Part shown: positions 1-64,000 of the stretch, piece after piece | How the letters are laid out: each line of letters begins with the position of its first letter | Numbering within the stretch: position 1 is the stretch's first letter | Notes under the pieces: generated by a model | Seen by the model: only the letters and a program-made list of their open reading frames with translations | Database searches by the model: none | Told to the model about the DNA's origin: nothing | Program-made: the position numbers and the translations under genes | From: Patescibacteria group bacterium | GTDB lineage: Bacteria > Patescibacteriota > Patescibacteriia > UBA9570 | Length of the DNA stretch: 64,000 nucleotides | Direction: 5' to 3' | NCBI GenBank assembly: GCA_041665365.1 | Contig: JBAYIY010000006.1 | Location: 19,602-83,601, forward strand

Positions 1-465
1 TGCGGTATCGCCACCACCAATCACAATAATATCTTTCTTGCGATAGAAAAAACCATCACAAGTAGCACAAGTTGATACTCCTTTACCTATCAACTCAGTT
101 TCACCTGGAGCATTGGTCATACGTGACCTTGTACCAGTAGCGATAATAACAGTTTTACTTTGGTATGAAGCATCACTAGTGGTGATAGTAAAAGGCTGTT
201 TAGAAAAATCTACTCCAGTCACTACGGAAGATTTCATCTCAGCACCAAATCGAGCCGCTTGTTTTTCCATGTTCTGCATTAGTTCATTACCATCAATACC
301 ATCAGCATAACCAGGCCAATTTTCAATTATCGTAGTGGTGGTTAATTGGCCGCCTGGTTGTTGCCCCTTTAATACCAGTACAGATAAATTAGAGCGCGCT
401 GCATAAATAGCGGCGGTATATCCAGCTGGCCCAGACCCAACAATAATTGTGTCAAAAACCGCCAT
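1..465 (-). CDS. trxB: Thioredoxin-disulfide reductase, N-terminal part (gene runs off window start)
   Basis: Reverse-strand translation from ATG at 465: MAVFDTIIVGSGPAGYTAAIYAARSNL...GVSTCATCDGFF...IIVIGGGDTA. FAD GxGxxG motif and CATC redox-active disulfide are present. Confidence 0.85.
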   Translation of the reverse strand, partial: MAVFDTIIVGSGPAGYTAAIYAARSNLSVLVLKGQQPGGQLTTTTIIENWPGYADGIDGNELMQNMEKQAARFGAEMKSSVVTGVDFSKQPFTITTSDASYQSKTVIIATGTRSRMTNAPGETELIGKGVSTCATCDGFFYRKKDIIVIGGGDTA

Positions 466-466
466 G

Positions 467-1273
467 CTATTTCAAATGACTATCCAAGACAGCGGCCACT
501 GAATCATACGGTAAGGCACCTTCAAGTACATCAACAATCTTGCCGTCTTTATCTAAAATCAAACCATAAGGCGTTCCTTGTGCACCAAACTTCTGGGCTT
601 CAGCGGCATCAGCGTTGACACGATCTTTGGTGGCACCGTTATCAACACAGTCTTTAAACTTAGCACCATCGGCTCCAACATCACTAGCAATAGTATAAAT
701 TTGTTCATCTGGTAAACTATTGTTTGATTCAGTTCGTTCCATCATTAAATCAAGATATTCCCAGAATTTACCTTGGTCGGCCGCACACTCAGTACCCATC
801 GCCTCTTTTTGCGCCTTAGAATGTAAACTGGTCAATGGTAATTGTTTATAGGCCCAGGCTACTTTACCGTCATAACTCTTCATGACTTGTTGCAAGGTAC
901 TATGAAAACGTTTGCAGAATGGACATTCCGGATCAGAATATTCCAGAATCGTTAAATCACCAGTACCTCGTTTATTATGTAATGAGGCTGGATCAACTGT
1001 CCCTGATGGAATGGTCGGAGCTGCTGGATCAGCTGCAGCTGCAGCATTGGTATTCGCATTACTGTTGGCATTAGCACTTTTTTCTTTTTCGGTTGGCAAT
1101 TCAACCCCTTTATACATCAACACGAGCAACACGATAAACCCAACGGCAAAGATCAGCGCGGCACTCACTAGCACTCCAGCAAAAAAGGCTAACCGGGCTG
1201 GAATACCATCAATCATCTGCATGGTACTTTTTGGTTCATCGTCCATTTTTTTAACTTCATCATCCATGATCAT
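467..1273 (-). CDS. Membrane-anchored DsbA-like thiol:disulfide oxidoreductase (thioredoxin fold, CPFC active site)
   Basis: 268 aa ORF with an N-terminal TM helix, a low-complexity linker and a CPFC motif (EYSDPECPFCKRFH). True start may be the internal Met (MQMIDGIP...). Confidence 0.65.
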   Translation of the reverse strand: MIMDDEVKKMDDEPKSTMQMIDGIPARLAFFAGVLVSAALIFAVGFIVLLVLMYKGVELPTEKEKSANANSNANTNAAAAADPAAPTIPSGTVDPASLHNKRGTGDLTILEYSDPECPFCKRFHSTLQQVMKSYDGKVAWAYKQLPLTSLHSKAQKEAMGTECAADQGKFWEYLDLMMERTESNNSLPDEQIYTIASDVGADGAKFKDCVDNGATKDRVNADAAEAQKFGAQGTPYGLILDKDGKIVDVLEGALPYDSVAAVLDSHLK

Positions 1274-1349
1274 ACTTTAAATAAATTAATTGCTACTTAT
1301 ATATAATATTTACTACTACAGTCTATAGTAGGGAGATTATCCGGTCAAG

Positions 1350-2858
1350 TTATCCTAGACTTCTCCTTAATTTACCAGCTTGCAACACCACTTCGGTAAT
1401 ATCTTGCTGCTGACGTTGTAAATAGACAATATCCGATGTGGCATTGCGATGTAAAAATTCCGTTGGGCTAATCGGGCCTAAGGTGAATCCAAAATACTCT
1501 TCCAGATAATTTATATCACTTTGAATGGCGCGCCAACCGGCAGACCGCTTAGCGAAATATTGTAGATTCTCTTTATTAAGGTAGCGCCCAGCTAATCGTA
1601 AATCATGTTCTAAACAATGGTAAGCTTGATGAACCAGTTCTCCTTCTCCTTTAGAGAGCTCCCGTAACGTTCTACCTGTACCGATTAGTTCTGGTGGTAC
1701 ACCTAATGAATACATAGCGGCAGTGAAGGTGATGGCGCGAGGAAATTGCTGTTTGCCAATTGTTCGACCATAACCTAATAAGCCAATGTGTAATCTTCGT
1801 TCGCGCCGTTTTGGTATATAGGGTGTAATTTTAAATAAATCAGACGAAATCGCTGTCACGGCCGAACGATAGTGTTGTTCAGCTTGTTGGACAATATTAT
1901 TGAGAATTTTTTTATCACTAGCAGCAAATTTTTGTGGAACAGTTTTAGCTAGTTGTTGTTGTAATTGTTTAATAGCTCGTTTCACTTGAACTGGTGGGTA
2001 GTCATACCGAAAAGCTGATTGGATTGTGACGGTTCGTACGCCCCGATATTCTTCCAAAAACTGTTTGATATTATCTGGTGCGAGTGAGCCACGAAATGGC
2101 AAGGACCCGGTGCCAATAATTGGATAAACTGGAATGCCGGTATTATCACTCCACTGATACAACTCAGATAAGGCTACTTTATTTCCTAATACCGCCGGAA
2201 TTAAACCAGACACAAGAGCCGGATCACTCCGTGCTAAAAATGGCCGAATATATTTTGGATATTGCTGATAGTATTTTTTATGTTGTTGCACATACCGCTG
2301 CAACAAATTTTGGATCGAGAACATTTGCTGCACTTCTTCCACTAGAGGAATAATCTCAATATAGTTAAATGAACTAGTGTTATCAGTAAATAAGCGGTGT
2401 TTAACTTTGGCTAATTTAGTAAAGGTAGTTTGAATATGTAACATTTGTTGAGCAGATGATGTCATAGGCAGAATCACCTCAAATAATGGTTTTTCACCCA
2501 CTGCCATATCTTTGGCCATGTCGGCAGCCGTTAAAATGGCCATAAAGGCCCGCGCGAGTGAATAACCTTTTTCCTGCCAAATATTGGGAATGCGAAAAGT
2601 TAGGAATTGATCGCGTCCTAAATGATGCTTTTTGAAGTATTGATGATGTTCCGTTAACAAACGCTCGACGACAGCCTCATCCACATACTTACCTTCCCAA
2701 TCCCACATGTACTCATTAACTCCTAAATCAGCATAGGCCGAATAGGCTTCGGCTACCTCCTCTTGGGCCGAAACAAAGCCATCGCCATCTTGCTCCCAAT
2801 ATGGGGCCGAGGCATTGTCGGGGTGTTGCGTAGCCATTACGGCTGGTATGTGACGCAT
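1350..2858 (-). CDS. ppcA: Archaeal-type phosphoenolpyruvate carboxylase (PepcA family)
   Basis: 502 aa, N-terminus MATQHPDN is the hallmark motif of the roughly 500 aa archaeal-type PEPC. Confidence 0.75.
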   Translation of the reverse strand: MRHIPAVMATQHPDNASAPYWEQDGDGFVSAQEEVAEAYSAYADLGVNEYMWDWEGKYVDEAVVERLLTEHHQYFKKHHLGRDQFLTFRIPNIWQEKGYSLARAFMAILTAADMAKDMAVGEKPLFEVILPMTSSAQQMLHIQTTFTKLAKVKHRLFTDNTSSFNYIEIIPLVEEVQQMFSIQNLLQRYVQQHKKYYQQYPKYIRPFLARSDPALVSGLIPAVLGNKVALSELYQWSDNTGIPVYPIIGTGSLPFRGSLAPDNIKQFLEEYRGVRTVTIQSAFRYDYPPVQVKRAIKQLQQQLAKTVPQKFAASDKKILNNIVQQAEQHYRSAVTAISSDLFKITPYIPKRRERRLHIGLLGYGRTIGKQQFPRAITFTAAMYSLGVPPELIGTGRTLRELSKGEGELVHQAYHCLEHDLRLAGRYLNKENLQYFAKRSAGWRAIQSDINYLEEYFGFTLGPISPTEFLHRNATSDIVYLQRQQQDITEVVLQAGKLRRSLG

Positions 2859-2897
2859 GGCCGTATTGTATAAGGGATATTGACAAAAAGCCAGTTA

Positions 2898-3617
2898 TTA
2901 ATCGCGACGTTCCCATGGCGCTGGATTAGGTTTGCGAAAAATAAACGTGCGTATCCAATTCACAAACCAAGTCCACAAGACTTTGTTCCAACCTTCCACT
3001 CGAAAACGACGTGGTGAAATTTCTACATAAAACTTCCAGCTTAATCTGGTTTTACCTAAACGACTGAGCCGAAAAAATAAGTCGTGATCCTCATTACTGG
3101 TTAACTGTTCATTAAACCCATGAATTTGCATAAATGTCTCACGCCGTACAATTAAACACTCGCCGGAACCTTGCCCTAAACCAAGAATATTAGTCACCCA
3201 AATCAGCCAATTGCGCTGACCGAGCCAAAAATGATCAACTAATTTTCGTTCGCCAGCATAAACGTAGCTGTGGACTGTTAAACCAACTAATTCAGGATCG
3301 GCTGTAAATTGCTGCTGAACATAAGTTAACGCCGCTGGTAAGTTTGGAATACTGGAATCACAATCAAGAAACCACAACACATCTCCAGACGCTTGTTTTG
3401 CCCCACGATTACGACAAGTTCCAATGGTACTGTGCGGTTGGCTTAAGAGCACAATCTCATCAACCAGTGGTCGAGCATGGGTACAAGTTTTATCAGAACT
3501 GCCATCATCACTTAATATTATTTCGACATCTTTTCCACGCACACATTGCAAAGATCGTAGTGTTCGTAACACTAACTTTTCCTCATTGAGTGCTGGTATA
3601 ATAAATGAAATTTTCAT
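2898..3617 (-). CDS. Family 2 glycosyltransferase
   Basis: 239 aa; MKISFIIPALNEE... with DDGSSD motif, GT-A fold GT2 signature. Confidence 0.7.
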   Translation of the reverse strand: MKISFIIPALNEEKLVLRTLRSLQCVRGKDVEIILSDDGSSDKTCTHARPLVDEIVLLSQPHSTIGTCRNRGAKQASGDVLWFLDCDSSIPNLPAALTYVQQQFTADPELVGLTVHSYVYAGERKLVDHFWLGQRNWLIWVTNILGLGQGSGECLIVRRETFMQIHGFNEQLTSNEDHDLFFRLSRLGKTRLSWKFYVEISPRRFRVEGWNKVLWTWFVNWIRTFIFRKPNPAPWERRD

Positions 3618-3618
3618 A

Positions 3619-4341
3619 CTAACGTCGTGCCTCCCAATCAGTCTTAGCTATCTTACCAAATACAACTTGTGTAAACCAATTTTTAAACCACTGCCATAAC
3701 ACCTTCGGCCAACCATCGCGCCGATAACGCCGGGGTGACATAGCCACAGTATGGTACCAGAAAAAATTTACTTGGCCTAATTGACCAAGACGTTTATATA
3801 ATTCAAAATCTTCCGAACTACGTAATTCTGGCCTAAAACCAGATAGCTGAGTAAAGGCTGATCGCCGGATAATCATACAATCTCCCGCTGATGTACCAAC
3901 TTTTAACACGCGGTTTTGTAACCAAATAAAATAATTAAATAAGTACCACACTACTCGATCAAGCCAAATGCTCTCTGTTGGATAAATAATAATCCGCATG
4001 GTGGCTGCAACTGTTCCAGAATTTTTTTCAAAATAAGCGCTCACCTCTGATACAGTTTTCATGATATTGGTAATCCTCACATCGGCATCAATAAACCATA
4101 AGATATTACCCTGAGCCACGCGCGCCCCGCGGTTACGACACTCACCAATTGAGGTTCGTTCAGCACCGGGTCGTTCCACCACTTTAGCACCTAACTGGCT
4201 AGCCAGTGTTCTAGTTGTATCTGTACTGCCGTTATCTGAAACAATTATCTCATAATCTATCCCTGTTAACACCAAAAATTGTTGTAATGTTTCAGTGATG
4301 ACTTTTTCCTCATTATAGACGGGAATAATAAACGATATCAT
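3619..4341 (-). CDS. Family 2 glycosyltransferase (tandem paralog)
   Basis: Paralogous to the previous gene (MISFIIPVYNEE..., SDNGSTD). The ORF-track start at 4410 overlaps tRNA-Cys, so the internal Met at about 4341 is preferred. Confidence 0.65.
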   Translation of the reverse strand: MISFIIPVYNEEKVITETLQQFLVLTGIDYEIIVSDNGSTDTTRTLASQLGAKVVERPGAERTSIGECRNRGARVAQGNILWFIDADVRITNIMKTVSEVSAYFEKNSGTVAATMRIIIYPTESIWLDRVVWYLFNYFIWLQNRVLKVGTSAGDCMIIRRSAFTQLSGFRPELRSSEDFELYKRLGQLGQVNFFWYHTVAMSPRRYRRDGWPKVLWQWFKNWFTQVVFGKIAKTDWEARR

Positions 4342-4396
4342 CTGGACATGATAGGCGTTTTTTGGTACGGTAGCAAATGCTTTGCAACGTTTTGTT

Positions 4397-4468
4397 GGCG
4401 TGGTAGCCAAGTGGTAAGGCAGGAGTCTGCAAAACTCTTATGCGCCGGTTCGAATCCGGCCCACGCCT
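4397..4468 (+). tRNA. tRNA-Cys (GCA)
   Basis: Cloverleaf: acceptor ggcgtgg/ccacgcc, anticodon loop ctGCAaa, T-loop ggttcgaatcc. Confidence 0.8.
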
Positions 4469-4528
4469 CCGTTTATTGACAGCCAATCAAGTTTTACTTA
4501 TTATACTCTGACTACACCCCGCCCAGGA

Positions 4529-4600
4529 CTAGCGAGTTTACTCGCCGAAGTCCCGAGGCTTCTAAGGGAACCTAGGCGAGTTTACTCGCCGAAGTGAAAC
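4529..4600. repeat. Two copies of a short hairpin (gcgagtttactcgc) between tRNA-Cys and tRNA-Gly
   Basis: ctagcgagtttactcgccgaagt and cctaggcgagtttactcgccgaagt; each has an 8 bp stem and 4 nt loop. Confidence 0.5.
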
Positions 4601-4605
4601 GTAGG

Positions 4606-4679
4606 CGAGAGTAGCTCAGTTGGTAGAGCGTCTCCTTGCCAAGGAGAAGGTCGCGGGTTCGAGCCCCGTTTCTCGCTCA
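4606..4679 (+). tRNA. tRNA-Gly (GCC)
   Basis: gcgagagtagctcagttggtagagc...ccttGCCaagg...gggttcgagcccc...ctctcgc; anticodon GCC. Confidence 0.8.
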
Positions 4680-4948
4680 TATGTCATCTATTGCCATAGG
4701 CGCCAATTATATTCAGCAATGTCGCACTTTAGGGTTTAGCGATTCAGTTATTGCCCAAGCGCTCCAGAAATCTGGCTGGATGCCAGCCGATATCCAAACC
4801 GCCATGCAGCAAGCCAACATCCACTCTAAAAAAACTAAGAGTACAGCTTGGTTATGGATAGCGCTGACTATACTGATAGTGGTAGCGTGGCTTTCATTGA
4901 CTGCTTGAAAGTTTCGCTGTATAACAGTGAAGGTTCTTTATTATTTAA

Positions 4949-5035
4949 GCCGGGATGGTGGAACTGGTAGACACAACAGACTTAAAATCTGTCGGGAGTA
5001 ATCCCATGAGGGTTCGATTCCCTCTCTCGGCACCA
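4949..5035 (+). tRNA. tRNA-Leu (TAA), type II long variable arm, encoded CCA
   Basis: gccgggatggtggaactggtagacac...cttAAaatct, long variable arm, T-loop ggttcgattcc, acceptor tctcggc + acca. Confidence 0.8.
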
Positions 5036-5085
5036 CATTGTTGATTGATTAAATTTAAAAAAACTAATCTTACTTTAAGTGGTTC

Positions 5086-5664
5086 TTAAGTTTTCTTTGC
5101 ACGATACCTGGACCAATAGTGCGATAAAAAGAACACTTTATTGTTTGGCTTATTACGAATTTCCTCCAGTTGTTTAAAAAAAGCTTCAAGTCGTAATAGA
5201 CTATCGTCTGTTTCGGGTAGATTAATAATATCGTTCACTTGTTTACTCACAACATAATAGTTTTCTAAAAAAGTATTAAAGATGTCTGCAAACTCCTCTG
5301 CGGATATTCCAACAATTTCCATGATATGTGAATAATTTTCCTGGGCTTGCGAAACAGTGATGTGGTCTTGATCATGAGTAATGGCTCCCCCCGGACTATA
5401 CCAATTTCGTACCATGAACATCTCTTCGTATGTTTTGAGAATTTTATGACGTAATTTTATAAATGTAGTAGCTGATTCTGGAACTTCATGTCGTTTTTTC
5501 CAAGCCTGTAAAATCAATAAATCAGGATTACTTTCTTCATCCTCCCAAGACGTTATGGATAACAGCCCCATTCTCTCGGCTACTTCATACTCAGCTTTTT
5601 GAGCTCTCTCTATCTCTCTTCTACTCCGAGGTTCATGTCCATCTCTTCTGCTGTCCATAATCAA
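5086..5664 (-). CDS. Hypothetical protein
   Basis: 192 aa ORF, no recognisable motifs; gene-dense context on the same strand. Confidence 0.4.
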   Translation of the reverse strand: MIMDSRRDGHEPRSRREIERAQKAEYEVAERMGLLSITSWEDEESNPDLLILQAWKKRHEVPESATTFIKLRHKILKTYEEMFMVRNWYSPGGAITHDQDHITVSQAQENYSHIMEIVGISAEEFADIFNTFLENYYVVSKQVNDIINLPETDDSLLRLEAFFKQLEEIRNKPNNKVFFLSHYWSRYRAKKT

Positions 5665-6455
5665 ATCTTCTTCTGTTTGATTACTTTCAAAATTTGTTTG
5701 TGCACTTTGCCATTAGTGGCGACTAAACCATTCTTGGCGATACCATTTGGATTACCATCAAAATCTGTCACCATCCCACCGGCTTCACGCACCATTAACA
5801 TACCAGCCGCCACATCCCAAATGCGCACCGGTGGGGTGATAATCATACCGTCTACCCGACCAGCCGCCACAAAGGCTAATTCTAAAGACGATGAACCGAA
5901 ATGTCGCATCGAGCGGGCTTCAAATTCAAAGTGTTGGTAAGCCGCCACGGCGCGTTGTAAGGATTTCTTTTCATGGGAGTAAGCAAAACACAGAAATGAC
6001 GTTCTTAATTTATCCTCATTAGACACATGCATGCGCATTTCATTACGCCGCGCTCCCTTCCCCTTTTCCGCCACAAATAACTCTCGCGTATAAGGTGAGT
6101 AAATAATACCAATAATCGGATCGCCGTCTTTTAATAAAGCGATAGTGGTAGTAAAAAAAGTGTGCCGCATGATGAAATTAGTGGTGCCATCTAATGGATC
6201 GACTACCCATTGATACCCACTATTTTTCGCCGTCCCCTTTTTAAACCCTTCTTCCTCCGATAAAATATTATGGGTCGGATAAGCTTCACGGATTTTTTCC
6301 ACTAAAAAATGATTCACTTTAACATCATGATTAGTGACTAATTCCCGTTTGTCTTTAAACCGAATTTGTTCTGGGGACAAAGCGCGAAAATCCTTCATCA
6401 GCATATTCCCTGACCGCAGTGCCAATCCGATCGCAAACTCTTTCATCACATGCAT
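5661..6455 (-). CDS. Inositol monophosphatase family protein (SuhB/IMPase)
   Basis: WVVDPLDGTTNF and WDVAAG motifs. Confidence 0.75.
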   Translation of the reverse strand: MHVMKEFAIGLALRSGNMLMKDFRALSPEQIRFKDKRELVTNHDVKVNHFLVEKIREAYPTHNILSEEEGFKKGTAKNSGYQWVVDPLDGTTNFIMRHTFFTTTIALLKDGDPIIGIIYSPYTRELFVAEKGKGARRNEMRMHVSNEDKLRTSFLCFAYSHEKKSLQRAVAAYQHFEFEARSMRHFGSSSLELAFVAAGRVDGMIITPPVRIWDVAAGMLMVREAGGMVTDFDGNPNGIAKNGLVATNGKVHKQILKVIKQKKI

Positions 6456-6456
6456 A

Positions 6457-7173
6457 TTATAGATCTATAGTCATTAATTCTTTAGCAATAACCAGTGTAC
6501 CATTAAATGGCATGTTTGTCTTAGTTAAATCGTAACCATAGTGGGTTAACACTAATTGTTTAACCTTAGCTTGTGTAGCAATATCACTACACTGTTCTGG
6601 GTTCAAATGTTGTGCGGATATCTGACCAGGTTGATTGGAACATTCCAATAATAAAACATCGGTTTGCCGAGCTAATGATACTATATTTTCGTTCATACCG
6701 GTGTCACCAGAATAAACCACACTATGACCGGCTTGTTCAAAACGAAAGGCCGTAGCTGGAACATTGTGCTTCATCACTGCGGTAGTCACTGTAACATCAC
6801 CAATTTCTATAGCTGTCAGAGGTTGTTCATAAATAGTTATTTTGGTAGGGACTGGTTCTAATACCAAATCAACCATAGTTTTAAACCATTGTTGAATACC
6901 CACTGGACCAACAATAATCAAAGGTTTATCAGCACACGTATTGAAAAAGATCTGAAAAAATGTTAACAAGTCTGCAATGTGATCTGGGTGTAGATGACTA
7001 ATACAAATAGCATCAATATCACCAACTTGTTTGCCTAATTTGGTAAGAGAATATAAACAACCTCGCCCAAAATCCACTAAGATGTTAACACGCTCTGTTT
7101 CAATAAGGTTACCAGTTGAATTATAATTGGCTGTGATATTAAACCGACCACACCCTAATATAGTTAATCTCAT
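6457..7173 (-). CDS. MBL-fold metallo-hydrolase
   Basis: HLHPDH (HxHxDH) motif, 238 aa. Confidence 0.65.
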   Translation of the reverse strand: MRLTILGCGRFNITANYNSTGNLIETERVNILVDFGRGCLYSLTKLGKQVGDIDAICISHLHPDHIADLLTFFQIFFNTCADKPLIIVGPVGIQQWFKTMVDLVLEPVPTKITIYEQPLTAIEIGDVTVTTAVMKHNVPATAFRFEQAGHSVVYSGDTGMNENIVSLARQTDVLLLECSNQPGQISAQHLNPEQCSDIATQAKVKQLVLTHYGYDLTKTNMPFNGTLVIAKELMTIDL

Positions 7174-8015
7174 ATTTGTCTGAATTTTTTTAAAATAGCA
7201 ACATCATCGGCGCGACCAGCAGCGGGGGTTTCTAGAATAAAATCTTGGTCTTTTAATTTTGGATGATTAAGTAAATATTTAAAAGCTGCCTGACCAATTT
7301 TACCCAGGCCAATATGTTCGTGTCGGTCTTTCTTACTATTAAAATCAACTTTTGAATCATTCACCTGAATACAGATTAGTTTTTTTAAACCTAAATATTT
7401 ATCAAATTGTGAGATTGTCTCGTTTATTAATGCTTCACTTCTTAGATCATACCCAGAACCAAACGCATGTTGGGTGTCTAAACAAAAACCAACTTGGGCA
7501 TGTTTAGCTTTTTCTATACCGGAATATAATTGTTTCAATTCTGGAAAAGTGCACCCTAAAACACTGCCACTGCCCGCGGCATTTTCTAATAATAATAAAC
7601 ATGTTCCGGTATAACCAGCTAAAACTTGATTCAAACTTTTAATCGCTACGGCTACACCGGTGGCTCGATCTGGCTGGCTGGCGGCACTGCCGGTGTGAAA
7701 CATTACTCCCTTAACACCAAGTCGCGACCCTCTATCTAGTTCTTGTCTTAACATAGTAATTGAGGCGTGACGTAAACTAGGTTTAGCTGAGGCGAGATTT
7801 AATAAATAGGGCGCATGAACATAATAATTCGTGTAACCACATTGTTGCACAGTATCTTTAAATTTTGTCACAGCTTCCGCAGTAAGCTCAGGACACTTGA
7901 AAGATTGTGGTGGACGAGAAAACATTTGAAAGGTTTCTAAACCCTCGGCTTTGGCGTTAAGCGCGGCATTATATAAACCACCAGCAGCTGAAACATGGGC
8001 ACCAATTTGTGACAT
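7170..8015 (-). CDS. nfo: Deoxyribonuclease IV (endonuclease IV)
   Basis: MSQIGAHVSAAGGL...HAPYLLNLAS, TIM-barrel AP endonuclease 2 family. Confidence 0.8.
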   Translation of the reverse strand: MSQIGAHVSAAGGLYNAALNAKAEGLETFQMFSRPPQSFKCPELTAEAVTKFKDTVQQCGYTNYYVHAPYLLNLASAKPSLRHASITMLRQELDRGSRLGVKGVMFHTGSAASQPDRATGVAVAIKSLNQVLAGYTGTCLLLLENAAGSGSVLGCTFPELKQLYSGIEKAKHAQVGFCLDTQHAFGSGYDLRSEALINETISQFDKYLGLKKLICIQVNDSKVDFNSKKDRHEHIGLGKIGQAAFKYLLNHPKLKDQDFILETPAAGRADDVAILKKFRQI

Positions 8016-8080
8016 GTCGGTATTATATATGATTTATGGTATAATTGTAATAATTATATATTATTAATAATAAAATATTT

Positions 8081-9019
8081 ATGCCTGGAAAAGTAACAAT
8101 CATAGGGGCGGGTAATGTCGGCACCGCGACAGCCTTTGCCCTGGCTATAGACGGCTCAGCTAATAACATCGTTTTGCTAGACCGAAATTTAGAAAAAGCT
8201 AAAGGCGAGATTATGGATATTGAACATGGCAGCGCCTTTATGCCTCACACTGAATTCATGGGTTCAAAATCATATAAAGATATTAAAGATTCTGATATTG
8301 TTGTGATTACCGCCGGTGCGGCTCAAGCACCCGGTGAATCTAGATTACAGTTATTACAACGTAATGCCGGCATTCTCAAAGGCATTATGAAAGATATAAA
8401 AACTTACTCACCAGATAGTATTGTTATTGTCGTTACCAACCCAGTGGATGTACTGACCTACTTAGCTCTTAAATACTCACATTTTCCGCACAATCGTGTG
8501 TTTGGTACTGGCACGGTGTTAGATTCAGCTCGGTTTAGGTCTTACTTGGCAAAATATTTTTGCGTCAACGCTCATAATGTTCATGCGCACATTTTAGGTG
8601 AACATGGCGATAGTTCTTTCCCAGCTTTGAGTACAGCTAATATTGGTTCTATCCCACTCAGAAAAATGCCGCATTACAATGAAAAAGCGATGTGGGCGAT
8701 TCATCATACCGTTCGCACCGTAGTTTACGATATTATTAAAAAGAAAGGTTCTACTAACCTCGCTATTGCTACCTGTGTCACACAATTAGTGCATGCCATT
8801 CTCAATGACACGCATGAAATATTCCCGGTATCTTCGGTGTTACGCGGTGAATATGGCATCCATGATGTGGCTGTCAGCACACCATCAGTTTTAGGAAAAT
8901 GCGGCATTATTCAAGAATTAGAGATACCGCTTGACGCCAAAGAAAAAGCCGCCTTGAAAAAATCCGTCAAGATTTTAAAGAAGGCGATTCGATCGGTACA
9001 CCATCCTGTCTCTCGATGA
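8081..9019 (+). CDS. ldh: L-lactate dehydrogenase (LDH/MDH superfamily)
   Basis: VTIIGAGNVGTATAFALA Rossmann motif, ITAGAAQAPGESRL with Gln at the substrate-specificity position (LDH-like), GEHGDS motif. Confidence 0.75.
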   Translation: MPGKVTIIGAGNVGTATAFALAIDGSANNIVLLDRNLEKAKGEIMDIEHGSAFMPHTEFMGSKSYKDIKDSDIVVITAGAAQAPGESRLQLLQRNAGILKGIMKDIKTYSPDSIVIVVTNPVDVLTYLALKYSHFPHNRVFGTGTVLDSARFRSYLAKYFCVNAHNVHAHILGEHGDSSFPALSTANIGSIPLRKMPHYNEKAMWAIHHTVRTVVYDIIKKKGSTNLAIATCVTQLVHAILNDTHEIFPVSSVLRGEYGIHDVAVSTPSVLGKCGIIQELEIPLDAKEKAALKKSVKILKKAIRSVHHPVSR

Positions 9020-9116
9020 CTCGAGACATCCTTCCTATTGTAGGAAGAATAAGATAAAGAAATAGATTTTTTCTTACTCCCTCCTACAATAGGAGGGCTG
9101 GGGAGGTGTTTCCGGG
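9019..9116 (+). mobile_element. About 100 bp MITE-like repeat element, copy 1 (two internal hairpins ccttcctattgtaggaagg and ccctcctacaataggaggg)
   Basis: Near-identical to the reverse complement of 57472..57568. Lies between the convergent ldh and tig genes. Confidence 0.7.
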
Positions 9117-9121
9117 ATGGT

Positions 9122-10399
9122 TTATATCGCCAATTCCTTTAATTTATTTACCGCCTGCTCATTTCGTAATATCGTTCGAACATAACCACGATAATCTAAA
9201 CCGTCTAAATGTTTCAGCATATCCGGTTGGTTTTTATACTGTGTCTTACGACGCTCCACCTCAGCATTGATGGCATCTTCGGTAACAGTAATGTTTTCTT
9301 GCTCCGCTACTTGTTTAATAATCAAAGCACCTTGCACACGTTTTGTGGCTGGTTCTTTCCAGCTGGCTCGTAATTCTTCGGCAGTTTTTTTGATATGGGT
9401 AAAATAGTCGGCTAATTTTCCACCCTGATCTTCCACTTGTTCTTTCAGTTCTTCCATCATCCGATCGATTTCGTAATCCAACATCAATTGTGGAATTGGT
9501 TCAAAGTCGGCCTGTTTAATTATGGCTTCAATCACTTCTGATTCAAATTTCTGTTCGGCTTTTTGTTCTAATTCTTTCACTAGGTTCTGTCGAATTTGAT
9601 CTTTTAATTCCTGTAGTGAAGCAAAGTTAAGGCCCTTAGCAAAGTCATCATTCAATTCCGGCAATACTACTTTAGACACTGATTGCACAGTGGCAGTAAC
9701 ATCACATTGTTTACCGGCTAAATGCTTAGCTCCGTAATCATCCGGAAAAGTTACTTGATACTGTTTAGTCTCATGAGCTTTCATTCCCACTAAGGCATCT
9801 TCAAAACCGGGAATAAAATTTTTCTCACCCAGCACTACCGGAGTCGCTTTACCTTGACCACCTTCGATTGAAACACCGGCTAATTTTATATCGAAATCGA
9901 TCACAACTTGATCGCCTAATGCAGCGGCGCGCTCAACTGGTTCATGTTTGGTGCGCAACTTTTTTAAATCCAGCATGGTTTTTTCCAGACGTTTTTCATC
10001 AACCACTTCAACTACCTTCTTTACTGTCACCTTTTGGTAATTTTTCAAATCAACCTTGGGCATAATAGCAAACGTTGCAGTATACACTAATGGGTTGCCA
10101 GGAGCCAACGTATCTAGATTAACATTTGGTTTACCAACAAAATCAATGGTTTCTTGTTTCACGGCATCTGGCAAAGTTGCTGACAATACATCGTCTACTG
10201 CTTCTTGATAAATAGCCATTTCGCCAGCTTTATTTTTTACCATGTCATACGGTGCATGCCCTGGCCGAAAACCAGGAATCGTAATTGATTTCGAAATTCT
10301 TTTGGCGGCCTTTTCCAGGTGTGGTTTTAACTCTTCGACAGAGACCTCAACCTTGAGCAAAACCGTTGTTTTGTCTTGAACAGTTTTAGTAATTTGCAT
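9122..10399 (-). CDS. tig: Trigger factor
   Basis: 425 aa; ITIPGFRPGHAPYDMV ribosome-binding motif region, PPIase middle domain. Confidence 0.85.
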   Translation of the reverse strand: MQITKTVQDKTTVLLKVEVSVEELKPHLEKAAKRISKSITIPGFRPGHAPYDMVKNKAGEMAIYQEAVDDVLSATLPDAVKQETIDFVGKPNVNLDTLAPGNPLVYTATFAIMPKVDLKNYQKVTVKKVVEVVDEKRLEKTMLDLKKLRTKHEPVERAAALGDQVVIDFDIKLAGVSIEGGQGKATPVVLGEKNFIPGFEDALVGMKAHETKQYQVTFPDDYGAKHLAGKQCDVTATVQSVSKVVLPELNDDFAKGLNFASLQELKDQIRQNLVKELEQKAEQKFESEVIEAIIKQADFEPIPQLMLDYEIDRMMEELKEQVEDQGGKLADYFTHIKKTAEELRASWKEPATKRVQGALIIKQVAEQENITVTEDAINAEVERRKTQYKNQPDMLKHLDGLDYRGYVRTILRNEQAVNKLKELAI

Positions 10400-10402
10400 A
10401 TG

Positions 10403-12409
10403 TTAGGCTAGTAAAACAACCAATAAAAGCGCCACTATATTTAGGACTTTAATCATTGGGTTAATGGCTGGGCCGGCGGTGTCTTTATAAGGATCACCTA
10501 CGGTATCACCAGTCACAGCGGCGGCATGAGCGGTTGAACCTTTACCGCCGTAATGACCTTTCTCAATATACTTTTTAGCATTGTCCCACGCACCACCACC
10601 AGTGGTCATAGAAATAGCTACAAACATACCGAGCACAATTGAACCCATCAAGACTCCCCCCACCGCGACTGGGCCAAGTAACGCCCAGACGATCACTGGC
10701 GTGAAAACAACTAACACTACTGGCAAGATCATTTGCCGTAAGGCAGCTTTGGTTACTAGATCAACACACGCCGCATAATCTGGTTGCGCGGTTCCTTCCA
10801 TAATGCCGGGAATACTTTTAAATTGACGGCGCACTTCTTTGACCACACTACCGGCCGCTTTACCGACGGCTTCCATACACAGAGCGGTAAAGTAATACGT
10901 AATCATGCCACCAATAAATAAACCAACAATTACTTTCGGATCTTCCAAACTAAATTTTAAAGTCTCACCTGACCGGGCTAAATAATCTTGTGTAAATGCC
11001 GCGAACAATACCAAGGCTGCCAAACCGGCTGAACCAATGGCGTACCCTTTAGTGACGGCTTTAGTGGTGTTACCAACCGCATCAAGCGCATCAGTAATTT
11101 CACGCACCTCATCTGGTAATTTAGCCATTTCCGCAATGCCACCGGCATTATCTGTAATTGGTCCAAAAGCATCTATTGTCACAATAATGCCAGCCAAAGA
11201 TAACATTGCCATGGCCGCTACAGCGATACCGTATAAACCGGCTAAACTGTAGGCAAATAATATAGCGATAACAATCACAAATACTGGGGCTAAGGTTGAT
11301 TTCAAAGAAATAGCTAAACCTTGAATCACGTTAGTACCATGGCCAGATTGTGACGCAAAGGCGATTGAGCGCACTGGTCGATAACTAGTTGAAGTGTAGT
11401 ATTCAGTAATCAAAACTAACAAGGCCGTCACGACTAAACCAACTAAAGCCGAACCATATAATTGACCGATTGAATATAATCCATTGTCGAGCATTAACCA
11501 TTTTGTTACCGGATAAAACACAATCGCCGACAGAACACCAGACACAATCAACCCCTTATACAACGCTCCCATAATTTTATTGGATCCCCCTAATCGAATA
11601 AACCAGGTACCAATAATTGAACAAATAATCGCGGCACCACCTAAGACTAACGGGTAAAGTAAAGCTAAATCTTTCGCTTCACCTTTGAAAATAAGTGAAC
11701 CAAGCAACATCGCTGCCACCGTTGTTACCGCATAAGTTTCAAATAAATCAGCGGCCATACCGGCATCATCACCGACATTATCGCCAACATTATCCGCAAT
11801 CACAGCTGGATTACGCGGATCATCTTCCGGAATACCGGCTTCAACTTTACCAACCAGGTCAGCCCCGACATCGGCGGCTTTGGTAAAGATACCACCACCG
11901 ACACGAGCAAACACAGAAATCAAACTACCACCAAAACCTAAACCAATTAAGGCATCAACATTATTTCCAGTGGCCCAAGCAAAACCGGCCACACCTAATA
12001 AAGCTAAACCAACCACCAACATACCAGTCACCGTGCCACCTTGCACACCAACTTTCATGGCTGCACCTAAACCTTGACGCGCCGCTTCAGCCGTTCTGAC
12101 ATTGGCGCGCACGGCTACATTCATACCAATATAACTAGCAATCGAAGATAGCACGGCTCCCACTAAAAAGCCGGTCGCCATTAAAATTCCCAATAACCAC
12201 CACAGTAATAAAAATAAACCAATGGCAATTACAGCAATAGTGCGGTATTGTCGATTAAGATAAGCCGAAGCACCAGTTTGAATCGCTTTGGCAATGCGCT
12301 GCATGTCTTCATTACCGGCTGGTTTCTTATTTATTTGAACGATTAAAACTACGCCATAGATAATAGCCACTACAGCGGTGCTTAATGAAAATATTATTCC
12401 TGGATGCAT
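10403..12409 (-). CDS. hppA: Membrane-bound proton/sodium-translocating pyrophosphatase
   Basis: 668 aa polytopic protein with [10 protein letters not shown] and DxxGDxxKG motifs typical of H+-PPase. Confidence 0.9.
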
Positions 12410-12412
12410 ATA

Positions 12413-13630
12413 TTATTCAGTTTTAGTTGATTCAATTTTTTCTACTTCTTTCTCTTCTTTTTTTTCAGCGTCTTCAGCTCGAATGATATCAATCGACCAA
12501 CCGGTTAAGCGGGAAGCTAACCGGACATTCTGACCACCCTTACCAATCGCTAAGGAGAATTGATCTTCTGGAACTTCAGCGGTGGCAATTTTTTTACCGT
12601 CTACTTCTTTCAATGAAACACTAGTAATTTTAGCTGGAGATAATGCATTGATAATAAACTTAACAGCATCGTCATCATAATGAATGATATCAATTTTTTC
12701 ACCACCAAGTTCTGTAATCACAGTTTGTACGCGGGTACCACGTTGACCAACACATGAACCAATTGGATCAATACTTGGGTCGGTTGCGGCCACGGCAATT
12801 TTGGTACGCGAACCGGCTTCACGGGCAATCGCTTTAACCACCACACTGCCGGAACCAATTTCCGGCACTTCAGCAGCAAACAAAGCCGATACTAAATTAG
12901 CATTGGAGCGTGAGGCAATAATTTCAGGCCCACGGTGCGTTTTTTCGATTGATAGTAATAATACTTTTATGCGTTGACCGGGTTTATATACTTCACTGCG
13001 CACCTGTTCGGCTGGAGGCATAACCGCCACGGCTTGACCCAGATCAACAAAAACCACTTTACCTTCCACCCGTTGAATCATAACGTTGATCACTTCGCCC
13101 ACACGATCTTGATACAACTTGAAGAGTGTTTCCCGTTCGGCTTCACGCAATTTTTGAATAATCACTTGTTTGGCTGTTTGTGCGGCCATTCGACCAAATT
13201 CAGCCGGCACTTCTACTTCATCACGAATTTCATCACCTAATTCAATATCAGCAATTTCCTCTTTCGCTTGGGTATAAGGAATATCTGTTTTAGGATTAAA
13301 GCGTTTTACCGGTTCACCTTTGTCATCTAACGCTGGAGCACTTTCTACTAAACCAGTCGTAGCGTCTTTATCTTTTTGATATTGCTCATATAAAGCATCT
13401 TCCACTACAGTGGTCACTTCAAATATACGCATCGAGCCATCATTAGGGTTAAATTCCACGCGAATGTCTTTTCCCTTCTGGCCCATCTCTTTACGGTAAG
13501 CTACCGCTAAAGCGGTTTCAATTGTTTCTACCACGGCTTCAAACGGAATGCCTTTTTCTTCGCAAATCTGTTTGATGGCCGCACCGACTTCTTTTGGATC
13601 TGGCATAAATATAGAATTGGTTAGAGACAT
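12413..13630 (-). CDS. nusA: Transcription termination/antitermination factor NusA
   Basis: 405 aa; N-terminal domain, S1 and two KH domains. Start codon lies inside a family-A palindrome. Confidence 0.9.
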   Translation of the reverse strand: MSLTNSIFMPDPKEVGAAIKQICEEKGIPFEAVVETIETALAVAYRKEMGQKGKDIRVEFNPNDGSMRIFEVTTVVEDALYEQYQKDKDATTGLVESAPALDDKGEPVKRFNPKTDIPYTQAKEEIADIELGDEIRDEVEVPAEFGRMAAQTAKQVIIQKLREAERETLFKLYQDRVGEVINVMIQRVEGKVVFVDLGQAVAVMPPAEQVRSEVYKPGQRIKVLLLSIEKTHRGPEIIASRSNANLVSALFAAEVPEIGSGSVVVKAIAREAGSRTKIAVAATDPSIDPIGSCVGQRGTRVQTVITELGGEKIDIIHYDDDAVKFIINALSPAKITSVSLKEVDGKKIATAEVPEDQFSLAIGKGGQNVRLASRLTGWSIDIIRAEDAEKKEEKEVEKIESTKTE

Positions 13631-13644
13631 GCCATGGCATGTCT
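13625..13644. repeat. Family-A palindrome, partial copy (agacatgccatggcatgtct) overlapping the nusA start codon
   Basis: 20 bp perfect palindrome identical to the core of copies at 19469, 20783, 53613 and 54114. Confidence 0.7.
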
Positions 13645-13711
13645 TATAAATAAAAAAAGTAGTATTTTTAATACTACTTCACATTAGTCTGTAAAGAGTA
13701 TGGCGGATGGG

Positions 13712-14077
13712 TTAGTTCTTGTCAATACTAGGAAGAAACATAATGTTTTGCCCGATGATACCGATGGCACCAATCGCTAAACCAGTATAGGTTAGGTGAT
13801 GATCTGTCACGTAGGTTAAGCCTAGTCGCCGCAGCATACAGCGTTTACGTCGACCAATCGCATGAAATGGGTGCCCATAGCGCCAACCCGATCTAGTTTT
13901 GACTTCAAAAAAATATATCACCGTATCTTTTTTAGCGATAATATCAATCTCTCCACTGCGCCTGCTCCAGTTTCGTTCCAAAATGGTATAACCTAGTTTT
14001 AGTAGGTATTCGGTCGCTTGGTTTTCACCGGTTTTCCCAGTTTCATGTCTAGCATACATAAAAAACGCTTCCCACAC
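13712..14077 (-). CDS. yraN: YraN family (UPF0102) endonuclease-like protein
   Basis: GE..A..YL...GY.IL.RNW....GEIDIIA...FFEVKTR pattern. Confidence 0.6.
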   Translation of the reverse strand: MWEAFFMYARHETGKTGENQATEYLLKLGYTILERNWSRRSGEIDIIAKKDTVIYFFEVKTRSGWRYGHPFHAIGRRKRCMLRRLGLTYVTDHHLTYTGLAIGAIGIIGQNIMFLPSIDKN

Positions 14078-14113
14078 ACAATAGGCAGCGCTTGTCCGAG
14101 CATGGTAGCACGC

Positions 14114-14662
14114 TTACTTCACGAACACAAGTCCCCAGTGGTATGGTCCGGCGTTAAATTCAGCGGTTAATTGCATGTGTAGATCTTCGGCTATTTTTTT
14201 CACCTCCTCTGGATGTACGCGCATGTCATTAACTGGCCCCAGTGGCGCTGTGACATCTGGTTTCCAATCAACCACAATCAGTTTTCCACCTGGTCGAACC
14301 ATGCGATGACATTCTTGAACCATTTTCGCGCGTTGTTTAGATTGAAACAGAACTGTTACCATAAAACCGACCATCAAGCTGTTATCCCGAATCGCTTTAG
14401 TAGCACCATAGATTTCTAAATCACTCCACACCGTTTGCACATTATTCAAACCATGCATTTTGGCTTTATTTTGTACGGCCGGCAAAATAGTTTTAACCAC
14501 ATCAACTGCATAAACGATACCATTTTTGCCCACTTGCGCCGCCGCTGGCAAAGCGAGCTTGGCCTCACGCCCAGTACCAAAATCGGCCACATAATCACCC
14601 AATTTTAATTGGGCATGATACAAAATTGTTTTTACATCAATCATCGGACTATTCATTTGCAT
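14114..14662 (-). CDS. Class I SAM-dependent methyltransferase
   Basis: VADFGTGRE (motif I) and RMVRPGGKLIVVDW (motif post-II) pattern. Confidence 0.5.
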   Translation of the reverse strand: MQMNSPMIDVKTILYHAQLKLGDYVADFGTGREAKLALPAAAQVGKNGIVYAVDVVKTILPAVQNKAKMHGLNNVQTVWSDLEIYGATKAIRDNSLMVGFMVTVLFQSKQRAKMVQECHRMVRPGGKLIVVDWKPDVTAPLGPVNDMRVHPEEVKKIAEDLHMQLTAEFNAGPYHWGLVFVK

Positions 14663-14665
14663 GGC

Positions 14666-15238
14666 TTAAGTATAAAGCAGCTTGTGAATCGGAGCAAATG
14701 ATTTTCTATGATAGGGGCTAATTCCATATTTTTTTAATTGTTGTTGGTGTAAAGCTGTACCGTACCCTTTATGTTGGCCAAACATGTATTTACCATCAAC
14801 TGTATCAAGATAGTGCATTAAAGTATCTCGCACCACTTTGGCCACAATCGAGGCGGCACCAATTGTATAATTAGTTGCATCACCATGAATAATTTTCTTG
14901 ATTGGTAAATAATGATGCAAGACAAAACCGTCTACTAAAATAAGCTCTGGCGCTGGATCAAGGTGGGTAATGCAGTAAGATAGAGCAAACATATTGGCTT
15001 GATGCACACCCAACTGATCAATATCCGTTTGCGGCACAGACACAACCACACAGCTAATGGCCGTCGAGACTATTTTTGGAAATAATTTGATTCTTTGTTG
15101 GTGTGATAACTGCTTAGAATCAGCCACACCGGTAATTCGTTTTCCTTGTGGCATAATAATGGCACAAGCCACTAATGGCCCAGCCCAGGCACCTCGCCCG
15201 ACTTCATCAACCCCGGCAATTAGATGATAACTTTCCTT
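14666..15238 (-). CDS. rnhB: Ribonuclease HII
   Basis: GVDEVGRGAWAGPLVACAII motif. The ORF-track 5' extension to 15355 is probably spurious. Confidence 0.85.
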   Translation of the reverse strand, partial: KESYHLIAGVDEVGRGAWAGPLVACAIIMPQGKRITGVADSKQLSHQQRIKLFPKIVSTAISCVVVSVPQTDIDQLGVHQANMFALSYCITHLDPAPELILVDGFVLHHYLPIKKIIHGDATNYTIGAASIVAKVVRDTLMHYLDTVDGKYMFGQHKGYGTALHQQQLKKYGISPYHRKSFAPIHKLLYT

Positions 15239-15298
15239 CATCTTTTTAGTATACACCCATGCCCTGTTACTTGACCTGAAAAAATAGTATGATAACAT

Positions 15299-16135
15299 GT
15301 GACACCTATGGCGAAACGAATTGGTAAGGATCGACTCACTATCACCATGCGACAAGATGTCTTAGCTGCGCTTGATAGCTTCATTAATGGTGATACCATT
15401 CGTAATCGTTCTCAAGCCATCGAACATATCGTTGCCCGTCATCTTGGCACTGGCATTGATACTTGTGTGATTTTAGCCAGTGGCCGTGAAGATCAATCGA
15501 TCAAATGTTTAAAACGCGTGCAAAATCGGCCTGTGATTGCCTATACCATTGAGATGTTGCGTCTGGCTAACATTCACAACATCATTATGGTAATAAATAA
15601 GAAATGTCCGGATATAAAACAATATTTGGGTAACGGTTTACAATACAGAGTTAATATTCAATATATTGAAGAAGACAATCCGACTGGCACGGCACAATCG
15701 TTGCAGAAGGTAAAAGGTCTGATCGATAAAACATTTTTATTGTTATATGGTGATGTACTGGCCGATATAGATATTCAGGAATTGGTTAGATTTCATCATG
15801 ACATGGATCATATTATAATGACCCTAGCCGTGACCGCCGCCACTAATCCATCTTTGTATGGTGTGGCCGAACTACAAGGTAAACGAATTTATCGCTTAAT
15901 CGAAAAACCAACTCAACTAAAAAAGAGTAATCTCGTCGTCGCTGGTGTGGCTGTGTGTGAACCTGAACTGTTTAAAGAAATACCAGAGCATTGTGAAAAT
16001 AAATATTTAGCCCGAGACATCCTCCCAGATTTAGCCCACCGTGGACAAATTGGCGGTTATCCTTTTTCCAACAAATGGTTTGATGTGTCCCATGAGGATG
16101 AATACACCCGCGCGCAAGCGGAGTGGGTGGAATAA
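15299..16135 (+). CDS. Ribbon-helix-helix (CopG-like) domain fused to a sugar-phosphate nucleotidyltransferase domain
   Basis: N-terminus RLTITMRQDVLAALDSFI... resembles an RHH domain. The rest (ILASGREDQ..., NPTGTAQSL, LLLYGDVLADIDIQ) resembles the NTP_transferase fold. Confidence 0.55.
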   Translation: MTPMAKRIGKDRLTITMRQDVLAALDSFINGDTIRNRSQAIEHIVARHLGTGIDTCVILASGREDQSIKCLKRVQNRPVIAYTIEMLRLANIHNIIMVINKKCPDIKQYLGNGLQYRVNIQYIEEDNPTGTAQSLQKVKGLIDKTFLLLYGDVLADIDIQELVRFHHDMDHIIMTLAVTAATNPSLYGVAELQGKRIYRLIEKPTQLKKSNLVVAGVAVCEPELFKEIPEHCENKYLARDILPDLAHRGQIGGYPFSNKWFDVSHEDEYTRAQAEWVE

Positions 16136-16683
16136 AACATTTTTTTTGGATTGTTATAAATATATTGCCGGGTATAATCCAATTGCCGTGGTGTGCGAAT
16201 AATTTCATCGTAATACCGGGGTTGCCAATGGAAATATTGATCCGGTTGTTTTTTTCGAATATAAAACGTGGTGACACCTTTATACCATCGAATTATATGC
16301 GGTAACGATGTGGGATGTAACATTGGATTATTTTGTTTTGTCACCCCACCGGTTTGATGAAACCCTCTGGTAGAGACGCGATTAATCGCGTCTCTACCAG
16401 AGGGTTTCATGTACACAATCCCATGCATGTGATCCGGCATGATCACAAACGCATCCAATTGCATATGTGGAAAATGTTCCGGAATGTTTAACCAATATTG
16501 ATGGGCTGTTTCACCAATATCCGATAAACACATATAACCGTTTTTAATAAAACCAAATGGGTTTTTGTATCGCTGTTTTACGCAAATCGTAATAAAATAC
16601 CACCCCGGTGTGGCATAATTCCAACCGGTTAATCGAATTGATGGTGTAAAATACCGTTGCCTATATAACATAAAACGCCCCAT
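16057..16683 (-). CDS. IS200/IS605-like HuH-Y1 transposase (REP-associated tyrosine transposase, RAYT-like), copy 1, with in-frame palindrome insert
   Basis: YFITICV...FVIMPDHMHGIV (HuH motif) and RQYIYNNP (catalytic Tyr region). A 52 bp perfect palindrome at 16358..16409 is translated in-frame as GRDAINRVSTRGF. The C-terminal tail probably reads into the convergent gene. Confidence 0.65.
   Translation of the reverse strand: MGRFMLYRQRYFTPSIRLTGWNYATPGWYFITICVKQRYKNPFGFIKNGYMCLSDIGETAHQYWLNIPEHFPHMQLDAFVIMPDHMHGIVYMKPSGRDAINRVSTRGFHQTGGVTKQNNPMLHPTSLPHIIRWYKGVTTFYIRKKQPDQYFHWQPRYYDEIIRTPRQLDYTRQYIYNNPKKMFYSTHSACARVYSSSWDTSNHLLEKG
16358..16409. repeat. Family-A palindrome variant (TGAAACCCTCTGGTAGAGACGCGATT|AATCGCGTCTCTACCAGAGGGTTTCA), 52 bp perfect
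   Basis: Read directly; inside RAYT copy 1. Confidence 0.9.
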
Positions 16684-16773
16684 AAGGCGGCGCTTTTCAT
16701 GAACAGGTTATCACAAATAATTGGTTTACACAATGTTTGATATATAACGTAAACAATCAACCTGGTATATGAC

Positions 16774-16831
16774 GTCGACAATCATCCGGTAGAGACGCGA
16801 TTAATCGCGTCTCTACCGGATGATTGTCGAC
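16774..16831. repeat. Family-A palindrome variant, 58 bp perfect (GTCGACAATCATCCGGTAGAGACGCGATTAATCGCGTCTCTACCGGATGATTGTCGAC)
   Basis: Read directly. Followed by direct repeat ccggatgattgt. Lies at the left edge of the GC-rich island. Confidence 0.9.
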
Positions 16832-17105
16832 CGGATGATTGTTCATTTTAACGGGTGATTTTACGATTCCCCCATTCAGGTGTGACAATCCACCTGGACA
16901 ACCAAAACCAATCCCTGTACAAATGGTGGGTCTTGTTCTTTTTATCGTGGTACACCCGCATTTTTATTGATCACAATTACTGATGTGAGGTGAGTTTGGT
17001 GATGAGTGAAAGTGAGGGTGTACCCAAAAAGTTCCCCCTGCACGGTCCAGTGGGATCGTGTTTTCGTGTACAAAGAAAATCAACCTGAACAAGAAGGAAT
17101 GACAA

Positions 17106-18560
17106 GTGGCCCCCAACAACCTCCCCGTGTACGACAACGGGGATATCTTGAAGTTGACCGTCGCGGTCGACCCGAACATCGTTCGGGCTGACATGCCGGC
17201 GGTGAATCGCACGTCTGCGGAACTCAAGAACCTGGGCACGATCGTCCAGGACGCCCTGATCGAAGAGGGCAAGGAACTGGTGCAGGCCGGAATCGGCGAT
17301 GCCAACACGGAGTACACGCTCCGTGATTTGGCTGAGGCCATCAACTCGGCGGCACACCGGGATGTGCTGCCAATCTCTGGCCTCGTCACGCCGGACGCAC
17401 CGGCGTTCCACCTCGAGTACGGCGATGTTCGGGGTATCCACGCCCTGATCACTGTGCTCAAAAACTTCCTCGGCGTCCTCCTCGGCATCGAGGTTCGCGA
17501 CTACGTGACGATCACCCACGGTGGGCGCTCGGCGGTCTTTATGGCCGTCCGTTCATTCACGCAGTTCATGGTCGCTACCCTGAAGTCGATGGGCGTCGAG
17601 GGACCGCCAATGGTGGCGGTTCCAGTGGAAACCTGGGGAACCTACCCCAACATCGTCGCCCAGGCGCTGGGCGACGGGGTATTCCACCCGATCCCCTGCA
17701 GAGACGGCCTGCTCGACGCCGAAGCACTCGACGAAGCGTGCACGCGCAACCCGCGCATTCGCATGCTCATCTTCTGCAATCCGGTGAATCCGAGCGGCCG
17801 GACGTATGGATCCGATCGCATGGCGCGGATCGCCAGGATCGTGGCCAAACACAAGTTGTGCGTCCACGCCGATGACATGTACGCGATGTTTGCGTGGGTT
17901 CACCCCCATCGCAGCATCCTGCGCGCTGCCGCGGCGCTGGCGCACTCGGGTGAAAAGGAGGTTGGAGAGTGGGTCGCATCCCACACCACCCTCCTCACGG
18001 GTGTCATGAAGGCCGGGGGCTCGGGTTCCCGTGTGAACTTCATGGTCATCCCGAACGACAATCTGCGGGCTCGCTTCGTCGCGAACCAGGGCGACCTGTA
18101 CGGTCCGCCGAACATGATGGGGCAGCTGTTGCAGCTCGCCTTCATCAAGCACGGTGGGCCGGAGCGCGTCTGGCTCGAGATGAAGGAGCGGCGTGATGCC
18201 CTCCAGGCCAAGCTGACCGAGGTCGCCGGACGTATCACCGGCTGCCCGATCACCCTGACCTGGAGTGCTATGGAAGGCGGTTTCTACACCGCCATGCACC
18301 TCAACGGCATCGGTGGAATGAAGTACACCGATCGCAGCGGTACCTCCCGGGTCATCATGACGGGCGAGGATATGGCTCGGTTCCTCGTCCAGCGGGCTGG
18401 CATCGTCGCCACGCCCGATGTCGCGGCGTGCGTCGGTGACGTCACCTTCGCGCGCATCGCGTATGGCATGATGCGTCCGGAGACCGTCGAGGTTTTCGGC
18501 AACCAGTTGGCAGACGCCGTGATCGGGCTGTGCGCCGAAAACGGCCACAACCCGAAGTAG
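17106..18560 (+). CDS. PLP-dependent aminotransferase (class I/II fold) on a GC-rich, foreign-looking island
   Basis: 484 aa, GTG start with AGGA 8 nt upstream. NPSG, ADDMY and a VMKAGGSGSRVNF (SxSK..G.R.G-like) lysine motif. Codons are strongly GC3-biased, unlike the rest of the window. Confidence 0.6.
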   Translation: MAPNNLPVYDNGDILKLTVAVDPNIVRADMPAVNRTSAELKNLGTIVQDALIEEGKELVQAGIGDANTEYTLRDLAEAINSAAHRDVLPISGLVTPDAPAFHLEYGDVRGIHALITVLKNFLGVLLGIEVRDYVTITHGGRSAVFMAVRSFTQFMVATLKSMGVEGPPMVAVPVETWGTYPNIVAQALGDGVFHPIPCRDGLLDAEALDEACTRNPRIRMLIFCNPVNPSGRTYGSDRMARIARIVAKHKLCVHADDMYAMFAWVHPHRSILRAAAALAHSGEKEVGEWVASHTTLLTGVMKAGGSGSRVNFMVIPNDNLRARFVANQGDLYGPPNMMGQLLQLAFIKHGGPERVWLEMKERRDALQAKLTEVAGRITGCPITLTWSAMEGGFYTAMHLNGIGGMKYTDRSGTSRVIMTGEDMARFLVQRAGIVATPDVAACVGDVTFARIAYGMMRPETVEVFGNQLADAVIGLCAENGHNPK

Positions 18561-18792
18561 CTTCCCTAGGTTCGCCGTTGAGGTAAAAGGTGGGAAGTAC
18601 GCTCTCCCCCTGGTCACGCGCACTTGACCGCGCGAAAGTGACCACCCCAACGGCGGCCTTTGGGGAAGAACAAGACAACGAGGAGAACAAGTGTGTGTGC
18701 TATATCCAGCGGGACGTAGCACACCGAATGTTCTCCTCCCTTCAGCAATCTGTATCAATTTATTGGTACAGATTGATTAGGGAAAAAATATA

Positions 18793-18837
18793 AAAACCCG
18801 GTAGAGACGTTGTATGCAACGTCTCTACCGGGTTTTT
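18793..18837. repeat. Family-A palindrome variant (AAAAACCCGGTAGAGACGTTG-tatg-CAACGTCTCTACCGGGTTTTT)
   Basis: Read directly: 20 bp arms with a 4 nt loop. Confidence 0.85.
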
Positions 18838-18855
18838 GTGATTATTATGTGTATG

Positions 18856-18903
18856 GTCGGGGGTGAGCGCATGATGTGTGGCGCTCAAACCCCCGAACCT
18901 GTG
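18856..18903. repeat. GC-rich roughly 48 bp hairpin-forming direct repeat, copy 1
   Basis: ggtcgggggtgagcgcatgatgtgtggcgctcaaacccccgaacctgt; second copy at 19174. Confidence 0.6.
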
Positions 18904-19173
18904 TGTGATCAATATCGCTGTGATTTCGGGATCCCGTGATCTAGAACCTCGTATGACCCCCTCTCTGCAGGGGCCACTTCCTGTTGTTCCGGCAATCTCC
19001 GATAAGCGAATCCAAGAAACTCCCCATCCCAATCCCAGGGGTCAGACTCTTGATCTGAGCCGTTTTTTTCACTTTCGTTTTCAGGTTTCTTTTCAGGCAC
19101 ACAGCCTCCTTTGGCTGAGCCATATTAGTTTATAATCATAAAAAAAACAAACACCTTTGTAGGTGTTGTGATG

Positions 19174-19222
19174 TCGGCCAGGGGTGAGCGCATGCTATCT
19201 GCGCTCGAACCCCCGGCCTGTT
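19174..19222. repeat. GC-rich roughly 48 bp hairpin-forming direct repeat, copy 2
   Basis: gtcggccaggggtgagcgcatgctatctgcgctcgaacccccggcctgt. Confidence 0.6.
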
Positions 19223-19468
19223 GCTCAGCAGTAGCACGGTTCGTCGGACGTAGTCCAACGAGGTTTCACGATTTTTTCCCCGTTTTCGGCGGGAGTTTTT
19301 GCCAGCTGAATCGCCGGCTCAGTCTCCAGCCTCAGTGGGGTTTTCTCGATCTTTTTGTCGTTTTCTTTCGCCACATGTCCTCCTATGAGCTGGGGTATCG
19401 TAATAAAAAATATCATCATGTCAAACCAAAAAAGTATGATGAATGCCAAAATAATAACAATGTGTACA

Positions 19469-19514
19469 TTAAAAACAGTAGAGACATGCCATGGCATGTC
19501 TCTACTGTTTTTAA
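19469..19514. repeat. Family-A palindrome, 46 bp perfect (TTAAAAACAGTAGAGACATGCC|ATGGCATGTCTCTACTGTTTTTAA)
   Basis: Read directly. At the right edge of the GC-rich island. Confidence 0.9.
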
Positions 19515-19529
19515 TTGGGGAAGGTATGT

Positions 19530-20774
19530 CTACCCGTTGGCAATCCCCTTGGCTAACATCGCTTGTTCGATGCGTTTGGCGGCATGAATGTAGGCCGCAG
19601 TACGCATTTCACAGTTATATTTTTCTTTAATCGCCCAAATGGCATTGAACGAATCAACCATAATTGGTTCCAATTTGGCTAACACTTCTTTTTCTGACCA
19701 ATAATAATTGTAGGCATTTTGTACCTGTTCAAAGTAAGATACTGTGACACCACCGGCATTAGACAAAATATCGGGTACTAAAATGATGCCTTTCTTGGCT
19801 AAAATTTCATCGGCTTCAGGAGTGGTTGGACCATTGGCTAATTCCACAATGGCTTTACATTTCAATTGGCCAGCATTTTCTGCCAAGATTTGATTCTCCA
19901 AAGCGGCTGGTACCAAAATATCACAGGCCGTAGTTAACACTTGGGCATTGGTGACATTTTTGGCACCGGGGAAATTTTGCACACCGCCAGTTTTGGCTTT
20001 GTGTTTTTCTACAGCCACTGGGTCTAATCCTTTTTCGTTAACAATACCACCGCGGGAATCTGACAAACCAACAATCTTATAACCTTGTTTGGTTAAAATC
20101 TTCGCCATGTAAGAACCGGCATTGCCGAAACCCTGAATCACCACTGTGGAGCCTTTCTTAAATTTCATTTTTTTGGCTAGCTCTAACATGACATACACAC
20201 CCCCTTGCGCGGTAGAATAACCACGACCTGCAGAACCACCAACAGCAATTGGTTTACCAGTAATCACACCGGGCATTTGGTGACCATGTAGAGTATTAAA
20301 TTCATCAAGCATCCAAGCCATAATCTGTGGTGTGGTATACACATCTGGCGCTGGCACATCAATATCTGGACCAAGATCACCACGTAAGCCACGAATAAAG
20401 CCACGGGATAATCTTTCTAATTCACGCACCGATAATTCTTTTGGATTAACCGTCACACCACCCTTACCACCACCTAATGGAATACCGACCGTCGCACACT
20501 TAAAAGTCATCCAGAAAGCTAAGGCTTTTACTTCATTGATATCGGTATCTTGATGAAAGCGAATGCCACCTTTGTTAGGACCACGGGAATTATCATACTG
20601 TACGCGATAGCCTTCATAAACCTTAATATCGCCATTGTCCATCCGAATTGGAATAGAAAAATGAATTTCGCGCTTGGGTTGTTTCAAACGAGCATGCACA
20701 CTGGCATCCAACCCCATTAGTGTAGCGGCTTTATCGAGTTGTTTCTGCGCCGATTGAAACGGATTAACTTTCAT
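19530..20774 (-). CDS. gdhA: Glutamate dehydrogenase (NAD(P)+)
   Basis: 414 aa; KGGIRFH and GGGKGG motifs, C-terminal Rossmann GFGNAG. Confidence 0.9.
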   Translation of the reverse strand: MKVNPFQSAQKQLDKAATLMGLDASVHARLKQPKREIHFSIPIRMDNGDIKVYEGYRVQYDNSRGPNKGGIRFHQDTDINEVKALAFWMTFKCATVGIPLGGGKGGVTVNPKELSVRELERLSRGFIRGLRGDLGPDIDVPAPDVYTTPQIMAWMLDEFNTLHGHQMPGVITGKPIAVGGSAGRGYSTAQGGVYVMLELAKKMKFKKGSTVVIQGFGNAGSYMAKILTKQGYKIVGLSDSRGGIVNEKGLDPVAVEKHKAKTGGVQNFPGAKNVTNAQVLTTACDILVPAALENQILAENAGQLKCKAIVELANGPTTPEADEILAKKGIILVPDILSNAGGVTVSYFEQVQNAYNYYWSEKEVLAKLEPIMVDSFNAIWAIKEKYNCEMRTAAYIHAAKRIEQAMLAKGIANG

Positions 20775-20782
20775 AGATATTT

Positions 20783-20811
20783 GTTACAGACATGCCATGG
20801 CATGTCTTTAC
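20783..20811. repeat. Family-A palindrome, one-mismatch copy (GTTACAGACATGCCATGGCATGTCTTTAC)
   Basis: Between the aminotransferase stop and the gdh start; likely terminator hairpin. Confidence 0.8.
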
Positions 20812-20837
20812 TAATTAAAGACGCGCCTATTATATGC

Positions 20838-22031
20838 CTAGCTATTATATTCTGCAAGGGCTAATTTTATTAGTTCTAATGATCTCTTTAAAGCAGTAGT
20901 GTTTAACATGAAAGCTAACCGCACTTCTTTTTTACCTTTACCCGGAGTAGCGTAAAAACCAGCGGCTGGTGCTAATAGAACAGTTTCATTATGATCCTGG
21001 AATTCATTAATCATCCAAGCGGCAAAGTTATCGGCATCATCAATCGGTAAACCAATAATGATATAAAAAGCTCCTTCTGGTTTGGAAAAAGTGATGTTAG
21101 GAATCTTTTTTAAACCTTGGTACACCACCTCACGTCGCTTTCTAAATTCTTTAGTCATGATGCTGGTGTATTTTTTTGGATTCTGTAATAACGGTATTAA
21201 AGCCAGTTGTTCAATCGAGGCGACTGATAATCTAGCCATGCCCATTTTTAACACAGCGGCAATTACCGCTTTGTTTTTTGAAGCGACTGTCCCGACCCGC
21301 GCCCCGCACACATTAAATCGTTTTGACGCACTATCTAACACCACGGCTTGTTGCTGAATCTCTTTAAACTCCATGATCGAATAACATTTAGATTCAAAGG
21401 CAAACTCACGATAAACTTCATCCGATAAAATAAATAAACCATGCTGCTTAGCTAACTTAACTAAGCGACCTAATTCTTGTTTTGAAAAAATTGTTCCAGT
21501 CGGATTAGATGGATTACAAATCAAAATGGCTTTAGTTTTTTTAGTAATGACTTTTTTTATCTCTGCATCGGTTGGTAAGTGAAAGCCGTTTTTGATATCC
21601 AAAGTAACTGGTTTTAATGTCACATTAGCCAGCGCGGCAAAACTATTATAGTTAGTATAAAATGGTTCAAATACTATTACTTCATCACCCGGATCACAGA
21701 CTGCTTCTAAGGCAAAAATGATACCTTCTGATCCACCGGATGTAATAATAATATCTTCCGGTTCAAATGGGATATGATTCTTTTTATAATACACACTCCA
21801 GGCTTCTAAGGCTGGTTGTAAACCATTCGATGGCGCATAAGACAAAGTCGGCTCAGAGTATTGTTTGATCGCTTTAAACACATCCGGATGAGTGGGTAAA
21901 TCCGGTTGACCAATATTTAAGTGATAAACTTTGATTCCTTTTTTCTTGCGCGCCTCAGCGGCGGCGGCTAGTTTACGTAAAGGTGACGCTTGTAAGTTTG
22001 TACCACGTGTCGAAATATTTGGAATACTCAT
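20838..22031 (-). CDS. Class I/II PLP-dependent aminotransferase (aspartate/aromatic aminotransferase-like)
   Basis: 397 aa; SASKRFNVCGARVG (SxSK..G.R.G) motif. AT-rich codon usage, so native. Confidence 0.8.
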   Translation of the reverse strand: MSIPNISTRGTNLQASPLRKLAAAAEARKKKGIKVYHLNIGQPDLPTHPDVFKAIKQYSEPTLSYAPSNGLQPALEAWSVYYKKNHIPFEPEDIIITSGGSEGIIFALEAVCDPGDEVIVFEPFYTNYNSFAALANVTLKPVTLDIKNGFHLPTDAEIKKVITKKTKAILICNPSNPTGTIFSKQELGRLVKLAKQHGLFILSDEVYREFAFESKCYSIMEFKEIQQQAVVLDSASKRFNVCGARVGTVASKNKAVIAAVLKMGMARLSVASIEQLALIPLLQNPKKYTSIMTKEFRKRREVVYQGLKKIPNITFSKPEGAFYIIIGLPIDDADNFAAWMINEFQDHNETVLLAPAAGFYATPGKGKKEVRLAFMLNTTALKRSLELIKLALAEYNS

Positions 22032-22037
22032 ATTTTT

Positions 22038-23027
22038 TTATGATCTTATAAAATGTTCATTTGATGATACTTTCCAATCTTGATTAACTGACACATTCTT
22101 CCCATCTTTTGTACCTAAATATGTGTAACACGCCAAGGCGGCTTTACATCCTTCACCGGCGGATACTACTACTTGTTTACAATTACTCGTCGTCACATCT
22201 CCAGCCGCAAAAATTCCAGTTTTTGAAGTTCGACAATCTGCCGTCACAATCACTTCATGTTTTTCACTCATATCTACCAACCCATCCAAAAAATTAGTCT
22301 TAGACATAAACCCAGCGTTAATACACACTGCATCTACCACAATAGTCCGCTCAGCTTTCCCTTCTTGTTGTACAACTATGCCGGTAACATTATTTTCACC
22401 AGCAATTTGTTTTAATTGGGCATTCAATACTTGGGTGACATTTTTACATTGCGCCATGGTTTCTAACAAAACAGCTTCAGCGCGAAATTTATCCCGACGA
22501 TGAACCAAATACACTTGCTTAGCTACAGCGGCTAATACATTCACTGATTCAATGGCAGAGTTACCACCGCCAATCACCGCGACAGTTTTTCCACGTAATG
22601 TATCGACTACAGCGGCAGCACTATAAGTTACACCTTTACCAACTAGTTCCGCCTCACCCGGTACATTCAAACTACGCGGTGTTAAACCAAAGGCTAAAAT
22701 AATACTGCGTGTTTCTATTTGTTCAGTATTGTAATCTACAATAAATTTATCCTCAGCTTGTTGTGTAATTTTGTGTACTTCCCCTAACTTAAATTCTGCA
22801 CCAGATGAAACTGCTTGATCACGAAACTTTTTCATTAACTCAAAGCCATCAATGGCACCAACCCCAGGATAATTTTCTATCACCGATGTGGTGGCGGCTT
22901 GCCCACCTAGATCTTTGGAAATTATGACAGTACTTAAATTACGCCGCGCGGTATACAAAGCGGCGGTGAGCCCTGCTGGACCACCGCCGATTATTACTAC
23001 ATCATACTGTTTATCAGATGAGGCCAT
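22038..23027 (-). CDS. Thioredoxin-reductase-like FAD/NAD(P)-binding oxidoreductase lacking the CxxC redox disulfide (ferredoxin-NADP reductase type 2 / YumC-like)
   Basis: DVVIIGGGPAGLTAALY and GKTVAVIGGGNSAIE motifs. The position of CATC is replaced by AAAV (GVTYSAAAVVD). Confidence 0.65.
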   Translation of the reverse strand: MASSDKQYDVVIIGGGPAGLTAALYTARRNLSTVIISKDLGGQAATTSVIENYPGVGAIDGFELMKKFRDQAVSSGAEFKLGEVHKITQQAEDKFIVDYNTEQIETRSIILAFGLTPRSLNVPGEAELVGKGVTYSAAAVVDTLRGKTVAVIGGGNSAIESVNVLAAVAKQVYLVHRRDKFRAEAVLLETMAQCKNVTQVLNAQLKQIAGENNVTGIVVQQEGKAERTIVVDAVCINAGFMSKTNFLDGLVDMSEKHEVIVTADCRTSKTGIFAAGDVTTSNCKQVVVSAGEGCKAALACYTYLGTKDGKNVSVNQDWKVSSNEHFIRS

Positions 23028-23949
23028 CTAAAGCAGCTTTAAGATCTGCTTTTGTCTGCATCCCAATCATCTGTTGCACTGGTTTACCATTCTGGAAAAA
23101 AATTAGTGTTGGAACAGACATCACTTGATACTGCGCAGGTGTGCTTTCATTTTCATCCACTTCCATTTTACCAATCTTCACAGCCTTGCCTTTATACTCT
23201 TCGGCTAATTCCTCAATTAAAGGACCAAGCAATTTACATGGACCACACCAACTCGCCCAAAAATCAACTAGTACCGGAACGTCAGATTGCAGAACCTCCT
23301 GTTTAAAATTTGCGTCTGTAAAAGCTTGTGCCATAGAAGCAGTATATAATGCCCGTCCTAATCTTACAATAGTTGCCCCCTCGGCCACTGCTATCGACCA
23401 ATCGTCTGACATACCCATTGATAATTCAGGTAGCTTATACTGTATTTGAAGCTGCTTCATGGTTTTAAAATCCTGTCTGGTTTGTTCAGGTGACTGTTTA
23501 GCGGTAATTGTCATAAGACCGGATAGTTGGAGATGTTGGAATTGCTCGAATTGCGGGATAATGTGGGGAAGTTGTTCGAGGAGAAAACCATATTTATTAG
23601 AATCACGACTTATATTGACCTGAAGAAATACGGGCATGATTCTTTTAAGCTCACTGGCTGCCTGGTTAATAGCTTGAGCCAAGTTTAAAGTATCAACTGT
23701 TTCAATAACATCAAAAGCCTCAACGACTGGTTTAGCTTTATTAGTCTGTAAGTGTCCTATGAAGTGTTTTTCAATATTAGTAGGCAGAAATGGCAGTTTA
23801 CCTTTGGCCTCCTGCCAACGATTTTCTCCAATTAATGTTATGTCATAGTGCTTGAGGATCGATAAAATACGTTCTACAGAAATGTTTTTGGTTACGGCCA
23901 TGATTCTGTATTTATTGTGAGACTCTTTAATATGTGTAATGTTAGGCAT
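23014..23949 (-). CDS. Fusion protein: YggS-family PLP-binding domain with C-terminal thioredoxin domain
   Basis: N-terminal part (LIGENRWQE, IGHLQTNK, SMGMSDDW) matches YggS/alanine-racemase-N-terminal fold. C-terminal part (VLVDFWASWCGPCK...VPTLIFF) is a canonical thioredoxin with WCGPC. Confidence 0.65.
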   Translation of the reverse strand: MPNITHIKESHNKYRIMAVTKNISVERILSILKHYDITLIGENRWQEAKGKLPFLPTNIEKHFIGHLQTNKAKPVVEAFDVIETVDTLNLAQAINQAASELKRIMPVFLQVNISRDSNKYGFLLEQLPHIIPQFEQFQHLQLSGLMTITAKQSPEQTRQDFKTMKQLQIQYKLPELSMGMSDDWSIAVAEGATIVRLGRALYTASMAQAFTDANFKQEVLQSDVPVLVDFWASWCGPCKLLGPLIEELAEEYKGKAVKIGKMEVDENESTPAQYQVMSVPTLIFFQNGKPVQQMIGMQTKADLKAALDGLI

Positions 23950-23985
23950 TTATTTGTAATAGATATATTGAATCAATCATCGTGT

Positions 23986-24040
23986 CCATGTGTTCCATGC
24001 AGTGGACGAATAATATTCGTCCACTGCATGGAACACATGG
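23986..24040. repeat. Family-B palindrome, 55 bp perfect (CCATGTGTTCCATGCAGTGGACGAATA-A-TATTCGTCCACTGCATGGAACACATGG)
   Basis: Read directly. Immediately upstream of RAYT copy 2. Confidence 0.9.
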
Positions 24041-24115
24041 TTACACACATGCATCCACACAATTTTATCAAACATACGTTACCATATCCCCCATTATTGT
24101 TCCACGTGGAACAAT

Positions 24116-24750
24116 TTGACAGCACCGTGTTTCTACGATACATTCACCAAAGAAAAGCGCCCGCCTATTTGGGGCGTTTTTATGTATCAACCAAAAATCA
24201 GAAAACAATTACGCCTTAATGGTTATGATTATTCATCATCTGGTTGTTATTTTATTACGATTTGCACTCGTTTTATGCAACATTGGTTTGGTGAAATTAA
24301 TAATCGTAAGATGAATCTCAATACATATGGAAAAATTGCACACAACTATTGGCTCGAAATTCCAAAACATTATACAAATGTTTCAATTGATGAATTTGTC
24401 ATCATGCCGAATCACATACATGGAATCATTGTCATTAAACCGTCGGTTAACGAACGAATTGGAGGAGTGGACGAATAATATTCGTCCACTCCTCCAATTC
24501 GTTCGTCCATCAATGTTGCCCGCACATGTACATCCACAACATATAATTCCGCATCCCCGAATTACGGATTAATATCCAAAATTGTAAAATCATACAAACA
24601 TGTTGTCACACGAACAATGAAATTAACGAACTCATGTGCGCAATTTTCCTGGCAACGCTCATATTACGATGATATTATCAGAAATGACCACCATTTTAAT
24701 AATGTTCGTAAATACATCCATAACAACCCAATTAAATGGAAACATTAATT
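24116..24750 (+). pseudogene. IS200/RAYT-like HuH-Y1 transposase, copy 2, disrupted by a palindrome-borne stop and a frameshift
   Basis: N-terminal part YFITICT...FVIMPNHIHGII ends at a TAA inside the family-B palindrome 24450..24506. Homology to copy 1 continues in another frame (SMLPAHVHPQHII) and then a third frame (SKIVKSYKHVVTR...RSYYDDIIRNDHHFNNVRKYIHNNP). Confidence 0.6.
24450..24506. repeat. Family-B palindrome, 57 bp perfect (ACGAACGAATTGGAGGAGTGGACGAATA-A-TATTCGTCCACTCCTCCAATTCGTTCGT)
   Basis: Read directly. Lies at the same relative position (after the KPS motif) as the palindrome inside RAYT copy 1. Confidence 0.9.
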
Positions 24751-24806
24751 CTTTGTGGATTTATTCACCGAAGCTCACTGACGCCGAAGGCTAAGGTGAA
24801 CGAAGG

Positions 24807-24879
24807 TGGACCTGAGCGGACTCGAACCGCTTACCTCAGCAATGCGAATGCTGCGCTCTACCAGATGAGCTACAGGCCC
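24807..24879 (-). tRNA. tRNA-Ala (CGC)
   Basis: Reverse complement gggcctgtagctcatctggtagagcgcagcattCGCattgctg...ggttcgagtcc...caggtcca; G3:U70 pair present. Confidence 0.75.
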
Positions 24880-24885
24880 AAATAA

Positions 24886-24959
24886 GTGGACCGACGGGGA
24901 TTCGAACCCCGGACCTTTCCCATGCCATGGGAACGCTCTACCAACTGAGCTATCGGCCC
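24886..24959 (-). tRNA. tRNA-Ala (GGC)
   Basis: Reverse complement gggccgatagctcagttggtagagcgttcccatGGCatgggaa...ggttcgaatcc...tcggtcca; G3:U70. Confidence 0.7.
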
Positions 24960-24960
24960 T

Positions 24961-25030
24961 TAAGCGAAACAATCTACCAACTGCCTGTCCGCCAAAGCTC
25001 GAGTCTTCGAGAGCGTCGGCGGAAGCTATC
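24961..25030 (-). pseudogene. tRNA-derived fragments (scrambled partial tRNA-Ala-like segments)
   Basis: Contains ggggccgatagct and cagttggtag pieces matching the adjacent tRNA-Ala. No complete cloverleaf. Confidence 0.35.
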
Positions 25031-25109
25031 GGCCCCTACAAAAAGGATCATTTATCTAAACCTTGAGGACTATATACCAACTTACTAAAAAGATCAAATG
25101 TACTGCCTG

Positions 25110-25181
25110 TGCCCCAGAAGAGAATCGAACTCCCATCTCTCCCTTAGGACGGGATTGCTCTATCCATTGAGCTACTGAGGC
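25110..25181 (-). tRNA. tRNA-Arg (CCT)
   Basis: Reverse complement gcctcagtagctcaatggatagagc...tccc gtCCTaa ggga...gggagttcgattctc...ctggggca. Confidence 0.65.
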
Positions 25182-25417
25182 TAATATTAGAATATTAATT
25201 GCGTCGCAAAACTATTCTAGGAAATTAACCTATGAAATAAGTCTTTTGAAAACTGCCCTAATACATTTGTCTTACTGTCATACACGTATAACCCAACGAC
25301 ACTGCTTAAGACAATCGTCAAAATTATTGTGTAGACCACTAGATCTTTTTTCATTGCCCTATTCTAGCAATGTTATGCACAGTAGACAACGTCTCTAGAT
25401 TAAGATATACAGAACAC

Positions 25418-25789
25418 ATGTCTAAATTTTTTAATAATAATGAAGTTGATATGGATGCACAACCTAGTACCGTCATCGGTGATGGCGTCAAAGTCGAAGG
25501 AAAATTTACTGGTAACGGCCCCATCACAGTTCTGGGTGAGGTTGTTGGCACCTTAAGTACAAAAGATGATTTGTTAGTTGAAGACAGCGCCAGAATAGAG
25601 GCCGATGTTGAAGCCAACAATATCACTTTAGCGGGTGAAATTAAAGGTAATGTTTTATGCCATGGAAAATTGCATATTATGGCGTCTGGAAAAGTTTTTG
25701 GCGATGTCACAACCAATATTTTATCCGTAGAAACTGGAGCTATTTTGAAAGGTCAATGTACTACTGGTGCAGATAGCCAAACTGCTTAG
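25418..25789 (+). CDS. Bactofilin family cytoskeletal protein
   Basis: Beta-helical repeat pattern VIGDGVKVEGKFTGNGPITVLGEVVGTL...ITLAGEIKGNV...GKVFGDVTT typical of the bactofilin (DUF583) domain. Confidence 0.65.
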   Translation: MSKFFNNNEVDMDAQPSTVIGDGVKVEGKFTGNGPITVLGEVVGTLSTKDDLLVEDSARIEADVEANNITLAGEIKGNVLCHGKLHIMASGKVFGDVTTNILSVETGAILKGQCTTGADSQTA

Positions 25790-25794
25790 GAATT

Positions 25795-26517
25795 ATGTTC
25801 TTTTATCTGTACGATAATTTCGTACTTGATAAAAAATATACCGGGATCTTGGATCACATGGAAGCTAGGGTGATTGAGCTTGGTATTAACGGCCGGGTTG
25901 AGAAGCTGTTGCCTTTGCGCAACATGAAGGAGTTGATTGAACACGGTATCAAACAAGGTGCTCATACTGTTGTAGTAGTTGGTAATGACCACACTTTTTT
26001 ACGCGCCTTACAAGTGGTGGCCCAGTATGATTGCAGTATGGGATTTTTACCCTTTGGTGAAACTAAGCTCGGTGCCTGGTTCGGGGTAACTGATGCACTT
26101 GATGGTTGTGATACATTATCGCGCCGCATTACTAAACAACTCCCACTCGGCAAAGCTAATCAAATATATTTCTTAATCACTGCTACAGCAATATTGCCAA
26201 TAAACACCCAGCTAATGTGCAATAATAAATGGACAATCAGTACTCAAACTGAGGCAGTTGCTTGCTCAATTACAATATTTGATCAAACGCATATTAAGTT
26301 GTTTATTAAACCGATCGGCCAAACTGGGGGATTGTTCCGAAAAGCCAAGACCTATCATCCCACCGAGCTGGTGGTTGAACGCCTAGCCTTGGAGCACCCT
26401 GGACAATCTCTGCCCGTTACATTAGATGGTGTCACCGTTGTCAAAACTCCAGTAATAATAACAGCTAAACCTAAGGCTATAAAAGTTATCGTTGGCAAGC
26501 ACCGTCAATTGACATAA
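25795..26517 (+). CDS. Hypothetical protein with degenerate diacylglycerol-kinase/NAD-kinase-like catalytic domain
   Basis: HTVVVVGNDHTF at the position of the GGDGT motif. Confidence 0.35.
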   Translation: MFFYLYDNFVLDKKYTGILDHMEARVIELGINGRVEKLLPLRNMKELIEHGIKQGAHTVVVVGNDHTFLRALQVVAQYDCSMGFLPFGETKLGAWFGVTDALDGCDTLSRRITKQLPLGKANQIYFLITATAILPINTQLMCNNKWTISTQTEAVACSITIFDQTHIKLFIKPIGQTGGLFRKAKTYHPTELVVERLALEHPGQSLPVTLDGVTVVKTPVIITAKPKAIKVIVGKHRQLT

Positions 26518-26546
26518 GCGCCTAAAATCGCTAGAGTAAGCCGACT

Positions 26547-28538
26547 ATGAATGTATCAGAAATCATTCGGGAGTTGAAGATGAATAAAGATGAATTTTTT
26601 CCGCTGGCGGTACAGCTTGGTTTTGATATTGGTGAACGTGCCATCAAGGTAGACGATCAAGTGGCTATTAAGCTTATTACCGCTATTAAAGGCCACCGCA
26701 AACAACAACAACGTAAAAGTTTATTTGCGCACGAAGAAAAGACAGAGGTTAAGACAGATTTAGCCACAGACACTGCCCGTGTCTTAGAGGTACCTGACCC
26801 CATTACAACCAAACAATTTGCTGATCTATTACACAAACCAGTCACCGATGTTATCAGTGTATTATTGCGTAATGGCATCATGGCAACAATTAATGAAAAT
26901 TTGGATTTTGTCACAGCTACAATTATTGCGGAAGATTTTGGCTACACCACACAAAAAGTTGCTTCCACCACGAATGCTCTTGAATTAGGCCGTGAAGAAC
27001 GCCTAAAAACTGCTCTAGCAGCCGATATTCAATCTAATTTACAATCCCGCCCACCAGTCATTGTTGTCATGGGTCATGTTGATCATGGTAAAACCACCTT
27101 GCTCGATGCCATTCGAAAAACCAACATTGCTGGCCATGAAGCTGGGGGAATCACTCAAACAATTGGCGCTTATCAAATTGATTACAAAGACCGTAGTATT
27201 ACTTTCATAGATACCCCGGGTCATGAGGCTTTTACCGCCATGCGCTCGCGTGGTGCCAATGTGGCCGATGTCGCTATTCTAGTGGTCGCAGCCGATGATG
27301 GTATGAAACCACAAACTATCGAAGCCATTGCTATATTAGAAAAAGCCAACCTGCCTTTTGTGGTGGCCATCAATAAAATGGATAAATCAGGGGCTGATAT
27401 TGAACGCGTAAAAAAGGAATTGTCGGAAGTTAATTTAGTACCGGAAGATTGGGGTGGAAAAACTATTTGTGTCCCAATTTCTGCAAAAACCAACCAACAT
27501 ATTGATGAATTGCTCGACATGGTGTTGCTCGTGGCCGACATGAATCAAACTAAACTACAAGCCAACCCAAATCGCAGTGCCGTCGGAACGATTATTGAAT
27601 CACGGGTTGATAAAGATTCTGGGGCTGTAGCTACTGTTCTGATTCAAACCGGCACTTTACATATTGGCGATATTGTTGAAGTTGGTGAGGTGGTTGGTAA
27701 AATCAAAGCCCTTTCTTCCTGGCGTGGTACCCCTTTGAAAACAGCCGTCCCATCTACGCCGGTAAGATTTTTGGGTTTAAAAAATGCTCCTGTAGTTGGT
27801 GATATATTAACCATTTGTACCGATCCTAAAGCTCTTAAACGGAAACAAAAAAAATCATACCAGAGTTTTGCCTACTCCCATCATAAAGCTGAAATTAATC
27901 AAACCGATAAACCCCGCTTATCCATTATCGTGAAGGCTGATACCCACGGTTCACTGGAAGCTCTGATTGGTGCTATTGATAAACTGTGTTTCAAAGATGT
28001 CACAGTTGATATTGTAAAACGCGGTTTAGGCGACGTTACAGAAAAAGATATCGATCAGGCAGTGGCTAGCAAAGCACGACTGATTGGTTTTAATGTTTCC
28101 ACCACAGCAGCGGCCGCTGCTTATGCGCTCGGCACACAAACAACCATTCAACATTTTACAGTTATTTATAAATTGCTCGAGTACATTGAACAAGAACTAC
28201 AAAATTTATTACCACCGGATATTTCGTATAATAAACTGGGTGAAGTGAAATTGTTAGCTATTTTCCGCGTCACCGGTAAGCATGCCATTGTTGGCGGCAA
28301 GGTTCAATCTGGTAGTATTCAACAAAGAGCCATTTGCAAAATTGTCCGGGCTAGTGCCACAGTGGGAGAGGCGACTATTACTCAATTACAAAGTAATAAA
28401 AAAGATGTCGCTGCCGTAGACAACGGTACTGAGTGTGGTCTAAAACTTGATACCACCATTACGCCTCTGGTTGGAGACATCGTTGAGGCCTACACCACTA
28501 GTGAAAAACCACGCGCTTTAGAAAAAATCATTGCTTAG
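26547..28538 (+). CDS. infB: Translation initiation factor IF-2
   Basis: 663 aa; G-domain VVMGHVDHGKTTLLD, DTPGHEAF, NKMD. Confidence 0.95.
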   Translation: MNVSEIIRELKMNKDEFFPLAVQLGFDIGERAIKVDDQVAIKLITAIKGHRKQQQRKSLFAHEEKTEVKTDLATDTARVLEVPDPITTKQFADLLHKPVTDVISVLLRNGIMATINENLDFVTATIIAEDFGYTTQKVASTTNALELGREERLKTALAADIQSNLQSRPPVIVVMGHVDHGKTTLLDAIRKTNIAGHEAGGITQTIGAYQIDYKDRSITFIDTPGHEAFTAMRSRGANVADVAILVVAADDGMKPQTIEAIAILEKANLPFVVAINKMDKSGADIERVKKELSEVNLVPEDWGGKTICVPISAKTNQHIDELLDMVLLVADMNQTKLQANPNRSAVGTIIESRVDKDSGAVATVLIQTGTLHIGDIVEVGEVVGKIKALSSWRGTPLKTAVPSTPVRFLGLKNAPVVGDILTICTDPKALKRKQKKSYQSFAYSHHKAEINQTDKPRLSIIVKADTHGSLEALIGAIDKLCFKDVTVDIVKRGLGDVTEKDIDQAVASKARLIGFNVSTTAAAAAYALGTQTTIQHFTVIYKLLEYIEQELQNLLPPDISYNKLGEVKLLAIFRVTGKHAIVGGKVQSGSIQQRAICKIVRASATVGEATITQLQSNKKDVAAVDNGTECGLKLDTTITPLVGDIVEAYTTSEKPRALEKIIA

Positions 28539-28541
28539 TTT

Positions 28542-28886
28542 ATGCCAAAACAACGCATGCGCCAAATCAATACCCAGCTGCGTGATTATTTCGCCACGGC
28601 TATTATGCGCTTAATTGAATTCCCTCAGGGTGTCGTAGTTAGCGTTACTAAAGTCCACACCACCGCTGATTTACATTACTGCACCGTGTATGTTTCGGTT
28701 GTTCCGGATAGTCAATCAGGTTCAACTTTACAACTGATTAAACGTCACTTGGTTGACCTAGTTGATGATGTGGCAGCTCGAATTACTTTTCGATCAGTGC
28801 CGCATTTTCGCTTTGTCCTAGATGACACAGAGAGGAAAGCCGTTCCCATTGAACAATTACTTGACAGCCTGCTTGAAACCCAGTAA
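28542..28886 (+). CDS. rbfA: Ribosome-binding factor A
   Basis: 114 aa, KH-like RbfA pattern; directly downstream of infB. Confidence 0.8.
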   Translation: MPKQRMRQINTQLRDYFATAIMRLIEFPQGVVVSVTKVHTTADLHYCTVYVSVVPDSQSGSTLQLIKRHLVDLVDDVAARITFRSVPHFRFVLDDTERKAVPIEQLLDSLLETQ

Positions 28887-28897
28887 GGTAGCGCGTT

Positions 28898-29875
28898 ATG
28901 TTTAACGCCATCCACACTGAAATTATTACAGCACTACAACAAGCCAACCATGTGTTGATTATCTCGCATCGCAAACCGGATGGAGATACGATTGGGGCCG
29001 GTCTGGCTATTCGTCATTACTGTCACTCCCTAAATAAACCGGTCCAAAACTATTGTCTTGATCCAGCGGCTGATTATTTTCATTTTTTGCCCGAAGCCAA
29101 TACTTTAGGCCCACAAAATAATGTCTGGCTAGATAAATCTATTGATGTAATTGTAGTAGTTGATGCTGGTGATTTAGGTTACGCTGGTGTCGCCGAACAG
29201 ATTGCCGGACTACCTCAGAAATATACTTTAATAAATATTGATCACCATGTTACCAATACTAACTTTGGTCAAATAAATTTAGTTGCTAGTACGGCTTCCT
29301 CAGCTTGTGAGGTGGTTTATCATCTTTTAGAAAGTGTCCGTGCGATTGACCATACCATTGCCACTTGTTTGCTAACTGGATTAATTACTGACACAGGAAA
29401 TTTAACCAATCTTGCTACAACTGCTAGTGCGGTACAAGTCGCTTCGAGGCTTGTTTCTAAAGGAGCTAATCTAGCACACATTACAAAACAGGCTTTGAAC
29501 CATCGTACCTATACCACCCTAAAATTATGGGGCAGGGCTCTCCAACGTCTACATGAAGATGCAAAAACAGGCATGGTTGTAACAACGTTGACTTTAGAAG
29601 ATTTACTTGACTGCCAAGCTGATGATGAAGACATCTCGGGCATCTCCAATTTTTTAAATGGCCTGGATCAATCTGCTGATAAGGCCATATTGGTACTTGT
29701 CCAAACGGCGCCTGATGTGATTAAAGGTAGTTTGCGCACCACTAATCCTTTACTCGACGTGACTGAGTTTGCTAAGCTCTATGGTGGTGGCGGCCATAAA
29801 AAAGCGGCCGGCTTCACCACTAGCGGAACGTTAACATTAACTCCAACTGGTTATGCCATCACCCCAAGCAATTAA
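28898..29875 (+). CDS. nrnA: DHH-family phosphoesterase (NrnA-like oligoribonuclease / pAp phosphatase)
   Basis: [14 protein letters not shown] (DHH motif I), NIDHH (motif III), GGGH C-terminal DHHA1 motif. Confidence 0.8.
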
Positions 29876-30446
29876 CCTAATACCGTCAGTTATTGAAAAA
29901 TCCTTTGACGGTGAACGCGTCTATGATATTTATTCACGCCTACTAAAAGATCGCATTATATTTCTCGGTACCACCATTGACGATATGGTGGCCAATAGCA
30001 TTATTGCTCAATTATTATTCTTAGAATCACAAGATGCCAAGCAAGACGTTACCTTATATATCCACTCACCCGGTGGTTATGTCACAGCTGGTTTGGCTAT
30101 CTACGATACCATGCAGTACATAAAATGCGATGTCTCTACTGTGGTGATTGGTACGGCCGCTTCCATGGCCGCTTTACTCTTAGCTGGTGGTGCGACAGGT
30201 AAACGTTATTCCTTACCAAATGCCGAAATAATGATTCATCAACCATTGGGTGGGGCTGAAGGGCAGGCCTCCGACATAAAGATTCGCGCTGAACATATTT
30301 TGCGCACGCGCGATCGTCTAAACAAGATTTTAGCTAAACACACACAGCAAGAATTGAAACGAATCGAGGTTGATACTGATCGGGATAAGTTCATGAGCGC
30401 CGAAGAAGCCAAGAAATACGGCATTATTGACAAAGTGATTACTTAG
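29853..30446 (+). CDS. clpP: ATP-dependent Clp protease proteolytic subunit
   Basis: [25 protein letters not shown] (catalytic Ser), MIHQP (His). Confidence 0.9.
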
Positions 30447-30525
30447 CTGATAAGGTAGATTTGTCGGGCGTGTCTGGTTCCGCGACGACATTGCTTAATT
30501 CGAACCCAACCTTAGGAAAAAATTT

Positions 30526-32070
30526 ATGTCCCTATCCATACTGGGCCCAATTATTCTGGGTCTAATAGTGTTCGTGGTGGCCGTTGTTGTTGGCGGCCTA
30601 ATCGGTTACTGGTACCGTAAACAAGTAGCCGCTAAAACAACTAGCTCGGCCGAGGCCAAGGCTGAAACTATCATGCAAGACGCTAAACAAAAGGCGCAGT
30701 CTTTTTTGTTAGAGGCTAAAGATAAAGGCTTGAAAATTTTAGATGATTCCAAGCGCGAAGAAAATGAGCGCCGTCAAGAAGTGACCGCTGCCCAACGCCG
30801 CCTGGAGAAACGTGAAAGCATGTTTGATGAAAAACTGTTGGATTTAGAAAATAAACACACCAAATTACAAGATAAAGCCAAAGAATTGGAAAAACTCAAA
30901 GAAGATATCAATACTGTTAAAACCGAACAAGTGGCCCGCTTAGAAAAAGTGGCCGGAATGAATCGGGCTCAGGCGGTACAACTACTGGAAAAACGCGTGG
31001 AAGAGCAATCTAAAGAAGCCTTATTATCGCGTTTACGTAAAATGGAAGAACAGGGTAGTGAGGAACTGGAGCGTAAAGCCAATGAACTAATGTCGGTGAT
31101 TATCCAACGCTGTTCTACCAGTCATGCCACCGACACAACGACTACCTCAGTTCATCTTACTAGTGACGATATGAAGGGACGCATCATTGGTAAAGAAGGG
31201 CGCAATATTAAACGCATCGAGGAATTAACCGGCGTAGAGATATTAATCGATGATACCCCGCAAACTATTGTTGTCTCTGGCTTTTCCCCAATTCGTCGCC
31301 ATCTAGCCAAGCGCGCTTTGGAAATGCTGATGGAAGACGGTCGTATTCATCCGGCTAGAATTGAAGACTGCGTCGAACGAGCCAAACGAGATTTAGCTAT
31401 CGATATTAAAAAGGCTGGTGAAGATGCTTTATATGAAGTCGGTGTAACTGGCTTCGATCCAAAATTGGTATCTATTTTAGGCCGTTTAAAATATCGCACA
31501 TCTTTTGGACAAAATGTGTTACGCCATTCAATTGAAGTGTCTTTTTTAGCTGCGATGTTAGCCGAACATCTTGGCGCTGATGTCAATGTGGCACGTAAAG
31601 GTGGTTTGTTGCATGATATTGGTAAATCAGTTGATCATGAAGTGCAGGGAACCCATCCTGAAATCGGTCGTGATATTGCCAAAAAATTTGGTCTCACTGA
31701 TGCGGTTATTGCACCAATTCTCTATCACCACGATGATTATCCACCCACTCTTGAGGCTGTGATTGTGAAAGCCGCTGATGCTATTTCTGGTTCGCGCCCC
31801 GGTGCCCGTAAAGATACTTATGAAAATTATATCCAACGTTTGGAAGAACTAGAAAATGTCGCTTTAACTTTCCCTGGTATTGATAAAGTGTATGCTATTC
31901 AAGCTGGTCGAGAAGTGCGCGTGTTTGTACGCCCAGATCAAGTGGATGATTACACCGCCAATAAATTAGCCCGTGATATTGCTCTAAAAATTGAGCAAGA
32001 ACTCAAATACCCCGGTGAAATCCGTGTGACAGTAATTCGTGAAACCAGAGTGGTTGAATACGCTCGTTAA
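30526..32070 (+). CDS. rny: Ribonuclease Y
   Basis: N-terminal TM, coiled coil, KH domain (GRIIGKEGRNIKRIE), HD domain (LLHDIGK). Confidence 0.9.
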   Translation: MSLSILGPIILGLIVFVVAVVVGGLIGYWYRKQVAAKTTSSAEAKAETIMQDAKQKAQSFLLEAKDKGLKILDDSKREENERRQEVTAAQRRLEKRESMFDEKLLDLENKHTKLQDKAKELEKLKEDINTVKTEQVARLEKVAGMNRAQAVQLLEKRVEEQSKEALLSRLRKMEEQGSEELERKANELMSVIIQRCSTSHATDTTTTSVHLTSDDMKGRIIGKEGRNIKRIEELTGVEILIDDTPQTIVVSGFSPIRRHLAKRALEMLMEDGRIHPARIEDCVERAKRDLAIDIKKAGEDALYEVGVTGFDPKLVSILGRLKYRTSFGQNVLRHSIEVSFLAAMLAEHLGADVNVARKGGLLHDIGKSVDHEVQGTHPEIGRDIAKKFGLTDAVIAPILYHHDDYPPTLEAVIVKAADAISGSRPGARKDTYENYIQRLEELENVALTFPGIDKVYAIQAGREVRVFVRPDQVDDYTANKLARDIALKIEQELKYPGEIRVTVIRETRVVEYAR

Positions 32071-32073
32071 ATC

Positions 32074-32877
32074 ATGGAGCCATTACGTTTACTCTATATC
32101 GGTGATGTCGTTGGCAAGGCCGGTCGTCGCGCCGTTCAGACATTAGTGCCGAGCTTACGTCATGAACTCAAACTTGATGCTGTATTCATGAATGCCGAAA
32201 ATATGGCGCACGGTAATGGTGTGTCACATACCACAGTTGAAGACATGTTGACCGCTGGCGTAACTTTTTTTACGTCTGGTAATCATGTGTTTGATAATAA
32301 AGATGGGGTAGAATATTTGAAACGATCCGATAGTAAAGTGTTACGCCCGGCCAATTATCCAGCAGTGGCTCCAGGACGAGGACATACTGTCATTGAAATA
32401 GGCACTAAAAAAGTTTTGTTAATTAACCTGGCCGGACAAGTGTTTATGCCCCAACAAGTTGATAGCCCGTTTTATTGTCTGGATAATATTCTCAAACAAT
32501 ATAAATTAGATGATCTAGCCGCCGTGATTGTTGATGTTCATGCTGAAGCCACCAGTGAAAAACAAGCTCTGGCCTGGTATGCCGATGGTCGCGCCTCACT
32601 GGTAGTTGGTACTCATACTCACGTACCAACGGCCGATCTCCGTATTTTAACGCACGGCACTGGTCTGGTGTGTGATCTTGGTTCAGTCGCCGCAGCTGAT
32701 TCAGTGATTGGAGCCGATAAACATAAAGTGCTACAAAGATTCTTAACCCAAACACCCATTGCTCTTAGTCCAGCTGAAACCGGCGAGGTTATTTTTAATT
32801 CGGTCTATATTGAAATCGATCCTACCACAAAACACACTGTACAATTACAACGGGTTGATCGTATACTACCGGCATGA
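32074..32877 (+). CDS. ymdB: YmdB-like metallophosphoesterase (TIGR00282 family)
   Basis: MEPLRLLYIGDVVGKAGR...GNHVFD pattern; conserved rny-ymdB adjacency. Confidence 0.8.
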   Translation: MEPLRLLYIGDVVGKAGRRAVQTLVPSLRHELKLDAVFMNAENMAHGNGVSHTTVEDMLTAGVTFFTSGNHVFDNKDGVEYLKRSDSKVLRPANYPAVAPGRGHTVIEIGTKKVLLINLAGQVFMPQQVDSPFYCLDNILKQYKLDDLAAVIVDVHAEATSEKQALAWYADGRASLVVGTHTHVPTADLRILTHGTGLVCDLGSVAAADSVIGADKHKVLQRFLTQTPIALSPAETGEVIFNSVYIEIDPTTKHTVQLQRVDRILPA

Positions 32878-33152
32878 AAAAACTTGCCTTGATTACATTG
32901 GTAGCCGAAAAAGCCCGAGTTAATAGAAAAACCGCCGAGGAGGTGGTCGATGCGTTACTGGCTACCATCACAGAACAAATCAAACAAGGTGAAGAAGTCG
33001 CTCTCACCGGTTTTGGTCATTTCTCATCTCGTCTCCGCTCCGCTCGCTTAGGTGTTGATCCGTTACATCCTACTCAAAAAATCCACATGCCAGCCGTACT
33101 GGTGGTTAAATTCAAAGCCGGCAAGGCTTTAAAAGACGCGCTGAAAAAGTAG
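32874..33152 (+). CDS. hup: HU family DNA-binding protein
   Basis: 92 aa; KTAEEVVDALLATITEQIKQGEEVALTGFGHF...VKFKAGKALKDAL. Confidence 0.8.
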   Translation: MKKLALITLVAEKARVNRKTAEEVVDALLATITEQIKQGEEVALTGFGHFSSRLRSARLGVDPLHPTQKIHMPAVLVVKFKAGKALKDALKK

Positions 33153-33174
33153 TTTTTGTAATACCGTCTATAAA

Positions 33175-33441
33175 TTAACGTGTCCGAACTTGTTCTTTGG
33201 TTTTTTCAAACAACATGTGTTTCATCAATGATTGATAGGGCACATCTTCTTTATGAGCCAATAATTTGATTTCTTCCAGTAAAAAGACTGGTAACCGCAA
33301 AGCAATTGTTTCTGTGGATGGTTTTAGGTTTGGAAACCGAACCGATTTAGCCTGATCGATTTTGAAATAATCAGTGGCATCGTGGTCACTCCAAAAATCA
33401 CGTTCTTGATCTTCAGTTTTAAAATTAGGTATTTTTTTCAT
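33175..33441 (-). CDS. brnA: BrnA-like antitoxin (type II TA system)
   Basis: 88 aa; DFWSDHDATDYF...ALRLPVFLLEEIKLLA pattern, 4 bp overlap with upstream brnT. Confidence 0.6.
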   Translation of the reverse strand: MKKIPNFKTEDQERDFWSDHDATDYFKIDQAKSVRFPNLKPSTETIALRLPVFLLEEIKLLAHKEDVPYQSLMKHMLFEKTKEQVRTR

Positions 33442-33718
33442 AGGCGTTTCGTTCTTTTTTAGACATTGATCGAGCTGAGATAATGCGAATATATTGCTTT
33501 CTAATAGTAAAAATAATGGTTAAAAATTCTTTGGTATTTGTTTGGCCGAGAGCGACCCATCGTTGTTCTTGTGTACTGGAATGAATTTGATCTTCTGCTA
33601 TCACTAGCGGTTTGTTAAAAAGCACTTGTTCGGCTTCAGCGTTGGTAATATGGTGTTTTAACCAGTTTTTCTCAAGGTTACCATCATCCCATTGAAACCC
33701 GATAATATCAGTAAACAT
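33425..33718 (-). CDS. brnT: BrnT-family (DUF497) ribonuclease toxin
   Basis: FQWDDGNLEKNWLKHHIT matches the FEWD..K...N..KHGV signature of DUF497. Confidence 0.7.
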   Translation of the reverse strand: MFTDIIGFQWDDGNLEKNWLKHHITNAEAEQVLFNKPLVIAEDQIHSSTQEQRWVALGQTNTKEFLTIIFTIRKQYIRIISARSMSKKERNAYEKNT

Positions 33719-33863
33719 ACGTTTGTTTCATGTATATCTCTATTATATACATTAAGTTGGGTGGTGTCAAATCCATTTTTTTGGTATTTTCAACGTATAG
33801 CCAGCCCCAAGACAGGTTACCCAACGGAATACTTCACCGGAGGGAAACAAATAGATATTGTAT

Positions 33864-34625
33864 TTATTGCCCAGCTAGGTTGTTTAAATGTTCCAGATTG
33901 CCGCCTTTATTAACATATACTTCATTTAGTAGCAGTAAATATTGTTTGGGGTCGCCGAGGTTTTTCCGAAAAAAATCTTTCAAACTAATATGCATCTCTA
34001 TCAAATTAGATTCATATAATATTTCTTTAGAATACCGAGGAGCTTTATTGTCTAAAACCCTGAGTGAATCCATGTCTCCTAACACAAAATCTAACCGCTC
34101 TTGTTTTTCACGATCTATAAAAAAGAATGGCATATCGCACATAATGTTTATATGTGCTCTAGTTGCTAGCTCGGCTTGATCAAGGACGCCGTCAATAAAT
34201 CTAGTTGTACCCTCATCTGGTTTGATCATTAATTCTCGCCCAGTTACGTTTTTGACAATGTCTGATCCTTTATTGCTTCCAATACAAATCCACTCATCGG
34301 TGTCGCCTAGGGTCATTAGTATTTTGTTTTCCGCATCATTCAAACGGTAGGTCGGAAACACGCGTAATCCGGCCGCTTTGGCAATAGCATAATTTTCCAT
34401 CGCTCGCTTAGCATGTTTATATTCTAGTCCGGGATTTTTTTCTCTAGTATGAAAATCCTTTACGGCCATTGTTTTGTGGCGCGTTCTTCCATCGGCTGCA
34501 CTTACCTCAACGTCAGCTAAAAAAACTCGACCGTACCAACCGCTTCCTAAAACGCGCTGTCGTGTAATATTAACTTCGTGTGGTTTTAATCCAGTGGCAC
34601 GCTCTGGAACAAAATGTTCTGACAT
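33864..34625 (-). CDS. Hypothetical protein with protein-kinase-like N-terminal motifs
   Basis: Glycine-rich loop VLGSGWYGRVFLADVEV followed by MAVKDF (beta3 Lys-like). Downstream catalytic-loop and DFG-equivalents are not canonical. Confidence 0.35.
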   Translation of the reverse strand: MSEHFVPERATGLKPHEVNITRQRVLGSGWYGRVFLADVEVSAADGRTRHKTMAVKDFHTREKNPGLEYKHAKRAMENYAIAKAAGLRVFPTYRLNDAENKILMTLGDTDEWICIGSNKGSDIVKNVTGRELMIKPDEGTTRFIDGVLDQAELATRAHINIMCDMPFFFIDREKQERLDFVLGDMDSLRVLDNKAPRYSKEILYESNLIEMHISLKDFFRKNLGDPKQYLLLLNEVYVNKGGNLEHLNNLAGQ

Positions 34626-34645
34626 ATAGTTATTTATAACATTGT

Positions 34646-34717
34646 GCCCCCGACTGGATTTGAACCAGTGACCGTTCGCTTAAGAGGCGACTGCTCTACC
34701 GACTGAGCTACGGAGAC
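34646..34717 (-). tRNA. tRNA-Lys (CTT)
   Basis: Reverse complement gtctccgtagctcagtcggtagagc...ctCTTaa...ggttcaaatcc...cgggggca. Confidence 0.7.
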
Positions 34718-34727
34718 TTGTTTTTTG

Positions 34728-34799
34728 TGCCCTCGGCAGGAATCGAACCCACGTCCCTGGTTCCGAAGACCAGTGCTCTATCCGTTGAGCTACGGGGGC
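34728..34799 (-). tRNA. tRNA-Arg (TCG)
   Basis: Reverse complement gcccccgtagctcaacggatagagcactggtctTCGgaaccag...gggttcgattcc...cgagggca; one C-A mismatch in the acceptor stem. Confidence 0.6.
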
Positions 34800-34844
34800 A
34801 GCGGGCAGTCTGACAAAAAGCTCGGTTACTGTAACGAATTCGCT

Positions 34845-35906
34845 CTAGTTAGGCAAGAGCTCCGGATTCATCATGTATGATCGAGCCACTACTTCAGTGA
34901 TCACCTTGTCATTATAAAGCCGTTTCAAATCTTGATCGATGGTGAACATATGTTCTTGCGCTGAGGTCTGCATGACGGTTTTTAATTGCGCGATTTTGTT
35001 TTCTCTAATCAAGTTTGATACAGCCGGTGTGTTCATCAGTATCTCACGAGCGGCCACGCGCCCACCATCAACATTGGGAATTAAAATTTGAGAAATAACC
35101 GCTCGTAATTCACTTGATAATTGATAACGTATTTGGTGTTGTTGGTGTGGTGGAAAAACATCAATAATCCGATCAATGGTTTCCGCTGCACCATTGGTAT
35201 GCAATGTCGCTAACACTAAGTGACCGGTTTCCGCTACCGTTAGTGCCGCTGCAATGGTTTCCAAATCACGCATTTCACCTACCATTATTACATTAGGATC
35301 TTGCCGCACAATGTGTTTTAAGGCTTCAGCAAAGGATAAGAAATCACGGTGTAATTCTCTTTGTCTAATAATGCTTTTATTTGATGTAAATAAAAACTCA
35401 ATTGGATCTTCTAGTGTAATTATGTGTGTTGAACGTGTTTGATTGATTTGTTCAATCATGGCGGCCAAAGAAGTCGACTTGCCACACCCAGTTGGACCGG
35501 TGACCAAAACTAATCCTTGATGTAAATTAGTTAACTGTGAAACAGTTTCATTCAAACCAAGTGCCTGCAAGGTTGGGGGATTAACATTAATCGCTCGAGC
35601 CACTAACCCCATATAGCCACGTTCCCAATGAGCATTAACACGAAAGCGAGCAATTTGTTTTACAGCATAGGCAAAATCTAACTCACGTTCTTTGGATAAT
35701 TGTTGTTGCTGTTCATCGTTCAACAGTGATAAAACAATATTTTGTGTATCTTCTGGAGTTAAGATCGGTTCCCCTGGGGCATCCAACAGTTGTCCGCTGA
35801 TGCGAAACAATGGGGGGTGACCAGCAATAATATGAACATCAGAAGCTCCATGTGAGACAGCGGCCACTAATAGTGTTTCGATACGATCTGGACGAATTTG
35901 AGCCAT
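34845..35906 (-). CDS. pilT: Type IV pilus retraction ATPase PilT
   Basis: 353 aa; Walker A LVLVTGPTGCGKSTS, Asp box, Walker B, His box; PilT length. Confidence 0.8.
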   Translation of the reverse strand: MAQIRPDRIETLLVAAVSHGASDVHIIAGHPPLFRISGQLLDAPGEPILTPEDTQNIVLSLLNDEQQQQLSKERELDFAYAVKQIARFRVNAHWERGYMGLVARAINVNPPTLQALGLNETVSQLTNLHQGLVLVTGPTGCGKSTSLAAMIEQINQTRSTHIITLEDPIEFLFTSNKSIIRQRELHRDFLSFAEALKHIVRQDPNVIMVGEMRDLETIAAALTVAETGHLVLATLHTNGAAETIDRIIDVFPPHQQHQIRYQLSSELRAVISQILIPNVDGGRVAAREILMNTPAVSNLIRENKIAQLKTVMQTSAQEHMFTIDQDLKRLYNDKVITEVVARSYMMNPELLPN

Positions 35907-35925
35907 ATGTTTATACTAATATATC

Positions 35926-36384
35926 ATGAAAAAAGTCGTTTGTCAATCATCTAGCGCTGGTGTTACTCACGCTTTTGCAGAAAAATTAGTGGCTAACCTC
36001 GCACACGGAGGTTTAGTTTTGCTCAGTGGGGAGCTAGGTGCCGGTAAAACCACCTTCGTACAAGGCATTGCCCAGGCTTTACACATCGATCGCTCCATAA
36101 CGAGCCCAACCTTTACACTAATGAATGTATATGAGACTTCTCATCTAATCATTCGCCAGCTTGTTCATATTGATCTTTATCGTTTGTCAGACAATGCAGA
36201 ACTAACCACGCTTGATATTCCAACTTGGCTAAGCAATCCGGCCGCTTTAGTTATTATAGAATGGCCAGAACGAGCCCCAGACTTATGGTCAAATGCTCTG
36301 GGTACAATTCAGTTTGGTTTGGGAGACACAGTCAATCAACGAACTCTAACTATGACTGGGTCACTGGCGGCTTATTTTGCCTGA
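35926..36384 (+). CDS. tsaE: tRNA threonylcarbamoyladenosine biosynthesis protein TsaE
   Basis: LLSGELGAGKTTFVQGIAQAL P-loop and SPTFTL motif. Confidence 0.8.
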   Translation: MKKVVCQSSSAGVTHAFAEKLVANLAHGGLVLLSGELGAGKTTFVQGIAQALHIDRSITSPTFTLMNVYETSHLIIRQLVHIDLYRLSDNAELTTLDIPTWLSNPAALVIIEWPERAPDLWSNALGTIQFGLGDTVNQRTLTMTGSLAAYFA

Positions 36385-37150
36385 AAAAATACAGTTGTTG
36401 TACGATGCTAAATAACGTTGAAGTCAACCAATACAGTGCCAAGCCAGCCGGAAACTGATAGCCAAAAATGGTCGTCATAATTGGCATCATATACATCATT
36501 TGTTTGTTTATACTAGCGGCCATATCTTCATCTTTACTGCCTTCGGTTTTAATAACCGGCCGCTTCGCTTGCATCATACGAATTTGCACAAAAGTGGCTA
36601 ACCCGGTTAACCCGGCAAATATGACATTTTTTGATTGCGCTAAATCTACTATACCGAAAAAGGACATGTTTATAGAGGTTGTGGTGTAAATATCACGTAG
36701 AAAGCCATACAGATGATTAACTTGCTCCACATTGAGCAGGTGAGTGGTCGGATCGATTTGTAAACCGTGCAAAAAGGCTTGGTATAAAGCAATTAAGATA
36801 GGTAATTGTATGATTAATGGTAAACAAGACGAAAACGGATTAACTTTATTATCTTTGTAGAACTGCATGAGTTGCTTGCCCAACTCTTCTTTATTATCTT
36901 TGTATTTCTCGCGAATGGCATTTATTTTTGGTTGTGTTTCTTGCAACTTCTTTTGTGATTTTAAAGCAGAAAAAGCTGGCCAAAATAATAATGATTTAAT
37001 GACTAATGTTAATACAATAATGGCCACACCCATATCGTGACCGGGCAAAAAATAATACAGCCACATCAAGGCATTAAAAATTGGTTCGTATAATATTGTG
37101 TTGTAGAGTTGTCCAAGCATATAATATTTATGGTACTGGGTCGTAACCAC
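36350..37150 (-). CDS. yidC: Membrane protein insertase YidC (short form)
   Basis: 266 aa polytopic protein in the rpmH-rnpA-yidD-yidC context. Confidence 0.8.
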
Positions 37151-37382
37151 CCGAAGTGAATGGGGTACAACGCAATATTCGTTTACTGCCTAAATAGGTG
37201 CCCTTGATTATGCCATAGCGCTCTACGGCTGTATAGGCATACTCCGAACAGCTTGGTTTAAAACGACACCCCATCAAAGTTAGCCCTCTAAGCAAGCCAT
37301 GATCTGGAGAAATGGTCTTTTGATATAGTCTAATTACCCACAATAATGCATGTCTAGGCCATAATCTAACTAATTCAATCAT
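37128..37382 (-). CDS. yidD: Membrane protein insertion efficiency factor YidD
   Basis: 84 aa; GC.F.PSCS.YA motif. Confidence 0.8.
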
Positions 37383-37678
37383 AATAGCTGCAATTTATGA
37401 AATACTTGATTTATGGCTATGGAAAATTCTTTCGCGGCCACACCAACGGCTTTCTGTTTTACTACCACCACTACATCGTATGGTTTTTTGTGAAGTTTCC
37501 GAATAATGGCTCTTAGTTGTCTCTTTATACGATTACGCACTACAGCATGTTTATGGACTTGTTTTGATACTACCACAGTAAATTGAGGCTCGGTTGAAGC
37601 TAGAGCGTGTAAACGAAAAAAGGGGTGGTGAGCCACGACGCCTTTTTTATACACGGCTTGGATATCCCGATTTTTCAC
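37379..37678 (-). CDS. rnpA: Ribonuclease P protein component
   Basis: 99 aa basic protein, [10 protein letters not shown] motif. Confidence 0.85.
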
Positions 37679-37685
37679 GGTAAAA

Positions 37686-37826
37686 TTATTGCGCTAGACG
37701 CTTCCGACCTTTGCGGCGGCGGCTGACCAAAATCTTTCGTCCACTGGGAGTGCCTGATCTTTTTCGGAAACCATGTTCCTTAGTACGAGTCCGTTTTTTG
37801 GGTTGATAGGTTCGTTTAGTTGACAT
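37686..37826 (-). CDS. rpmH: 50S ribosomal protein L34
   Basis: Not in the ORF track (46 aa). Reverse translation [23 protein letters not shown]...GRKRLAQ. Confidence 0.9.
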
Positions 37827-37883
37827 AGCGGCACTATACACAGTTTCTCCACATGCTGTCAACAGTGTCTTGGTTTACATAGT

Positions 37884-39284
37884 GTGGTAGGATATCGGCC
37901 TATGAATTCCACACAACTCTGGGAAGCCTGCATGGCAGAACTTGAACTCACTCTAACCAAGGCCAATTTTACGACCTGGTTCAAACATACTTTTATTGTT
38001 GAATATAACGATCAATCTGTCACGGTGGGAGTACCTAGTGGTTTTATTAAAACCTGGATTGAAAATAAATACCATCACAGTATTTTAAAGTCATTGCAAA
38101 AAATTACTGATGGGAAGATAAAGCAGATTCTCTACAAAGTAGCGCCATTTAGTAAGCGCGAAGTGGTTAGCTTGCCTGAGGCTGCTCCACAAACACCGGT
38201 GGTACCTCCGGTAGTTCAACCATCCAAACCTGTTATTGCGCCTACTGCTACACCTCCAAAACAGGCCGAAATAAATGCGCGCTATACTTTTGATACCTTT
38301 GTGGTTGGCAAGAAAACCGAGTTAGCCTATGCGGCTTGTCGCGCAGTTAGTGAGAGCCCGGCCACGATTTATAACCCGTTGTTTATATATGGTGGAGTTG
38401 GTCTAGGAAAAACTCATTTAATGCAAGCTGTCGGCAATGCTATTCTACAGAAATTCTCCAATAAACGTGTGCTATATACTCCTTGTGAAACCTTCACTAA
38501 TGAATTTATTAAATCAGTTAAAGCGGGTCAACCGGATACATTTACGAACAAATACCGATCAGTTGATGTTTTACTGGTTGATGATATTCAGTTCTTGGCC
38601 GGTAAAGAGGGTACACAAGAAGCTTTTTTCCATACCTTCAATTTCTTACACCAAAACAATAAACAGATTGTGATTAGCTCTGATCGCCCTCCTAAAGCCA
38701 TTCCAACCTTGGAAGATCGTTTGGTGTCACGCTTTGAGTGGGGAATGATCGTTGATGTTGGTGCACCGGATTTAGAAACTCGGATTGCTATTTTGCAAAC
38801 CAAGTGCCAGGAAAAAAACATTCAGTTAGCCGACGATATCGTCCAATACATTGCCAGTGTGATTCAAAACAACATTAGAGAGCTTGAAGGCGCTTTAAAT
38901 CGTGTTATGGCTGCCACTCAGTTGACTAATACCAAACCAACGGTTGATAGTGTAAAGGGTCTACTGTCCTCCTTAGTACAAGCCCCCAAACATGGTGCTA
39001 TTACCACAAAACAAGTCCTCCTGGCAGTAGCTGAGTATTACACAGTAGCAGTTTCTTTACTTACTAGTAGCTCACGCAAAAAAGAATTGGTTTTCCCCAG
39101 ACAAATAGCCATGTTTATTATGCGCGAAGAAATGAATGCATCATATCCTGCTATTGGTGAAGAATTAGGAGGGCGCGATCACACCACAGCGATGCATGCT
39201 TATAACAAAATAAAACAAGATATGGAATTAAATGAGAAATTAGTACAAGACATTACTTTAATTAGACAAAAACTTTATTTATAA
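37884..39284 (+). CDS. dnaA: Chromosomal replication initiator protein DnaA
   Basis: AAA+ Walker A GGVGLGKTHLMQA, DDIQFLAGKE, C-terminal DnaA-box-binding domain. True start may be an internal Met. Confidence 0.95.
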   Translation: MVGYRPMNSTQLWEACMAELELTLTKANFTTWFKHTFIVEYNDQSVTVGVPSGFIKTWIENKYHHSILKSLQKITDGKIKQILYKVAPFSKREVVSLPEAAPQTPVVPPVVQPSKPVIAPTATPPKQAEINARYTFDTFVVGKKTELAYAACRAVSESPATIYNPLFIYGGVGLGKTHLMQAVGNAILQKFSNKRVLYTPCETFTNEFIKSVKAGQPDTFTNKYRSVDVLLVDDIQFLAGKEGTQEAFFHTFNFLHQNNKQIVISSDRPPKAIPTLEDRLVSRFEWGMIVDVGAPDLETRIAILQTKCQEKNIQLADDIVQYIASVIQNNIRELEGALNRVMAATQLTNTKPTVDSVKGLLSSLVQAPKHGAITTKQVLLAVAEYYTVAVSLLTSSSRKKELVFPRQIAMFIMREEMNASYPAIGEELGGRDHTTAMHAYNKIKQDMELNEKLVQDITLIRQKLYL

Positions 39285-39505
39285 CCTGCGGATAAGTTGT
39301 GCAGTGAGTGTGTGTGAAAAGTGTAATAAATTAAGCGGTAAAATTCATCCACTGGACATGCACAACTCTACACACAGTCTATTCCATCAACCAAGCAACA
39401 TATAATTCAACTATGTTAACACTAACTACCATTATCCACTTATTAACACCCCTTATTATTGTTATTATCTATTTATTTATATAATTTAATTAAGATACAG
39501 ATGTT
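39285..39505. promoter_or_regulatory. Candidate oriC (DnaA-box-like motifs plus AT-rich unwinding element) between dnaA and dnaN
   Basis: TTATCCACT, TCATCCACT and TTATCCGCA (as tgcggataa) box-like 9-mers, and the AT-rich stretch tattattgttattatctatttatttatataatttaatt. Confidence 0.5.
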
Positions 39506-40609
39506 ATGAAATTTTCCTGCACCCAAGAAAATTTAAAGCACGGCCTACTCATCGTCAGTCGAGTAGCTAATAAAAATGCGAACTTACCTATCCTGCAAAA
39601 TGTTTTAATTAAAGCCCAGGACAATAAAATAGTTTTAGCCGCTACTAATTTAGAAATTGGTGTCCAAGCAACATTGCGTGCCAAGGTGGACACTGATGGA
39701 TCATTTACATTACCAGCGCAACTATTTAGTAATTATGTAGCTTTATTAACAACTGAGAAGATTGATTGTGAATTACAGCAAAACGAATTAAGGGTCACAG
39801 CTAATGGCCAGGCTACAGTATTAAAAGGAGAGGGTGCGGGCGACTTTCCAATTCTACCAACCGTGGAAGGTGGGCAACATTATTCTCTAGTACGAGGTGA
39901 TTTAGAGGTGGCTTTGCAACAGACCATTTTAGCAGCCGCCATTGATGAAACCCGCCCAGAGATCGCCGGGATTTGTTTAATGTTCAGCGATAAAAATTTA
40001 AAGCTAGCAGCAACCGATAGCTATCGTCTCGCGGAAAGAACGGCGCCTTTAACACAGGTGGGGGAGAGTATGAAAATAATTCTACCACAACGCTCGGCGC
40101 ATGAATTATTACGCTTAATACAATTCATTCAAATAGAAACAGTTGATTTATTTGTCACTGAAACACAAATTGCTTGTCGGTTGGGTGAAGTTGAGTTTAT
40201 CTCTAGATTAATCGAAGGAAAGTTTCCTGATTACGAACAGATTATTCCTAAAGCCGGACAAACTACGGTGAGTTTAGATAAGAATGATCTAATGAAAGCA
40301 GTTAAAGGAGCAGCCTTGTTTAGTAAAACTGGAGTAAATGATATCAATTTGACCTTTAATGCCACCGATCAAACATTGCAAATAAAGGCAGTTAATACCC
40401 AACTCGGGCAAAACGTTACTACCTTACCAGCTCAGGTGGCAGGCGATGATGTGACTATAGTGTTTAATTACCGCTTCTTACTGGATGGGCTGCAATGTTT
40501 AATTGGTAATGAGGTGATTTGTTTATTAAATGGTCAACTTAGCCCGGCGTTAATAAAAGGTGGAAGTGACGATCTGTTTAATTATATTATCATGCCAATT
40601 AAGCAGTGA
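39506..40609 (+). CDS. dnaN: DNA polymerase III subunit beta
   Basis: 367 aa, three-domain sliding-clamp pattern; follows dnaA. Confidence 0.9.
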   Translation: MKFSCTQENLKHGLLIVSRVANKNANLPILQNVLIKAQDNKIVLAATNLEIGVQATLRAKVDTDGSFTLPAQLFSNYVALLTTEKIDCELQQNELRVTANGQATVLKGEGAGDFPILPTVEGGQHYSLVRGDLEVALQQTILAAAIDETRPEIAGICLMFSDKNLKLAATDSYRLAERTAPLTQVGESMKIILPQRSAHELLRLIQFIQIETVDLFVTETQIACRLGEVEFISRLIEGKFPDYEQIIPKAGQTTVSLDKNDLMKAVKGAALFSKTGVNDINLTFNATDQTLQIKAVNTQLGQNVTTLPAQVAGDDVTIVFNYRFLLDGLQCLIGNEVICLLNGQLSPALIKGGSDDLFNYIIMPIKQ

Positions 40610-40902
40610 TGCAGGCCATTTCAAAACAAGACATTCTCAAGCGTCTTAACCAGGCTGGAGTGGCTAACACGGTGCAAGCTGCCATGGTGGTTGAAGCCTT
40701 TCAGCTATATTTGGCCAGTGAATTTCCAGATATTAATGCTAATGATTGCACGCCGTTATTTGTTCAAGGTGGTGTGCTAGTAGTGCGCTCAACTCATCCA
40801 GAATTAATGCACTGTTTACGCGATCGTCAGACCGATATCTGTGAATATGTTTTAAAAACCACTGGAAAAATTATTACGCGCCTACAATTTCGCACGAGTT
40901 AA
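40606..40902 (+). CDS. DUF721-like small protein (possible DciA-type helicase loader)
   Basis: 98 aa, translationally coupled to dnaN. Size and position match the DUF721/DciA genes common next to dnaA-dnaN. Confidence 0.4.
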   Translation: MMQAISKQDILKRLNQAGVANTVQAAMVVEAFQLYLASEFPDINANDCTPLFVQGGVLVVRSTHPELMHCLRDRQTDICEYVLKTTGKIITRLQFRTS

Positions 40903-43559
40903 TTGCCAGCATTTTTATTGCCGTTCGTGTTTTTATTTGTATTGCTGTTCTTATTGCTAGGTGAGTTGGTATTATTGGAGTTTGAATTTTTGTTACTGTT
41001 TGTATTACTATTATTTGTGTTAGTGTTGGTGCTACCAACACTGTAAGAAAACGACACGGTACTGGAAGTAACATTATCACGGTCGTTTGTTACGCGAACT
41101 GTTAATGAATGATTACCAGTGGTCAGAGAGGTTGGTACATAAGTGCTGGTAAAAGGTTGACTGGTTTTAGTATCAACTGGAATATTATCAATAATATATT
41201 CAACTTTTTTTATACTGCGATTTGTGCCCGGATTAATTCTAGCCGCCAATAAAAATGTTTTGCTAGTCAGTTTATCTCCACTAGCCGGAGAAATTATAGT
41301 AACAGTAGGGCTTTGATCAGCCGAGCGGAGATTACAATCTTCATATTCGGTTTTTTCTGTAATATAATCTGACTGTCCTTCCGCCCAGGCTTGAATAGCC
41401 TTTTCCCAAGATGAATACATTGGATCACTCTCTGGTTTGTCTGGTGCGGAACCAAGTGGGTCTTCTTTGCGCAGATACTGTAAGATGGTGTGTACTTCTT
41501 TAAACTCTTTCTTGACTTTAAACTCGGCTGGATATGTGTTCACACAACTATCTGGAATAATATGTTGTGTACCCTTATCAACATATTTTTCAACTGTCTC
41601 ACCAATTGCGCCGCTTAAAACTGGCTTGTTAGCCTTAACCGCATCTGGGGCGGTAAAAGATTCATTCGGTAAACCCTCAAGAATCCGACTCATGTAGTCA
41701 TTGGCAATTGGGGCGGCAATGATAACACCATCAGCCATATAATCCATCGCGTCATTATTGTTATTACCCGTCCAAATACCCGTGGCAAACGACGGTGTAT
41801 ACATTAATGTCCAAGCATCATGAAAATCTTGACTGGTGCCGGTTTTACCAGCAATCGTTTTTCCAGATATATTTAAAGCCGAAAAACCAGAGCGCGCGCC
41901 TTGGTCGGTTAAAACACTATTCAATTGTTTAACGGCATTTTTATCAACCACTTGAGAAGCAGAGTCGGTCCATTCATATAACACCTTACCAGTGCGATCT
42001 TCTACTTTTAAAATACTGGCTGTGGGATGGCGCTCACCTTCTCGAGCAAAGGTGGCAAAAGCCGAGGTGTGTTCTAATAATTTTACTTCACCACTCCCTA
42101 GCGCTAAAGCCAAACCATAAGTATCGCGATTTCCCAATGTGGTATAACCAAGACTATCGGCGGTATCGAGCACTTTATCTTTGCCAACCAAGTAGAGAGT
42201 TTTAACGGCAGGGATATTGAGAGATTGCCCCAAAGCGCGACGCATAGTAGTAGGACCAGAAGTACCCATACTGAAATTATGTGGGTGATAATTACCGCTT
42301 TCAGTTGGAAAATCAGTTTCTACATCAAACAAAGCAGTATTAGGATTGTAACCATTGGCAAAGGCGGTGGTATAGACAATAGGCTTAAAGGAAGAACCAG
42401 GTTGGCGCAGGCTGGTAGCGACATTAACTTGTCCATCATAATCAGCAGCATAATAATCTTTTGAACCAACCATGGCTAATATTTGACCCGTCTTGGCATC
42501 AAGAGAAACTAACGCGGCGTTGCTACCACCATATTTTTCAACCTTGACCATACCATCGGTAATAACCTGTTCAGCAATGGCCTGTTTATCATAATCCAGG
42601 GTGGTGGTTACTTTGAGACCTTGATTGATAAAGTTACTGCCAAAATCATCTTCTAGTTGGGTGATAACATAATCAACAAAATGTGGGGCATCTTTTTTGG
42701 CGGCGGTTTGCTTAATATCAACTGGTTCAAGCTTAGCGGCATCAGCCTGTTCTAGGGTGATGTATCCTTCCTCGGCCATACGCTCTAAAGTGAAATCTTT
42801 CCGTTCCAACAAAGCCTCCATTCCAGAATCAATTCGGCTGGGTTTTTGTGGTATGGCTGCCAAAAAAGCCGCTTGAGCCAAAGTCAGGTCAGCCGGACTC
42901 TTTTCAAAATAACTTTGGGCGCCAGCGGCCACGCCTAAATTTATACCACCATAAGACGCTTCGTTTAAATAAAATTCCAAAATCTGATCTTTACTGTATT
43001 TACGTTCTACCTCGATAGCCAAAATAAGCTCTTTTATTTTTCGCGACAGGCTTGATTCGTTACCAACAATAGCTAATTTAACAAATTGTTGAGTGATAGT
43101 TGATCCACCAACGCGACGTTCTGAAGATAAGGTAATGCCGGCGGAGCGGAGCAAAGCCAATGGGTCAAAACCGTGATGATTGTAAAAATTCTTATCCTCC
43201 AAGGCCACCGTCGCCTGTTTGAGATAAGGTGAAATAGCATCAATTTTTGTATAGGTGCGCCGGACGTCACGACCGGTTTCATAGAGCATGTGTTCACCAC
43301 TGCGATCGTAGATTTTTGTACTCTCAGCAATCACGCGATTTTGTAATTCTTCAGTACTGGGTAGATCTTTGGCAAAATAGGCAAATACAGCGATGCCGGC
43401 TATCACCACCAAGGCTGTACCAATTAGTCCAATTAATACTAAACGTTTTAACCATTTTTTCCAGTTTTTCTTCACGTGTCCCTTAAATCCCTCTCGGCGT
43501 TTACTGGGGTGTGTTTTATCCATAGATAAAACACACTGTAGCAGAAAATGAGCGATCAT
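40899..43559 (-). CDS. Class A penicillin-binding protein (PBP1A; transglycosylase + transpeptidase) with C-terminal Ig-like region and N/S/T-rich low-complexity tail
   Basis: GT51 motif EDKNFYNHHGFD, transpeptidase SSFKP / SLN / KTGTS, C-terminal TNTNTNNSNTNSNKNSNSNNTNS. Confidence 0.85.
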   Translation of the reverse strand: MIAHFLLQCVLSMDKTHPSKRREGFKGHVKKNWKKWLKRLVLIGLIGTALVVIAGIAVFAYFAKDLPSTEELQNRVIAESTKIYDRSGEHMLYETGRDVRRTYTKIDAISPYLKQATVALEDKNFYNHHGFDPLALLRSAGITLSSERRVGGSTITQQFVKLAIVGNESSLSRKIKELILAIEVERKYSKDQILEFYLNEASYGGINLGVAAGAQSYFEKSPADLTLAQAAFLAAIPQKPSRIDSGMEALLERKDFTLERMAEEGYITLEQADAAKLEPVDIKQTAAKKDAPHFVDYVITQLEDDFGSNFINQGLKVTTTLDYDKQAIAEQVITDGMVKVEKYGGSNAALVSLDAKTGQILAMVGSKDYYAADYDGQVNVATSLRQPGSSFKPIVYTTAFANGYNPNTALFDVETDFPTESGNYHPHNFSMGTSGPTTMRRALGQSLNIPAVKTLYLVGKDKVLDTADSLGYTTLGNRDTYGLALALGSGEVKLLEHTSAFATFAREGERHPTASILKVEDRTGKVLYEWTDSASQVVDKNAVKQLNSVLTDQGARSGFSALNISGKTIAGKTGTSQDFHDAWTLMYTPSFATGIWTGNNNNDAMDYMADGVIIAAPIANDYMSRILEGLPNESFTAPDAVKANKPVLSGAIGETVEKYVDKGTQHIIPDSCVNTYPAEFKVKKEFKEVHTILQYLRKEDPLGSAPDKPESDPMYSSWEKAIQAWAEGQSDYITEKTEYEDCNLRSADQSPTVTIISPASGDKLTSKTFLLAARINPGTNRSIKKVEYIIDNIPVDTKTSQPFTSTYVPTSLTTGNHSLTVRVTNDRDNVTSSTVSFSYSVGSTNTNTNNSNTNSNKNSNSNNTNSPSNKNSNTNKNTNGNKNAGN

Positions 43560-43573
43560 GCTAGTGTAATATT

Positions 43574-44740
43574 ATGGACATATTATTAGAAAGAGGCGTT
43601 GATACAATTTACCCATCACTAAAAAAACTCAAAGAAAAACTGGCCACTGGCGATAAACTTACCCTATATTTAGGAGTGGATCCAACCGGGGCATTATTAC
43701 ACATCGGTCATACAATACCTTTACGAAAACTAGCTCAATTTCAACAGGCGGGGCACAAAGTGATTTTATTAATGGGCGACTTTACGGCCGTTATTGGGGA
43801 TCCGACTGGGAAAGATAAAACCCGTGTTCCTCTAACATCAGGGCAGATTTTAAAAAATGCCGAAACCTATAAAGAGCAAGCCAGTAAAATTTTAGATTTT
43901 AATCACCCAATCAATCCAGTTGAAATTCGTTATAACAGTACCTGGTTGGCCAAACTTACTTTCACTGAGGTTATAAAACTGGCCGCACATTTTACCGTGC
44001 AACAAATGTTAGAACGAGACATGTTTGAACGGCGCATTAAACATGGGCAGCCCATTTCACTGCATGAGTTTTTGTATCCTTTGATGCAGGGTTATGATTC
44101 TGTGGCGATGGATGTTGATTTAGAAGTTGGTGGGACAGATCAAACGTTTAATATGTTGGCCGGAAGAACTTTACAACGCGAAATCAATCAACGGGAAAAA
44201 TTTGTTATCACCGTGCCGTTATTGGCTGATGCCAATGGAGTAAAAATCGGCAAGTCAGAAGGTAATGTGATTGCCATTACGGCTAAACCGGCCGATTTAT
44301 ATGGCAAAATTATGGCTTTAGGTGACGATGTAGTAGAACAGTGTTTTGAATTATGCACCGATCTACCCATGACTGAAATTAAACAAATTGTTCAAGGCAA
44401 TCCGAAACAAGCCAAGATGAGATTAGCTCGTGAAATTGTTACTATTTATCATTCAGCTGAAGCCGCGGCGCAAGCTGAACAGGAATTTAACACAGTGTTT
44501 TCCAAACACGGTAAACCGAGTGACATACCAAACAAATTAATTCCAAACACTACTGAGCCACCGGCGATACTTGTGGAACTAGCTCTGGCCGAAAATAAAT
44601 CTGCGGCGAAACGATTATTTGAACAAGGGGGAGTAAAAATAAATGATCAAAAAATAACCGATTGGAAAAAACCGTTAGTGTTAAAATCCGGCGATGTGAT
44701 TCAAGTTGGAAAAAGAAATTTTATCGCAGTGTACGAATAA
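43574..44740 (+). CDS. tyrS: Tyrosine--tRNA ligase
   Basis: HIGH (LHIGHTIPL) and KMSKS-like (KIGKSEG) motifs, C-terminal S4 domain. Last five codons and the stop lie in a family-B palindrome. Confidence 0.9.
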   Translation: MDILLERGVDTIYPSLKKLKEKLATGDKLTLYLGVDPTGALLHIGHTIPLRKLAQFQQAGHKVILLMGDFTAVIGDPTGKDKTRVPLTSGQILKNAETYKEQASKILDFNHPINPVEIRYNSTWLAKLTFTEVIKLAAHFTVQQMLERDMFERRIKHGQPISLHEFLYPLMQGYDSVAMDVDLEVGGTDQTFNMLAGRTLQREINQREKFVITVPLLADANGVKIGKSEGNVIAITAKPADLYGKIMALGDDVVEQCFELCTDLPMTEIKQIVQGNPKQAKMRLAREIVTIYHSAEAAAQAEQEFNTVFSKHGKPSDIPNKLIPNTTEPPAILVELALAENKSAAKRLFEQGGVKINDQKITDWKKPLVLKSGDVIQVGKRNFIAVYE

Positions 44741-44757
44741 TATTCGTACACTGCGAT
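44723..44757. repeat. Family-B palindrome, short copy (ATCGCAGTGTACGAATA-A-TATTCGTACACTGCGAT)
   Basis: Between convergent tyrS and galT; supplies the tyrS stop codon. Confidence 0.85.
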
Positions 44758-45723
44758 TTACAAATGTACTCTATAAAAGTTCGCAGCTTCTTCCGGTGGG
44801 ATCGGATTTATAATTAAACCAGACCCGATTTCAACGCCAGCCCACGCCGAACCACGTGGGATTATCTTCATGTAGAGATGTTGATCGGGGTCGGCGACTA
44901 ATTGATGAAAATAATAATTGTACGGTAAATGCAATTCATGATTAATGGTGCGCAATAATTTCTTCATAATATTTGCCCATGAATAACGCTCGGAATGCGT
45001 TAGTAGGGTGATATTGTCACGGTGCTGCTTAGGCAATATCCAAACCTCGTAATTATGCATGGAAGCATATGGGCAAAAGGCGATCACATTTTTATCAGCC
45101 CAAACAAAACGAGCACTGACAGCCTCTTTCTTAATAACGTCACAATAAATACAATCTCCAAACATGGAGCGATGAATTTGCACACGATTGGATTTATCTA
45201 AGATATGGGGTGGTACAAACTCTGTCGCGAAAATTTGTGAGTGGGAGTGACAGAGTGATGCTCCGGCTCGACCACCGGCATTCTTAAAAATCAACACATA
45301 ACGCAAACGCTTATTTTTAGCTAAACTTTTGGTGCGGCGCGCATAACACTCCAGAATTTCAGCCACTTGTTTGGTGGGTAAATCTTCCAGATGAGTGTTT
45401 GGATCAGGTGTTTCAATTACCAGTTCCTGTTCTCCATAAGCCTGATCATTATCCGGGGAAACTGCCGGGAAGCCATTTTTAATAACACACACGCGCCAAT
45501 GTTTTTTTCCGCCAACCACCAGCAGCATGGTTTCATGAACAATATTGTGTGGTGAAAAGCGACTATCTTCCGGACGCACTAACGGGCACTCATCGCCAGA
45601 CGAATCATTGAATTGATTAGGACGCAAAATTCGACCCGGCGCAATTAAGACATATTTTTCTTGGATGTAATCTTTACGAATTTGCGCCCTAAGCTTCTTC
45701 ATAATCACTCTTGGTTGGATCAA
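44758..45723 (-). CDS. galT: Galactose-1-phosphate uridylyltransferase-like (HIT-superfamily, GalT type)
   Basis: 321 aa; CHSHSQIF (HxHxQ) active-site motif and zinc-ligand Cys/His pattern. Confidence 0.65.
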   Translation of the reverse strand: MIQPRVIMKKLRAQIRKDYIQEKYVLIAPGRILRPNQFNDSSGDECPLVRPEDSRFSPHNIVHETMLLVVGGKKHWRVCVIKNGFPAVSPDNDQAYGEQELVIETPDPNTHLEDLPTKQVAEILECYARRTKSLAKNKRLRYVLIFKNAGGRAGASLCHSHSQIFATEFVPPHILDKSNRVQIHRSMFGDCIYCDVIKKEAVSARFVWADKNVIAFCPYASMHNYEVWILPKQHRDNITLLTHSERYSWANIMKKLLRTINHELHLPYNYYFHQLVADPDQHLYMKIIPRGSAWAGVEIGSGLIINPIPPEEAANFYRVHL

Positions 45724-46168
45724 TTAAAAAACCGGCCAAATCTTTTTTGCCCACCAACACAGGATAAATTAGTATTTTTCGATCAACTAAACTAGCAATT
45801 GTATCGATATGGCGATTACGTAAATGGAGGTGCAATTTAACATACGGCCGAACACTGATTCCATTAGTGGCCGGGATAACACGAATATCATACAAGCCCG
45901 GGATTTGTTTACGCAGTTTTGGCGTAATGGTGGTACGAATGGTTTCGCGAACTTTTTGAAAATTATGTTTTGTCAGTTCTAATTTAGGAAACAATTTTTT
46001 GAATTGAGTATAAACAGTATATAAACCCAATTTTTTTGCAACAGAAATATCTATGGCCGTGGTGCGAGCGCCAGTATCAATTTTGGCTTTACGGCGAATA
46101 AATTTTTTGGTACCAGGTAAAAAAATTTTTACTTCTTCGGCTAGACCAATAATAGTTTTTTTTGGCAT
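45689..46168 (-). CDS. RimK-associated retropepsin-like (putative ATP-dependent zinc protease, DUF785-like) protein
   Basis: 159 aa; IDTGARTTAI (D-T-G-A) and C-terminal VGKKDLAGFLIDP. Paralogous to the C-terminal domain of the next gene. Confidence 0.55.
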   Translation of the reverse strand: MPKKTIIGLAEEVKIFLPGTKKFIRRKAKIDTGARTTAIDISVAKKLGLYTVYTQFKKLFPKLELTKHNFQKVRETIRTTITPKLRKQIPGLYDIRVIPATNGISVRPYVKLHLHLRNRHIDTIASLVDRKILIYPVLVGKKDLAGFLIDPTKSDYEEA

Positions 46169-46172
46169 AAAA

Positions 46173-47552
46173 TTATTTCTTATTACGGTTAGGGTTAATC
46201 AAAAAACCGGCTAGATCTCTGCGGCCAATCACCATGGGATGAGATAATTTATTATCCAAAGCGACCGCGACGGTACTAGTTAAACGGCGACCACCTAAAT
46301 CGAAAGCGAGCGGCAGTTTAGGGCGAATAAGATATTGACCCTCAGACCGAACCGCCGCCACATCTACCCAATCGGACTGGAGGGCTAATATTTTAGTGCG
46401 AAAATTATCTTCGGCGGCTTGAGCTCGATCAACGGCCACGCTAGCGGGTAGCTGCAGGGTTTGTATAGCTGCCAGTGCCTCCGTAAAACCTAATTTAATA
46501 GCGGTATCTTTTGTGATGGTGGTTGATGTTAAACCGGTATCAATGAGGGCACGTACCGGCATGGCTATAGCATTTTTACCCTGTACTGTAACCGGTTCAT
46601 AAATTCCCAAGACCGGATTCAACAGATCGCTTTCACCATCTTGTTTGGCGAATAACTGTTTGCAAACACTCAAGCCTTTAGTAGCACTGGTAATAGTTAA
46701 GCCAGCCACGCGGTCAAGCCGATCACGCAAGGTAATCCGATTGGCATTTTGAATCTCTAAACCAGGATGAGCATTAACTTCTAAAATCATCGGCCCATAC
46801 TGTTTATCTAAAACAATATCAACACCCGCATAACCTAAACCAACTGCCTTAGCTGCTTCAATGCTGATACGCAGAATATTATCCCAATCTGGAATTTTAA
46901 TATTACTCAGTGGTGTATTAAAATCTGGATGCAGACTGATTTGCCCCAATTGTTTAGCTGTCGCAAAGGTGGTCGTGCCATTAACTAAATCAACTCCAAC
47001 GCCAATGCCACCTAAATGCAAATTAGCTTTTCCGTCAGATTGCTTGGTCGGTAGCCGCAGCATGGCCATAACTGGAACTGAGTTAAACACTAATATTCGA
47101 ATATCCGGTACCCCTTGATATGAGACATTTTTAAATACCTCAGCTAACCGTAACCGCTCTTCACAGTAGGCGATATCAGGAATATTCGATAAAGAAAAGT
47201 TACCATCTAAAATATTACTGGTATGCCGCTGTAAATCGGCAATATCATAAACGTTTTCGCCGGTACTAATCCAGTGGCCTTGTTTATCTTTGCCATAGAG
47301 AATCACAATACCACCACCACCCAAACCGAAGTTTGGTTTCAAAACAAAGCTGCTCGGTAAACTTGACCAATCAAAATTAAATAATTCTTTACGATTTTTA
47401 ATAACGCCGAATAACTTAGCCGAAGGCAAACCGGCGGCAAATAATTTTTCTTTTGTGGCCAATTTGTTATTAGCCGTTTTGACGGCCTGACCACTGTTGT
47501 ATGGGTGGATGAATACCAAGTTTCTGGCATTCATACCGAGAACCTTGCCCAT
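46173..47552 (-). CDS. RimK-family ATP-grasp ligase (alpha-L-glutamate-ligase-like) fused to a C-terminal retropepsin-like domain
   Basis: N-terminal ATP-grasp pattern (LKPNFGLGGGGIVI..., EVNAHPGLE). C-terminus LIDTGLTSTTI...VIGRRDLAGFLINP matches the preceding gene. Confidence 0.65.
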   Translation of the reverse strand: MGKVLGMNARNLVFIHPYNSGQAVKTANNKLATKEKLFAAGLPSAKLFGVIKNRKELFNFDWSSLPSSFVLKPNFGLGGGGIVILYGKDKQGHWISTGENVYDIADLQRHTSNILDGNFSLSNIPDIAYCEERLRLAEVFKNVSYQGVPDIRILVFNSVPVMAMLRLPTKQSDGKANLHLGGIGVGVDLVNGTTTFATAKQLGQISLHPDFNTPLSNIKIPDWDNILRISIEAAKAVGLGYAGVDIVLDKQYGPMILEVNAHPGLEIQNANRITLRDRLDRVAGLTITSATKGLSVCKQLFAKQDGESDLLNPVLGIYEPVTVQGKNAIAMPVRALIDTGLTSTTITKDTAIKLGFTEALAAIQTLQLPASVAVDRAQAAEDNFRTKILALQSDWVDVAAVRSEGQYLIRPKLPLAFDLGGRRLTSTVAVALDNKLSHPMVIGRRDLAGFLINPNRNKK

Positions 47553-49117
47553 TAGGGTTGTTGTTTACCAATAAAAAGTTTGCGGAAGCGGAAGTATTCG
47601 ATGACGCGTAAACCGGAGAAGCGACCCAACACGATATTAATCACTAAAGTTAATAGAATCAATTCCGGATAACCCATTAACAAAGTCGAGAACTCATCCC
47701 AAGTGATAATCAAATAACTAATGATGGCCAGAGCTAAGGTTTCGGCCGTTAGAAAAATAGCTTGGCGATTACCTTGTTCAATTTGCACTTCAACAAACTT
47801 TTCTGTTAGCGTCATCATCACCAAGATCGGGAAAATAGAAATAGCTAAAATGTCAGTCTCACCATACAGGGCAGATAATATTAAGGCACCGAACAAAGTT
47901 ACACTGACAATGGTTAGAACAATGGCCATACGGGGTAAATACAAAATGCGTAACCGCCGCGCAGCGATCCGCGCTAGCGTAGCGGCCCCCAAGAGCAGCA
48001 AAAATGCCAAAACACCATATCTTAATCCGGTGATTGTAAAAGATAGCGTCATAACGGTGGGCACATATATACCAAAAGCCTTCACTCCCACCACTTGCCG
48101 ACCAAAGGAAATCAATGTCGCTACCACTGGTAAAGCCAGTAATAAAAATATTGTGTCCGAACCGACACCATTGTTGATCAAATAATTTACACCGTAGGAA
48201 ATAAAGTTAAACGGTGTAATCTGCTCCAAAGCGCGTTGGCTATGACGGCCGATCAATTGATAATCAATATTTTCTTGTTGTAGCCCTCCAACCAACTGGT
48301 CAACGGTCGGGTTAGCCAGAATAGATTCTAAAGCCGGCGGGGTAGTTAACATTATGTACTGTGGTACCAGCGCATTGTAAGTCGTTTGGGCGATACGGCC
48401 CAAAGCGCCACTACTAGGACGATCACTAATTTGGATGATGGCTTTTTGGGCAAAACTAATCATGCCTGACGTATCAGCTGAGCCACTACTGTTTAATATT
48501 CGACCCAACTCGGCGAGAGAATCTAATCCAATATTCTGCGCCGTCCAGACAATTACCACCTTGGCTTGAGAAATATCAGTTTCAGAAGATACTAACTGTT
48601 CAGCAATATTACGGGTTAGAACGTAATCTAAGTTTGAATCATTGCGCGGCCGAACTATTACTAACAAAGTACCATTACGTTGGGCATATTGGCGGTAGTA
48701 TCTAGCCTGATCACGACTGACGCTATCATCGGTAATAAGTAAAACGACATCTTTGGCGACAGAAACAAGTAAATCATCTCGTACCGTTTGATCGCCAGAG
48801 GTAATAGTTAAGTTGGCTTTATATGTACCGGATTGAGCATAAATATGAGACGCATCGATACCTTGAAAGCTTTGGCCATCACCAAAATCCCATTTATAGG
48901 TTAACGTGCTATCACTCGGGCCGCTGGAAGCGGATGCATCAAATAATACGTTTCGACCCACGGCCACGTTTTTATCCGGGCCAGCATTGGCAATTAATGG
49001 TGCTGGCGTAATTATTTCCTCTACTACACTGTCTGTTTGTGCTGACGTGAGTATCGGTACATACAAAAGTGCCGATAAAATAATGTATCTAGACATGTTT
49101 TTAGGCCAATGAAACAT
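47552..49117 (-). CDS. Secreted PKD-domain plus 7TM membrane protein (7TM/inactive-transglutaminase-like family associated with RimK operons)
   Basis: Signal peptide, PKD-like region (TYKWDFGDGQSF...GTYKANLTI), a roughly 170 aa extracytoplasmic domain, then seven predicted TM helices. Stop/start junction with the ATP-grasp gene. Confidence 0.45.
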   Translation of the reverse strand: MFHWPKNMSRYIILSALLYVPILTSAQTDSVVEEIITPAPLIANAGPDKNVAVGRNVLFDASASSGPSDSTLTYKWDFGDGQSFQGIDASHIYAQSGTYKANLTITSGDQTVRDDLLVSVAKDVVLLITDDSVSRDQARYYRQYAQRNGTLLVIVRPRNDSNLDYVLTRNIAEQLVSSETDISQAKVVIVWTAQNIGLDSLAELGRILNSSGSADTSGMISFAQKAIIQISDRPSSGALGRIAQTTYNALVPQYIMLTTPPALESILANPTVDQLVGGLQQENIDYQLIGRHSQRALEQITPFNFISYGVNYLINNGVGSDTIFLLLALPVVATLISFGRQVVGVKAFGIYVPTVMTLSFTITGLRYGVLAFLLLLGAATLARIAARRLRILYLPRMAIVLTIVSVTLFGALILSALYGETDILAISIFPILVMMTLTEKFVEVQIEQGNRQAIFLTAETLALAIISYLIITWDEFSTLLMGYPELILLTLVINIVLGRFSGLRVIEYFRFRKLFIGKQQP

Positions 49118-49604
49118 ACTGTTGTGTGGTTAAGGCGATAGCTAAGGCATCCGCGGCATCATCGGGTTTGGGTAGTTCACTCAAACCAAAGGTTGCCTGC
49201 ACCATATATTGTATCTGTTGTTTGTCGGCTTTGCCATAGCCAGTCATACAGTGTTTAACTTGCAGGGGGGTGACTTCCAATAACGGAATGTTATGCAAAG
49301 CGATATTTAAAAGTATTATGCCTCGAGCCTGACCAACATCGAAAGCAGTGGTAACGTTACGCGCAAAGAATAGTTTTTCGCAACCAGCTCGACTGATGGT
49401 GTAGCGCGAGAGTAGATTTTGTAACTGTTCATTGAGTAGAACTAAACGTTCACTAAGGGAATGTTTGGCCGGGGTGCGCAAGACACCATATTCCAAAACT
49501 GTTTTATCTTGAATAATGCCATAGCCGGTAATAGCCAAGCCAGGATCAAACCCAATCACAATATCACTTTTGGGCATTGTGTGAGATGTCGACGACGTCT
49601 TCAT
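49101..49604 (-). CDS. ruvC: Crossover junction endodeoxyribonuclease RuvC
   Basis: IVIGFDPGLAITGYGII and catalytic Asp/Glu pattern. Confidence 0.85.
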   Translation of the reverse strand: MKTSSTSHTMPKSDIVIGFDPGLAITGYGIIQDKTVLEYGVLRTPAKHSLSERLVLLNEQLQNLLSRYTISRAGCEKLFFARNVTTAFDVGQARGIILLNIALHNIPLLEVTPLQVKHCMTGYGKADKQQIQYMVQATFGLSELPKPDDAADALAIALTTQQYVSLA

Positions 49605-50094
49605 TATCTGTTAATTCTTCGAGTAAGTCGGCAAATTTTTGTAACACAACTGGATCAGTTAAGGGAACAGTGTAAGTTGGTTGATCTTTAGTTTGAAATA
49701 AGTAGCTAACCGAACCTGGACCGCCGAGTTTTCCACCGTACGAATGTAAGGTAGTTTTGATAAATCCGGCGGTACGATTGGTGTTATCTGTGGCACATTG
49801 TACCAGCAAGGCCACTCCACCCGGACCATAGCATTCATAGACGATTTCTTCGATTTGTTGACCGGGCAGCTCACCAGCGCCCCGTAAAATGGCGCGTTCA
49901 ATTACATCCTTAGGCATGTTGCTTTCGCGAGCCGTATCAATGGCTAATCGTAGGCTAGAATTCATGGCGGGGTCTTTGCCTTTCTTCGCAGCAATGCTAA
50001 TATTTTTCGAGAGCTTGGTAAACAAAGCCCCGCGCTTATTATCAGCTGCGCCCTTTGATCGCTTAATAGTTGCCCATTTAGAGTGTCCAGACAT
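49564..50094 (-). CDS. yebC: YebC/PmpR-family transcriptional regulator
   Basis: MSGHSKWATIKRSKGAADNKRG start. Shorter than typical YebC, so the C-terminus may be reduced. Confidence 0.75.
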   Translation of the reverse strand: MSGHSKWATIKRSKGAADNKRGALFTKLSKNISIAAKKGKDPAMNSSLRLAIDTARESNMPKDVIERAILRGAGELPGQQIEEIVYECYGPGGVALLVQCATDNTNRTAGFIKTTLHSYGGKLGGPGSVSYLFQTKDQPTYTVPLTDPVVLQKFADLLEELTDNEDVVDISHNAQK

Positions 50095-50141
50095 AAAAAT
50101 TAACCCCAGTATACTCAGTTTATTACTAAAGATCAATATCT

Positions 50142-51137
50142 ATGCTCGATAGCCAAAACATGTTGTCATCAATTGATATGTTAGCCCAGCAAGTTAGTCA
50201 TGCCTGGAAGGATACAGCCAACTTACAATTATCGATTCCAACTAAATCGATTCAACAAGTAGTCTTGTTTGGTATGGGTGGTTCTGCTTTAGGTATGGAT
50301 GTAGTGCAACATTTATATACTGAACAGACTAAAGTACCTTTACTGATAGTTAATGACTATAAAGTACCTGGTTATATTAATGAACACACTTTAGCGATCT
50401 TTTCCAGCTATTCCGGCACAACCGAAGAAACGCTCATGGCCGCGAAAATTGTCCAACAACGCACCAAACATGTCGCCGTCATCACGACCGGTGGATCACT
50501 GGCGCAATTACCTGGGTATATTATCAACCCAACCTATAATCCCTGTGGGCAACCACGGATTGCCGTTGGTTATGCCGTCACTGGTTTGTTACGGATTTTA
50601 CAGCGTGCTGGAATTATTCAGATAACTGATCAGGACATAGACAATGCCATCCATTTTATTGATGGTAATCGGGAGCTATTAAATGATGCGGCCAAGGAAA
50701 CAGCGGAACGGTGTAAAAATAAATTATTACTTTTCATTGGGAGCGAACACTTACTGGGCAATGTTCATATTGTGACCAACCAAACCAATGAAAATGGCAA
50801 ACACTTTGCTGGATATTTTGCCATCCCAGAACTCAACCATCATTTATTAGAGGGTTTAAGCAATCCGGCTGCCACTAAACAATTACATCTGGTCTTGATT
50901 GAATCAAATTTATATCACGAGCGCGTACAAAAACGCTATGACATTACCAAGCAGGTCTTAGATAAACAGGGGATTAGTCATGAACAATTTATTACTACGG
51001 CCACCACCCCATTACAACAATCATTTGAAGTCTTACAATGGGGCAGTTATTTGAGCTTTTACATCGCGGCTGCGCACAACATTGATCCGTCGCCGATTCC
51101 ATGGGTAGATTATTTTAAACATGCGTTGGCTAAATAA
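50142..51137 (+). CDS. Bifunctional phosphoglucose/phosphomannose isomerase (SIS domain, archaeal type)
   Basis: 331 aa; two SIS-domain pattern (VLFGMGGSALG, SYSGTTEE). Confidence 0.6.
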   Translation: MLDSQNMLSSIDMLAQQVSHAWKDTANLQLSIPTKSIQQVVLFGMGGSALGMDVVQHLYTEQTKVPLLIVNDYKVPGYINEHTLAIFSSYSGTTEETLMAAKIVQQRTKHVAVITTGGSLAQLPGYIINPTYNPCGQPRIAVGYAVTGLLRILQRAGIIQITDQDIDNAIHFIDGNRELLNDAAKETAERCKNKLLLFIGSEHLLGNVHIVTNQTNENGKHFAGYFAIPELNHHLLEGLSNPAATKQLHLVLIESNLYHERVQKRYDITKQVLDKQGISHEQFITTATTPLQQSFEVLQWGSYLSFYIAAAHNIDPSPIPWVDYFKHALAK

Positions 51138-52650
51138 GCTTGGTCCAAGCGCAGTCTTAGGGTTAACCATTGGGCTGTTTATTTGGTATCAATCGATTCA
51201 GACTTTTCCTGACCCCGATGCGTATTATCATGCCAGACTTGCGGCTATCATGCTGCAATCTGGTCTGCCCACCACATTTCCCTGGCTGCCATTAACAACC
51301 TTATATCAACATTTTGCTGATCACCATTTACTGTATCATGTAGCCTTAATGCCCGCTGTGGCATTATTTGGTCCAATTATTGGGGTTAAATTAATGCAAG
51401 TTATATTTGCTAGTTTAGTGATAATTATTTGTTATTTTATTTTGCGCCGGTGGCATATTCCATACCAAGCCCCAGCTCTTTTGCTGTTACTTAGTAGTTA
51501 TCCCTTTCTAGTAAGGATTAATTTAGTAAAAGCTTCCGCCGTGGCGATTTGTTTATTTTTATTGATTCTATATTTTTTATTGCAAAAACGGTATGGGTTA
51601 GTAGGCATTCTAACACTAATTTACACGCTAACTCACGGTGGATTTATTTTAGCAGTGGTTTTAGCGACTGCCGTTTGGTCGGCCGACAGTATCGCCCAAA
51701 TATTTAAAGCAAAACAATATAAACCTATCTTACCAACGGGAATATTTGTTGTGTGGGCAGCCATCATTATTGGAATATTAATCAACCCATCGTTTCCAAA
51801 TAATCTGGCTTTTTTGTGGGCGCAAGTATTTCAGATTGGGGTGGTTAATTATCAGTCGGTGATCTCAGTTGGGGCGGAATGGTACCCATTTCCACTAACC
51901 GAATTAGTCGAAGCGATTAGTGTATTATTAATCGGTGTAGTGGCCACCATTCCAGTGTGGCTGAGGCAGTGGCGTAAAGTGTTAAGTGATGAAAAAGCGG
52001 TGTCTTTATTATTACTCACCCCAGTTTTTTTTATTTTAACTTTACGCTCACGCCGGTTTGTTGAATATTTTATCCCATTACTGTGGTTGTTGATTTGTTT
52101 ATTAGTGCTACCGGCTTGGCAGGCGGGCATTATTCAACCGGTTTGGCAAAGCATCACGCGCCGGCTTGGGCACTGGGCGAAGCTATTAAATATGTACATC
52201 GTAGTCACAACTATTGGTACAATCGTGATTGGTGTAATCGGGATCGGACGCAGTTTTTATCAAGCAAAACCAATTGATCGGTTTGCCCAAGCCGGTGCTT
52301 ATTTACAAAGTGTAGCCGAACCAAATGAAATAGTATTTCATGGGCGGTGGGATGACTTTCCGGCGCTATTTTATTATGCACCGAAAGCGTCATACATGGC
52401 TGGGCTTGATCCAACTTTCCTGTATTTAGCTGATAAAAATTTATATCAACACTGGAATGATATTGCCACGGGCAGGGCTAAACAACAAACGGCTAGTAAC
52501 ATCCGTGATTATTTTCAAGTGCGCTATGTTGTGGTAGATGAATCTGATTCACATACGCAATTAATGTTAGCTTATTTGTTGCGTGATAAAACCGCCAAGC
52601 TAGTTTTTCATCAGAAACCAATGGCAATTTTTAAATTAGTTGAATTATGA
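51121..52650 (+). CDS. Polytopic membrane protein, GT-C-fold glycosyltransferase-like (paralog 1)
   Basis: About 12 TM helices with a C-terminal soluble domain. First extracytoplasmic loop FPDPDAYYH (DxD-like). Shares blocks (RINLVKA, THGGFIL, FPNNL, AEWYPF, DDFPAL, GLDPTFLYLA) with the next gene. Confidence 0.4.
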   Translation: MRWLNKLGPSAVLGLTIGLFIWYQSIQTFPDPDAYYHARLAAIMLQSGLPTTFPWLPLTTLYQHFADHHLLYHVALMPAVALFGPIIGVKLMQVIFASLVIIICYFILRRWHIPYQAPALLLLLSSYPFLVRINLVKASAVAICLFLLILYFLLQKRYGLVGILTLIYTLTHGGFILAVVLATAVWSADSIAQIFKAKQYKPILPTGIFVVWAAIIIGILINPSFPNNLAFLWAQVFQIGVVNYQSVISVGAEWYPFPLTELVEAISVLLIGVVATIPVWLRQWRKVLSDEKAVSLLLLTPVFFILTLRSRRFVEYFIPLLWLLICLLVLPAWQAGIIQPVWQSITRRLGHWAKLLNMYIVVTTIGTIVIGVIGIGRSFYQAKPIDRFAQAGAYLQSVAEPNEIVFHGRWDDFPALFYYAPKASYMAGLDPTFLYLADKNLYQHWNDIATGRAKQQTASNIRDYFQVRYVVVDESDSHTQLMLAYLLRDKTAKLVFHQKPMAIFKLVEL

Positions 52651-54077
52651 AATGGTATGTGTGGCTGAGCATTGTGCTGCTGGCACTTGGTTTGTGCAGC
52701 TTACAAGGCACAGTTGTTTTTCCTGATCCAGATGCGTTTTACCATGTTGGCGTGGCCCAACATTTATGGGAGTTTGGCTTTGCTAAAACATTTTCCGGAT
52801 TGCAACCCACTACTTTAGGGCAACACTTTGTCGATCAGCATTTCTTATTACATTTTACCCTAGCACCATTTGTGTGGATGATGAGCCCTGGAGTTGGCAC
52901 CAAAGTATATATGGTAGTTGTAGTATTAGTCTGTTTAAGTGTCATGTCTTACATGCTATATTGGATCAAAGCACAGACTTGGTGGGTTGGAGTTATGCTT
53001 TTGGTAGCAACTAACGCCTGGTTATTTCGTATAAATTTAGTAAAGGCCACGCCGTTGGCTTTGATTTTGTTATTTTTATCACTGCTAGCTTTACAAACAA
53101 AAAAATATAAATGGTTACTGCTAATAGGTGGTCTCTATGTCTGGACACACGGTGGGTTTATTTTATTGCCCATTCTAGTTGGAGTTTGGAGCCTGTTAGC
53201 CAAACAATGGAAACCGGTCGCGTATGTATTATGTGGAATCAGTGTGGCTATTTTAGTCCACCCAGCCTTTCCAAATAATCTATTATTTTATTGGGAACAA
53301 CTTGTTCAAATCGGCGCAGTTAATTATCAAACTGTGATTGGGGTAGGAGGAGAGTGGTATCCCTATGAACCCGGTTCATTAGTATTTGGTCATACTATAA
53401 TTTTTTCCATTCTAATAATTAGTCTTGTCCTGCATGTCTTACAAAGACGTCCGTTTACTGTGGCGCAAATATGTTTTTCTATTTACACCGTAATATTTTT
53501 CATTCTCACATTAAAATCCAAAAGATACGTGGAATATTTTTCACCCATGTTAGCCTGCACAGCGGCATTGTATGTGCCAACGGTGATAAAATCAAAAGTA
53601 GAGACACACAATAAAGTAGAGACACGCCATGGCATGTCTCTACTTTTGATTCCCACGGCAATTATGATTGTTGTCCTGGTACCGGTTGTAATTCAAGAAA
53701 TTATTACCGCAAAAACTGATTTGCAATCTGGCCAAGCGTTAACCTATTTACATGGAGCCGGAGAATTTTTAGATACTTTACCACCAGGGCAAGTCGTTGC
53801 CCCCAGTGATTGGGATGATTTTCCAGCTCTGTGGCGAGCCGCACCACACCAACAATTTTTAATTGGATTAGATCCGACTTTTCTATATCTGGCTAATCCT
53901 ACTCGTTATGAAGCTTGGCGCGCCCTCACCTTAGGTGAAGACAATGATGTTGATACAGTAGGGGCAGATTATTATGTGGTAGCCAAAGACCATAAATCTA
54001 TGCATAAACATTTGGTAAAAATTGATGCCGTGACGGTTTATGAAGACGATGAGGCTTGGGTGTTAACAACCCCATAA
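52647..54077 (+). CDS. Polytopic membrane protein, GT-C-fold glycosyltransferase-like (paralog 2), with in-frame palindrome-encoded insert
   Basis: Same conserved blocks as paralog 1. Residues KSKVETHNKVETRHGMSLLLIP are encoded by a family-A palindrome at 53594..53648. Confidence 0.4.
   Translation: MKWYVWLSIVLLALGLCSLQGTVVFPDPDAFYHVGVAQHLWEFGFAKTFSGLQPTTLGQHFVDQHFLLHFTLAPFVWMMSPGVGTKVYMVVVVLVCLSVMSYMLYWIKAQTWWVGVMLLVATNAWLFRINLVKATPLALILLFLSLLALQTKKYKWLLLIGGLYVWTHGGFILLPILVGVWSLLAKQWKPVAYVLCGISVAILVHPAFPNNLLFYWEQLVQIGAVNYQTVIGVGGEWYPYEPGSLVFGHTIIFSILIISLVLHVLQRRPFTVAQICFSIYTVIFFILTLKSKRYVEYFSPMLACTAALYVPTVIKSKVETHNKVETRHGMSLLLIPTAIMIVVLVPVVIQEIITAKTDLQSGQALTYLHGAGEFLDTLPPGQVVAPSDWDDFPALWRAAPHQQFLIGLDPTFLYLANPTRYEAWRALTLGEDNDVDTVGADYYVVAKDHKSMHKHLVKIDAVTVYEDDEAWVLTTP
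53594..53648. repeat. Family-A palindrome (one mismatch) with partial tandem duplication, inserted in-frame in a CDS
   Basis: aaagtagagacaca + aaagtagagacacgccatggcatgtctctacttt. Confidence 0.85.
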
Positions 54078-54080
54078 AAA

Positions 54081-54111
54081 ATAACACCCGGTTTCATACT
54101 GGGTGTTATTT
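54081..54111 (+). terminator. Hairpin (aataacaccc-loop-gggtgttatt) after the membrane-protein pair
   Basis: 10 bp perfect stem directly after the stop codon, followed by T-rich sequence. Confidence 0.5.
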
Positions 54112-54113
54112 TG

Positions 54114-54141
54114 TAGAGACATGCCATGGCATGTCTCTACT
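54114..54141. repeat. Family-A palindrome, 28 bp perfect core (GTAGAGACATGCCATGGCATGTCTCTAC)
   Basis: Read directly; between convergent genes. Confidence 0.9.
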
Positions 54142-54148
54142 GTTTTTA

Positions 54149-54559
54149 TCAACCAGTACTGACTGAACTGGCACCGGTGAAGTTTAACAAATTGTTAATC
54201 ACATACACAGATACGCCCCAACCAGCCAAAATGATAACTAAACCAATCAAAGCAGCGTAGAGAGTTTTCTTCGCTCCTTCGACTTTTTCTTCATTACCAC
54301 CGGCTGTCATCCAACGGAAACCACCGACTAAAATTAAAACAACTGCGATTAAGGCAAGAATACCCAAAACCCAGTTAATAACACTAATCACCAAAGCTTC
54401 TGGGCTAGCATTGCCTAGAATCATGGCATCAGTGATGCCGGTATTGTCTAACTGATCGACTGTTAACGAGCTAGCGTTGGTGGCCGCAGCAGTTAACATA
54501 CCCACGGCACCTATTCCAAGATAGGCGAAACGGGTGACTGTACTTTTGAACTTATTCAT
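54149..54559 (-). CDS. Secreted pilin-like protein with C-terminal two-TM hairpin module (family member 1)
   Basis: Signal peptide, then INWVLGILALIAVVLILVGGFRWMTAGGNEEKVEGAKKTLYAALIGLVIILAGWGV. Confidence 0.55.
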   Translation of the reverse strand: MNKFKSTVTRFAYLGIGAVGMLTAAATNASSLTVDQLDNTGITDAMILGNASPEALVISVINWVLGILALIAVVLILVGGFRWMTAGGNEEKVEGAKKTLYAALIGLVIILAGWGVSVYVINNLLNFTGASSVSTG

Positions 54560-54667
54560 AGTGTTCTTTAAGTATTAAATTAATTATTAATGGAACTATA
54601 CATAGATTAAACGATTTTGTAAAGACTAGGTTGACTTCTCGGGAATTGTAATGGTAAAGTACACACC

Positions 54668-54982
54668 ATGAAACGCTTGGCTTTTAGTTTGGAGTTCGAT
54701 TCAGATAAAACGCTGCAAACCTATACGAAGCTTGGAAATACCGATCCGGTATCCATTGTGTTCACAATTGTAAATACAGCCTTAGTATTTTTAGGTGTAG
54801 TAACATTAGTACTTATTATAGTGGCTGGCTTCTTATGGCTAACGGCCGGTGGTAATGAAGAACAAATTAAAAAATCCAAAGACATTATGAAAGGTGCTGT
54901 GATTGGTTTGGTGATAGTGTTAGGTTCCTACGGTATTGCTCAATATCTCTTTACCGCCATTCAATTAGCCACTACTAGTTAA
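54668..54982 (+). CDS. Pilin-like two-TM hairpin module protein (member 2, no obvious leader)
   Basis: VNTALVFLGVVTLVLIIVAGFLWLTAGGNEEQIKKSKDIMKGAVIGLVIVLGSYGIAQYLF. Confidence 0.5.
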   Translation: MKRLAFSLEFDSDKTLQTYTKLGNTDPVSIVFTIVNTALVFLGVVTLVLIIVAGFLWLTAGGNEEQIKKSKDIMKGAVIGLVIVLGSYGIAQYLFTAIQLATTS

Positions 54983-54985
54983 TTT

Positions 54986-55387
54986 ATGCACATACGTTTA
55001 CCTCTATTATTATCGTCACTGACCATCATGGTTGGTGTAACATTAAGCTCTATATCAGTAGATGCCGCGAGTATTTCAATCGACCCATTAGGAGGTACTG
55101 AGTTTTACGGCAGTCTAAGTGATACTGGTTTAGGTACAGCCGATCCGGTCACGGTAGCGTCACAGATTGTGAATGTGTTCTTACGTTTGTTAGGAGCCAT
55201 TACCGTTATGTTAATGATTTACGGTGGTTGGACATGGATTTGGGCGCGTGGTAATCAAGAAGAGGTTACCAAAGCCAAAGAAATTATTACCGGTGCTGTA
55301 ATTGGCCTAGTGATTGTACTGGCATCATTTGGTATTATGCAATATCTGTTTTATTATTTGACCAAAATTACCAATGCGGTTAAGTAG
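54986..55387 (+). CDS. Secreted pilin-like two-TM hairpin module protein (member 3)
   Basis: Signal peptide, then IVNVFLRLLGAITVMLMIYGGWTWIWARGNQEEVTKAKEIITGAVIGLVIVLASFGIMQYLF. Confidence 0.55.
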   Translation: MHIRLPLLLSSLTIMVGVTLSSISVDAASISIDPLGGTEFYGSLSDTGLGTADPVTVASQIVNVFLRLLGAITVMLMIYGGWTWIWARGNQEEVTKAKEIITGAVIGLVIVLASFGIMQYLFYYLTKITNAVK

Positions 55388-56228
55388 ATGGATTTTTTTG
55401 GTTTGTTTGCTAGTAGCGCCAGTTTGGGTTAGAGCCGCCGATGCACCCTCTGACACTGAAATTGAAATGAGCGCCGGTTCTACTTCTGCCACAGCTGGTG
55501 TACAATTTGATCCGTCAAAAAATATTATTGGTAATCCGGATAATGATCAAAAATTATCAGTTGGATCAGTTTTGAGATTAACTTATTTATCCGGTGCATC
55601 AGATCCGTTATCTATTACCATCAATGTAATAAATGTGGCTTTAAGTTTTTTAGGATTAACATCATTAATAATGATGTTATATGCAGGATTAAAGTGGTTT
55701 TTTGCTCGGGAAAATGAGGAAGAAGCCACCAAGGCCAAAGAGATTATTATTGGTGCCGTGATCGGCTTGGTCATTACACTGGGGTCGTACGGTATTGTAC
55801 AACTATTATTTAGTCAATTTACAATTGCTACAGCATTTATCAAATCGATCATTCCGATAGCTTATGCTGATAGCGGAGTGACAATAGAACCAGCGACATT
55901 GCCATTTGATCCAAGTAAGGCCTCTGGTGGCTATGTGGCCGTAACTAGGGCAAGCTTAGTGCCAATTACAGGCATTAATTTAGGAAAAACTGATCCTTTA
56001 TCTGTAACCATTAATGTGGTTAATATTTTACTATCATTATTAGCCACTGCCTTTTTGGGTTTGATGTTGTATACTGGTGGTGTGTGGGTTTGGGCACGAG
56101 GTAACGAAGAAATAATCTTGCGGGCGCGGGATACATTGTTTCGGGCTGTGCTCGGGTTAGTTATTGTGCTCGGAGCATACGGCATTGCTGAATTAGTGTT
56201 TACTTTAATTAGTCAGCAAACAACCTAA
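55374..56228 (+). CDS. Secreted protein with two tandem pilin-like hairpin modules (member 4)
   Basis: Module a: NVALSFLGLTSLIMMLYAGLKWFFARENEEEATKAKEIIIGAVIGLVITLGSYGIVQLLF. Module b: VNILLSLLATAFLGLMLYTGGVWVWARGNEEIILRARDTLFRAVLGLVIVLGAYGIAELVF. Confidence 0.55.
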   Translation: MRLSRWIFLVCLLVAPVWVRAADAPSDTEIEMSAGSTSATAGVQFDPSKNIIGNPDNDQKLSVGSVLRLTYLSGASDPLSITINVINVALSFLGLTSLIMMLYAGLKWFFARENEEEATKAKEIIIGAVIGLVITLGSYGIVQLLFSQFTIATAFIKSIIPIAYADSGVTIEPATLPFDPSKASGGYVAVTRASLVPITGINLGKTDPLSVTINVVNILLSLLATAFLGLMLYTGGVWVWARGNEEIILRARDTLFRAVLGLVIVLGAYGIAELVFTLISQQTT

Positions 56229-56234
56229 TTTATT

Positions 56235-56639
56235 ATGATGCGAAGAATAATATTAAGTGGTTTTATCCTATTAGTTAGTGCCCAACAGACACTGGCAGTT
56301 GGTTTTCTGCCAACCAATGATGATACTGGGTTGCTAAACACAACAGCTTCAAACTCATTAGCCTTAGGGAAAGCTCAACCAACCACAGTGGCGTTAAATC
56401 TAATAAATGCCGGACTGTCATTGTTGGCGGCGGTGTGCGTGGGGTTATTAATTTATGCTGGGTTCTTATGGGTGTGGGCCAGGGGAAATACAGAAGAAGT
56501 AAAAAAAGCCAAAGATATTCTCACTGGTACAGTACTTGGTTTAATTGTAATATTGGCGTCATTGGGAATAACTCGATTTGTGTTTACGACAGTAGGAAAC
56601 ATTACCGGCGCAACCATCGTTAATAACGCATCTGAATAA
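56235..56639 (+). CDS. Secreted pilin-like two-TM hairpin module protein (member 5)
   Basis: LINAGLSLLAAVCVGLLIYAGFLWVWARGNTEEVKKAKDILTGTVLGLIVILASLGITRFVF. Confidence 0.55.
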   Translation: MMRRIILSGFILLVSAQQTLAVGFLPTNDDTGLLNTTASNSLALGKAQPTTVALNLINAGLSLLAAVCVGLLIYAGFLWVWARGNTEEVKKAKDILTGTVLGLIVILASLGITRFVFTTVGNITGATIVNNASE

Positions 56640-56648
56640 GATACATAT

Positions 56649-57026
56649 ATGATAAAAAAAATATCCTCAATCTTAATAACTAGTTCATTAATCGCATTGC
56701 CGTTGTTATCACTGGCTGAATATACTCCACAAGCCGTGGTGTTCGATCCAAACTCAAATGTGGAAAGAAACACTGGTTTAGGAAACGCTACACCAGGTGG
56801 TATTGCCGCCGGCGTAATTAATTGGGTATTGGGTATACTAGCCTTACTAGCGATTTGTTTAGTAATTTACGGTGGAATTTTATGGATGACATCGGCCGGC
56901 AATGAGGAACAAGTGAAAAAAGCCAAAGATATACTTTTTGGTGCGTTAATTGGCGTGGTAATTATTTTAGCATCCTATGGTGCTACCCAATATGTCTTTA
57001 CGAACCTGGTCGATATTACTACTTAA
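56649..57026 (+). CDS. Secreted pilin-like two-TM hairpin module protein (member 6)
   Basis: VINWVLGILALLAICLVIYGGILWMTSAGNEEQVKKAKDILFGALIGVVIILASYGATQYVF. Confidence 0.55.
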   Translation: MIKKISSILITSSLIALPLLSLAEYTPQAVVFDPNSNVERNTGLGNATPGGIAAGVINWVLGILALLAICLVIYGGILWMTSAGNEEQVKKAKDILFGALIGVVIILASYGATQYVFTNLVDITT

Positions 57027-57390
57027 CTTTTTATTAGTTGGTGTTTTACCAATTATTCCGGCGTTGGCTTATGAACAGCGGCCGTTGGATTATTATCAAA
57101 ATGATATTCAGGTCAATACCGGCTTAGGTGGCTATGATAATGTTGGTAGTGAAGGGCCAGTGGAGACAGCCTCGCGGGCAATCAATATATTACTTGGTTT
57201 ACTAGGTACATTAACTTTGTGTTTAGTTATTTACGCCGGCTTTTTGTGGATGACAGCACAAGGTAATGAGGAACAAGCCAAAAAAGCCAAAGATATTTTA
57301 TCTGGTGCTGTGATTGGAATAGTCATCATTCTCGCCTCCTACGGAATAACCAATTACGTTTTTAGGAGTTTAGTGAATATCACAAACTAA
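56977..57390 (+). CDS. Secreted pilin-like two-TM hairpin module protein (member 7)
   Basis: AINILLGLLGTLTLCLVIYAGFLWMTAQGNEEQAKKAKDILSGAVIGIVIILASYGITNYVF. The start probably lies at an internal Met (MSLRTW...), given the overlap with member 6. Confidence 0.5.
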   Translation: MVLPNMSLRTWSILLLNFLLVGVLPIIPALAYEQRPLDYYQNDIQVNTGLGGYDNVGSEGPVETASRAINILLGLLGTLTLCLVIYAGFLWMTAQGNEEQAKKAKDILSGAVIGIVIILASYGITNYVFRSLVNITN

Positions 57391-57408
57391 CACTACAAAT
57401 AATAAGCC

Positions 57409-57437
57409 AAATATCTGTAGTAGTACTACAGATATTT
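57409..57437 (+). terminator. Perfect palindromic hairpin (AAATATCTGTAGTA|GTACTACAGATATTT) after the pilin-like gene run
   Basis: Read directly, 17 nt after the stop codon. Confidence 0.4.
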
Positions 57438-57471
57438 TGATAAAATTCTGTAGTTTCACTAAATTAATCTT

Positions 57472-57568
57472 CCCGGAATACACCTCCCCAACCCTCCTAT
57501 TCTAGGAGGGAGCAAGAAATAATCTAATTCTTTATCTTACCCTTCCTACAATAGGAAGGGTGCTCGAG
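57472..57568 (-). mobile_element. About 100 bp MITE-like repeat element, copy 2 (inverted relative to copy 1 at 9019)
   Basis: Reverse complement aligns along nearly its whole length with 9019..9116, including both internal hairpins and the aagataaagaa spacer. Confidence 0.7.
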
Positions 57569-57678
57569 TCCGCGAGGGCGGGATGGTGTTCTGAGATTCA
57601 AGACTTCAAGTTGACAGTACTGATTTTTATTGATAACCTTTATCAATAAAGAGCGCCACCTAAGATTGGGGCGCTTTT

Positions 57679-58050
57679 ATGTATATACGATCGTCGAATC
57701 GAAATATTCTTCAATATGATCAGAAGCTTAGATGGATTGCAAAATCATTGAGAAAAAATGCTACAGAAGCTGAACGGTTACTCTGGCAAGAATTACGATC
57801 CAGAAAACTTGGTTACAAGTTTAGACGTCAACATGCACTCCATGGTTACATTGTTGATTTTTATTGTTACGCAAAAATGTTAGTAATTGAAGTTGATGGA
57901 TCTATTCATGATGCTAAAATAGATCATGATCGCTCAAAAGATGACATTTTAAAATTAAACGGTTTCAAAGTGATTCGGTTCACAAATGAAGCAGTTATAT
58001 ACCATCTCACAGAAGTCACAAATACCATACAGCATTATCTAGCTCAATAA
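57679..58050 (+). CDS. DUF559 (Vsr-like / restriction-endonuclease-fold) domain protein
   Basis: LWQELRSRKLGYKFRRQHALHGYIVDFYCYAKMLVIEVDGSIHD...KDDILKLNGFKVIRFTNEAV, the typical DUF559 pattern. Bracketed by copies of the ccttcctacaataggaagg hairpin. Confidence 0.7.
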   Translation: MYIRSSNRNILQYDQKLRWIAKSLRKNATEAERLLWQELRSRKLGYKFRRQHALHGYIVDFYCYAKMLVIEVDGSIHDAKIDHDRSKDDILKLNGFKVIRFTNEAVIYHLTEVTNTIQHYLAQ

Positions 58051-58098
58051 ATGCTCCTGCTCCCTTCCTACAATAGGAAGGGCTGGGGATGGTGTACT
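58050..58098. repeat. Partial copy of the MITE-like element (ctcccttcctacaataggaagggctggggatggtgtactc)
   Basis: Shares the hairpin and the ggctgggga(t)ggtgt tail with copy 1. Confidence 0.65.
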
Positions 58099-58725
58099 CT
58101 AAGCCCCCGTCGCTGTTTGGAATATACTAAACGTGAAACTGAGTAAGGCGTAGCTAGCTAGCACTACGGCTAATCCAATTACTGCCCAAATTAGTATTTT
58201 TTTGCCTTTAGTGACCATTTCTTCATTTCCATGGGAAAAGATTAAATTCATTCCGCCCCACACAAACATCAACAAAGCTAGTGAACCAACAATACCCAAT
58301 AATATTTGAATAAGAATCGCAATTATTACGGTGATAGAGGCTTGTGATGTTGAACCAAACGGTGGTTTCAAGAAAGTAGGTTTTGTAACGGAAGTGGGTG
58401 TAGTTGGCGTTGTAGTAGTGGTAGTAGTCGTTGGACTAATTGTACAAGAACTACACGTGGTATCGCATGCAGAAGTATCATTAAGTGGATCACACTTATC
58501 AGTATAACATGCAGTTAGATCGAATGTTGGATCGAAACTGGGATCGGTCGGGTCAAGATCTAAAGCGTCGCAGGTAGCTTCACAGGACGCTACTTCTGCC
58601 GCTGCTTTATCTTCACATTTATTCAGACAATCTTTGCATTCGTCAGCCTGTACGGGTGCTTTTGGTACGCCAAGCAACACAACTACTAGGCTTAATAAAA
58701 GTGGAAACAAGAATTTGTATGGCAT
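58099..58725 (-). CDS. Secreted Cys-rich / poly-Thr protein with C-terminal pilin-like hairpin module (member 8, subfamily 2)
   Basis: Signal peptide, Cys-rich region (ECKDCLNKCEDK...CDTTCSSC), TTTTTTTPTTPTS linker, then QILLGIVGSLALLMFVWGGMNLIFSHGNEEMVTKGKKILIWAVIGLAVVLASYALLSF. Confidence 0.5.
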   Translation of the reverse strand: MPYKFLFPLLLSLVVVLLGVPKAPVQADECKDCLNKCEDKAAAEVASCEATCDALDLDPTDPSFDPTFDLTACYTDKCDPLNDTSACDTTCSSCTISPTTTTTTTTPTTPTSVTKPTFLKPPFGSTSQASITVIIAILIQILLGIVGSLALLMFVWGGMNLIFSHGNEEMVTKGKKILIWAVIGLAVVLASYALLSFTFSIFQTATGA

Positions 58726-58735
58726 GGTCTTACAA

Positions 58736-59086
58736 TTAAGCGCCGGAGGCGGTTTTTAATATTCCAAAAACGAAGCTGGTTAGGGCATAGGCACTTAAAA
58801 CAATCACTAAACCAATGGTTGCCCAGATGAGAGTACTTTTCCCTTTTTTGAGATTTTCTTCATTACCACCGGAAAACACCATGTGTAATCCACCCCAAAT
58901 AAACATTAACAAAGCCCCAGAACCAACTATGCCGAGTAATACTTGAATAATAATGGCTATAACGGTTGTAATGGTGACACTGGCAGCATCACCAACTGGC
59001 GAGAAACCGGTGTCGGTAGCCAAGGTGATCAGTGGAACCAAGAAACCAATAGATGTAATTAATATGGGTGGTAGTTTGGATTTCAT
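58736..59086 (-). CDS. Secreted pilin-like two-TM hairpin module protein (member 9, subfamily 2)
   Basis: IQVLLGIVGSGALLMFIWGGLHMVFSGGNEENLKKGKSTLIWATIGLVIVLSAYALTSFVF. Confidence 0.55.
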   Translation of the reverse strand: MKSKLPPILITSIGFLVPLITLATDTGFSPVGDAASVTITTVIAIIIQVLLGIVGSGALLMFIWGGLHMVFSGGNEENLKKGKSTLIWATIGLVIVLSAYALTSFVFGILKTASGA

Positions 59087-59889
59087 TTTAGTTTGGCACA
59101 GATTGTATCAGGTTTCGCACACGTTACCGTAGTATTAAAATCGTACTTAGTATTACTTTTTACTGTAGTTGCATCAACACAGTCATATCCTGTATGACCT
59201 TCAAGGACAAATTGTTGACAACCATCTATACAAGCACATTGATTCTTCGTATTTTTAGTGGAATCTTTAATCAGACTCATATCGGTTGTATCTTCACCGC
59301 TACATTTTACATCGGCTGTTGTATTAGCACGCCAACAATAACAAGTTGGATCTTTTATATTTTTACATGTGCCTATGCTGCACTTATCACTAATATTATG
59401 AGTCATACACTGTGCCGGTGCTGGTGGATTGCAGGCGCCAAGATCCCACCAGTTGTTACTGAATACTTTGGTGGTGGAAGTCCCGCCGGATAGGGCGGCA
59501 GCGCGGACAATAATATTAACTGCCAACCAGGCAATAAACACAATGGCTAAACCGGTCACCGTACCAATTAATATTTTTTTGCCGGTTTCAACGCGGGTTT
59601 CAACACCGGCTGAAAAAATCAACATGAGTCCACCGGCCACAAACATCAATAAGGCCAAACCTCCCAAGATACTGGCAATCAAGTTAGCGGCATTTACGAA
59701 GACACGAGTGATATCACAAATATCGCAACCACCGGCATCTTGGCATTCTTTTGGAACAATATTTATCCAACTGCTAGGGCTACTGGTGGTAGCGGTAGTC
59801 GGCACTTGAGCTAGAGCTGTCTGAGATAATCCAAAAACAAAAAAAACTGAGCCAGTAACAAGTAAACAGAATCTGGAAAACTTATTCAT
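59083..59889 (-). CDS. Secreted protein with N-terminal pilin-like hairpin module and C-terminal Cys-rich domain (member 10, subfamily 2)
   Basis: ANLIASILGGLALLMFVAGGLMLIFSAGVETRVETGKKILIGTVTGLAIVFIAWLAV, followed by a roughly 130 aa domain with many Cys (CMTHNISDKCSIGTCKNIKDPTCYCW...). Confidence 0.5.
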   Translation of the reverse strand: MNKFSRFCLLVTGSVFFVFGLSQTALAQVPTTATTSSPSSWINIVPKECQDAGGCDICDITRVFVNAANLIASILGGLALLMFVAGGLMLIFSAGVETRVETGKKILIGTVTGLAIVFIAWLAVNIIVRAAALSGGTSTTKVFSNNWWDLGACNPPAPAQCMTHNISDKCSIGTCKNIKDPTCYCWRANTTADVKCSGEDTTDMSLIKDSTKNTKNQCACIDGCQQFVLEGHTGYDCVDATTVKSNTKYDFNTTVTCAKPDTICAKLK

Positions 59890-61252
59890 AGGTTAATTCT
59901 ACCTTACTGGCGGTATTTTCAACAGCGGTGAGAATATCTAATCGGCCAGCGTTAACAATATCAATCATATCGGCAAAAGCCTGCTCGGTTTCGGCTGGTT
60001 TTTTGCCCGCATACCAGCTTTGGGCAGTTAAAGTTTCGTTAGCAAAGACAGCTAGATCAAAATTGTCTTTTTGGCTCTCCAATAAACTGCGTAGAGCGGT
60101 TGGTTTTGGATTTTTATCAAGCATGGCTTTTACATTCGTCTCAGAAGTAGTTAGAGCCTGAATAAAAGCCCAAGATTCATTGGGGTGAGCTGAGTTTACC
60201 GACACAGACTCTAACCAGTAGTTGGCGTAATTAATAGCGGTCAGCGGGTCAGCCGTTACTTGTGGAACCGGAGCGATGCCGATATCAAGTTGATCACCAC
60301 TATTTTTCATGGAGTCTTTATTGTAGTAATAACCAAAGTAATAGACTAATTTACCGGCTAAAAATTGTTCTAAAGCATCGGGCTGATCTTTATTCCAGCT
60401 GTACCAATCAACGGCTGGGTTAGCAAAACTGGTATAAAAATCTACGGCTTGAACACCGGGGGTGACTTCATCATTGCGGTTCTCACCTTGAGCAAATGTC
60501 ACATTAGTTCCCGAACTCATAGTGGCGCCATTTTGCATCATCAAAAGCGAAACAATATCAAACATTCTTGGAACGTTTTCGCTGGTACCCAAAGCTGCGC
60601 CAGCTTGAATAATATTGTCATTGACGTCAGTTAGGGTAAGTTGGGGTACCTGTTTAACGAAATCATCCCAAGTAGTGGCTGGTTGTGGAATATTCGCCGC
60701 ATCTAGTAGTGTTTTGTTGTAGTACAATACCAATGTATCCATACTTAACGGTAAACCATACACTTGACTAGTACCAGTGGCACTAGATTTAACCACATCA
60801 TCGTATACTACTTGTGGGAATAATACGTTTACATCTTGAGCAGTAGTTCCTTTCAATGCTTCACTCGCTACGACGGTATTTTTTTGGCCAAGTGATTGTG
60901 TCACAGTGACGGACGTTAATTTTAATGAGCTAGGCATTGGCGAAATCAGGTTTTGAAATGAGCCAATATGACTATTGGGTACAGAAAACATATCTGGTCC
61001 TTTACCCTGCGCCCACGCCTCGATAAGCTTACCTTCATATTCATCTTGCCGGAAGGTTTTTATTTCAACAGAGATATAAGGATATTTAACAGCAAAAGCA
61101 TCGATGACTGGTTGAATATCTTCACTCGATGTGTAAACTGTCCAGTACTCTAAAGTAAACGGAGCCGGTTGTGTACCAGAACCGCGGCAAACGGCGCCAC
61201 TTGAGATTAACCAAACGCACATTAAACTTAAACCAATCAGCGAGCGTTTCAT
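59882..61252 (-). CDS. ABC transporter extracellular solute-binding protein (family 1, sugar-type), lipoprotein
   Basis: Lipobox-like N-terminus (LISSGAVC), 456 aa, periplasmic binding protein pattern. Confidence 0.65.
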   Translation of the reverse strand: MKRSLIGLSLMCVWLISSGAVCRGSGTQPAPFTLEYWTVYTSSEDIQPVIDAFAVKYPYISVEIKTFRQDEYEGKLIEAWAQGKGPDMFSVPNSHIGSFQNLISPMPSSLKLTSVTVTQSLGQKNTVVASEALKGTTAQDVNVLFPQVVYDDVVKSSATGTSQVYGLPLSMDTLVLYYNKTLLDAANIPQPATTWDDFVKQVPQLTLTDVNDNIIQAGAALGTSENVPRMFDIVSLLMMQNGATMSSGTNVTFAQGENRNDEVTPGVQAVDFYTSFANPAVDWYSWNKDQPDALEQFLAGKLVYYFGYYYNKDSMKNSGDQLDIGIAPVPQVTADPLTAINYANYWLESVSVNSAHPNESWAFIQALTTSETNVKAMLDKNPKPTALRSLLESQKDNFDLAVFANETLTAQSWYAGKKPAETEQAFADMIDIVNAGRLDILTAVENTASKVELTYE

Positions 61253-61254
61253 GG

Positions 61255-62379
61255 TTAATACTGTAGCAAATTTAGCAATTTTTTAAAAGCCGGATGTTGT
61301 TTAGCGGCGTCTAAATCTGCTAAACGTTTAATTGGCCAAAACCGTTGTAACCGGTTAACCAACACATATTGCGATGGCAGATCAACATCACAGGCAAAAC
61401 GTTCGAGTTGAATCACGTTACCCTCAGTGATAGTTTTTTCAGCCAGCACCCAAGGCAGGTCGTTATCAAATTTTAGTAAATCAGATAATGTAAACCAAAA
61501 AGTATTTGTGTTTAGCCAAGGAAGGGCGGCATAATCAAAATCTGGCGGAAATTTCATTTGTTCAACAATGGTCATTTTACCATCTACTAAGCACGGCACA
61601 CCACCTTGATCAGCAGCTGATTTGTCTACTATCTCAACGGTTCGCCCGAGCTGACTTTTAATATGTTGTCCTAGTAGAACAACATCTAATGTAGCAGCAA
61701 TATTATCAATGTTAGAAAAAAATAAATATTTTACATTTGGAATTTGTTCATGTGCTAAATAATCACGCAACAGGTAAACGAAATCACCGTGGCCACAAGG
61801 CGCCCAGGATAATTTTCCTTGTTGGTCAACAAACACATCAATGTCTTCACGCACAGCGGTGTTGGTAAAGCGCGGGATATGTTCTTGCTGCACAACAAAA
61901 TGAATGCGCGTTGGATCAAGCGCAGAATATTTTTTATACAACATGTCTAAATGTTCACGGGTTGGTTGATCAGTTACAAAACTGTTCATGATTACAACCG
62001 GTGGATGACTTGCTAGGTGATGAGTTTTAGTTACTCTTAATAAATCAAGTATCTTTAACTCTAAATAACTAATGTCATCAATTACTGGGCTAACACCCTT
62101 AGCTAGATTTGAACCATATCTGGTAGCGGCGCCGCCGTTTAACCAGAATAATAATAACTCATCATGTTTTAGAGCGGTTATACCAATGTTACTAGAACCA
62201 GCATCATATTGGACAATATTTTTTGGCTCCGGAACCAGTAATTGAGTAGGCGATAACACAAAACTCGTCTGATCTAGTTCACCGGACTGTAGTTTAATAT
62301 GTAAGGCTTTAATGTGAGCCGGATCAACCCCTTTAGTCAGTAATTGTTGTTTAATTTCAGCCTGATCTATATGCAACAT
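61255..62379 (-). CDS. UDPGP-family UTP--sugar-1-phosphate uridylyltransferase-like protein
   Basis: WLNGGAATRYG resembles the LNGGLGT.MG nucleotide-binding loop of eukaryotic-type UDP-sugar pyrophosphorylases. Confidence 0.55.
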   Translation of the reverse strand: MLHIDQAEIKQQLLTKGVDPAHIKALHIKLQSGELDQTSFVLSPTQLLVPEPKNIVQYDAGSSNIGITALKHDELLLFWLNGGAATRYGSNLAKGVSPVIDDISYLELKILDLLRVTKTHHLASHPPVVIMNSFVTDQPTREHLDMLYKKYSALDPTRIHFVVQQEHIPRFTNTAVREDIDVFVDQQGKLSWAPCGHGDFVYLLRDYLAHEQIPNVKYLFFSNIDNIAATLDVVLLGQHIKSQLGRTVEIVDKSAADQGGVPCLVDGKMTIVEQMKFPPDFDYAALPWLNTNTFWFTLSDLLKFDNDLPWVLAEKTITEGNVIQLERFACDVDLPSQYVLVNRLQRFWPIKRLADLDAAKQHPAFKKLLNLLQY

Positions 62380-62425
62380 GCCGCCAATTATACCAAAAGT
62401 AAAATATATAGTATACTATCAGGGT

Positions 62426-62641
62426 ATGCGTAAGATTAGTGCCACTGATAAGGCACAAAAAACAAAAACACTACAACTGGTGCAAGATAATTTTGGAACG
62501 GCCACGGCCAAGTTGTATCGCTCAACTTTTACCGGCTTGCCGATTGATTATTTTGAAAAAGCAGTGGATAAGTTATTAGTAGATCAGCTTGGCTATCAAG
62601 CGGCGTATCATTTAATTCATCAAACTAATAAAAAGCCGTGA
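62426..62641 (+). CDS. Hypothetical small protein
   Basis: ORF in the native AT-rich codon context. Start chosen at the internal Met (MRKISATDK). Confidence 0.3.
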   Translation: MRKISATDKAQKTKTLQLVQDNFGTATAKLYRSTFTGLPIDYFEKAVDKLLVDQLGYQAAYHLIHQTNKKP

Positions 62642-63378
62642 CTTTGCTAAACCGTTTTTTGTCGATTGCTCTCGTTGCCACAGTCGTTGGAACGATTTGG
62701 TCGTATTGGTTATTGTCTTCAGAAACATACTTTACTAATGGGTGGCAAATATTTGTTGGGTTAGCTGCACCAGCCTTAGCCGTGTGTGCTGGCATTTTGG
62801 TTATATCGGTAGTCGGGTTAGATTCCATCCAGGGACGAATCTTAGGTCTAATCGTTGGGGGAACAATGCTGTGGGCTGTTGGAGAATTATTTGGTGGATT
62901 CAACCTGTTTTCATTGTTAGCTTACCCATTAGTTTTAATGGGTTTTTGTCAACAAATACGTTATTTAAAAAATGTTCGTTCTACCGCGACGGGTTTTTTC
63001 ATAACTACTGTGGTGTTAACCGCGATCATTGGCTGGGCAGTAATATATTTAATATTTGTCCCGAATGTAATATTTTGGGGTGGTGTCACCAGCACGGTAA
63101 TAATAATTTTAGAATTAATGTGTGTGACGATTATTTGTGCAGTACGCGGCGGTAAATTATTTTATCCTTGGTTAGCACTCGGTCTGGGTTTTGGACTCAT
63201 TTTTTCAGCCGGTATAGAATCGATTTGTTTAAATGGTGCAGTTTTAGTTGGAGTAAAAGTTTTAGGGTATCTGTTGATTGGTTATGGGTTTAACCAATTC
63301 GTGGTACTAATCTATGCAGCACAAAACTCAGTAAAACTAGCCGGTAAATATAAAGCTAAATTAAAGTCTTTAAAATAG
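62638..63378 (+). CDS. Hypothetical polytopic membrane protein
   Basis: 246 aa with 7 to 8 hydrophobic helices. Confidence 0.4.
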   Translation: MTLLNRFLSIALVATVVGTIWSYWLLSSETYFTNGWQIFVGLAAPALAVCAGILVISVVGLDSIQGRILGLIVGGTMLWAVGELFGGFNLFSLLAYPLVLMGFCQQIRYLKNVRSTATGFFITTVVLTAIIGWAVIYLIFVPNVIFWGGVTSTVIIILELMCVTIICAVRGGKLFYPWLALGLGFGLIFSAGIESICLNGAVLVGVKVLGYLLIGYGFNQFVVLIYAAQNSVKLAGKYKAKLKSLK

Positions 63379-63451
63379 AATGGACTTGATAACTCCATAA
63401 TATAGGGGATTCGGGATGCTTCGGGGAACAGCGCAGTAATCGTACTGCTGC

Positions 63452-63922
63452 TCACCCAGGCGCACCCCATGCTTGCAACCCCTTCAACCGCCGATGCTGA
63501 ATCTTCTCCGTCTTCGTGTTGAAGACAAGAAGCTCTCCATTTTGGAATAAGAAGAACCACTTGCCCTTGAAGAAGTATGCCTCAGCAAGGGTGGTGTTGT
63601 GGAGGACATGTGGTTCACTCCACATGAACCTACCCGGAACCATTTCCACGTACTGGATATAGTTCGTGGGATAGGTGTCGAGCTCGTCCCCATTGAGGGG
63701 GATCCAGTGCCCCACATAGACACAGATCTTCTCGTGATCCATGTAGGGCTCGACGATCATGACCCTAGTTGTATGAACCTTATACAGGAACTTGAGGGTG
63801 TTCAACTCGAACAACCACTCATGATCACAGAGACCCCCCTGCTTGGGCGGGTCGGCGGCCAACACGAAGTTAGGGCAGAAGAACACGAACAGGAACACCA
63901 TGACCGTCATGACGTGACGCAT
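63452..63922 (-). CDS. Hypothetical secreted protein on a compositionally distinct, GC-richer segment
   Basis: 156 aa with signal peptide (MVFLFVFFCPNFVLAA). Codon usage (ttc, aag, gag, ctc) is unlike the rest of the window. Confidence 0.35.
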   Translation of the reverse strand: MRHVMTVMVFLFVFFCPNFVLAADPPKQGGLCDHEWLFELNTLKFLYKVHTTRVMIVEPYMDHEKICVYVGHWIPLNGDELDTYPTNYIQYVEMVPGRFMWSEPHVLHNTTLAEAYFFKGKWFFLFQNGELLVFNTKTEKIQHRRLKGLQAWGAPG

Positions 63923-64000
63923 GTGAATTCTCCGGGTCGTGCGGGTTGAGTAGTGTGCACGACTGACAAGTTTTTAGATGAAAAATGGGTTTTTGTCAAG

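Follow-up and report, generated by a model that had tools for sequence, protein, structure and literature searches.

With moderate confidence, we assign the GC-rich aminotransferase gene in the window, the 64-kb stretch of Patescibacterial DNA analysed here, to an old, hypervariable accessory locus of one Kerfeldbacteria-like clade, at which GC-rich, divergent alleles are exchanged between conserved flanks. Atypical GC content is routinely taken to indicate recent horizontal transfer, and also serves to flag contamination in metagenome-assembled genomes. A first-pass annotation of the window had read the gene as a recent acquisition; this was not borne out, as the slot is kept across relatives and its alleles share only 35–85% amino-acid identity, yet are all GC-rich. 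The GC-rich composition would then be a stable property of the clade's whole allele pool and not the fading trace of one transfer, with repeated import, biased gene conversion and selection as candidate causes of its persistence. GC3 values reaching 0.95 in one slot clade-wide, in alleles that diverge down to 35% identity, mean that the usual amelioration clock is broken at this locus.

Composition of the GC-rich stretch and the enzyme it encodes

Base composition was analysed in sliding windows across the 64 kb. With 300-nt windows, GC content climbs from 0.38–0.44 to 0.62–0.65 over ~17100 to 18700, bearing out the earlier description of a GC-rich island in an AT-rich genome; GC is ~0.63 at 17050–18720 and 0.41 elsewhere. 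The sole two 1-kb bins above 0.47 (0.61 and 0.59) make up 17001–19000, and 200-nt windows with GC ≥ 0.55 are confined to 17051–18750, 18851, 19151–19400 and the tRNA genes at 24751–25050. The island, described earlier as ~2.4 kb long, is a composite: a strongly GC-rich core of 1.7 kb, comprising the aminotransferase gene with ~60 nt of 5′ and ~160 nt of 3′ sequence, is followed by a 0.65-kb tail of intermediate GC (0.48–0.50), in which a native palindrome lies together with two small ORFs on the minus strand, each with a GC-rich hairpin after it.

The aminotransferase gene (17106–18560, plus strand; GTG start, 484 aa) has a GC3 of 0.82, compared with 0.36 ± 0.07 in the 50 other ORFs of the window (z = +6.8), and its total GC lies at z = +8.4 relative to the same ORFs. 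GC1/GC2/GC3 values are 0.64/0.44/0.82, with a GC3 of 0.32–0.40 in the adjacent genes. RSCU correlated with that of GC-rich bacteria (r = 0.82–0.87) and not with that of native genes (r = 0.03), so that the codon usage is indeed foreign-looking; atypical composition together with atypical codon usage is one mark of a recent genomic island. The choice between C and G in synonymous codons was discarded as a clue to the donor, since it fits the native pattern and that of Actinobacteria alike. Antisense ORFs are stacked over the gene, as had been noticed. An antisense gene was considered and dropped: shuffling of synonymous codons gave equally long antisense ORFs in all 13 alleles, which makes these ORFs a by-product of codon usage.

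Assignment of the product to the class I/II-fold PLP enzymes was upheld by Pfam, by aligned active-site residues and by Foldseek. Pfam PF00155 (Aminotran_1_2) matches residues 104–463 with 64.1 bits (cut-off 19.7). The catalytic Schiff-base lysine K302 (GVMKAGG), the NPxNPSG motif at 225–231 (NPVNPSG; N225/N228), D256/Y259 (DDMY) and the carboxylate-binding arginine R450 are all kept; K302, N225/N228, D256, Y259 and R450 are invariant in 12–13 aligned sequences and align with their counterparts in aspartate aminotransferase 6f35. An AF2 model (mean pLDDT 78) was matched by Foldseek to class Ib Asp/prephenate aminotransferases with a probability of 1.0, with TM-scores of just 0.4–0.5, owing to poor modelling of the N-terminus and of how the domains are arranged. 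Judged by its sequence, the product is an intact, functional-looking, rare and divergent fold-type-I enzyme with predicted transaminase activity. It has its fold in common with the class Ib aspartate/prephenate aminotransferases (Rhizobium meliloti 6f35 and 6f77; Thermus thermophilus 1bjw), whose catalytic lysine, NPxNPSG motif, D..Y PLP-binding residues and C-terminal arginine align with its own. In contrast to these enzymes, to which it is only ~20% identical, it belongs to a family with its own conserved N-terminal region of ~100 residues (PPLYDNGDILKL...PAVNR) ahead of the Pfam match, and some alleles of this family carry a 60–130-residue insertion. No NCBIfam model came near its cut-off (47 bits vs 617), and the PADLOC defence models matched neither the aminotransferase, nor two divergent alleles, nor the small ORFs.

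The enzyme may transaminate an amino or oxo acid; going by gene position only, glutamate and 2-oxoglutarate might be supplied or recycled by the glutamate dehydrogenase encoded next to it and by another, native aminotransferase whose gene also lies within the 64 kb. Occurrence of the same family beside NRPS/PKS genes in GC-rich bacteria suggests an unusual amino-acid substrate, which would be worth finding for a subfamily of aminotransferases that is almost unsampled.

Whole alleles are exchanged between conserved flanks

At least ten related genomes carry a GC-rich aminotransferase gene at one and the same chromosomal position. In the window, the slot is anchored on the left by an NTP_transferase gene (15299–16135, plus strand; Pfam PF00483, 96 bits) and on the right by a glutamate dehydrogenase (GDH) gene (19530–20774, minus strand; Pfam ELFV_dehydrog), both conserved and of native composition. 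The gene lies downstream of NTP_transferase and/or upstream of GDH in the related loci L002, L003, L004, L005, L006, L009 and L011; NTP_transferase is present 5′ of it in L002, L003, L004, L006 and L009, with just its 3′ end in L011, and GDH is present 3′ of it in L004 and L005. Homologous flanks surround the gene in L007, L008 and L013. About 13 sequences were available, the majority from a single sequencing project and the majority on contigs that are short. Absence from the corresponding locus of relatives, another mark of a recent island, was not observed, the gene being present at seven loci as judged by anchor genes. Pfam searches of 20 neighbouring ORFs, within 15 kb on each side, revealed housekeeping genes only and no integrase, and the nearest tRNA genes are >5 kb from the aminotransferase gene. 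One related contig is filed under Gammaproteobacteria, though its gene order and DNA match the window's Patescibacterial locus, which is of practical consequence.

An abrupt change in composition within a metagenome-assembled contig is also what would be seen in an assembly chimera, with GC-rich DNA of another organism joined into a Patescibacterial contig, and the first-pass annotation had named this as the main alternative. The NTP_transferase–aminotransferase junction, however, is spanned in six independent assemblies (L002, L003, L004, L006, L009 and L011) and the aminotransferase–GDH junction in two (L004 and L005), from different samples, and the island itself contains a native REP palindrome. 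A chimera can for practical purposes be dismissed.

The 5′ flank of the gene (16880–17105, plus strand) contains a motif, GACAATCCA.C, that is common to L004, L005 and L006 in alignments, and an imperfect hairpin at 16949–17024 that was detected by inverted-repeat search. The conserved, GC-elevated 3′ flank (18561–18790, plus strand), delimited by alignments and motif listing, contains a helix (GAGGAGAACA...TGTTCTCCTC) at 18680–18741 and a TTGGTACAGA motif, both of which are also found in L004, L005, L006 and L009 and partly in L008. The helix has a folding z of −3.9, and in a covariation check its outer helix was invariant across the alignment. An Rfam scan of 16300–19800 at a permissive threshold returned sub-threshold hairpin matches to microRNA models only, and no RNA family. 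An 18-nt motif of the 3′ flank was rejected as a tracer, since none of its >120 metagenome DNA matches had the extended motif or an aminotransferase. Many of these matches are located within unrelated NTP_transferase genes, where a coincidence of coding seems to have produced the motif.

Comparison of two pairs of near-identical genomes revealed flanks that are 82–93% identical around coding sequences that share 37–47% of residues. In L002 and L003, the NTP_transferases are 99% identical in amino acids and 90% in DNA, and the non-coding flanks are 82–84% identical, yet the aminotransferases are only 47% identical; likeness restarts exactly at the stop codon. Between L008 and L013, the 5′ flank is ~90% identical up to the ribosome-binding site, the coding sequences are 37% identical, and identity restarts at the last codons of the aminotransferase. 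With flanks alike and coding sequences different in near-identical genomes, these data show that deeply divergent alleles have been exchanged as whole coding sequences between conserved flanks. The identities of NTP_transferase and aminotransferase are uncorrelated across 15 pairs (Spearman 0.15, p = 0.59), and, at equal NTP_transferase distances, the aminotransferase of L004 shares 79% of its residues with that of L009 and 59% with that of L006. Both hallmarks of a hypervariable locus were thus found, namely conserved flanks around divergent coding sequences and a gene tree at odds with the flanking housekeeping gene. Exchange would have taken place by homologous recombination or, where flanks are repeated, by unequal recombination between them. 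A pattern of this kind could also result if tandem paralogs had been lost differentially.

Hypervariable loci of atypical composition with conserved flanks include the O-antigen (rfb) clusters, located between galF and gnd, and the pyoverdine locus of Pseudomonas aeruginosa. The locus described here resembles them in its fixed position between housekeeping genes, in the divergent alleles found in close genomes, in its conserved flanks, in its foreign-looking composition and codon usage, and in a gene tree that is discordant with those of the flanking genes. It differs from them in that the unit is a single enzyme gene and not a multi-gene cluster, that the deviation is extreme and toward high GC (GC3 up to 0.95) in an AT-rich reduced genome, and that it is not known to encode a surface or secreted product. 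As in horizontally acquired genomic islands of Patescibacteria (PMC12455944), an atypical accessory gene is found in a CPR genome, in surroundings where toxin-antitoxin and defence genes are numerous. Unlike those islands, however, the gene is neither recent nor strain-specific, has no mobility gene of its own, is clade-wide in its position and is unameliorated at synonymous sites.

Persistence and origin of the GC-rich composition

GC3 ranges from 0.66 to 0.95 among the alleles and from 0.37 to 0.51 in the flanking genes. In the closest allele pairs (79–85% amino-acid identity), identity at four-fold sites is just 0.55–0.56, and C<->G changes make up ~72% of the differences, the pattern to be expected of saturated sites whose composition is stationary and GC-rich; synonymous sites are therefore saturated in a GC-rich state. 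In the NTP control genes, they are saturated in an AT-rich state. The FYMINK fraction is 0.23–0.255 in Patescibacterial alleles at any GC3, 0.16 in two GC-rich-context homologs and 0.28 in native genes, and an amino-acid composition that is uniform and intermediate whatever the GC3 is not what simple amelioration would give. Across alleles, GC3 stays at 0.88–0.95 with amino-acid composition already intermediate. Together, these results show that the GC-rich composition is stationary across the allele pool.

Several observations count against our preferred reading of an old locus with a stably GC-rich allele pool, among them a codon usage like that of ordinary GC-rich bacteria and the import of a second GC-rich aminotransferase into the slot in L009, described below. 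On the window's branch, S>W changes exceed W>S changes by 14 to 2, as ongoing amelioration after import would produce; GC3 is not uniform among the alleles (0.66–0.95); and we know of no established mechanism that holds one bacterial gene at a GC3 of ~0.9. Parsimony polarisation of synonymous changes was attempted and abandoned, being swamped by saturation: the C<->G excess is predicted by base composition alone and so does not separate import from maintenance in place.

The family to which the gene belongs is small, with ~16 sequences among 15 billion proteins and seven clusters at E < 1e-30 among 1.84 billion representatives, and is set apart from other aminotransferases by a score gap from >330 bits down to <160 bits. 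Scans of JGI metagenomes and IMG/VR revealed no relatives. A donor lineage among high-GC bacteria had been thought identifiable; no large GC-rich reservoir was found among the 15 billion proteins, and the expectation was not borne out. Two family members do lie in truly GC-rich DNA (66–72% GC), one of them (L001) beside NRPS/PKS genes, and in the tree these are nested inside Patescibacterial diversity with moderate support (43–99% bootstrap). A Micrarchaeota homolog (26% identity), the sole addition from a profile search that included more distant members, was uninformative as a donor clue, as its GC matches that of its own flanks.

It is tentatively possible that the gene is native to the clade, that its GC3 of ~0.9 is actively held against ~0.36 elsewhere, and that the homologs in GC-rich bacteria are exports. 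The holding force could be GC-biased gene conversion at an allele-exchange hot spot, or selection on the mRNA or DNA. Export from Patescibacteria would explain both the nested position of the homologs from GC-rich bacteria and the fact that they alone have a GC-rich amino-acid composition. If composition is maintained in place, bacteria would offer in this locus an unusually clear example of synonymous-site selection or of GC-biased conversion specific to one locus.

Repeated import from GC-rich bacteria, possibly hosts, into a landing pad on the GDH side, with alleles at differing stages of amelioration, would account for codon usage like that of GC-rich bacteria, for the GC3 span of 0.66–0.95 together with the S>W excess, and for the two family members in GC-rich DNA. 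Import of GC-rich genes into the slot does happen: L009 holds a second GC-rich aminotransferase from a large family, with thousands of relatives at ~60% identity, mainly in Proteobacteria and Myxococcota and also in Binatia. In L009 and L006, inserted segments lie between direct repeats of the NTP_transferase 3′ end, which is also in line with import; no such repeats were found in the window. However, at least ten independent events would be required, all in the same orientation and with edges that coincide exactly with ribosome-binding site and stop codon. These edges adjoin flanks that are found in Patescibacteria only, and the GC-rich-context loci lack the flank motifs. Import is also at odds with the near-absence of GC-rich-context homologs from 15 billion proteins and their absence from JGI metagenomes and viral contigs, with the position of GC-rich-context members within, and not basal to, Patescibacterial diversity, and with an amino-acid composition that is intermediate even in alleles with a GC3 of 0.94. 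We consider repeated import rather unlikely; were it to occur, the codon usage of the alleles might lead to the organisms that act as hosts of, or donors to, groundwater Patescibacteria.

RAYT gene, REP palindromes and small genes in the slot

The slot is an insertion hot spot, at which a RAYT gene, REPs and two hairpin-bearing small ORFs have collected in the window genome; in relatives it also holds toxin-antitoxin, Abi and Fic cassettes, and the second GC-rich aminotransferase. The RAYT-like Y1 (IS200-like) transposase gene (16057–16683, minus strand) matches Pfam Y1_Tnp with 30.4 bits (cut-off 23) and NCBIfam REP_Tyr_transpos with 46 bits, under the cut-off of 80. It is bracketed by two family-A REP palindromes, one on its left with a GTAG core (16357–16410, perfect 27+27) and one on its right (16774–16831, perfect 29+29). 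Further copies follow the conserved 3′ flank (18783–18846, 87% complementary) and lie just downstream of the GDH gene (19468–19515, perfect 24+24). All but the copy at 16357–16410 had been listed in the first-pass annotation, and all of those were confirmed. The family-A core, GTAGAGAC-N12-GTCTCTAC, occurs in six exact copies in the 64 kb, with none expected. As in known REP elements with a RAYT transposase, GTAG palindromes flank a Y1-transposase gene and are scattered in intergenic DNA; they are a feature of this genome, separate from the GC-rich gene, which can be explained without them. The copy at 18783–18846 appears to act as a bidirectional terminator of the aminotransferase gene.

The position of the RAYT gene and REP palindromes, next to and within the island, and the strongly atypical composition fit the earlier proposal of one recent horizontal transfer from a GC-rich donor, possibly brought about by the RAYT/REP hairpin machinery. 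The RAYT gene and the family-A palindromes are, however, absent from every related locus examined, and relatives without RAYT or REP have the gene at the same locus between homologous flanks. The allele closest to the window's (75% amino-acid identity) is already saturated at synonymous sites, and the REP copy within the island tail implies that the gene was resident before REPs spread. Acquisition by this route is very improbable; RAYT gene and REP palindromes were apparently added later, in this genome only.

The pair of GC-rich hairpin direct repeats reported within the island proved real. Both are imperfect. Copy 1 (18855–18900), with a 2-nt bulge, begins 9 nt beyond the orf63 stop codon (minus strand), and copy 2 (19176–19220) begins 5 nt beyond that of orf49 on the same strand; both have DNA folding z-scores of −4 to −7, and no other copy is present in the window. 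Bulged GC-rich hairpins after each of two same-strand small ORFs are reminiscent of integron-like cassettes, in which a site-specific recombinase encoded elsewhere would move the aminotransferase and small genes, the imperfect hairpins serving as sites. Imperfect hairpin repeats of 58–66 nt also part toxin-antitoxin cassettes in L002 and L007 at a spacing of ~745 nt, L003 has a single repeat where L002 has three, and gene content turns over rapidly between near-identical genomes. On the other hand, no integrase was found within 15 kb on each side in the window, nor within 10 kb upstream in L002, and by-eye inspection of the hairpins revealed no canonical R″/R′ (RYYYAAC/GTTRRRY) in ORF orientation. 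Which family of hairpins occurs, and on which side of the aminotransferase it lies, varies from genome to genome, and the aminotransferase is itself bounded by other conserved motifs and not by these hairpins. We regard an integron-like system as improbable.

Both small ORFs are on the minus strand and begin with GTG. orf63 (18909–19100, 63 aa) has an AAGGAGG ribosome-binding site and gave no family match. A terminator-like hairpin followed by a T-run is located at 19150–19167 (minus strand). orf49 (19225–19374, 49 aa) has an AGGAGG ribosome-binding site, and a promoter-like site lies at 19424–19397.

The GC-rich gene and its place in related genomes

Across 300-nucleotide windows, GC content rose from 0.38–0.44 to 0.62–0.65 between approximately 17100 and 18700, then fell to 0.48–0.50 and reached 0.40 by approximately 19400. 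No 1-kb bin of the 64 kb beyond this island exceeded 0.47, and 200-nucleotide windows with GC ≥ 0.55 outside it lay over tRNA genes only. The ORF at 17106–18560 (+), present as first annotated with a GTG start, encodes 484 amino acids and has GC1/GC2/GC3 values of 0.64/0.44/0.82, with neighbouring genes at a GC3 of 0.32–0.40. Its GC3 deviates with z = +6.8 from the 50 other ORFs of the window (0.358 ± 0.068), bearing out the reported break in base composition and codon usage. The 2.4-kb island described by the first-pass annotation is GC-rich, as claimed, but is not a single unit: it is composed of a strongly GC-rich core of 1.7 kb (the gene and short flanks) and a 0.65-kb tail of intermediate GC, which holds a native family-A palindrome (18783–18846) and two small minus-strand ORFs. 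The positions that annotation gave for the palindromes and for both GC-rich hairpin repeats were confirmed. Synonymous shuffles yielded equal antisense lengths for all 13 alleles examined, so the long antisense ORFs are fully accounted for as a by-product of codon usage. Another compositional outlier is a 156-amino-acid ORF at 63452–63922 (−) with GC3 0.745 and GC 0.52, whose N-terminus resembles a signal peptide. It matched no PADLOC model and could be another gene of foreign type.

The aminotransferase gene lies downstream of the same NTP_transferase gene (15299..16135, + in the window) at the related loci L002, L003, L004, L006 and L009, and locus L011 starts with the last codons of that gene. 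The glutamate dehydrogenase (GDH) gene on its other side in the window (19530..20774, −) is also found there in L004 and L005. Genes for H+-PPase, NusA, UPF0102, a methyltransferase and RNase HII are common to L002, L009 and the window (10403–15355), and a 4.2-kb alignment of L009 to the window gave 71% DNA identity. In every relative the GC3 of the aminotransferase was 0.66–0.95, compared with 0.37–0.51 for flanking genes. Because the related contigs stem from different sequencing runs, both junctions of the GC-rich segment have been reproduced independently; we therefore reject a chimeric assembly, previously named as the main alternative. Recent acquisition is likewise not sustained, since the gene holds the same slot, and is GC-rich, in relatives. 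What stands of the earlier reading is the foreign-type composition, which we accept as an old, clade-wide property of a hypervariable accessory locus. Loci of this kind are already known, as hypervariable loci of atypical composition or horizontally derived accessory genes; of interest here is how rare the enzyme family is, and that so extreme a GC3 has persisted in AT-rich genomes of reduced size. The L009 contig (CAYLOJ010000014.1) is titled 'uncultured Gammaproteobacteria bacterium', while its gene order (the five genes just listed, in that order, then NTP_transferase) matches the window. It looks misclassified or mis-binned, perhaps owing to GC-rich genes of proteobacterial type.

Acquisition had been proposed to involve the hairpin/RAYT machinery. 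All related aminotransferase loci, however, lack both a RAYT gene and family-A palindromes, so RAYT and REP elements are a later, genome-specific layer and RAYT-mediated recent acquisition is rejected. In the window, the RAYT ORF (16057..16683, −) and the NTP_transferase gene converge and share 79 nucleotides at the 3' end of the latter (16057–16135), which fits insertion of a RAYT unit directly at the end of that gene. Family-A palindromes are dispersed through the genome, with further copies far from the island (53616–53643 and 54113–54140) and a degenerate copy at 20785–20812, immediately downstream of the upstream neighbour of the GDH gene. The REP copy at 18793–18836, within the palindrome at 18783–18846, looks like a bidirectional terminator of the aminotransferase gene.

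Allele exchange and turnover of the slot

Comparison of L002 with L003 revealed NTP_transferases of 99% protein and 90% DNA identity, and non-coding DNA 82–84% identical on either side of the aminotransferase gene, with the 3' match restarting exactly at the stop codon, while the aminotransferases themselves share 47% of residues. L008 and L013 are approximately 90% identical in the 5' leader as far as the ribosome-binding site CTGGAGACGCAACC; identity then falls abruptly to approximately 50% (DNA) and 37% (protein), and is back at the last codons (ENGKSK) and the 3' flank. Over 15 genome pairs, NTP_transferase and aminotransferase identities were uncorrelated (Spearman 0.15); for instance, aminotransferase identity was 79% for L004–L009 versus 59% for L004–L006, at equal NTP_transferase distances. 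A structured 3'-flank motif, GAGGAGAAC...GTTCT...CTCCTC followed by TTGGTACAGA, is kept in the window, L004, L005, L006 and L009, is degenerate in L008, and is lacking at both loci from GC-rich genomes. Conservation of flanks alongside divergence of coding sequences argues that whole coding sequences have been swapped, or retained differentially, inside flanks that are peculiar to this locus of Patescibacteria.

Upstream of the aminotransferase, the translation-initiation motif GGAGACGCAACC occurs in several alleles as two in-frame copies 30–48 nucleotides apart (L004, 1485–1537; L008, ~135–205; L013, ~50–115; L006, ~2060–2108), which could represent a recombination scar, a leader peptide or alternative start sites. 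The 18-nucleotide 3'-flank motif GAGGAGAACYTGAGATYR recurs in or next to many unrelated NTP_transferase genes (metagenome loci L014–L133), probably as a coding coincidence; it would read E-E-N-L-R.

The slot is a hot spot, and the interval between the NTP_transferase and aminotransferase genes differed in every genome: it holds the RAYT gene in the window, Fic and three toxin–antitoxin cassettes in L002, AbiEi/AbiEii in L003 and PIN cassettes in L007, and is almost empty in L004. In L009 it contains a second GC-rich aminotransferase gene (6096–7451, +; GC3 0.71), whose product is from another, very large family that occurs chiefly in Proteobacteria, Myxococcota and Binatia (~60% identity); the slot is thus able to take up GC-rich foreign genes. 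The nearest relatives of this protein come from a Candidatus Kerfeldbacteria MAG (82% identity), and the lineage is probably Kerfeldbacteria-like. A 50-nucleotide direct repeat of the NTP_transferase stop-codon sequence (5964–6013 and 7641–7690) precedes the gene; direct repeats of this sequence bracket inserted segments in L009 and likewise in L006.

Imperfect GC-rich hairpin repeats of 58–66 nucleotides separate the toxin–antitoxin cassettes at a spacing of approximately 745 nucleotides in L002 (8183–8250, 8928–8999, 9675–9746) and L007 (1061–1118, 1790–1847). Together with the toxin–antitoxin units they look like a cassette array, although one with no recombinase in sight; the arrangement speaks for an integron-like mechanism. 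However, the 15 kb of window sequence on each flank contained no integrase, and the hairpins, inspected by eye, lacked canonical attC core sites when read in the direction expected, leaving such a mechanism as a minority possibility. L003, a genome near-identical to L002, has one copy of the repeat (2712–2771). The two small ORFs of the window's tail, 18909–19100 (−, 63 amino acids) and 19225–19374 (−, 49 amino acids, ending in CYC), have strong ribosome-binding sites, and each is followed after 5–9 nucleotides by a bulged copy of a GC-rich hairpin family not seen elsewhere in the window. Between the aminotransferase and GDH genes, L004 and L005 have shorter spacers (417 bp and 363 bp, respectively) that contain neither ORF, and no homologs were detected among the retrieved loci.

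Age and possible causes of the high GC

Even in the closest allele pairs (85% and 79% amino acid identity), the four-fold degenerate sites at conserved residues were only 0.55–0.56 identical. Approximately 72% of these differences were C<->G, the share predicted by full saturation at a stationary composition of ~56% C, 35% G, 7% T and 2% A; NTP_transferase controls were saturated at an AT-rich composition. Since four-fold sites are saturated at a GC-rich composition, all divergence among the alleles arose under a GC-rich regime. Amino acid composition of the Patescibacterial alleles was uniform and intermediate whatever their GC3 (FYMINK 0.23–0.255, GARP 0.28–0.33), compared with FYMINK/GARP of 0.16/0.36 for the two homologs from GC-rich genomes and 0.28/0.25 for native proteins. 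Under classical amelioration, third positions are expected to erode first. In these alleles, GC at third positions is at the level of a 72%-GC genome, yet the slower non-synonymous positions are already partway to native values. In a neighbour-joining tree, L001 (from an NRPS/PKS cluster) and L010, both in GC-rich DNA, were nested in Patescibacterial diversity as sisters of L011 (support 43–99%). On the basis of saturation, uniform amino acid composition and this nesting, we favour a resident, long-lived allele pool with maintained GC-richness, and the data would also permit transfer the other way, with Patescibacteria as the source and GC-rich bacteria as recipients.

The more novel reading, in which GC is actively maintained at this locus, is judged less likely than not. 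One candidate force would be a recombination hot spot with GC-biased gene conversion, and this would also account for the GC-elevated flanks and the moderately raised GC1 and GC2; the other would be selection on the transcript. Repeated import of GC-rich alleles, rather unlikely in our judgement, is kept as a serious rival because GC3 is spread from 0.66 to 0.95 among alleles, the window branch carries 14 S>W versus 2 W>S synonymous changes, codon usage resembles that of ordinary GC-rich bacteria, and the slot has taken in a GC-rich gene in L009.

The enzyme and its family

The protein scored 64 bits against Pfam Aminotran_1_2 (cut-off 19.7), and no NCBIfam model came close to its own cut-off. 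Invariant in a 12-member alignment were the Schiff-base lysine K302 (GVMKAGGSGSR), NPxNPSG (225–231), D256/Y259 and R450, which line up with their counterparts in aspartate aminotransferase 6f35. An AlphaFold2 model (mean pLDDT 78) matched class Ib aspartate/prephenate aminotransferases with a Foldseek probability of 1.0, at TM-scores of only 0.4–0.5. The invariant catalytic residues and the fold match indicate an intact fold-type-I PLP enzyme, in agreement with the original class I/II-fold assignment. An N-terminal region of approximately 100 residues is family-specific, and some alleles carry an insertion of 60–130 residues.

We infer that the protein works on an amino or oxo acid, either as a transaminase or as a related PLP enzyme; defence-system models did not match it. 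Its gene is always found beside those for GDH and a native aminotransferase (20838–22031 in the window; NCBIfam PRK07568, 538 bits), and from this placement the two could supply and recycle glutamate and 2-oxoglutarate for the enzyme. The location of L001 among NRPS/PKS genes hints that the substrate is a non-standard amino acid. That such dissimilar alleles coexist within a single sampling project suggests that their specificities differ or that some balancing selection operates.

The family has extremely few members. Among 5.8 billion clusters, a word-indexed search returned the window protein and 11 relatives, all 11 from Logan assemblies. When 1.84 billion representatives were searched exhaustively with HMMER, 7 clusters reached E < 1e-30, and the next hits, after a gap, were generic aminotransferases. 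Scans of JGI metagenome and viral contigs yielded no relatives. The most distant member (26% identity) is from a DPANN archaeon, at L012 (Micrarchaeota MAG JBFMAP010000149.1, 1–483 and 932–2386); its GC content is that of its own flanks, and it adjoins another class I/II aminotransferase gene.

Follow-up and report, generated by a model that had tools for sequence, protein, structure and literature searches.

The three perfect palindromes with a shared AT-rich centre described here are very probably low-copy REPs of the double-foot type (GT[AG]G...C[TC]AC), which occur together with their cognate RAYT/TnpA_REP gene of subclass 2.4 (group 4 of Bertels et al.), that is, a 'REPtron' in a Patescibacteria (Kerfeldbacteria-like) genome. 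This is a known type of system, and its only oddities here are a centrally placed stop codon in the in-gene copy and unusually long perfect stems. The original prediction recognised a real palindrome family and its position at the tyrS/galT junction, but overlooked that copies 1 and 2 belong to a Y1/HUH transposase-like gene (RAYT/TnpA_REP). The features located in the window, i.e. the whole 64,000-nucleotide stretch of DNA analysed, are listed in Table 1.

Table 1. Positions of the palindromes, transposase genes and neighbouring features in the window
Feature	Position	Strand	Details
Paralogous RAYT gene, intact	16057..16683	-	37% identical; motifs DHMH, WQ, YIYNNP
In-gene REP of the paralog	16357..16410	.	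27+27 perfect palindrome, core GTAGAGACGCGATT/AATCGCGTCTCTAC
Upstream REP of the paralog	16774..16831	.	29+29 perfect palindrome, same core, other outer arms
REP copy 1, 5' flanking REP of transposase gene	23986..24040	.	27+1+27 = 55 bp perfect palindrome
Terminator-like hairpin AAAAGCGCCC...GGGCGTTTTT	24153..24181	+	adjoins transposase ATG
tnpA_REP / RAYT gene, subclass 2.4 type	24182..24757	+	motifs NHIH, WQ, YIHNNP; Pfam Y1_Tnp; NCBIfam
REP copy 2, within transposase ORF	24450..24506	.	28+1+28 = 57 bp perfect palindrome = 19 codons
In-frame TAA in copy 2	24476..24478	+	third base is the unpaired palindrome centre
tyrS	43574..44740	+	end ...GKRNFIAVYE* here, ...GKRNFVELS/Y* in relatives
REP copy 3, tyrS/galT junction	44723..44757	.	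17+1+17 = 35 bp perfect palindrome
galT-like gene	44758..45723	-	end ...HL* here, ...HLSL*/...HLSI* in relatives

Exactly three perfect palindromes are built on the common core ACGAATA-A-TATTCGT (search form of the palindrome sequence, GTGKACGAATAWTATTCGTMCAC), at the three positions originally proposed. Their 15-nt centre ACGAATAATATTCGT occurs three times against 0.30 expected, with none of 100 shuffles reaching the observed count. The 23-nt core GTGGACGAATA-A-TATTCGTCCAC, thought to be common to all copies, is exact in copies 1 and 2 only, both of which read GTGG-ACGAATA-A-TATTCGT-CCAC, whereas copy 3 has GTGT/ACAC. Similarly, the two long copies are both perfect as had been stated, but only copy 2 exceeds the 55 bp that both were said to surpass. 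Copy 1 lies between divergent genes, carries 16 more paired bases beyond its feet and ends 141 nt 5' of the transposase ATG. Overall, 13-17 bases are paired outside the feet in the four transposase-associated copies of the window and 6 in the tyrS copy. When folded as single-stranded DNA, copies 1, 2 and 3 have predicted energies of -32.4, -33.4 and -17.7 kcal/mol (z = -14, -14.7 and -9.2), each as a hairpin with a 3-nt loop and perfectly paired arms. In the double-foot test (GT[AG]G no more than 2 nt from the hairpin foot, C[TC]AC at the 3' end) copies 1 and 2 pass and copy 3 deviates. The stem ACGAATA is 29% GC, with G/C at two of its first four bases, and so falls short of the GC-rich stem rule of Quentin et al. 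(at least 3/4 of the first stem bases G/C, or a stem of at least 50% GC), which is a criterion of their search tool and not a biological definition. A larger repeat unit made of REP plus flank was rejected, since local alignments of the flanks, for copies 1 vs 2 and for both copies of the other palindrome family, were no better than those of shuffles (p = 0.06 to 0.77).

The gene that contains copy 2 keeps a single frame on both sides of one TAA, and all catalytic motifs are present. It matches Pfam Y1_Tnp with an E-value of 3e-8 and 34 bits (cut-off 23), and the top NCBIfam match, NF047646 (REP-associated tyrosine transposase), scores 60.7 and 46.2 bits, under the equivalog cut-off of 80. Among 459 homologues, several carry the name 'REP element-mobilizing transposase RayT' in their source records. 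In TnpA_REP subclass 2.4 (RAYT group 4 in the classification of Bertels et al. 2017, PMC5581495), double-foot REPs (5' GT[AG]G ... C[TC]AC 3') flank tnpA_REP and also insert within it, between HuH and Y (Quentin et al. 2018, BMC Genomics 19:475, PMC6006769). The motifs of the gene agree with the signature NH[IFV]H / WQ / YIxNNP and, together with homologues from the same phyla, point to placement in this subclass. Subclass 2.4 is characterised by an in-frame REP in the variable linker that follows the HUH motif; copy 2 starts 8 codons past the HUH-motif histidines, in the hypervariable linker, and its length preserves the frame, although its loop codon is TAA. The transposase is described here as domesticated.

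The intact paralog has the same layout, with an in-gene and an upstream palindrome, built on the other palindrome family (GTAGAGAC...). Its in-gene REP is read in frame as ...SGRDAINRVSTRG..., without a stop, and fully displays the subclass 2.4 in-gene REP feature, while its upstream REP lies about 90 nt 5' of the annotated ATG. In both paralogs the upstream and in-gene copies carry identical cores. The pattern extends to homologues from many phyla, 52 of 80 of whose loci have a perfect palindrome (arms of at least 10 nt, no more than 220 nt after the HUH motif), compared to 21 of 480 control windows. A GTAG foot is present in 38 of these 52, with two reading frames used and never the frame in which TAG is a stop. 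Exact upstream copies no more than 500 nt from the ATG were found in 9 of the 52, of which seven lie between -49 and -100; about 7 have a copy just past the stop codon. The number of paired bases outside the feet in the 38 homologues is typically 0-2 and at most 11, against the 13-17 seen here.

A promoter-like site is present at 24116-24144, 5' of the transposase gene, followed by the terminator-like hairpin of Table 1, and a near-identical hairpin precedes the paralog too (16668-16710, minus strand). A hairpin abutting the ATG was rejected as a family-wide trait (1/76 homologues vs 5/311 controls), and is specific to the two paralogs of this genome. Downstream flanking REPs or half copies, searched for at the gene containing copy 2 with up to 1 mismatch, were not found.

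The in-frame TAA sits at the very centre of copy 2, and the complementary centre base would turn it into TAT (Tyr). The 98-aa N-terminal ORF that ends at this TAA is identical in the NCBI, JGI and Logan records, with the Logan contig being base-identical; all assemblies agree at the centre base, as consensus sequences that could hide minor variants. An assembly artefact was rejected, as two Logan assemblies, which cover part of the region with copies 1 and 2, match it at 100% identity and the encoded ORFs recur unchanged in independent assemblies. The TyrS protein of the window is also on record from JGI. Reassignment of TAA in the genetic code was discarded, since TAA in the same core context also terminates TyrS, close to its native C-terminus. 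The 80 homologue loci are all free of stop codons in the in-gene palindrome region. The hairpin-centre TAA would at present keep the transposase switched off, and the gene is probably a recent pseudogene, in keeping with only one copy being dispersed.

A different reading of the same arrangement is that the upstream and in-gene REPs form a control device, serving either autoregulation of the transposase or a toggle in which flipping or re-copying of the palindrome exchanges TAA (off) and TAT (on). The coincidence of the third base of TAA with the unpaired centre, the otherwise intact ORF with its catalytic motifs and common frame, the in-gene position conserved across phyla and the identical cores of upstream and in-gene copies in both paralogs all speak for it. 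We nevertheless consider such a device very unlikely: the stop-bearing version is the one in every assembly on record, the homologue loci are free of stops in this region, and a passive account suffices in which only the permissive loop tolerates insertions (Quentin et al., PMC6006769). Slightly less credence still is given to the in-gene REP as a self-acting switch, in which flipping or re-copying of the hairpin alters the centre base alone (TAA <-> TAT); this might happen when a cruciform is processed, when the template is switched, or when the intact paralog catalyses an exchange of strands between the upstream copy and the one in the gene. In a broader form of this idea, the conserved pair of REPs in subclass 2.4, one upstream and one in the gene, could serve as a cis-regulatory cassette by which the enzyme governs its own expression.

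The third copy lies where the tyrS and galT genes converge. As originally proposed, it encodes the end of the TyrS ORF (ATC GCA GTG TAC GAA TAA = I-A-V-Y-E-stop) and separates tyrS from galT; the galT ORF ends at the first base past the palindrome, and copy 3 is the entire spacer between the two genes. The suggested comparison of tyrS 3' ends showed that the relatives are without the palindrome and have different ends (Table 1), with their tyrS and galT 4 and 2 codons longer C-terminally and separated by 0.46-1.9 kb. Such a position is familiar from other REPs: those between convergent genes lie no more than 20 bp from both ORF ends, their termini often supply stop codons, and REPs are found inside genes too (Di Nocera et al. 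2013, PMC3733652). The tyrS/galT copy would be a relic that survived genome streamlining, presumably because it gives tyrS its stop codon and both transcripts a shared 3' hairpin.

The palindromes could also be regarded as ordinary hairpins, i.e. intrinsic terminators or stabilisers of mRNA 3' ends that evolved independently and are alike by chance. The place of copy 3 between convergent genes, its terminator-like score on the galT strand and the very low copy number would agree with this reading. The terminator scan, whose consensus call on the galT strand only is the support for a terminator role of copy 3, did not call copies 1 and 2, which are followed by no T-run; the GC-rich stem and T-run of an intrinsic terminator are not a feature of the family. 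Copy 2 lies in coding sequence, copy 1 lies between divergent genes where there is nothing to terminate, an identical core of 15-23 nt recurs three times where 0.3 occurrences are expected, and the palindromes are specifically tied to a RAYT gene and to GT[AG]G feet. Independent hairpins are therefore scarcely credible and effectively refuted, and the original view of a palindrome family as opposed to ordinary terminators stands. A role of the palindrome as operator for a dimeric DNA-binding regulator that has no connection with transposition has a probability close to nil: operators typically are perfect dyads like this one of 23 bp, and copy 1 is in a divergent promoter region, but the other copies lie inside coding sequence and at two 3' ends, a perfect extension to 55-57 bp is not operator-like, and the homologue-wide pattern links the palindromes to the transposase ORF itself. 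Equally negligible is the possibility that the locus represents an autonomous insertion sequence of the IS200/IS605 type, or a MITE of such origin, with hairpins near its ends. The protein does belong to the Y1 HUH enzymes and has IS200 TnpA as a relative, but its match to the IS200 model reaches only 22 and 20 bits (cut-off 55), the second hairpin is within the gene with none at the right end or downstream, no flank similarity extends past the palindrome, and the 76 kb read contain one copy of the gene, the two paralogs being only 37% identical.

The REPtron interpretation has points against it as well. Three copies were found in the 76 kb of source contig read, two of them at the transposase gene, compared to tens to hundreds per genome for classic REPs; the AT-rich stem, the GTGT of copy 3 in place of GT[AG]G, the missing downstream REP and the NCBIfam scores under 80 also count against it. 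Since copies 1 and 2 belong to the transposase gene, only one of the three is truly dispersed. The expectation that the core would recur elsewhere in the genome was not borne out in these 76 kb, where no further copy was found, but the family is recognisable from its link to the transposase gene, whatever its copy number. Among the JGI metagenome contigs scanned, the core was present in only 2, both from other organisms and as perfect intergenic palindromes, and the viral contigs scanned gave 0 matches.

Published subclass 2.4 REPtrons share with this locus the protein motifs, the placement of one REP in the gene at the linker position and another flanking the gene, the palindrome with 5' GT[AG]G and 3' C[TC]AC, and the scattering of the family over many phyla. 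Unlike in those cases, where the frame is open, the in-gene REP here has a stop codon in its loop; the AT-rich stem, the single dispersed copy, the lack of a flanking REP on the downstream side, the number of paired bases outside the feet and the Patescibacteria (CPR) host are further differences. Our literature search found no paper that mentions both RAYT and Patescibacteria. GTAG-tagged REP families (PMC3733652; Nunvar et al. 2010, PMC2817692) are similar in being short palindromic repeats with a GT[AG]G tag, in having copies between convergent genes near both 3' ends, in overlapping ORF ends so as to supply the stop, and in occurring in frame inside genes. They differ in that their stop comes from the TAG of the tag and not from a hairpin-loop TAA, in that their tag is an unpaired 5' tail whereas here it is paired inside a long perfect stem, and in typically having 100 or more copies, far more than here. 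As in the E. coli TnpA_REP/REP (BIME) system (Messing et al. 2012, PMC3479197; PMC8266576), an HUH/Y1 enzyme is encoded beside its cognate REPs and presumably recognises a folded single-stranded DNA hairpin plus a GTAG-type motif. The E. coli system differs in that its enzyme is a biochemically studied member of subclass 2.2, its REPs are bulged, imperfect palindromes, and none of them lies inside the gene. Corneloup et al. 2021 (PMC8266576) describe a second group of REPs, which are perfect palindromes. IS200/IS605 elements have a related catalytic fold (Pfam Y1_Tnp) and chemistry that depends on single-stranded DNA hairpins, but subclass 1.1 has Y[IV]ENQ in the Y-region where YIxNNP is found here (Quentin's table, PMC6006769), and the present locus is not a multi-copy autonomous element.

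By analogy with E. coli, S. maltophilia and Marinomonas, TnpA_REP would bind both the single-stranded hairpin in its folded form and the GT[AG]G motif, and would then cleave and rejoin single-stranded DNA beside the motif. Such cleavage and rejoining is thought to spread REP copies, which would persist mainly 3' of genes. A symmetrising mechanism, for instance template switching during replication in quasi-palindromes, may best account for the perfect symmetry of the long, copy-specific outer arms.

These findings leave the current understanding of REP/RAYT systems unchanged. The hairpin-centre stop and the long copy-specific symmetric arms raise small questions on palindrome maintenance, and rules that look for REPs by GC-rich stems would miss AT-rich families like the one described here. 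Both palindrome families of the window are explained together, as REPs with their RAYT genes, and the published but little-known layout of a REP inside its own transposase gene is extended to a streamlined Patescibacteria genome. In this genome, the tyrS/galT junction provides a clean case of a REP that took the place of the native ends in two essential genes facing each other and supplied a stop codon.

All three palindromes that the original prediction had grouped by a common centre were located, and all are perfect inverted repeats (table). Their 15-nt centre, ACGAATAATATTCGT, is present three times where 0.3 occurrences would be expected, and single-strand folding of copies 1, 2 and 3 gives -32.4, -33.4 and -17.7 kcal/mol, 9 to 15 SD beyond shuffles. 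The 23-nt core ascribed to the whole family, GTGGACGAATA-A-TATTCGTCCAC, holds for copies 1 and 2 but not for copy 3, which has GTGT/ACAC instead. Assembly artefact as their origin was ruled out, because two Logan assemblies cover part of the copy 1-2 region at 100% identity, and NCBI and JGI records too contain the ORF that terminates at the in-gene TAA.

Coordinates of the palindromes and of the features around them
Feature	Position	Strand	Description
Copy 1	23986-24040		perfect palindrome, 27+1+27
Copy 2	24450-24506		perfect palindrome, 28+1+28, inside RAYT-2 ORF
Copy 3	44723-44757		perfect palindrome, 17+1+17, tyrS/galT junction
RAYT-2	24182-24757	+	family-2 transposase gene
RAYT-2 start-codon hairpin	24153-24181	+
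tRNA cluster	24805-25181	-	two tRNA-Ala, one tRNA-Arg
RAYT-1	16057-16683	-	paralog, 37% identical to family-2 protein; same layout, other palindrome family
RAYT-1 start-codon hairpin	16668-16710	-
GC-rich island	17000-18750		~63% GC against ~42% background
Island ORF	17106-18560	+	class I/II aminotransferase
Island-flanking palindromes	16774-16831, 18783-18846		family-1, REP-like
Dispersed GTAGAGAC-footed palindromes	13625-13644, 18783-18846, 19468-19515, 20778-20817, 53590-53651, 54113-54140
Third palindrome type	57409-57437		AAATATCTGTAGTA-g-TACTACAGATATTT, internal GTAG/CTAC; within T4SS-pilin-like gene cluster
TyrS ORF	43574-44740
tyrS-galT interval	44723-44760		variable spot in the lineage (compared with L090-L093)

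The original prediction was right about the family but overlooked that copy 2 lies inside a transposase gene. RAYT-2 translates in a single frame into a 188-codon Y1/HUH transposase-like protein with the motifs NHIH (HUH), WQ and YIHNNP. It matches Pfam Y1_Tnp, and its top NCBIfam match, 'REP-associated tyrosine transposase' (RAYT, or TnpA_REP), scores well over the IS200 model and under its own equivalog cut-off. Copy 1 ends 141 nt before the ATG. The locus is a REPtron, a RAYT gene with its cognate short mobile hairpin repeats (REPs), here one upstream and one in-gene; one further REP is dispersed. A single TAA (24476-24478), whose last base is the unpaired central nucleotide of copy 2, interrupts the ORF, which is otherwise intact, as are all its motifs. 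All 80 homologue loci are free of stop codons in the corresponding segment, and no assembly on record departs from the version with the stop. We infer that the gene is a recent pseudogene through this TAA; that the in-gene REP is a switch flipping between TAA and TAT, or a self-regulatory cassette, is very improbable. The tRNA cluster begins 48 nt past the RAYT-2 stop on the opposite strand.

RAYT-1 carries a perfect 54-bp palindrome (core GTAGAGACGCGATT/AATCGCGTCTCTAC), in frame 3' of the HUH motif and stop-free, and this core is repeated in a perfect 58-bp palindrome ~90 nt 5' of the gene. At both RAYT genes the upstream and in-gene copies are alike in core only, their outer arms differing and each being perfectly symmetric. 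A terminator-like hairpin and T-run (GAAAAGCGCC...GGGGCGTTTT-ATG) abuts both start codons, almost identical despite the low protein identity; it was found at 1 of 76 homologues in other phyla versus 5 of 311 controls, and may insulate or attenuate transposase expression. The GC-rich island beside RAYT-1, flanked on both sides by family-1 palindromes, looks like horizontally acquired DNA. The dispersed GTAGAGAC-footed palindromes, mainly at gene 3' ends or in convergent-gene gaps, have inner stems of ATGCCATGGCAT or GTTG...CAAC (GCGATT/AATCGC in the RAYT-1 pair) and could belong with additional RAYT genes in other parts of the genome.

Among 459 homologues of the family-2 protein (best intact, 49% identical), several named 'REP element-mobilizing transposase RayT' at source, the alignment shows a hypervariable insert directly 3' of the HUH motif, whose peptides (e.g., VGTEHCSVPT, VETLHCNVST) back-translate to GTAG-headed palindromes. 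We surveyed 80 loci in named genomes of many phyla for perfect palindromes whose arms measure 10 nt or more, up to 220 nt past the HUH motif, and found them at 52, compared with 21 of 480 control windows. A GTAG foot is present in 38 of the 52; two reading frames are used, never the one reading TAG. Exact extra copies lie within 500 nt 5' of the ATG in nine of the 52 (seven at -49 to -100) and directly past the stop codon in about seven. Some subclass 2.4 genes (P0011, P0039; L003, L021, L033, L019) have tandem half-palindromes or short repeats in this linker, such as VGTEQCIAAN x5 or a GNGGG run, so that the linker is mutationally dynamic.

REPs within transposase genes are already published. 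Subclass 2.4 of TnpA_REP (Quentin et al. 2018, PMC6006769), identical with RAYT group 4 (Bertels et al. 2017), has the motifs NH[IFV]H / WQ / YIxNNP, REPs that include 'double-foot' forms (5' GT[AG]G, 3' C[TC]AC) and, as 'a remarkable and unique feature', frame-preserving REP insertions between HuH and Y (PMC6006769). REPs at most 20 bp from both ends of convergent ORFs, stop codons often provided by REP termini, and in-frame REPs within genes, including tRNA synthetase genes, were described by Di Nocera et al. 2013 (PMC3733652). One REP group consists of perfect palindromes, and single-stranded REPs are processed in vitro by the cognate enzyme (Corneloup et al. 2021, PMC8266576). With the family seen as REPs, all the features that first appeared striking have precedent. 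Unlike the published cases, the in-gene REP has a stop codon at its loop, the family-2 stem is AT-rich and fails the GC rule of the REP search (Quentin et al. 2018, PMC6006769), the feet are buried within a long perfect stem, a REP downstream of RAYT-2 was sought and none found, copy number is very low, and the host belongs to Patescibacteria; in the literature searched, no paper names RAYT and Patescibacteria together. These differences do not make the system a new kind.

Copy 3 supplies the last five codons and stop of tyrS, as predicted (I-A-V-Y-E-stop), and convergent galT ends at the next base. The nearest named relatives by TyrS are Candidatus Kerfeldbacteria (Patescibacteria). TyrS relatives, 75-78% identical, end ...GKRNFVELS/Y* versus ...GKRNFIAVYE* in the window, similarity ceasing within one codon of the first base of copy 3; GalT relatives end ...HLSL* or ...HLSI* versus ...HL*. 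Synteny is kept, with a gap of 0.46-1.9 kb in the relatives, in which no palindrome of at least 10 nt was found. The content of that gap varies between a DUF218 gene, a 189-aa unknown ORF, a 463-bp uncalled spacer, and a Fic gene together with a second ORF; all of these are missing from the window's interval. Given the relatives' longer ends and palindrome-free gap, the 35-bp REP takes the place of both native gene ends and the whole interval in the window's lineage. Probably, a REP would have inserted between the genes and neighbouring DNA would then have been deleted to the limit set by selection; alternatively, the junction would have arisen by REP-associated deletion. Copy 3 is terminator-like on the galT strand only, by consensus scan.

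The recurrence of the core elsewhere, on which the original prediction leaned, is seen in other metagenomes and not in the source contig (ENA k141_139995, 87.6 kb), in which the window lies: 76 kb of it contain no further family-2 copy and viral contigs contain none, while the whole JGI metagenome collection has two, both intergenic, one perfect (L084, 24+1+24, contig 41% GC) and one of 14+1+14 (contig 34% GC). This is a genuine family, though a very small or almost extinct one.

By analogy with the E. coli, S. maltophilia and Marinomonas systems, the predicted enzyme would recognise the folded single-stranded hairpin with its GT[AG]G motif, and would then cut and rejoin DNA beside it. The four transposase-associated copies have 13-17 paired bases outside the feet, versus typically 0-2 and at most 11 in homologues, and such long, copy-specific, perfect outer arms cannot have arisen by independent point mutation. 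L084 (2150-2200) and copy 1 are homologous palindromes of different organisms, with outer arms differing by substitutions and an indel; they otherwise resemble each other, and the indel is mirrored in both arms. Since each palindrome is still perfectly symmetric, changes were mirrored in both arms. The mirrored indel, as read from the two sequences, points to a symmetrising process that would act on these REPs; it may be template switching in quasi-palindromes, a well-established source of mutations.

Follow-up and report, generated by a model that had tools for sequence, protein, structure and literature searches.

A lineage-wide Patescibacteria module of a PKD-7TM membrane protein and an ATP-grasp ligase fused to a retropepsin-like domain, related to RloABC and RimBK

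We analysed a 64,000-nucleotide stretch of a contig from a Kerfeldbacteria-like Patescibacteria MAG (hereafter the window), which carries on its minus strand a tightly packed operon, g1-g2-g3-g4, encoding a membrane protein, a ligase–protease fusion, a paralogue of the protease domain and a GalT/HIT-like protein. The module, from an ultrasmall bacterium, is not wholly new: it represents a rearranged form, shared across the lineage, of the recently described RloABC/RimBK cell-envelope stress systems of Pseudomonas. An earlier note on this DNA had seen in it a RimK-like ligase neighbourhood predicted to be a peptide-tagging or modification system. That interpretation is supported, and HMM, profile and structure searches recovered every family assignment it proposed. 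However, the neighbourhood can no longer be called functionally uncharacterised, as the note had it: RloABC was characterised in 2025 (PMC12239564), and PMC11957791 describes a RimB–RimK hybrid.

Results

The operon is confirmed, with all of the described elements in place:

49101..50094, minus strand, yebC and ruvC, upstream of g1 and co-oriented with it
47552..49096, minus strand, g1, RloB-like membrane protein, 514 aa (Pfam, NCBIfam, AF2)
49040..49096, minus strand, predicted Sec signal peptide of g1, MSRYIILSALLYVPILTSA followed by Q (read directly from the sequence)
48782..49003, minus strand, extracytoplasmic PKD domain of g1, residues 39–112 in 521-aa numbering (PKD_4, E = 8e-21)
48167..48781, minus strand, family-specific alpha/beta ectodomain of g1, residues ~113–317 (AF2)
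47555..48166, minus strand, 7TM domain of g1 with its conserved cytoplasmic C-terminal helix, G-L-R-x-x-E-Y-x-R-F (PF14402)
47550..47554, minus strand, TAATG stop/start overlap of g1 and g2, translational coupling (sequence cccTAATGggc)
46173..47552, minus strand, g2, ATP-grasp ligase with a C-terminal retropepsin-like domain
46647..47552, minus strand, N-terminal ATP-grasp ligase domain of g2, RloC/RimK-like, residues 1–302 (ATPgrasp_ST, TIGR02291, Foldseek)
46176..46616, minus strand, C-terminal retropepsin-like domain of g2, residues 313–459 (profiles, paralogy, structure matches)
45689..46168, minus strand, g3, stand-alone retropepsin-like paralogue, 159 aa (PF05618)
44758..45702, minus strand, g4, GalT/HIT-superfamily nucleotidyltransferase-like (GalP_UDP_transf, E = 4e-14)
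44723..44757, minus strand, strong intrinsic terminator-like hairpin after g4 (16-bp stem, then a T-rich tail), end of the unit
40899..43559, minus strand, class A PBP (transglycosylase, transpeptidase and Big_7), conserved downstream neighbour of the module

The g1 stop and the g2 start have base 47552 in common, in agreement with the earlier reading of a translationally coupled pair; g2 and g3 are 4 nt apart, and g3 and g4 overlap by 14 nt. An alternative ATG for g1 lies upstream at 49117 (521 aa, 47552..49117). The start at 49096 is more likely, as it is called in the public annotation, aligns with homologues and lies 4 nt past the ruvC stop. Because of this short distance, yebC and ruvC are probably on the g1 transcript. 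The flanking genes yebC, ruvC, tyrS and pgi are housekeeping genes unrelated to the module; in the window's clade tyrS, on the opposite strand, stands between the module and the PBP gene. We found no acidic-run protein or acidic C-terminus encoded within the window that could be a candidate substrate.

The product of g1 consists, in order, of a signal peptide, the PKD domain, an alpha/beta domain, the 7TM domain and a basic C-terminal helix. From its hydrophobicity and from the AF2 model (mean pLDDT 83.8; low pLDDT in the predicted signal-peptide segment), the protein is predicted to have an N-terminal signal sequence and about seven TM helices and to end in a basic tail on the cytoplasmic side. 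The earlier description, a secreted PKD protein ending in seven TM helices, was right about the PKD and 7TM domains (Pfam) but not about secretion: g1 encodes an integral membrane protein that bears an ectodomain. Residues 320–514 matched Pfam 7TM_transglut (E = 2e-29; 103 bits, cutoff 25), and the NCBIfam RloB match was partial (E = 7e-19, profile positions 296–505 only). Invariant polar and charged residues of the 7TM/C-terminal region are Q341, R383, Y393, E439, E485, R504, E507 and R510; a fold search found no solved structure resembling the 7TM domain. The PKD domain resembles those of ColG/ColH (Foldseek, target TM-score up to 0.87). A transglutaminase domain is absent, as had been proposed, but the ectodomain holds more than the PKD domain seen earlier: between it and the TM region lies the alpha/beta domain (~190 aa), in the position of the inactive transglutaminase domain of RloB. 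It has six beta-strands alternating with helices in the AF2 model and no Pfam match in 35 homologues; neither fold nor sequence-profile comparison gave a convincing match in the PDB. Its profile found only 149 cluster representatives among 1.84 billion; in full-length matches the domain begins after ~100–160 N-terminal residues, and all five divergent matches checked were PKD-X-7TM proteins. These computations show that the 7TM domain of g1 is homologous to that of RloB, with an ectodomain of PKD plus a family-specific alpha/beta domain and not an inactive transglutaminase.

The ligase domain of g2 matched ATPgrasp_ST over residues 10–282 (E = 8e-63) and TIGR02291 with 272 bits (E = 5e-81), under the curated cutoff of 314; the RimK family model TIGR00768 gave 65 bits, under its curated cutoff of 143. 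Its fold matches included ArgX, LysX, RimK and CphA at E ~1e-10 (Foldseek). The Mg/ATP motifs of ATP-grasp enzymes (the KPNxGxGGxG loop and D245/E258/N260) are invariant across the g2 family. A short flexible linker joins the ligase to the protease domain. The C-terminal ~150 aa scored 24.2 bits with Asp_protease_2, just below the cutoff of 24.3; the g2 family profile matched the RloA crystal structures 9g58/9g59 at profile positions 337–465 (E 1e-5 to 4e-5), and many g2 homologues carry precomputed PF05618 matches. D338-T339-G340 is encoded at 46533..46541, and the motif of the fused copy reads D-T-G-L. Within the family, D338 and G340 are present in at least 90% of sequences, and T339, R410 and G443 are invariant; the computed comparison shows that the catalytic Asp is retained.

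The stand-alone paralogue, g3, matched PF05618 with 30.9 bits (cutoff 27) and is 29% identical to the g2 C-terminal domain over 129 aa (E = 1e-13). The D-T-G-A motif attributed to this paralogue earlier occurs in g3 only, as K-I-D-T-G-A (D31-T32-G33-A34 encoded at 46067..46078). The crystallised RloA structure 9g58 aligns with the g3 motifs K-x-D-T-G-A and R-P, and the RloA3/RloA/RimB models gave weak matches; both retropepsin domains, of g2 and g3, score far under the RloA and RimB equivalog cutoffs. Inspection of the g2 and g3 sequences revealed no signal peptide, TM segment or Cys, and the lack of Cys and signal peptides argues that their protease domains are of a cytoplasmic type. The g4 gene falls within the range covered by the earlier note, which did not describe it. 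Its product scored 101 bits with PRK11720, far under the cutoff of 448, and it is probably a co-transcribed passenger.

We surveyed 82 related loci, excluding L001 and L002, which are copies of the window's own contig. All 82 encode the full ligase–protease fusion, and in 80 of them the PKD-7TM gene lies directly upstream; the other two are truncated contigs. The lack of co-occurrence that the earlier note named as a refutation is thus clearly contradicted. This g1-g2 pair occurs across many Patescibacteria lineages, with the stop and start overlapping or close. The usual gene order is yebC-ruvC-g1-g2-(0–4 extra RimK/CphA-like ligases)-class A PBP: RuvC is upstream in 67/82 loci and YebC in 57/82, 41/82 carry additional ligases that resemble RimK or CphA/GshB, and a PBP follows in 59/82 (49/57 where at least 6 kb of downstream sequence is available). 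Inherited gene order could partly account for the PBP synteny. The fusion and the PKD replacement are thus the standard architecture across Patescibacteria and not peculiar to the window; of the duplication and fusion of the protease that the earlier note placed here, both exist, but only the extra stand-alone copy is clade-specific. The clade-specific parts are g3 and g4 alone: g3 orthologues form 59 clusters, all of ~158 aa and confined to the close clade, and g4 lies downstream of g2 in one of the 82 non-window loci (L009). By computation, the window's clade gained the second protease copy.

Discussion

We tentatively favour, as quite possible, a Patescibacteria version of the Rlo/Rim-type module, in which amino acids would be ligated and the product trimmed by a retropepsin-like peptidase at the envelope, with a 7TM protein as partner. 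The g2 ligase domain would use ATP to add amino acids, by analogy with RimK most likely alpha-L-glutamate, to a carboxylate acceptor; the products would be acidic peptide tails or peptides that are free. Dimers of the retropepsin domains, between two fusion proteins or between the fusion and g3, may, like RimB and RloA, cut acidic runs; ligation and cutting together would form a self-limiting cycle. Coupled in its synthesis to the ligase, the 7TM protein may tether the enzyme at the membrane and either export the product or relay an envelope state sensed by its ectodomain. The likely output is homeostasis of the cell envelope or cell wall, as suggested by the rlo phenotypes of Pseudomonas and by the fixed neighbourhood, with its class A PBP and further peptide ligases.

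The same PBP synteny and cell-wall-type phenotypes would also suit modification of a peptidoglycan precursor or wall polymer, in which the ATP-grasp and neighbouring ligases add amino acids to a lipid- or nucleotide-linked precursor, much as ATP-grasp D-aspartate ligases build cross-bridges, the 7TM protein acts as flippase or acceptor and the protease edits the product. The Pfam name of the ligase family, 'sugar-transfer associated ATP-grasp', and the Ddl-type ligases among the g2 fold matches fit this too. We consider it unlikely, however: the ligases encoded nearby in relatives belong to the RimK family and the CphA/GshB type and are neither Ddl nor Mur enzymes; short stem peptides suit poorly a retropepsin-like endopeptidase requiring long acidic runs; and Mur, Fem and undecaprenyl-related genes are absent from the conserved block.

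It is improbable that g2 glutamylates ribosomal protein S6 while the fused protease removes the tails and the 7TM gene is a mere neighbour. Homology to RimK and RimB, a protease that is cytoplasmic as in RimB, and the precedent of the RimBK fusion speak for such a role, but g2 is far nearer the RloC-type TIGR02291 than the RimK model, about half of the relatives encode, just downstream, additional ATP-grasp ligases, many of which resemble the RimK family, and g2 is invariably coupled to the 7TM gene, at the level of translation. The combination of an ATP-grasp enzyme with a protease and a membrane protein has a superficial likeness to a RiPP (graspetide-like) cluster, in which a precursor peptide is modified, its leader cut and the product exported, and PsnB-type graspetide ligases are among the weaker g2 fold matches. 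This is highly improbable, since the overlaps and the short gap of the packed g1-g4 unit would not accommodate a precursor gene, g2 is best matched in sequence and fold by RimK, LysX and CphA and not by graspetide ligases, and the module sits inside a conserved yebC-ruvC ... PBP block in every lineage examined, not in a variable island. Least probable of all is that no functional unit exists and that adjacency reflects tight packing of small Patescibacteria genomes and inherited gene order, as unrelated housekeeping flanks and the passenger-like g4 might suggest, given that Proteobacteria, too, have these three domain families linked and genetics there places them in one pathway, that ligase and protease are physically fused, that g1 and g2 overlap and that this pair is kept while downstream genes vary.

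Comparison with known systems

The Rlo/Rim-type reading of the module can be set against several systems. Iyer et al. (2009, Mol Biosyst) reportedly described a conserved neighbourhood of an ATP-grasp enzyme, a 7TM-inactive-transglutaminase protein and a DUF785 protease, the same predicted peptide-ligase system as the present module.

The RloABC operon of P. aeruginosa, characterised genetically and structurally (Lormand et al. 2025, mBio, PMC12239564), has the same three families in a linked operon: a RloC-type ATP-grasp ligase (TIGR02291-like), a 7TM_transglut protein and a PF05618 retropepsin-like protein with D-T-G-A. The rloA1-3 triple deletion is suppressed when rloB or rloC is deleted as well, and rlo mutants have beta-lactam, cell-shape and hypo-osmotic phenotypes (PMC12239564), which, alongside the PBP synteny of the window family, suggest an envelope-related role for both. 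RloA is of a periplasmic, disulfide-bonded type (PMC12239564); in contrast, the window-family protease, which lacks a signal peptide and disulfide cysteines and is fused to the ligase C-terminus, is of the cytoplasmic type. Furthermore, g1 carries PKD and the new alpha/beta domain where RloB has its inactive transglutaminase, all scores of the module are under the NCBIfam Rlo cutoffs, and the host belongs to the Patescibacteria, whereas 96% of RloB matches are in Proteobacteria (survey in PMC12239564).

With the Pseudomonas RimK–RimB pair, of the RimABK S6 glutamylation system, the module shares a cytoplasmic alpha-L-glutamate-ligase-type ATP-grasp enzyme paired with a cytoplasmic retropepsin-like endopeptidase. 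RimB trims poly-Glu, cutting, like RloA, runs of at least eight Glu, and it binds and stimulates RimK. The window ligase, however, belongs to the RloC/ATPgrasp_ST branch and not to the RimK family proper, its system includes a 7TM protein as obligatory partner but lacks RimA, and nothing in it points to S6 as the substrate.

A retropepsin-like protease domain and a RimK-like ATP-grasp ligase are also joined in one polypeptide in the RimBK hybrid, Desulfotalea psychrophila DP2392 (Little et al. 2025, JBC, PMC11957791). RimBK occurs mainly in Flavobacteriales and Rhodobacterales, and the consulted sections of that report mention no 7TM partner for it. The protease part of the hybrid acts on poly-Glu tails; no RpsF glutamylation by the hybrid was seen, so fused ligases may have other substrates. 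The ligase subfamily differs from that of g2, and the protease is N-terminal in RimBK but C-terminal in g2, a reversed domain order that argues for two independent fusions.

Organization of the operon

The membrane protein and ligase genes lie within a compact run of genes that ends at a hairpin:

50094 to 44758, - strand: yebC, ruvC, g1, g2, g3 and g4, six genes, head to tail
47552..49096, - strand: g1, membrane protein with PKD and 7TM domains
46173..47552, - strand: g2, ATP-grasp ligase fused to a C-terminal retropepsin-like domain
45689..46168, - strand: g3, stand-alone retropepsin-like paralogue
44758..45702, - strand: g4, GalT/HIT-like gene, with scores far under the equivalog cutoffs
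44757-44723, - strand: hairpin with a 16-bp stem and T-rich tail, 3' of g4, facing the convergent tyrS

The ruvC stop is 4 nt from the ATG of g1 at 49096, the g2-g3 gap is also 4 nt, and g3 and g4 overlap by 14 nt (g4 ATG at 45702). The earlier note had described a shared stop/start for g1 and g2, and indeed base 47552 is common to both (TAATG). It had also begun g1 at 49117; an in-frame ATG does stand there, upstream of 49096, but g1 read from it would overlap ruvC, and both the public gene calls and the alignment of homologues, which begins at 49096, favour the latter. The stop/start overlap, the 4-nt gap and the single terminator together match an Rlo-type operon, and the layout is kept in relatives. 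The simplest reading is a single transcript from yebC through ruvC, g1, g2 and g3 to g4. Promoter-like matches 5' of yebC were no more frequent than in shuffled sequence.

The membrane protein

As was proposed from the sequence, g1 carries a PKD domain and no obvious transglutaminase domain. A signal-like segment at its N-terminus is followed by the PKD domain (PKD_4, E 8e-21), and its C-terminal domain is 7TM_transglut (E 2e-29; PF14402, 103 bits against a cutoff of 25), present in 35/35 homologues. The NCBIfam RloB model matched g1 only over positions 296-505 of 508, the 7TM half, with 67.9 bits against a cutoff of 900. In the AF2 model (mean pLDDT 83.8) the order is a PKD beta-sandwich, a six-stranded alpha/beta domain, a juxtamembrane helix, seven TM helices and a basic amphipathic C-terminal helix. 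In a Foldseek search of the PDB the PKD domain was backed (PKD of ColG, target TM-score 0.85-0.87), whereas neither the alpha/beta domain nor the 7TM bundle had a convincing match. We also considered a hidden transglutaminase domain and rejected it, as none of the 35 homologues gave a Pfam hit to one at E <= 1 and none was seen in the AF2 fold or by Foldseek.

The middle domain had no Pfam match of any kind in the 35 homologues and no relative in the PDB by sequence profile, where the only matches, to designed helical repeat proteins, were spurious. Of 1.84 billion proteins, its profile retrieved no more than 149 cluster representatives. The full-length matches are ~480-550 aa long, with the domain beginning after ~100-160 residues, and five divergent matches checked with Pfam, including proteins of 657 and 743 aa, all had the PKD-X-7TM arrangement (5/5). 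The middle domain, thus, appears to be a family-specific ectodomain in the position of the inactive transglutaminase of RloB. Its conserved residues (D130, W191, T192, K225 and Q244) form no recognisable catalytic set. An SGNH-esterase/OatA-like reading, which came from weak Foldseek matches to sialic acid esterase, was discarded because a conserved Ser or His is absent.

Conservation of g1 peaks in the 7TM part and the cytoplasmic tail. The invariant charged residues there (R383, E439, E485, R504, E507 and R510) suggest that the 7TM domain may have a role beyond anchoring.

The ligase and the retropepsin-like domains

We analysed the relation of g2 to named ligase families. It had been read as an ATP-grasp protein of the RimK/alpha-L-glutamate-ligase-like type, and ATPgrasp_ST is found at residues 10-282 (E 8e-63). 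Among named families TIGR02291 ('alpha-L-glutamate ligase-like') scores best, with E 4.8e-81 and 272 bits, under the curated cutoff of 314; the match covers positions 12-291 of the 317 in the profile. g2 falls outside the RimK family proper (TIGR00768, 65.5 bits against a cutoff of 143.4; PRK10446, 35 bits against a cutoff of 331). In its AF2 model (pLDDT 88.4) the ligase (1-302) is joined by a low-confidence linker (303-312) to a beta-rich domain (313-459) carrying D338-T339-G340, and Foldseek groups the ligase domain with ArgX, LysX, RimK and cyanophycin synthetase. Throughout the family, the ligase domain keeps its nucleotide and Mg motifs invariant.

The retropepsin-like nature of the g2 C-terminus was supported by its family profile, which over this region matches 2pma and two crystal structures of RloA, 9g58 and 9g59, and PF05618 hits are found in many g2 homologues. 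The stand-alone paralogue with a D-T-G-A motif was likewise recovered: g3 (159 aa) scores 30.9 bits with PF05618, above the cutoff, carries K-I-D-T-G-A, and shares 29% identity with the g2 C-domain across 129 aa (E 1e-13). The K-x-D-T-G-A and R-P motifs of g3 align with 9g58. Both copies thus carry the family-conserved D-T-G of the clan AA retropepsin-like proteins (PF05618) on a predicted beta-rich fold. Scores with the RloA, RloA2 and RloA3 models were 23-31 bits against cutoffs of 210-280, and NF052261 (RimB), whose cutoff is 200, gave only 23 bits, though cytoplasmic location and fold agree with RimB.

By sequence scan, g3 and the g2 C-domain both lack a signal peptide, a TM segment, a hydrophobic N-terminus and any Cys. 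In Pseudomonas a disulfide marks the periplasmic RloA proteins, while the cytosolic RimB is without one (PMC12239564); both protease copies are therefore of the cytoplasmic type. In the g3-bearing subclade, the residues on either side of the catalytic Asp have drifted in the fused copy, where AKIDTGA, the family consensus, has become ALIDTGL, SLVDTGL or VRIDTGL (window 46533-46550 and the related loci L007 and L008), and g3 retains the consensus. The pattern suggests that the copies diverged once duplicated and partly divided their tasks; the drift would be compatible with g2/g3 heterodimers, yet does not argue for them.

Conservation and gene order in relatives

The ~465-aa ligase-protease fusion is common: of the candidate clusters inspected, >1,800 had E <= 0.001. 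With one genome taken per species, a scan yielded at least 584 relatives, and the best 80 of these all aligned across query residues ~3-457. The closest named relatives are Kerfeldbacteria; the lineages labelled among the relatives are Kerfeld-, Falkow-, Moran-, Jackson-, Dojka-, Pacei- and Saccharibacteria. Some relatives carry the automated TPA labels Bdellovibrionales, Gammaproteobacteria or Bathyarchaeia, which are probably misassignments, because those loci share the same gene order. PKD-7TM proteins of 500-560 aa are spread similarly to the fusion.

For gene order, ORFs were called in 86 loci and searched with the window proteins; removal of self and duplicates left 82.

Gene order around the fusion gene in 82 related loci
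g2 full-length fusion: 82/82
g1 directly 5' of g2: 80/82 (the remaining two contigs are truncated)
ruvC upstream: 67/82
class A PBP downstream: 59/82 (49/57 with at least 6 kb of downstream sequence)
one to four extra ATP-grasp genes in the g2 to PBP interval: 41/82
g3: 3/82
g4: 1/82

The earlier note had held that its reading would fail if the genes did not co-occur in other genomes; the 7TM and ligase/protease genes are adjacent in nearly every locus. Chance adjacency is among the less likely explanations. The extra ligases (e.g. in the related loci L003-L006; L004:7529-10293) are stand-alone and directly 3' of the fusion gene, where the window has g3 and g4; no further ATP-grasp genes are found elsewhere in the window. 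By NCBIfam they are RimK-family-like or cyanophycin-synthetase/GshB/NAGGN-synthetase-like, all under equivalog cutoffs. A multi-ligase peptide pathway beside a class A PBP may be a general feature of Patescibacteria. Genes beside g2 in relatives that had looked 'Ddl-like' or 'GSH-S-like' were rejected as D-Ala-D-Ala ligases, since NCBIfam assigns them as RimK-like and cyanophycin-synthetase/GshB-type. Orthologues of g3 form 59 clusters at >= 53% identity, all stand-alone and about 158 aa long, and many of their contigs equal in length those with the closest g2 homologues.

A second g1-similar ORF, which probably shares the PKD domain only, lies upstream of yebC in seven related loci (L039, L041, L049, L052, L069, L070 and L083).

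Surroundings of the operon

In the window, dnaA and dnaN (37884-40609) adjoin the PBP gene, and the public contig also has an annotated DciA. The module is therefore no more than about 5-10 kb away from the likely origin of replication. At 51121-54077, divergent from the yebC operon and adjoining it in several relatives, are two tandem paralogues encoding large polytopic membrane proteins (509 and 476 aa, mutual match E ~1e-70); they have no Pfam hit on record and by eye resemble glycosyltransferase-C or ArnT-type enzymes. A small-gene cluster at 54100-59900 encodes products with signal peptides, for which the contig's public copy lists T4SS_pilin (PF18895) hits.

At 16000-19200 the window contains an island of GC ~0.51 (genome GC ~0.41):

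16057..16683, - strand: ORF, IS200/REP-type Y1 transposase-like by eye
17106..18560, + strand: GC-rich aminotransferase-like ORF, 484 aa
about 16770-16833 and 18788-18842: long palindromic flanking hairpins

The hairpins match miRNA hairpin models on both strands, under gathering scores. We considered rRNA as the source of the GC-rich stretch at 16-20 kb and found none; the island is probably a horizontally acquired cassette.

Possible function

Domain identities and order, conservation of the catalytic motifs, the g1/g2 stop/start overlap and the conserved neighbourhood were all established computationally. The topology is predicted, with the g1 ectodomain outside, its tail inside, and the ligase and proteases in the cytoplasm. 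By analogy with experiments on RimK/RimB and Rlo, the ligase would make an acidic peptide or tail, probably of alpha-Glu, dimeric retropepsin domains would cut this product, the 7TM protein would localise, regulate or export, and the pathway would act on the envelope. The physical fusion of ligase and protease argues that synthesis and cleavage hit the same molecule in the same compartment, so that any export through the 7TM protein would carry a product already processed, not a long polymer.

The persistent link to a class A PBP and to RimK-/CphA-like ligases supports a cell-envelope peptide pathway and yields specific candidates. The main rival, direct modification of wall precursors by the module, we judge unlikely. 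Modification of S6, whose gene rpsF is absent from the window, is less likely. A search of the window for genome-encoded acidic substrates returned no ORF with an [ED] run of 5 or more or an acidic tail. RiPP maturation is also less likely, as the intergenic space in the operon is too small for a precursor-peptide ORF.

A bolder version of the envelope pathway, which we hold to be quite improbable, is that g1 and the fusion form a Patescibacteria-wide membrane machine, in which a short acidic peptide is made and processed in the cytoplasm and passed via the 7TM domain to the wall or surface, as a lineage-specific envelope decoration or regulation tied genetically to the class A PBP. Such a machine would possibly be relevant to the epibiotic lifestyle via the PKD ectodomain. 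If it exists, the 7TM_transglut domain generally, that of RloB included, would be a peptide translocase or transferase.

Comparison with the Rlo and Rim systems

The module is a new architecture of the recently characterised Rlo-type system, conserved across a major bacterial lineage. The homologous ligase/7TM pair is kept in at least several hundred species-level genomes of Patescibacteria, which are very small and have few accessory systems, and the module is a conserved, putatively envelope-linked unit in poorly understood organisms. It provides 'domain-swap' and 'fusion' experiments made by nature, which narrow down the possible workings of Rlo-type systems while revealing no new principle: the transglutaminase ectodomain can be dispensed with and replaced, whereas conservation is high in the 7TM core and cytoplasmic tail, and a protease predicted to act on the cytoplasmic side, fused to the ligase, constrains models requiring periplasmic cleavage. 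These points are comparative leads and demonstrate no new mechanism. In a full-text literature search the Patescibacteria form appeared undescribed, though an earlier mention is possible, e.g. in the founding comparative paper of Iyer et al. 2009; these families go unmentioned in the main text of a Tn-seq paper on Patescibacteria.

The earlier note had called the neighbourhood described but functionally uncharacterised. The first part stands; the second does not, as RloABC of P. aeruginosa was characterised in 2025, and with such updates the interpretation as a whole is upheld; the features it had listed are borne out. The Rlo system has been presented as all but confined to Proteobacteria and as an offshoot of the rim locus, and 96% of hits in a survey of RloB were in Proteobacteria (PMC12239564). 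It comprises the secreted retropepsin-like RloA (with paralogues A2 and A3), RloB, which is an inactive transglutaminase followed by 7TM, and the cytoplasmic ATP-grasp RloC; RloA cuts runs of at least 8 Glu (PMC12239564). The P. aeruginosa triple protease mutant is misshapen and sensitive to hypo-osmotic conditions and beta-lactams, and deletion of rloB or rloC suppresses these defects (PMC12239564).

The module is homologous to RloABC in all three components (ligase, 7TM and retropepsin-like). However, g1 lacks the N-terminal inactive transglutaminase of RloB and has a PKD and a new domain, and, while RloA is secreted, stand-alone and disulfide-containing, the module proteases have neither Cys nor a hydrophobic N-terminus and are of the cytoplasmic type. 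RimK carries out poly-alpha-Glu synthesis and S6 glutamylation, and RimB trims poly-Glu tails and stimulates RimK. In the RimB-RimK hybrid of D. psychrophila, as reported in PMC11957791, the protease is N-terminal (residues 1-163) and proteolytically active, and Pseudomonas S6 was not glutamylated. In the hybrid the RimB domain precedes RimK, whereas the module protease follows an RloC-like ligase, and this opposite domain order indicates an independent fusion.
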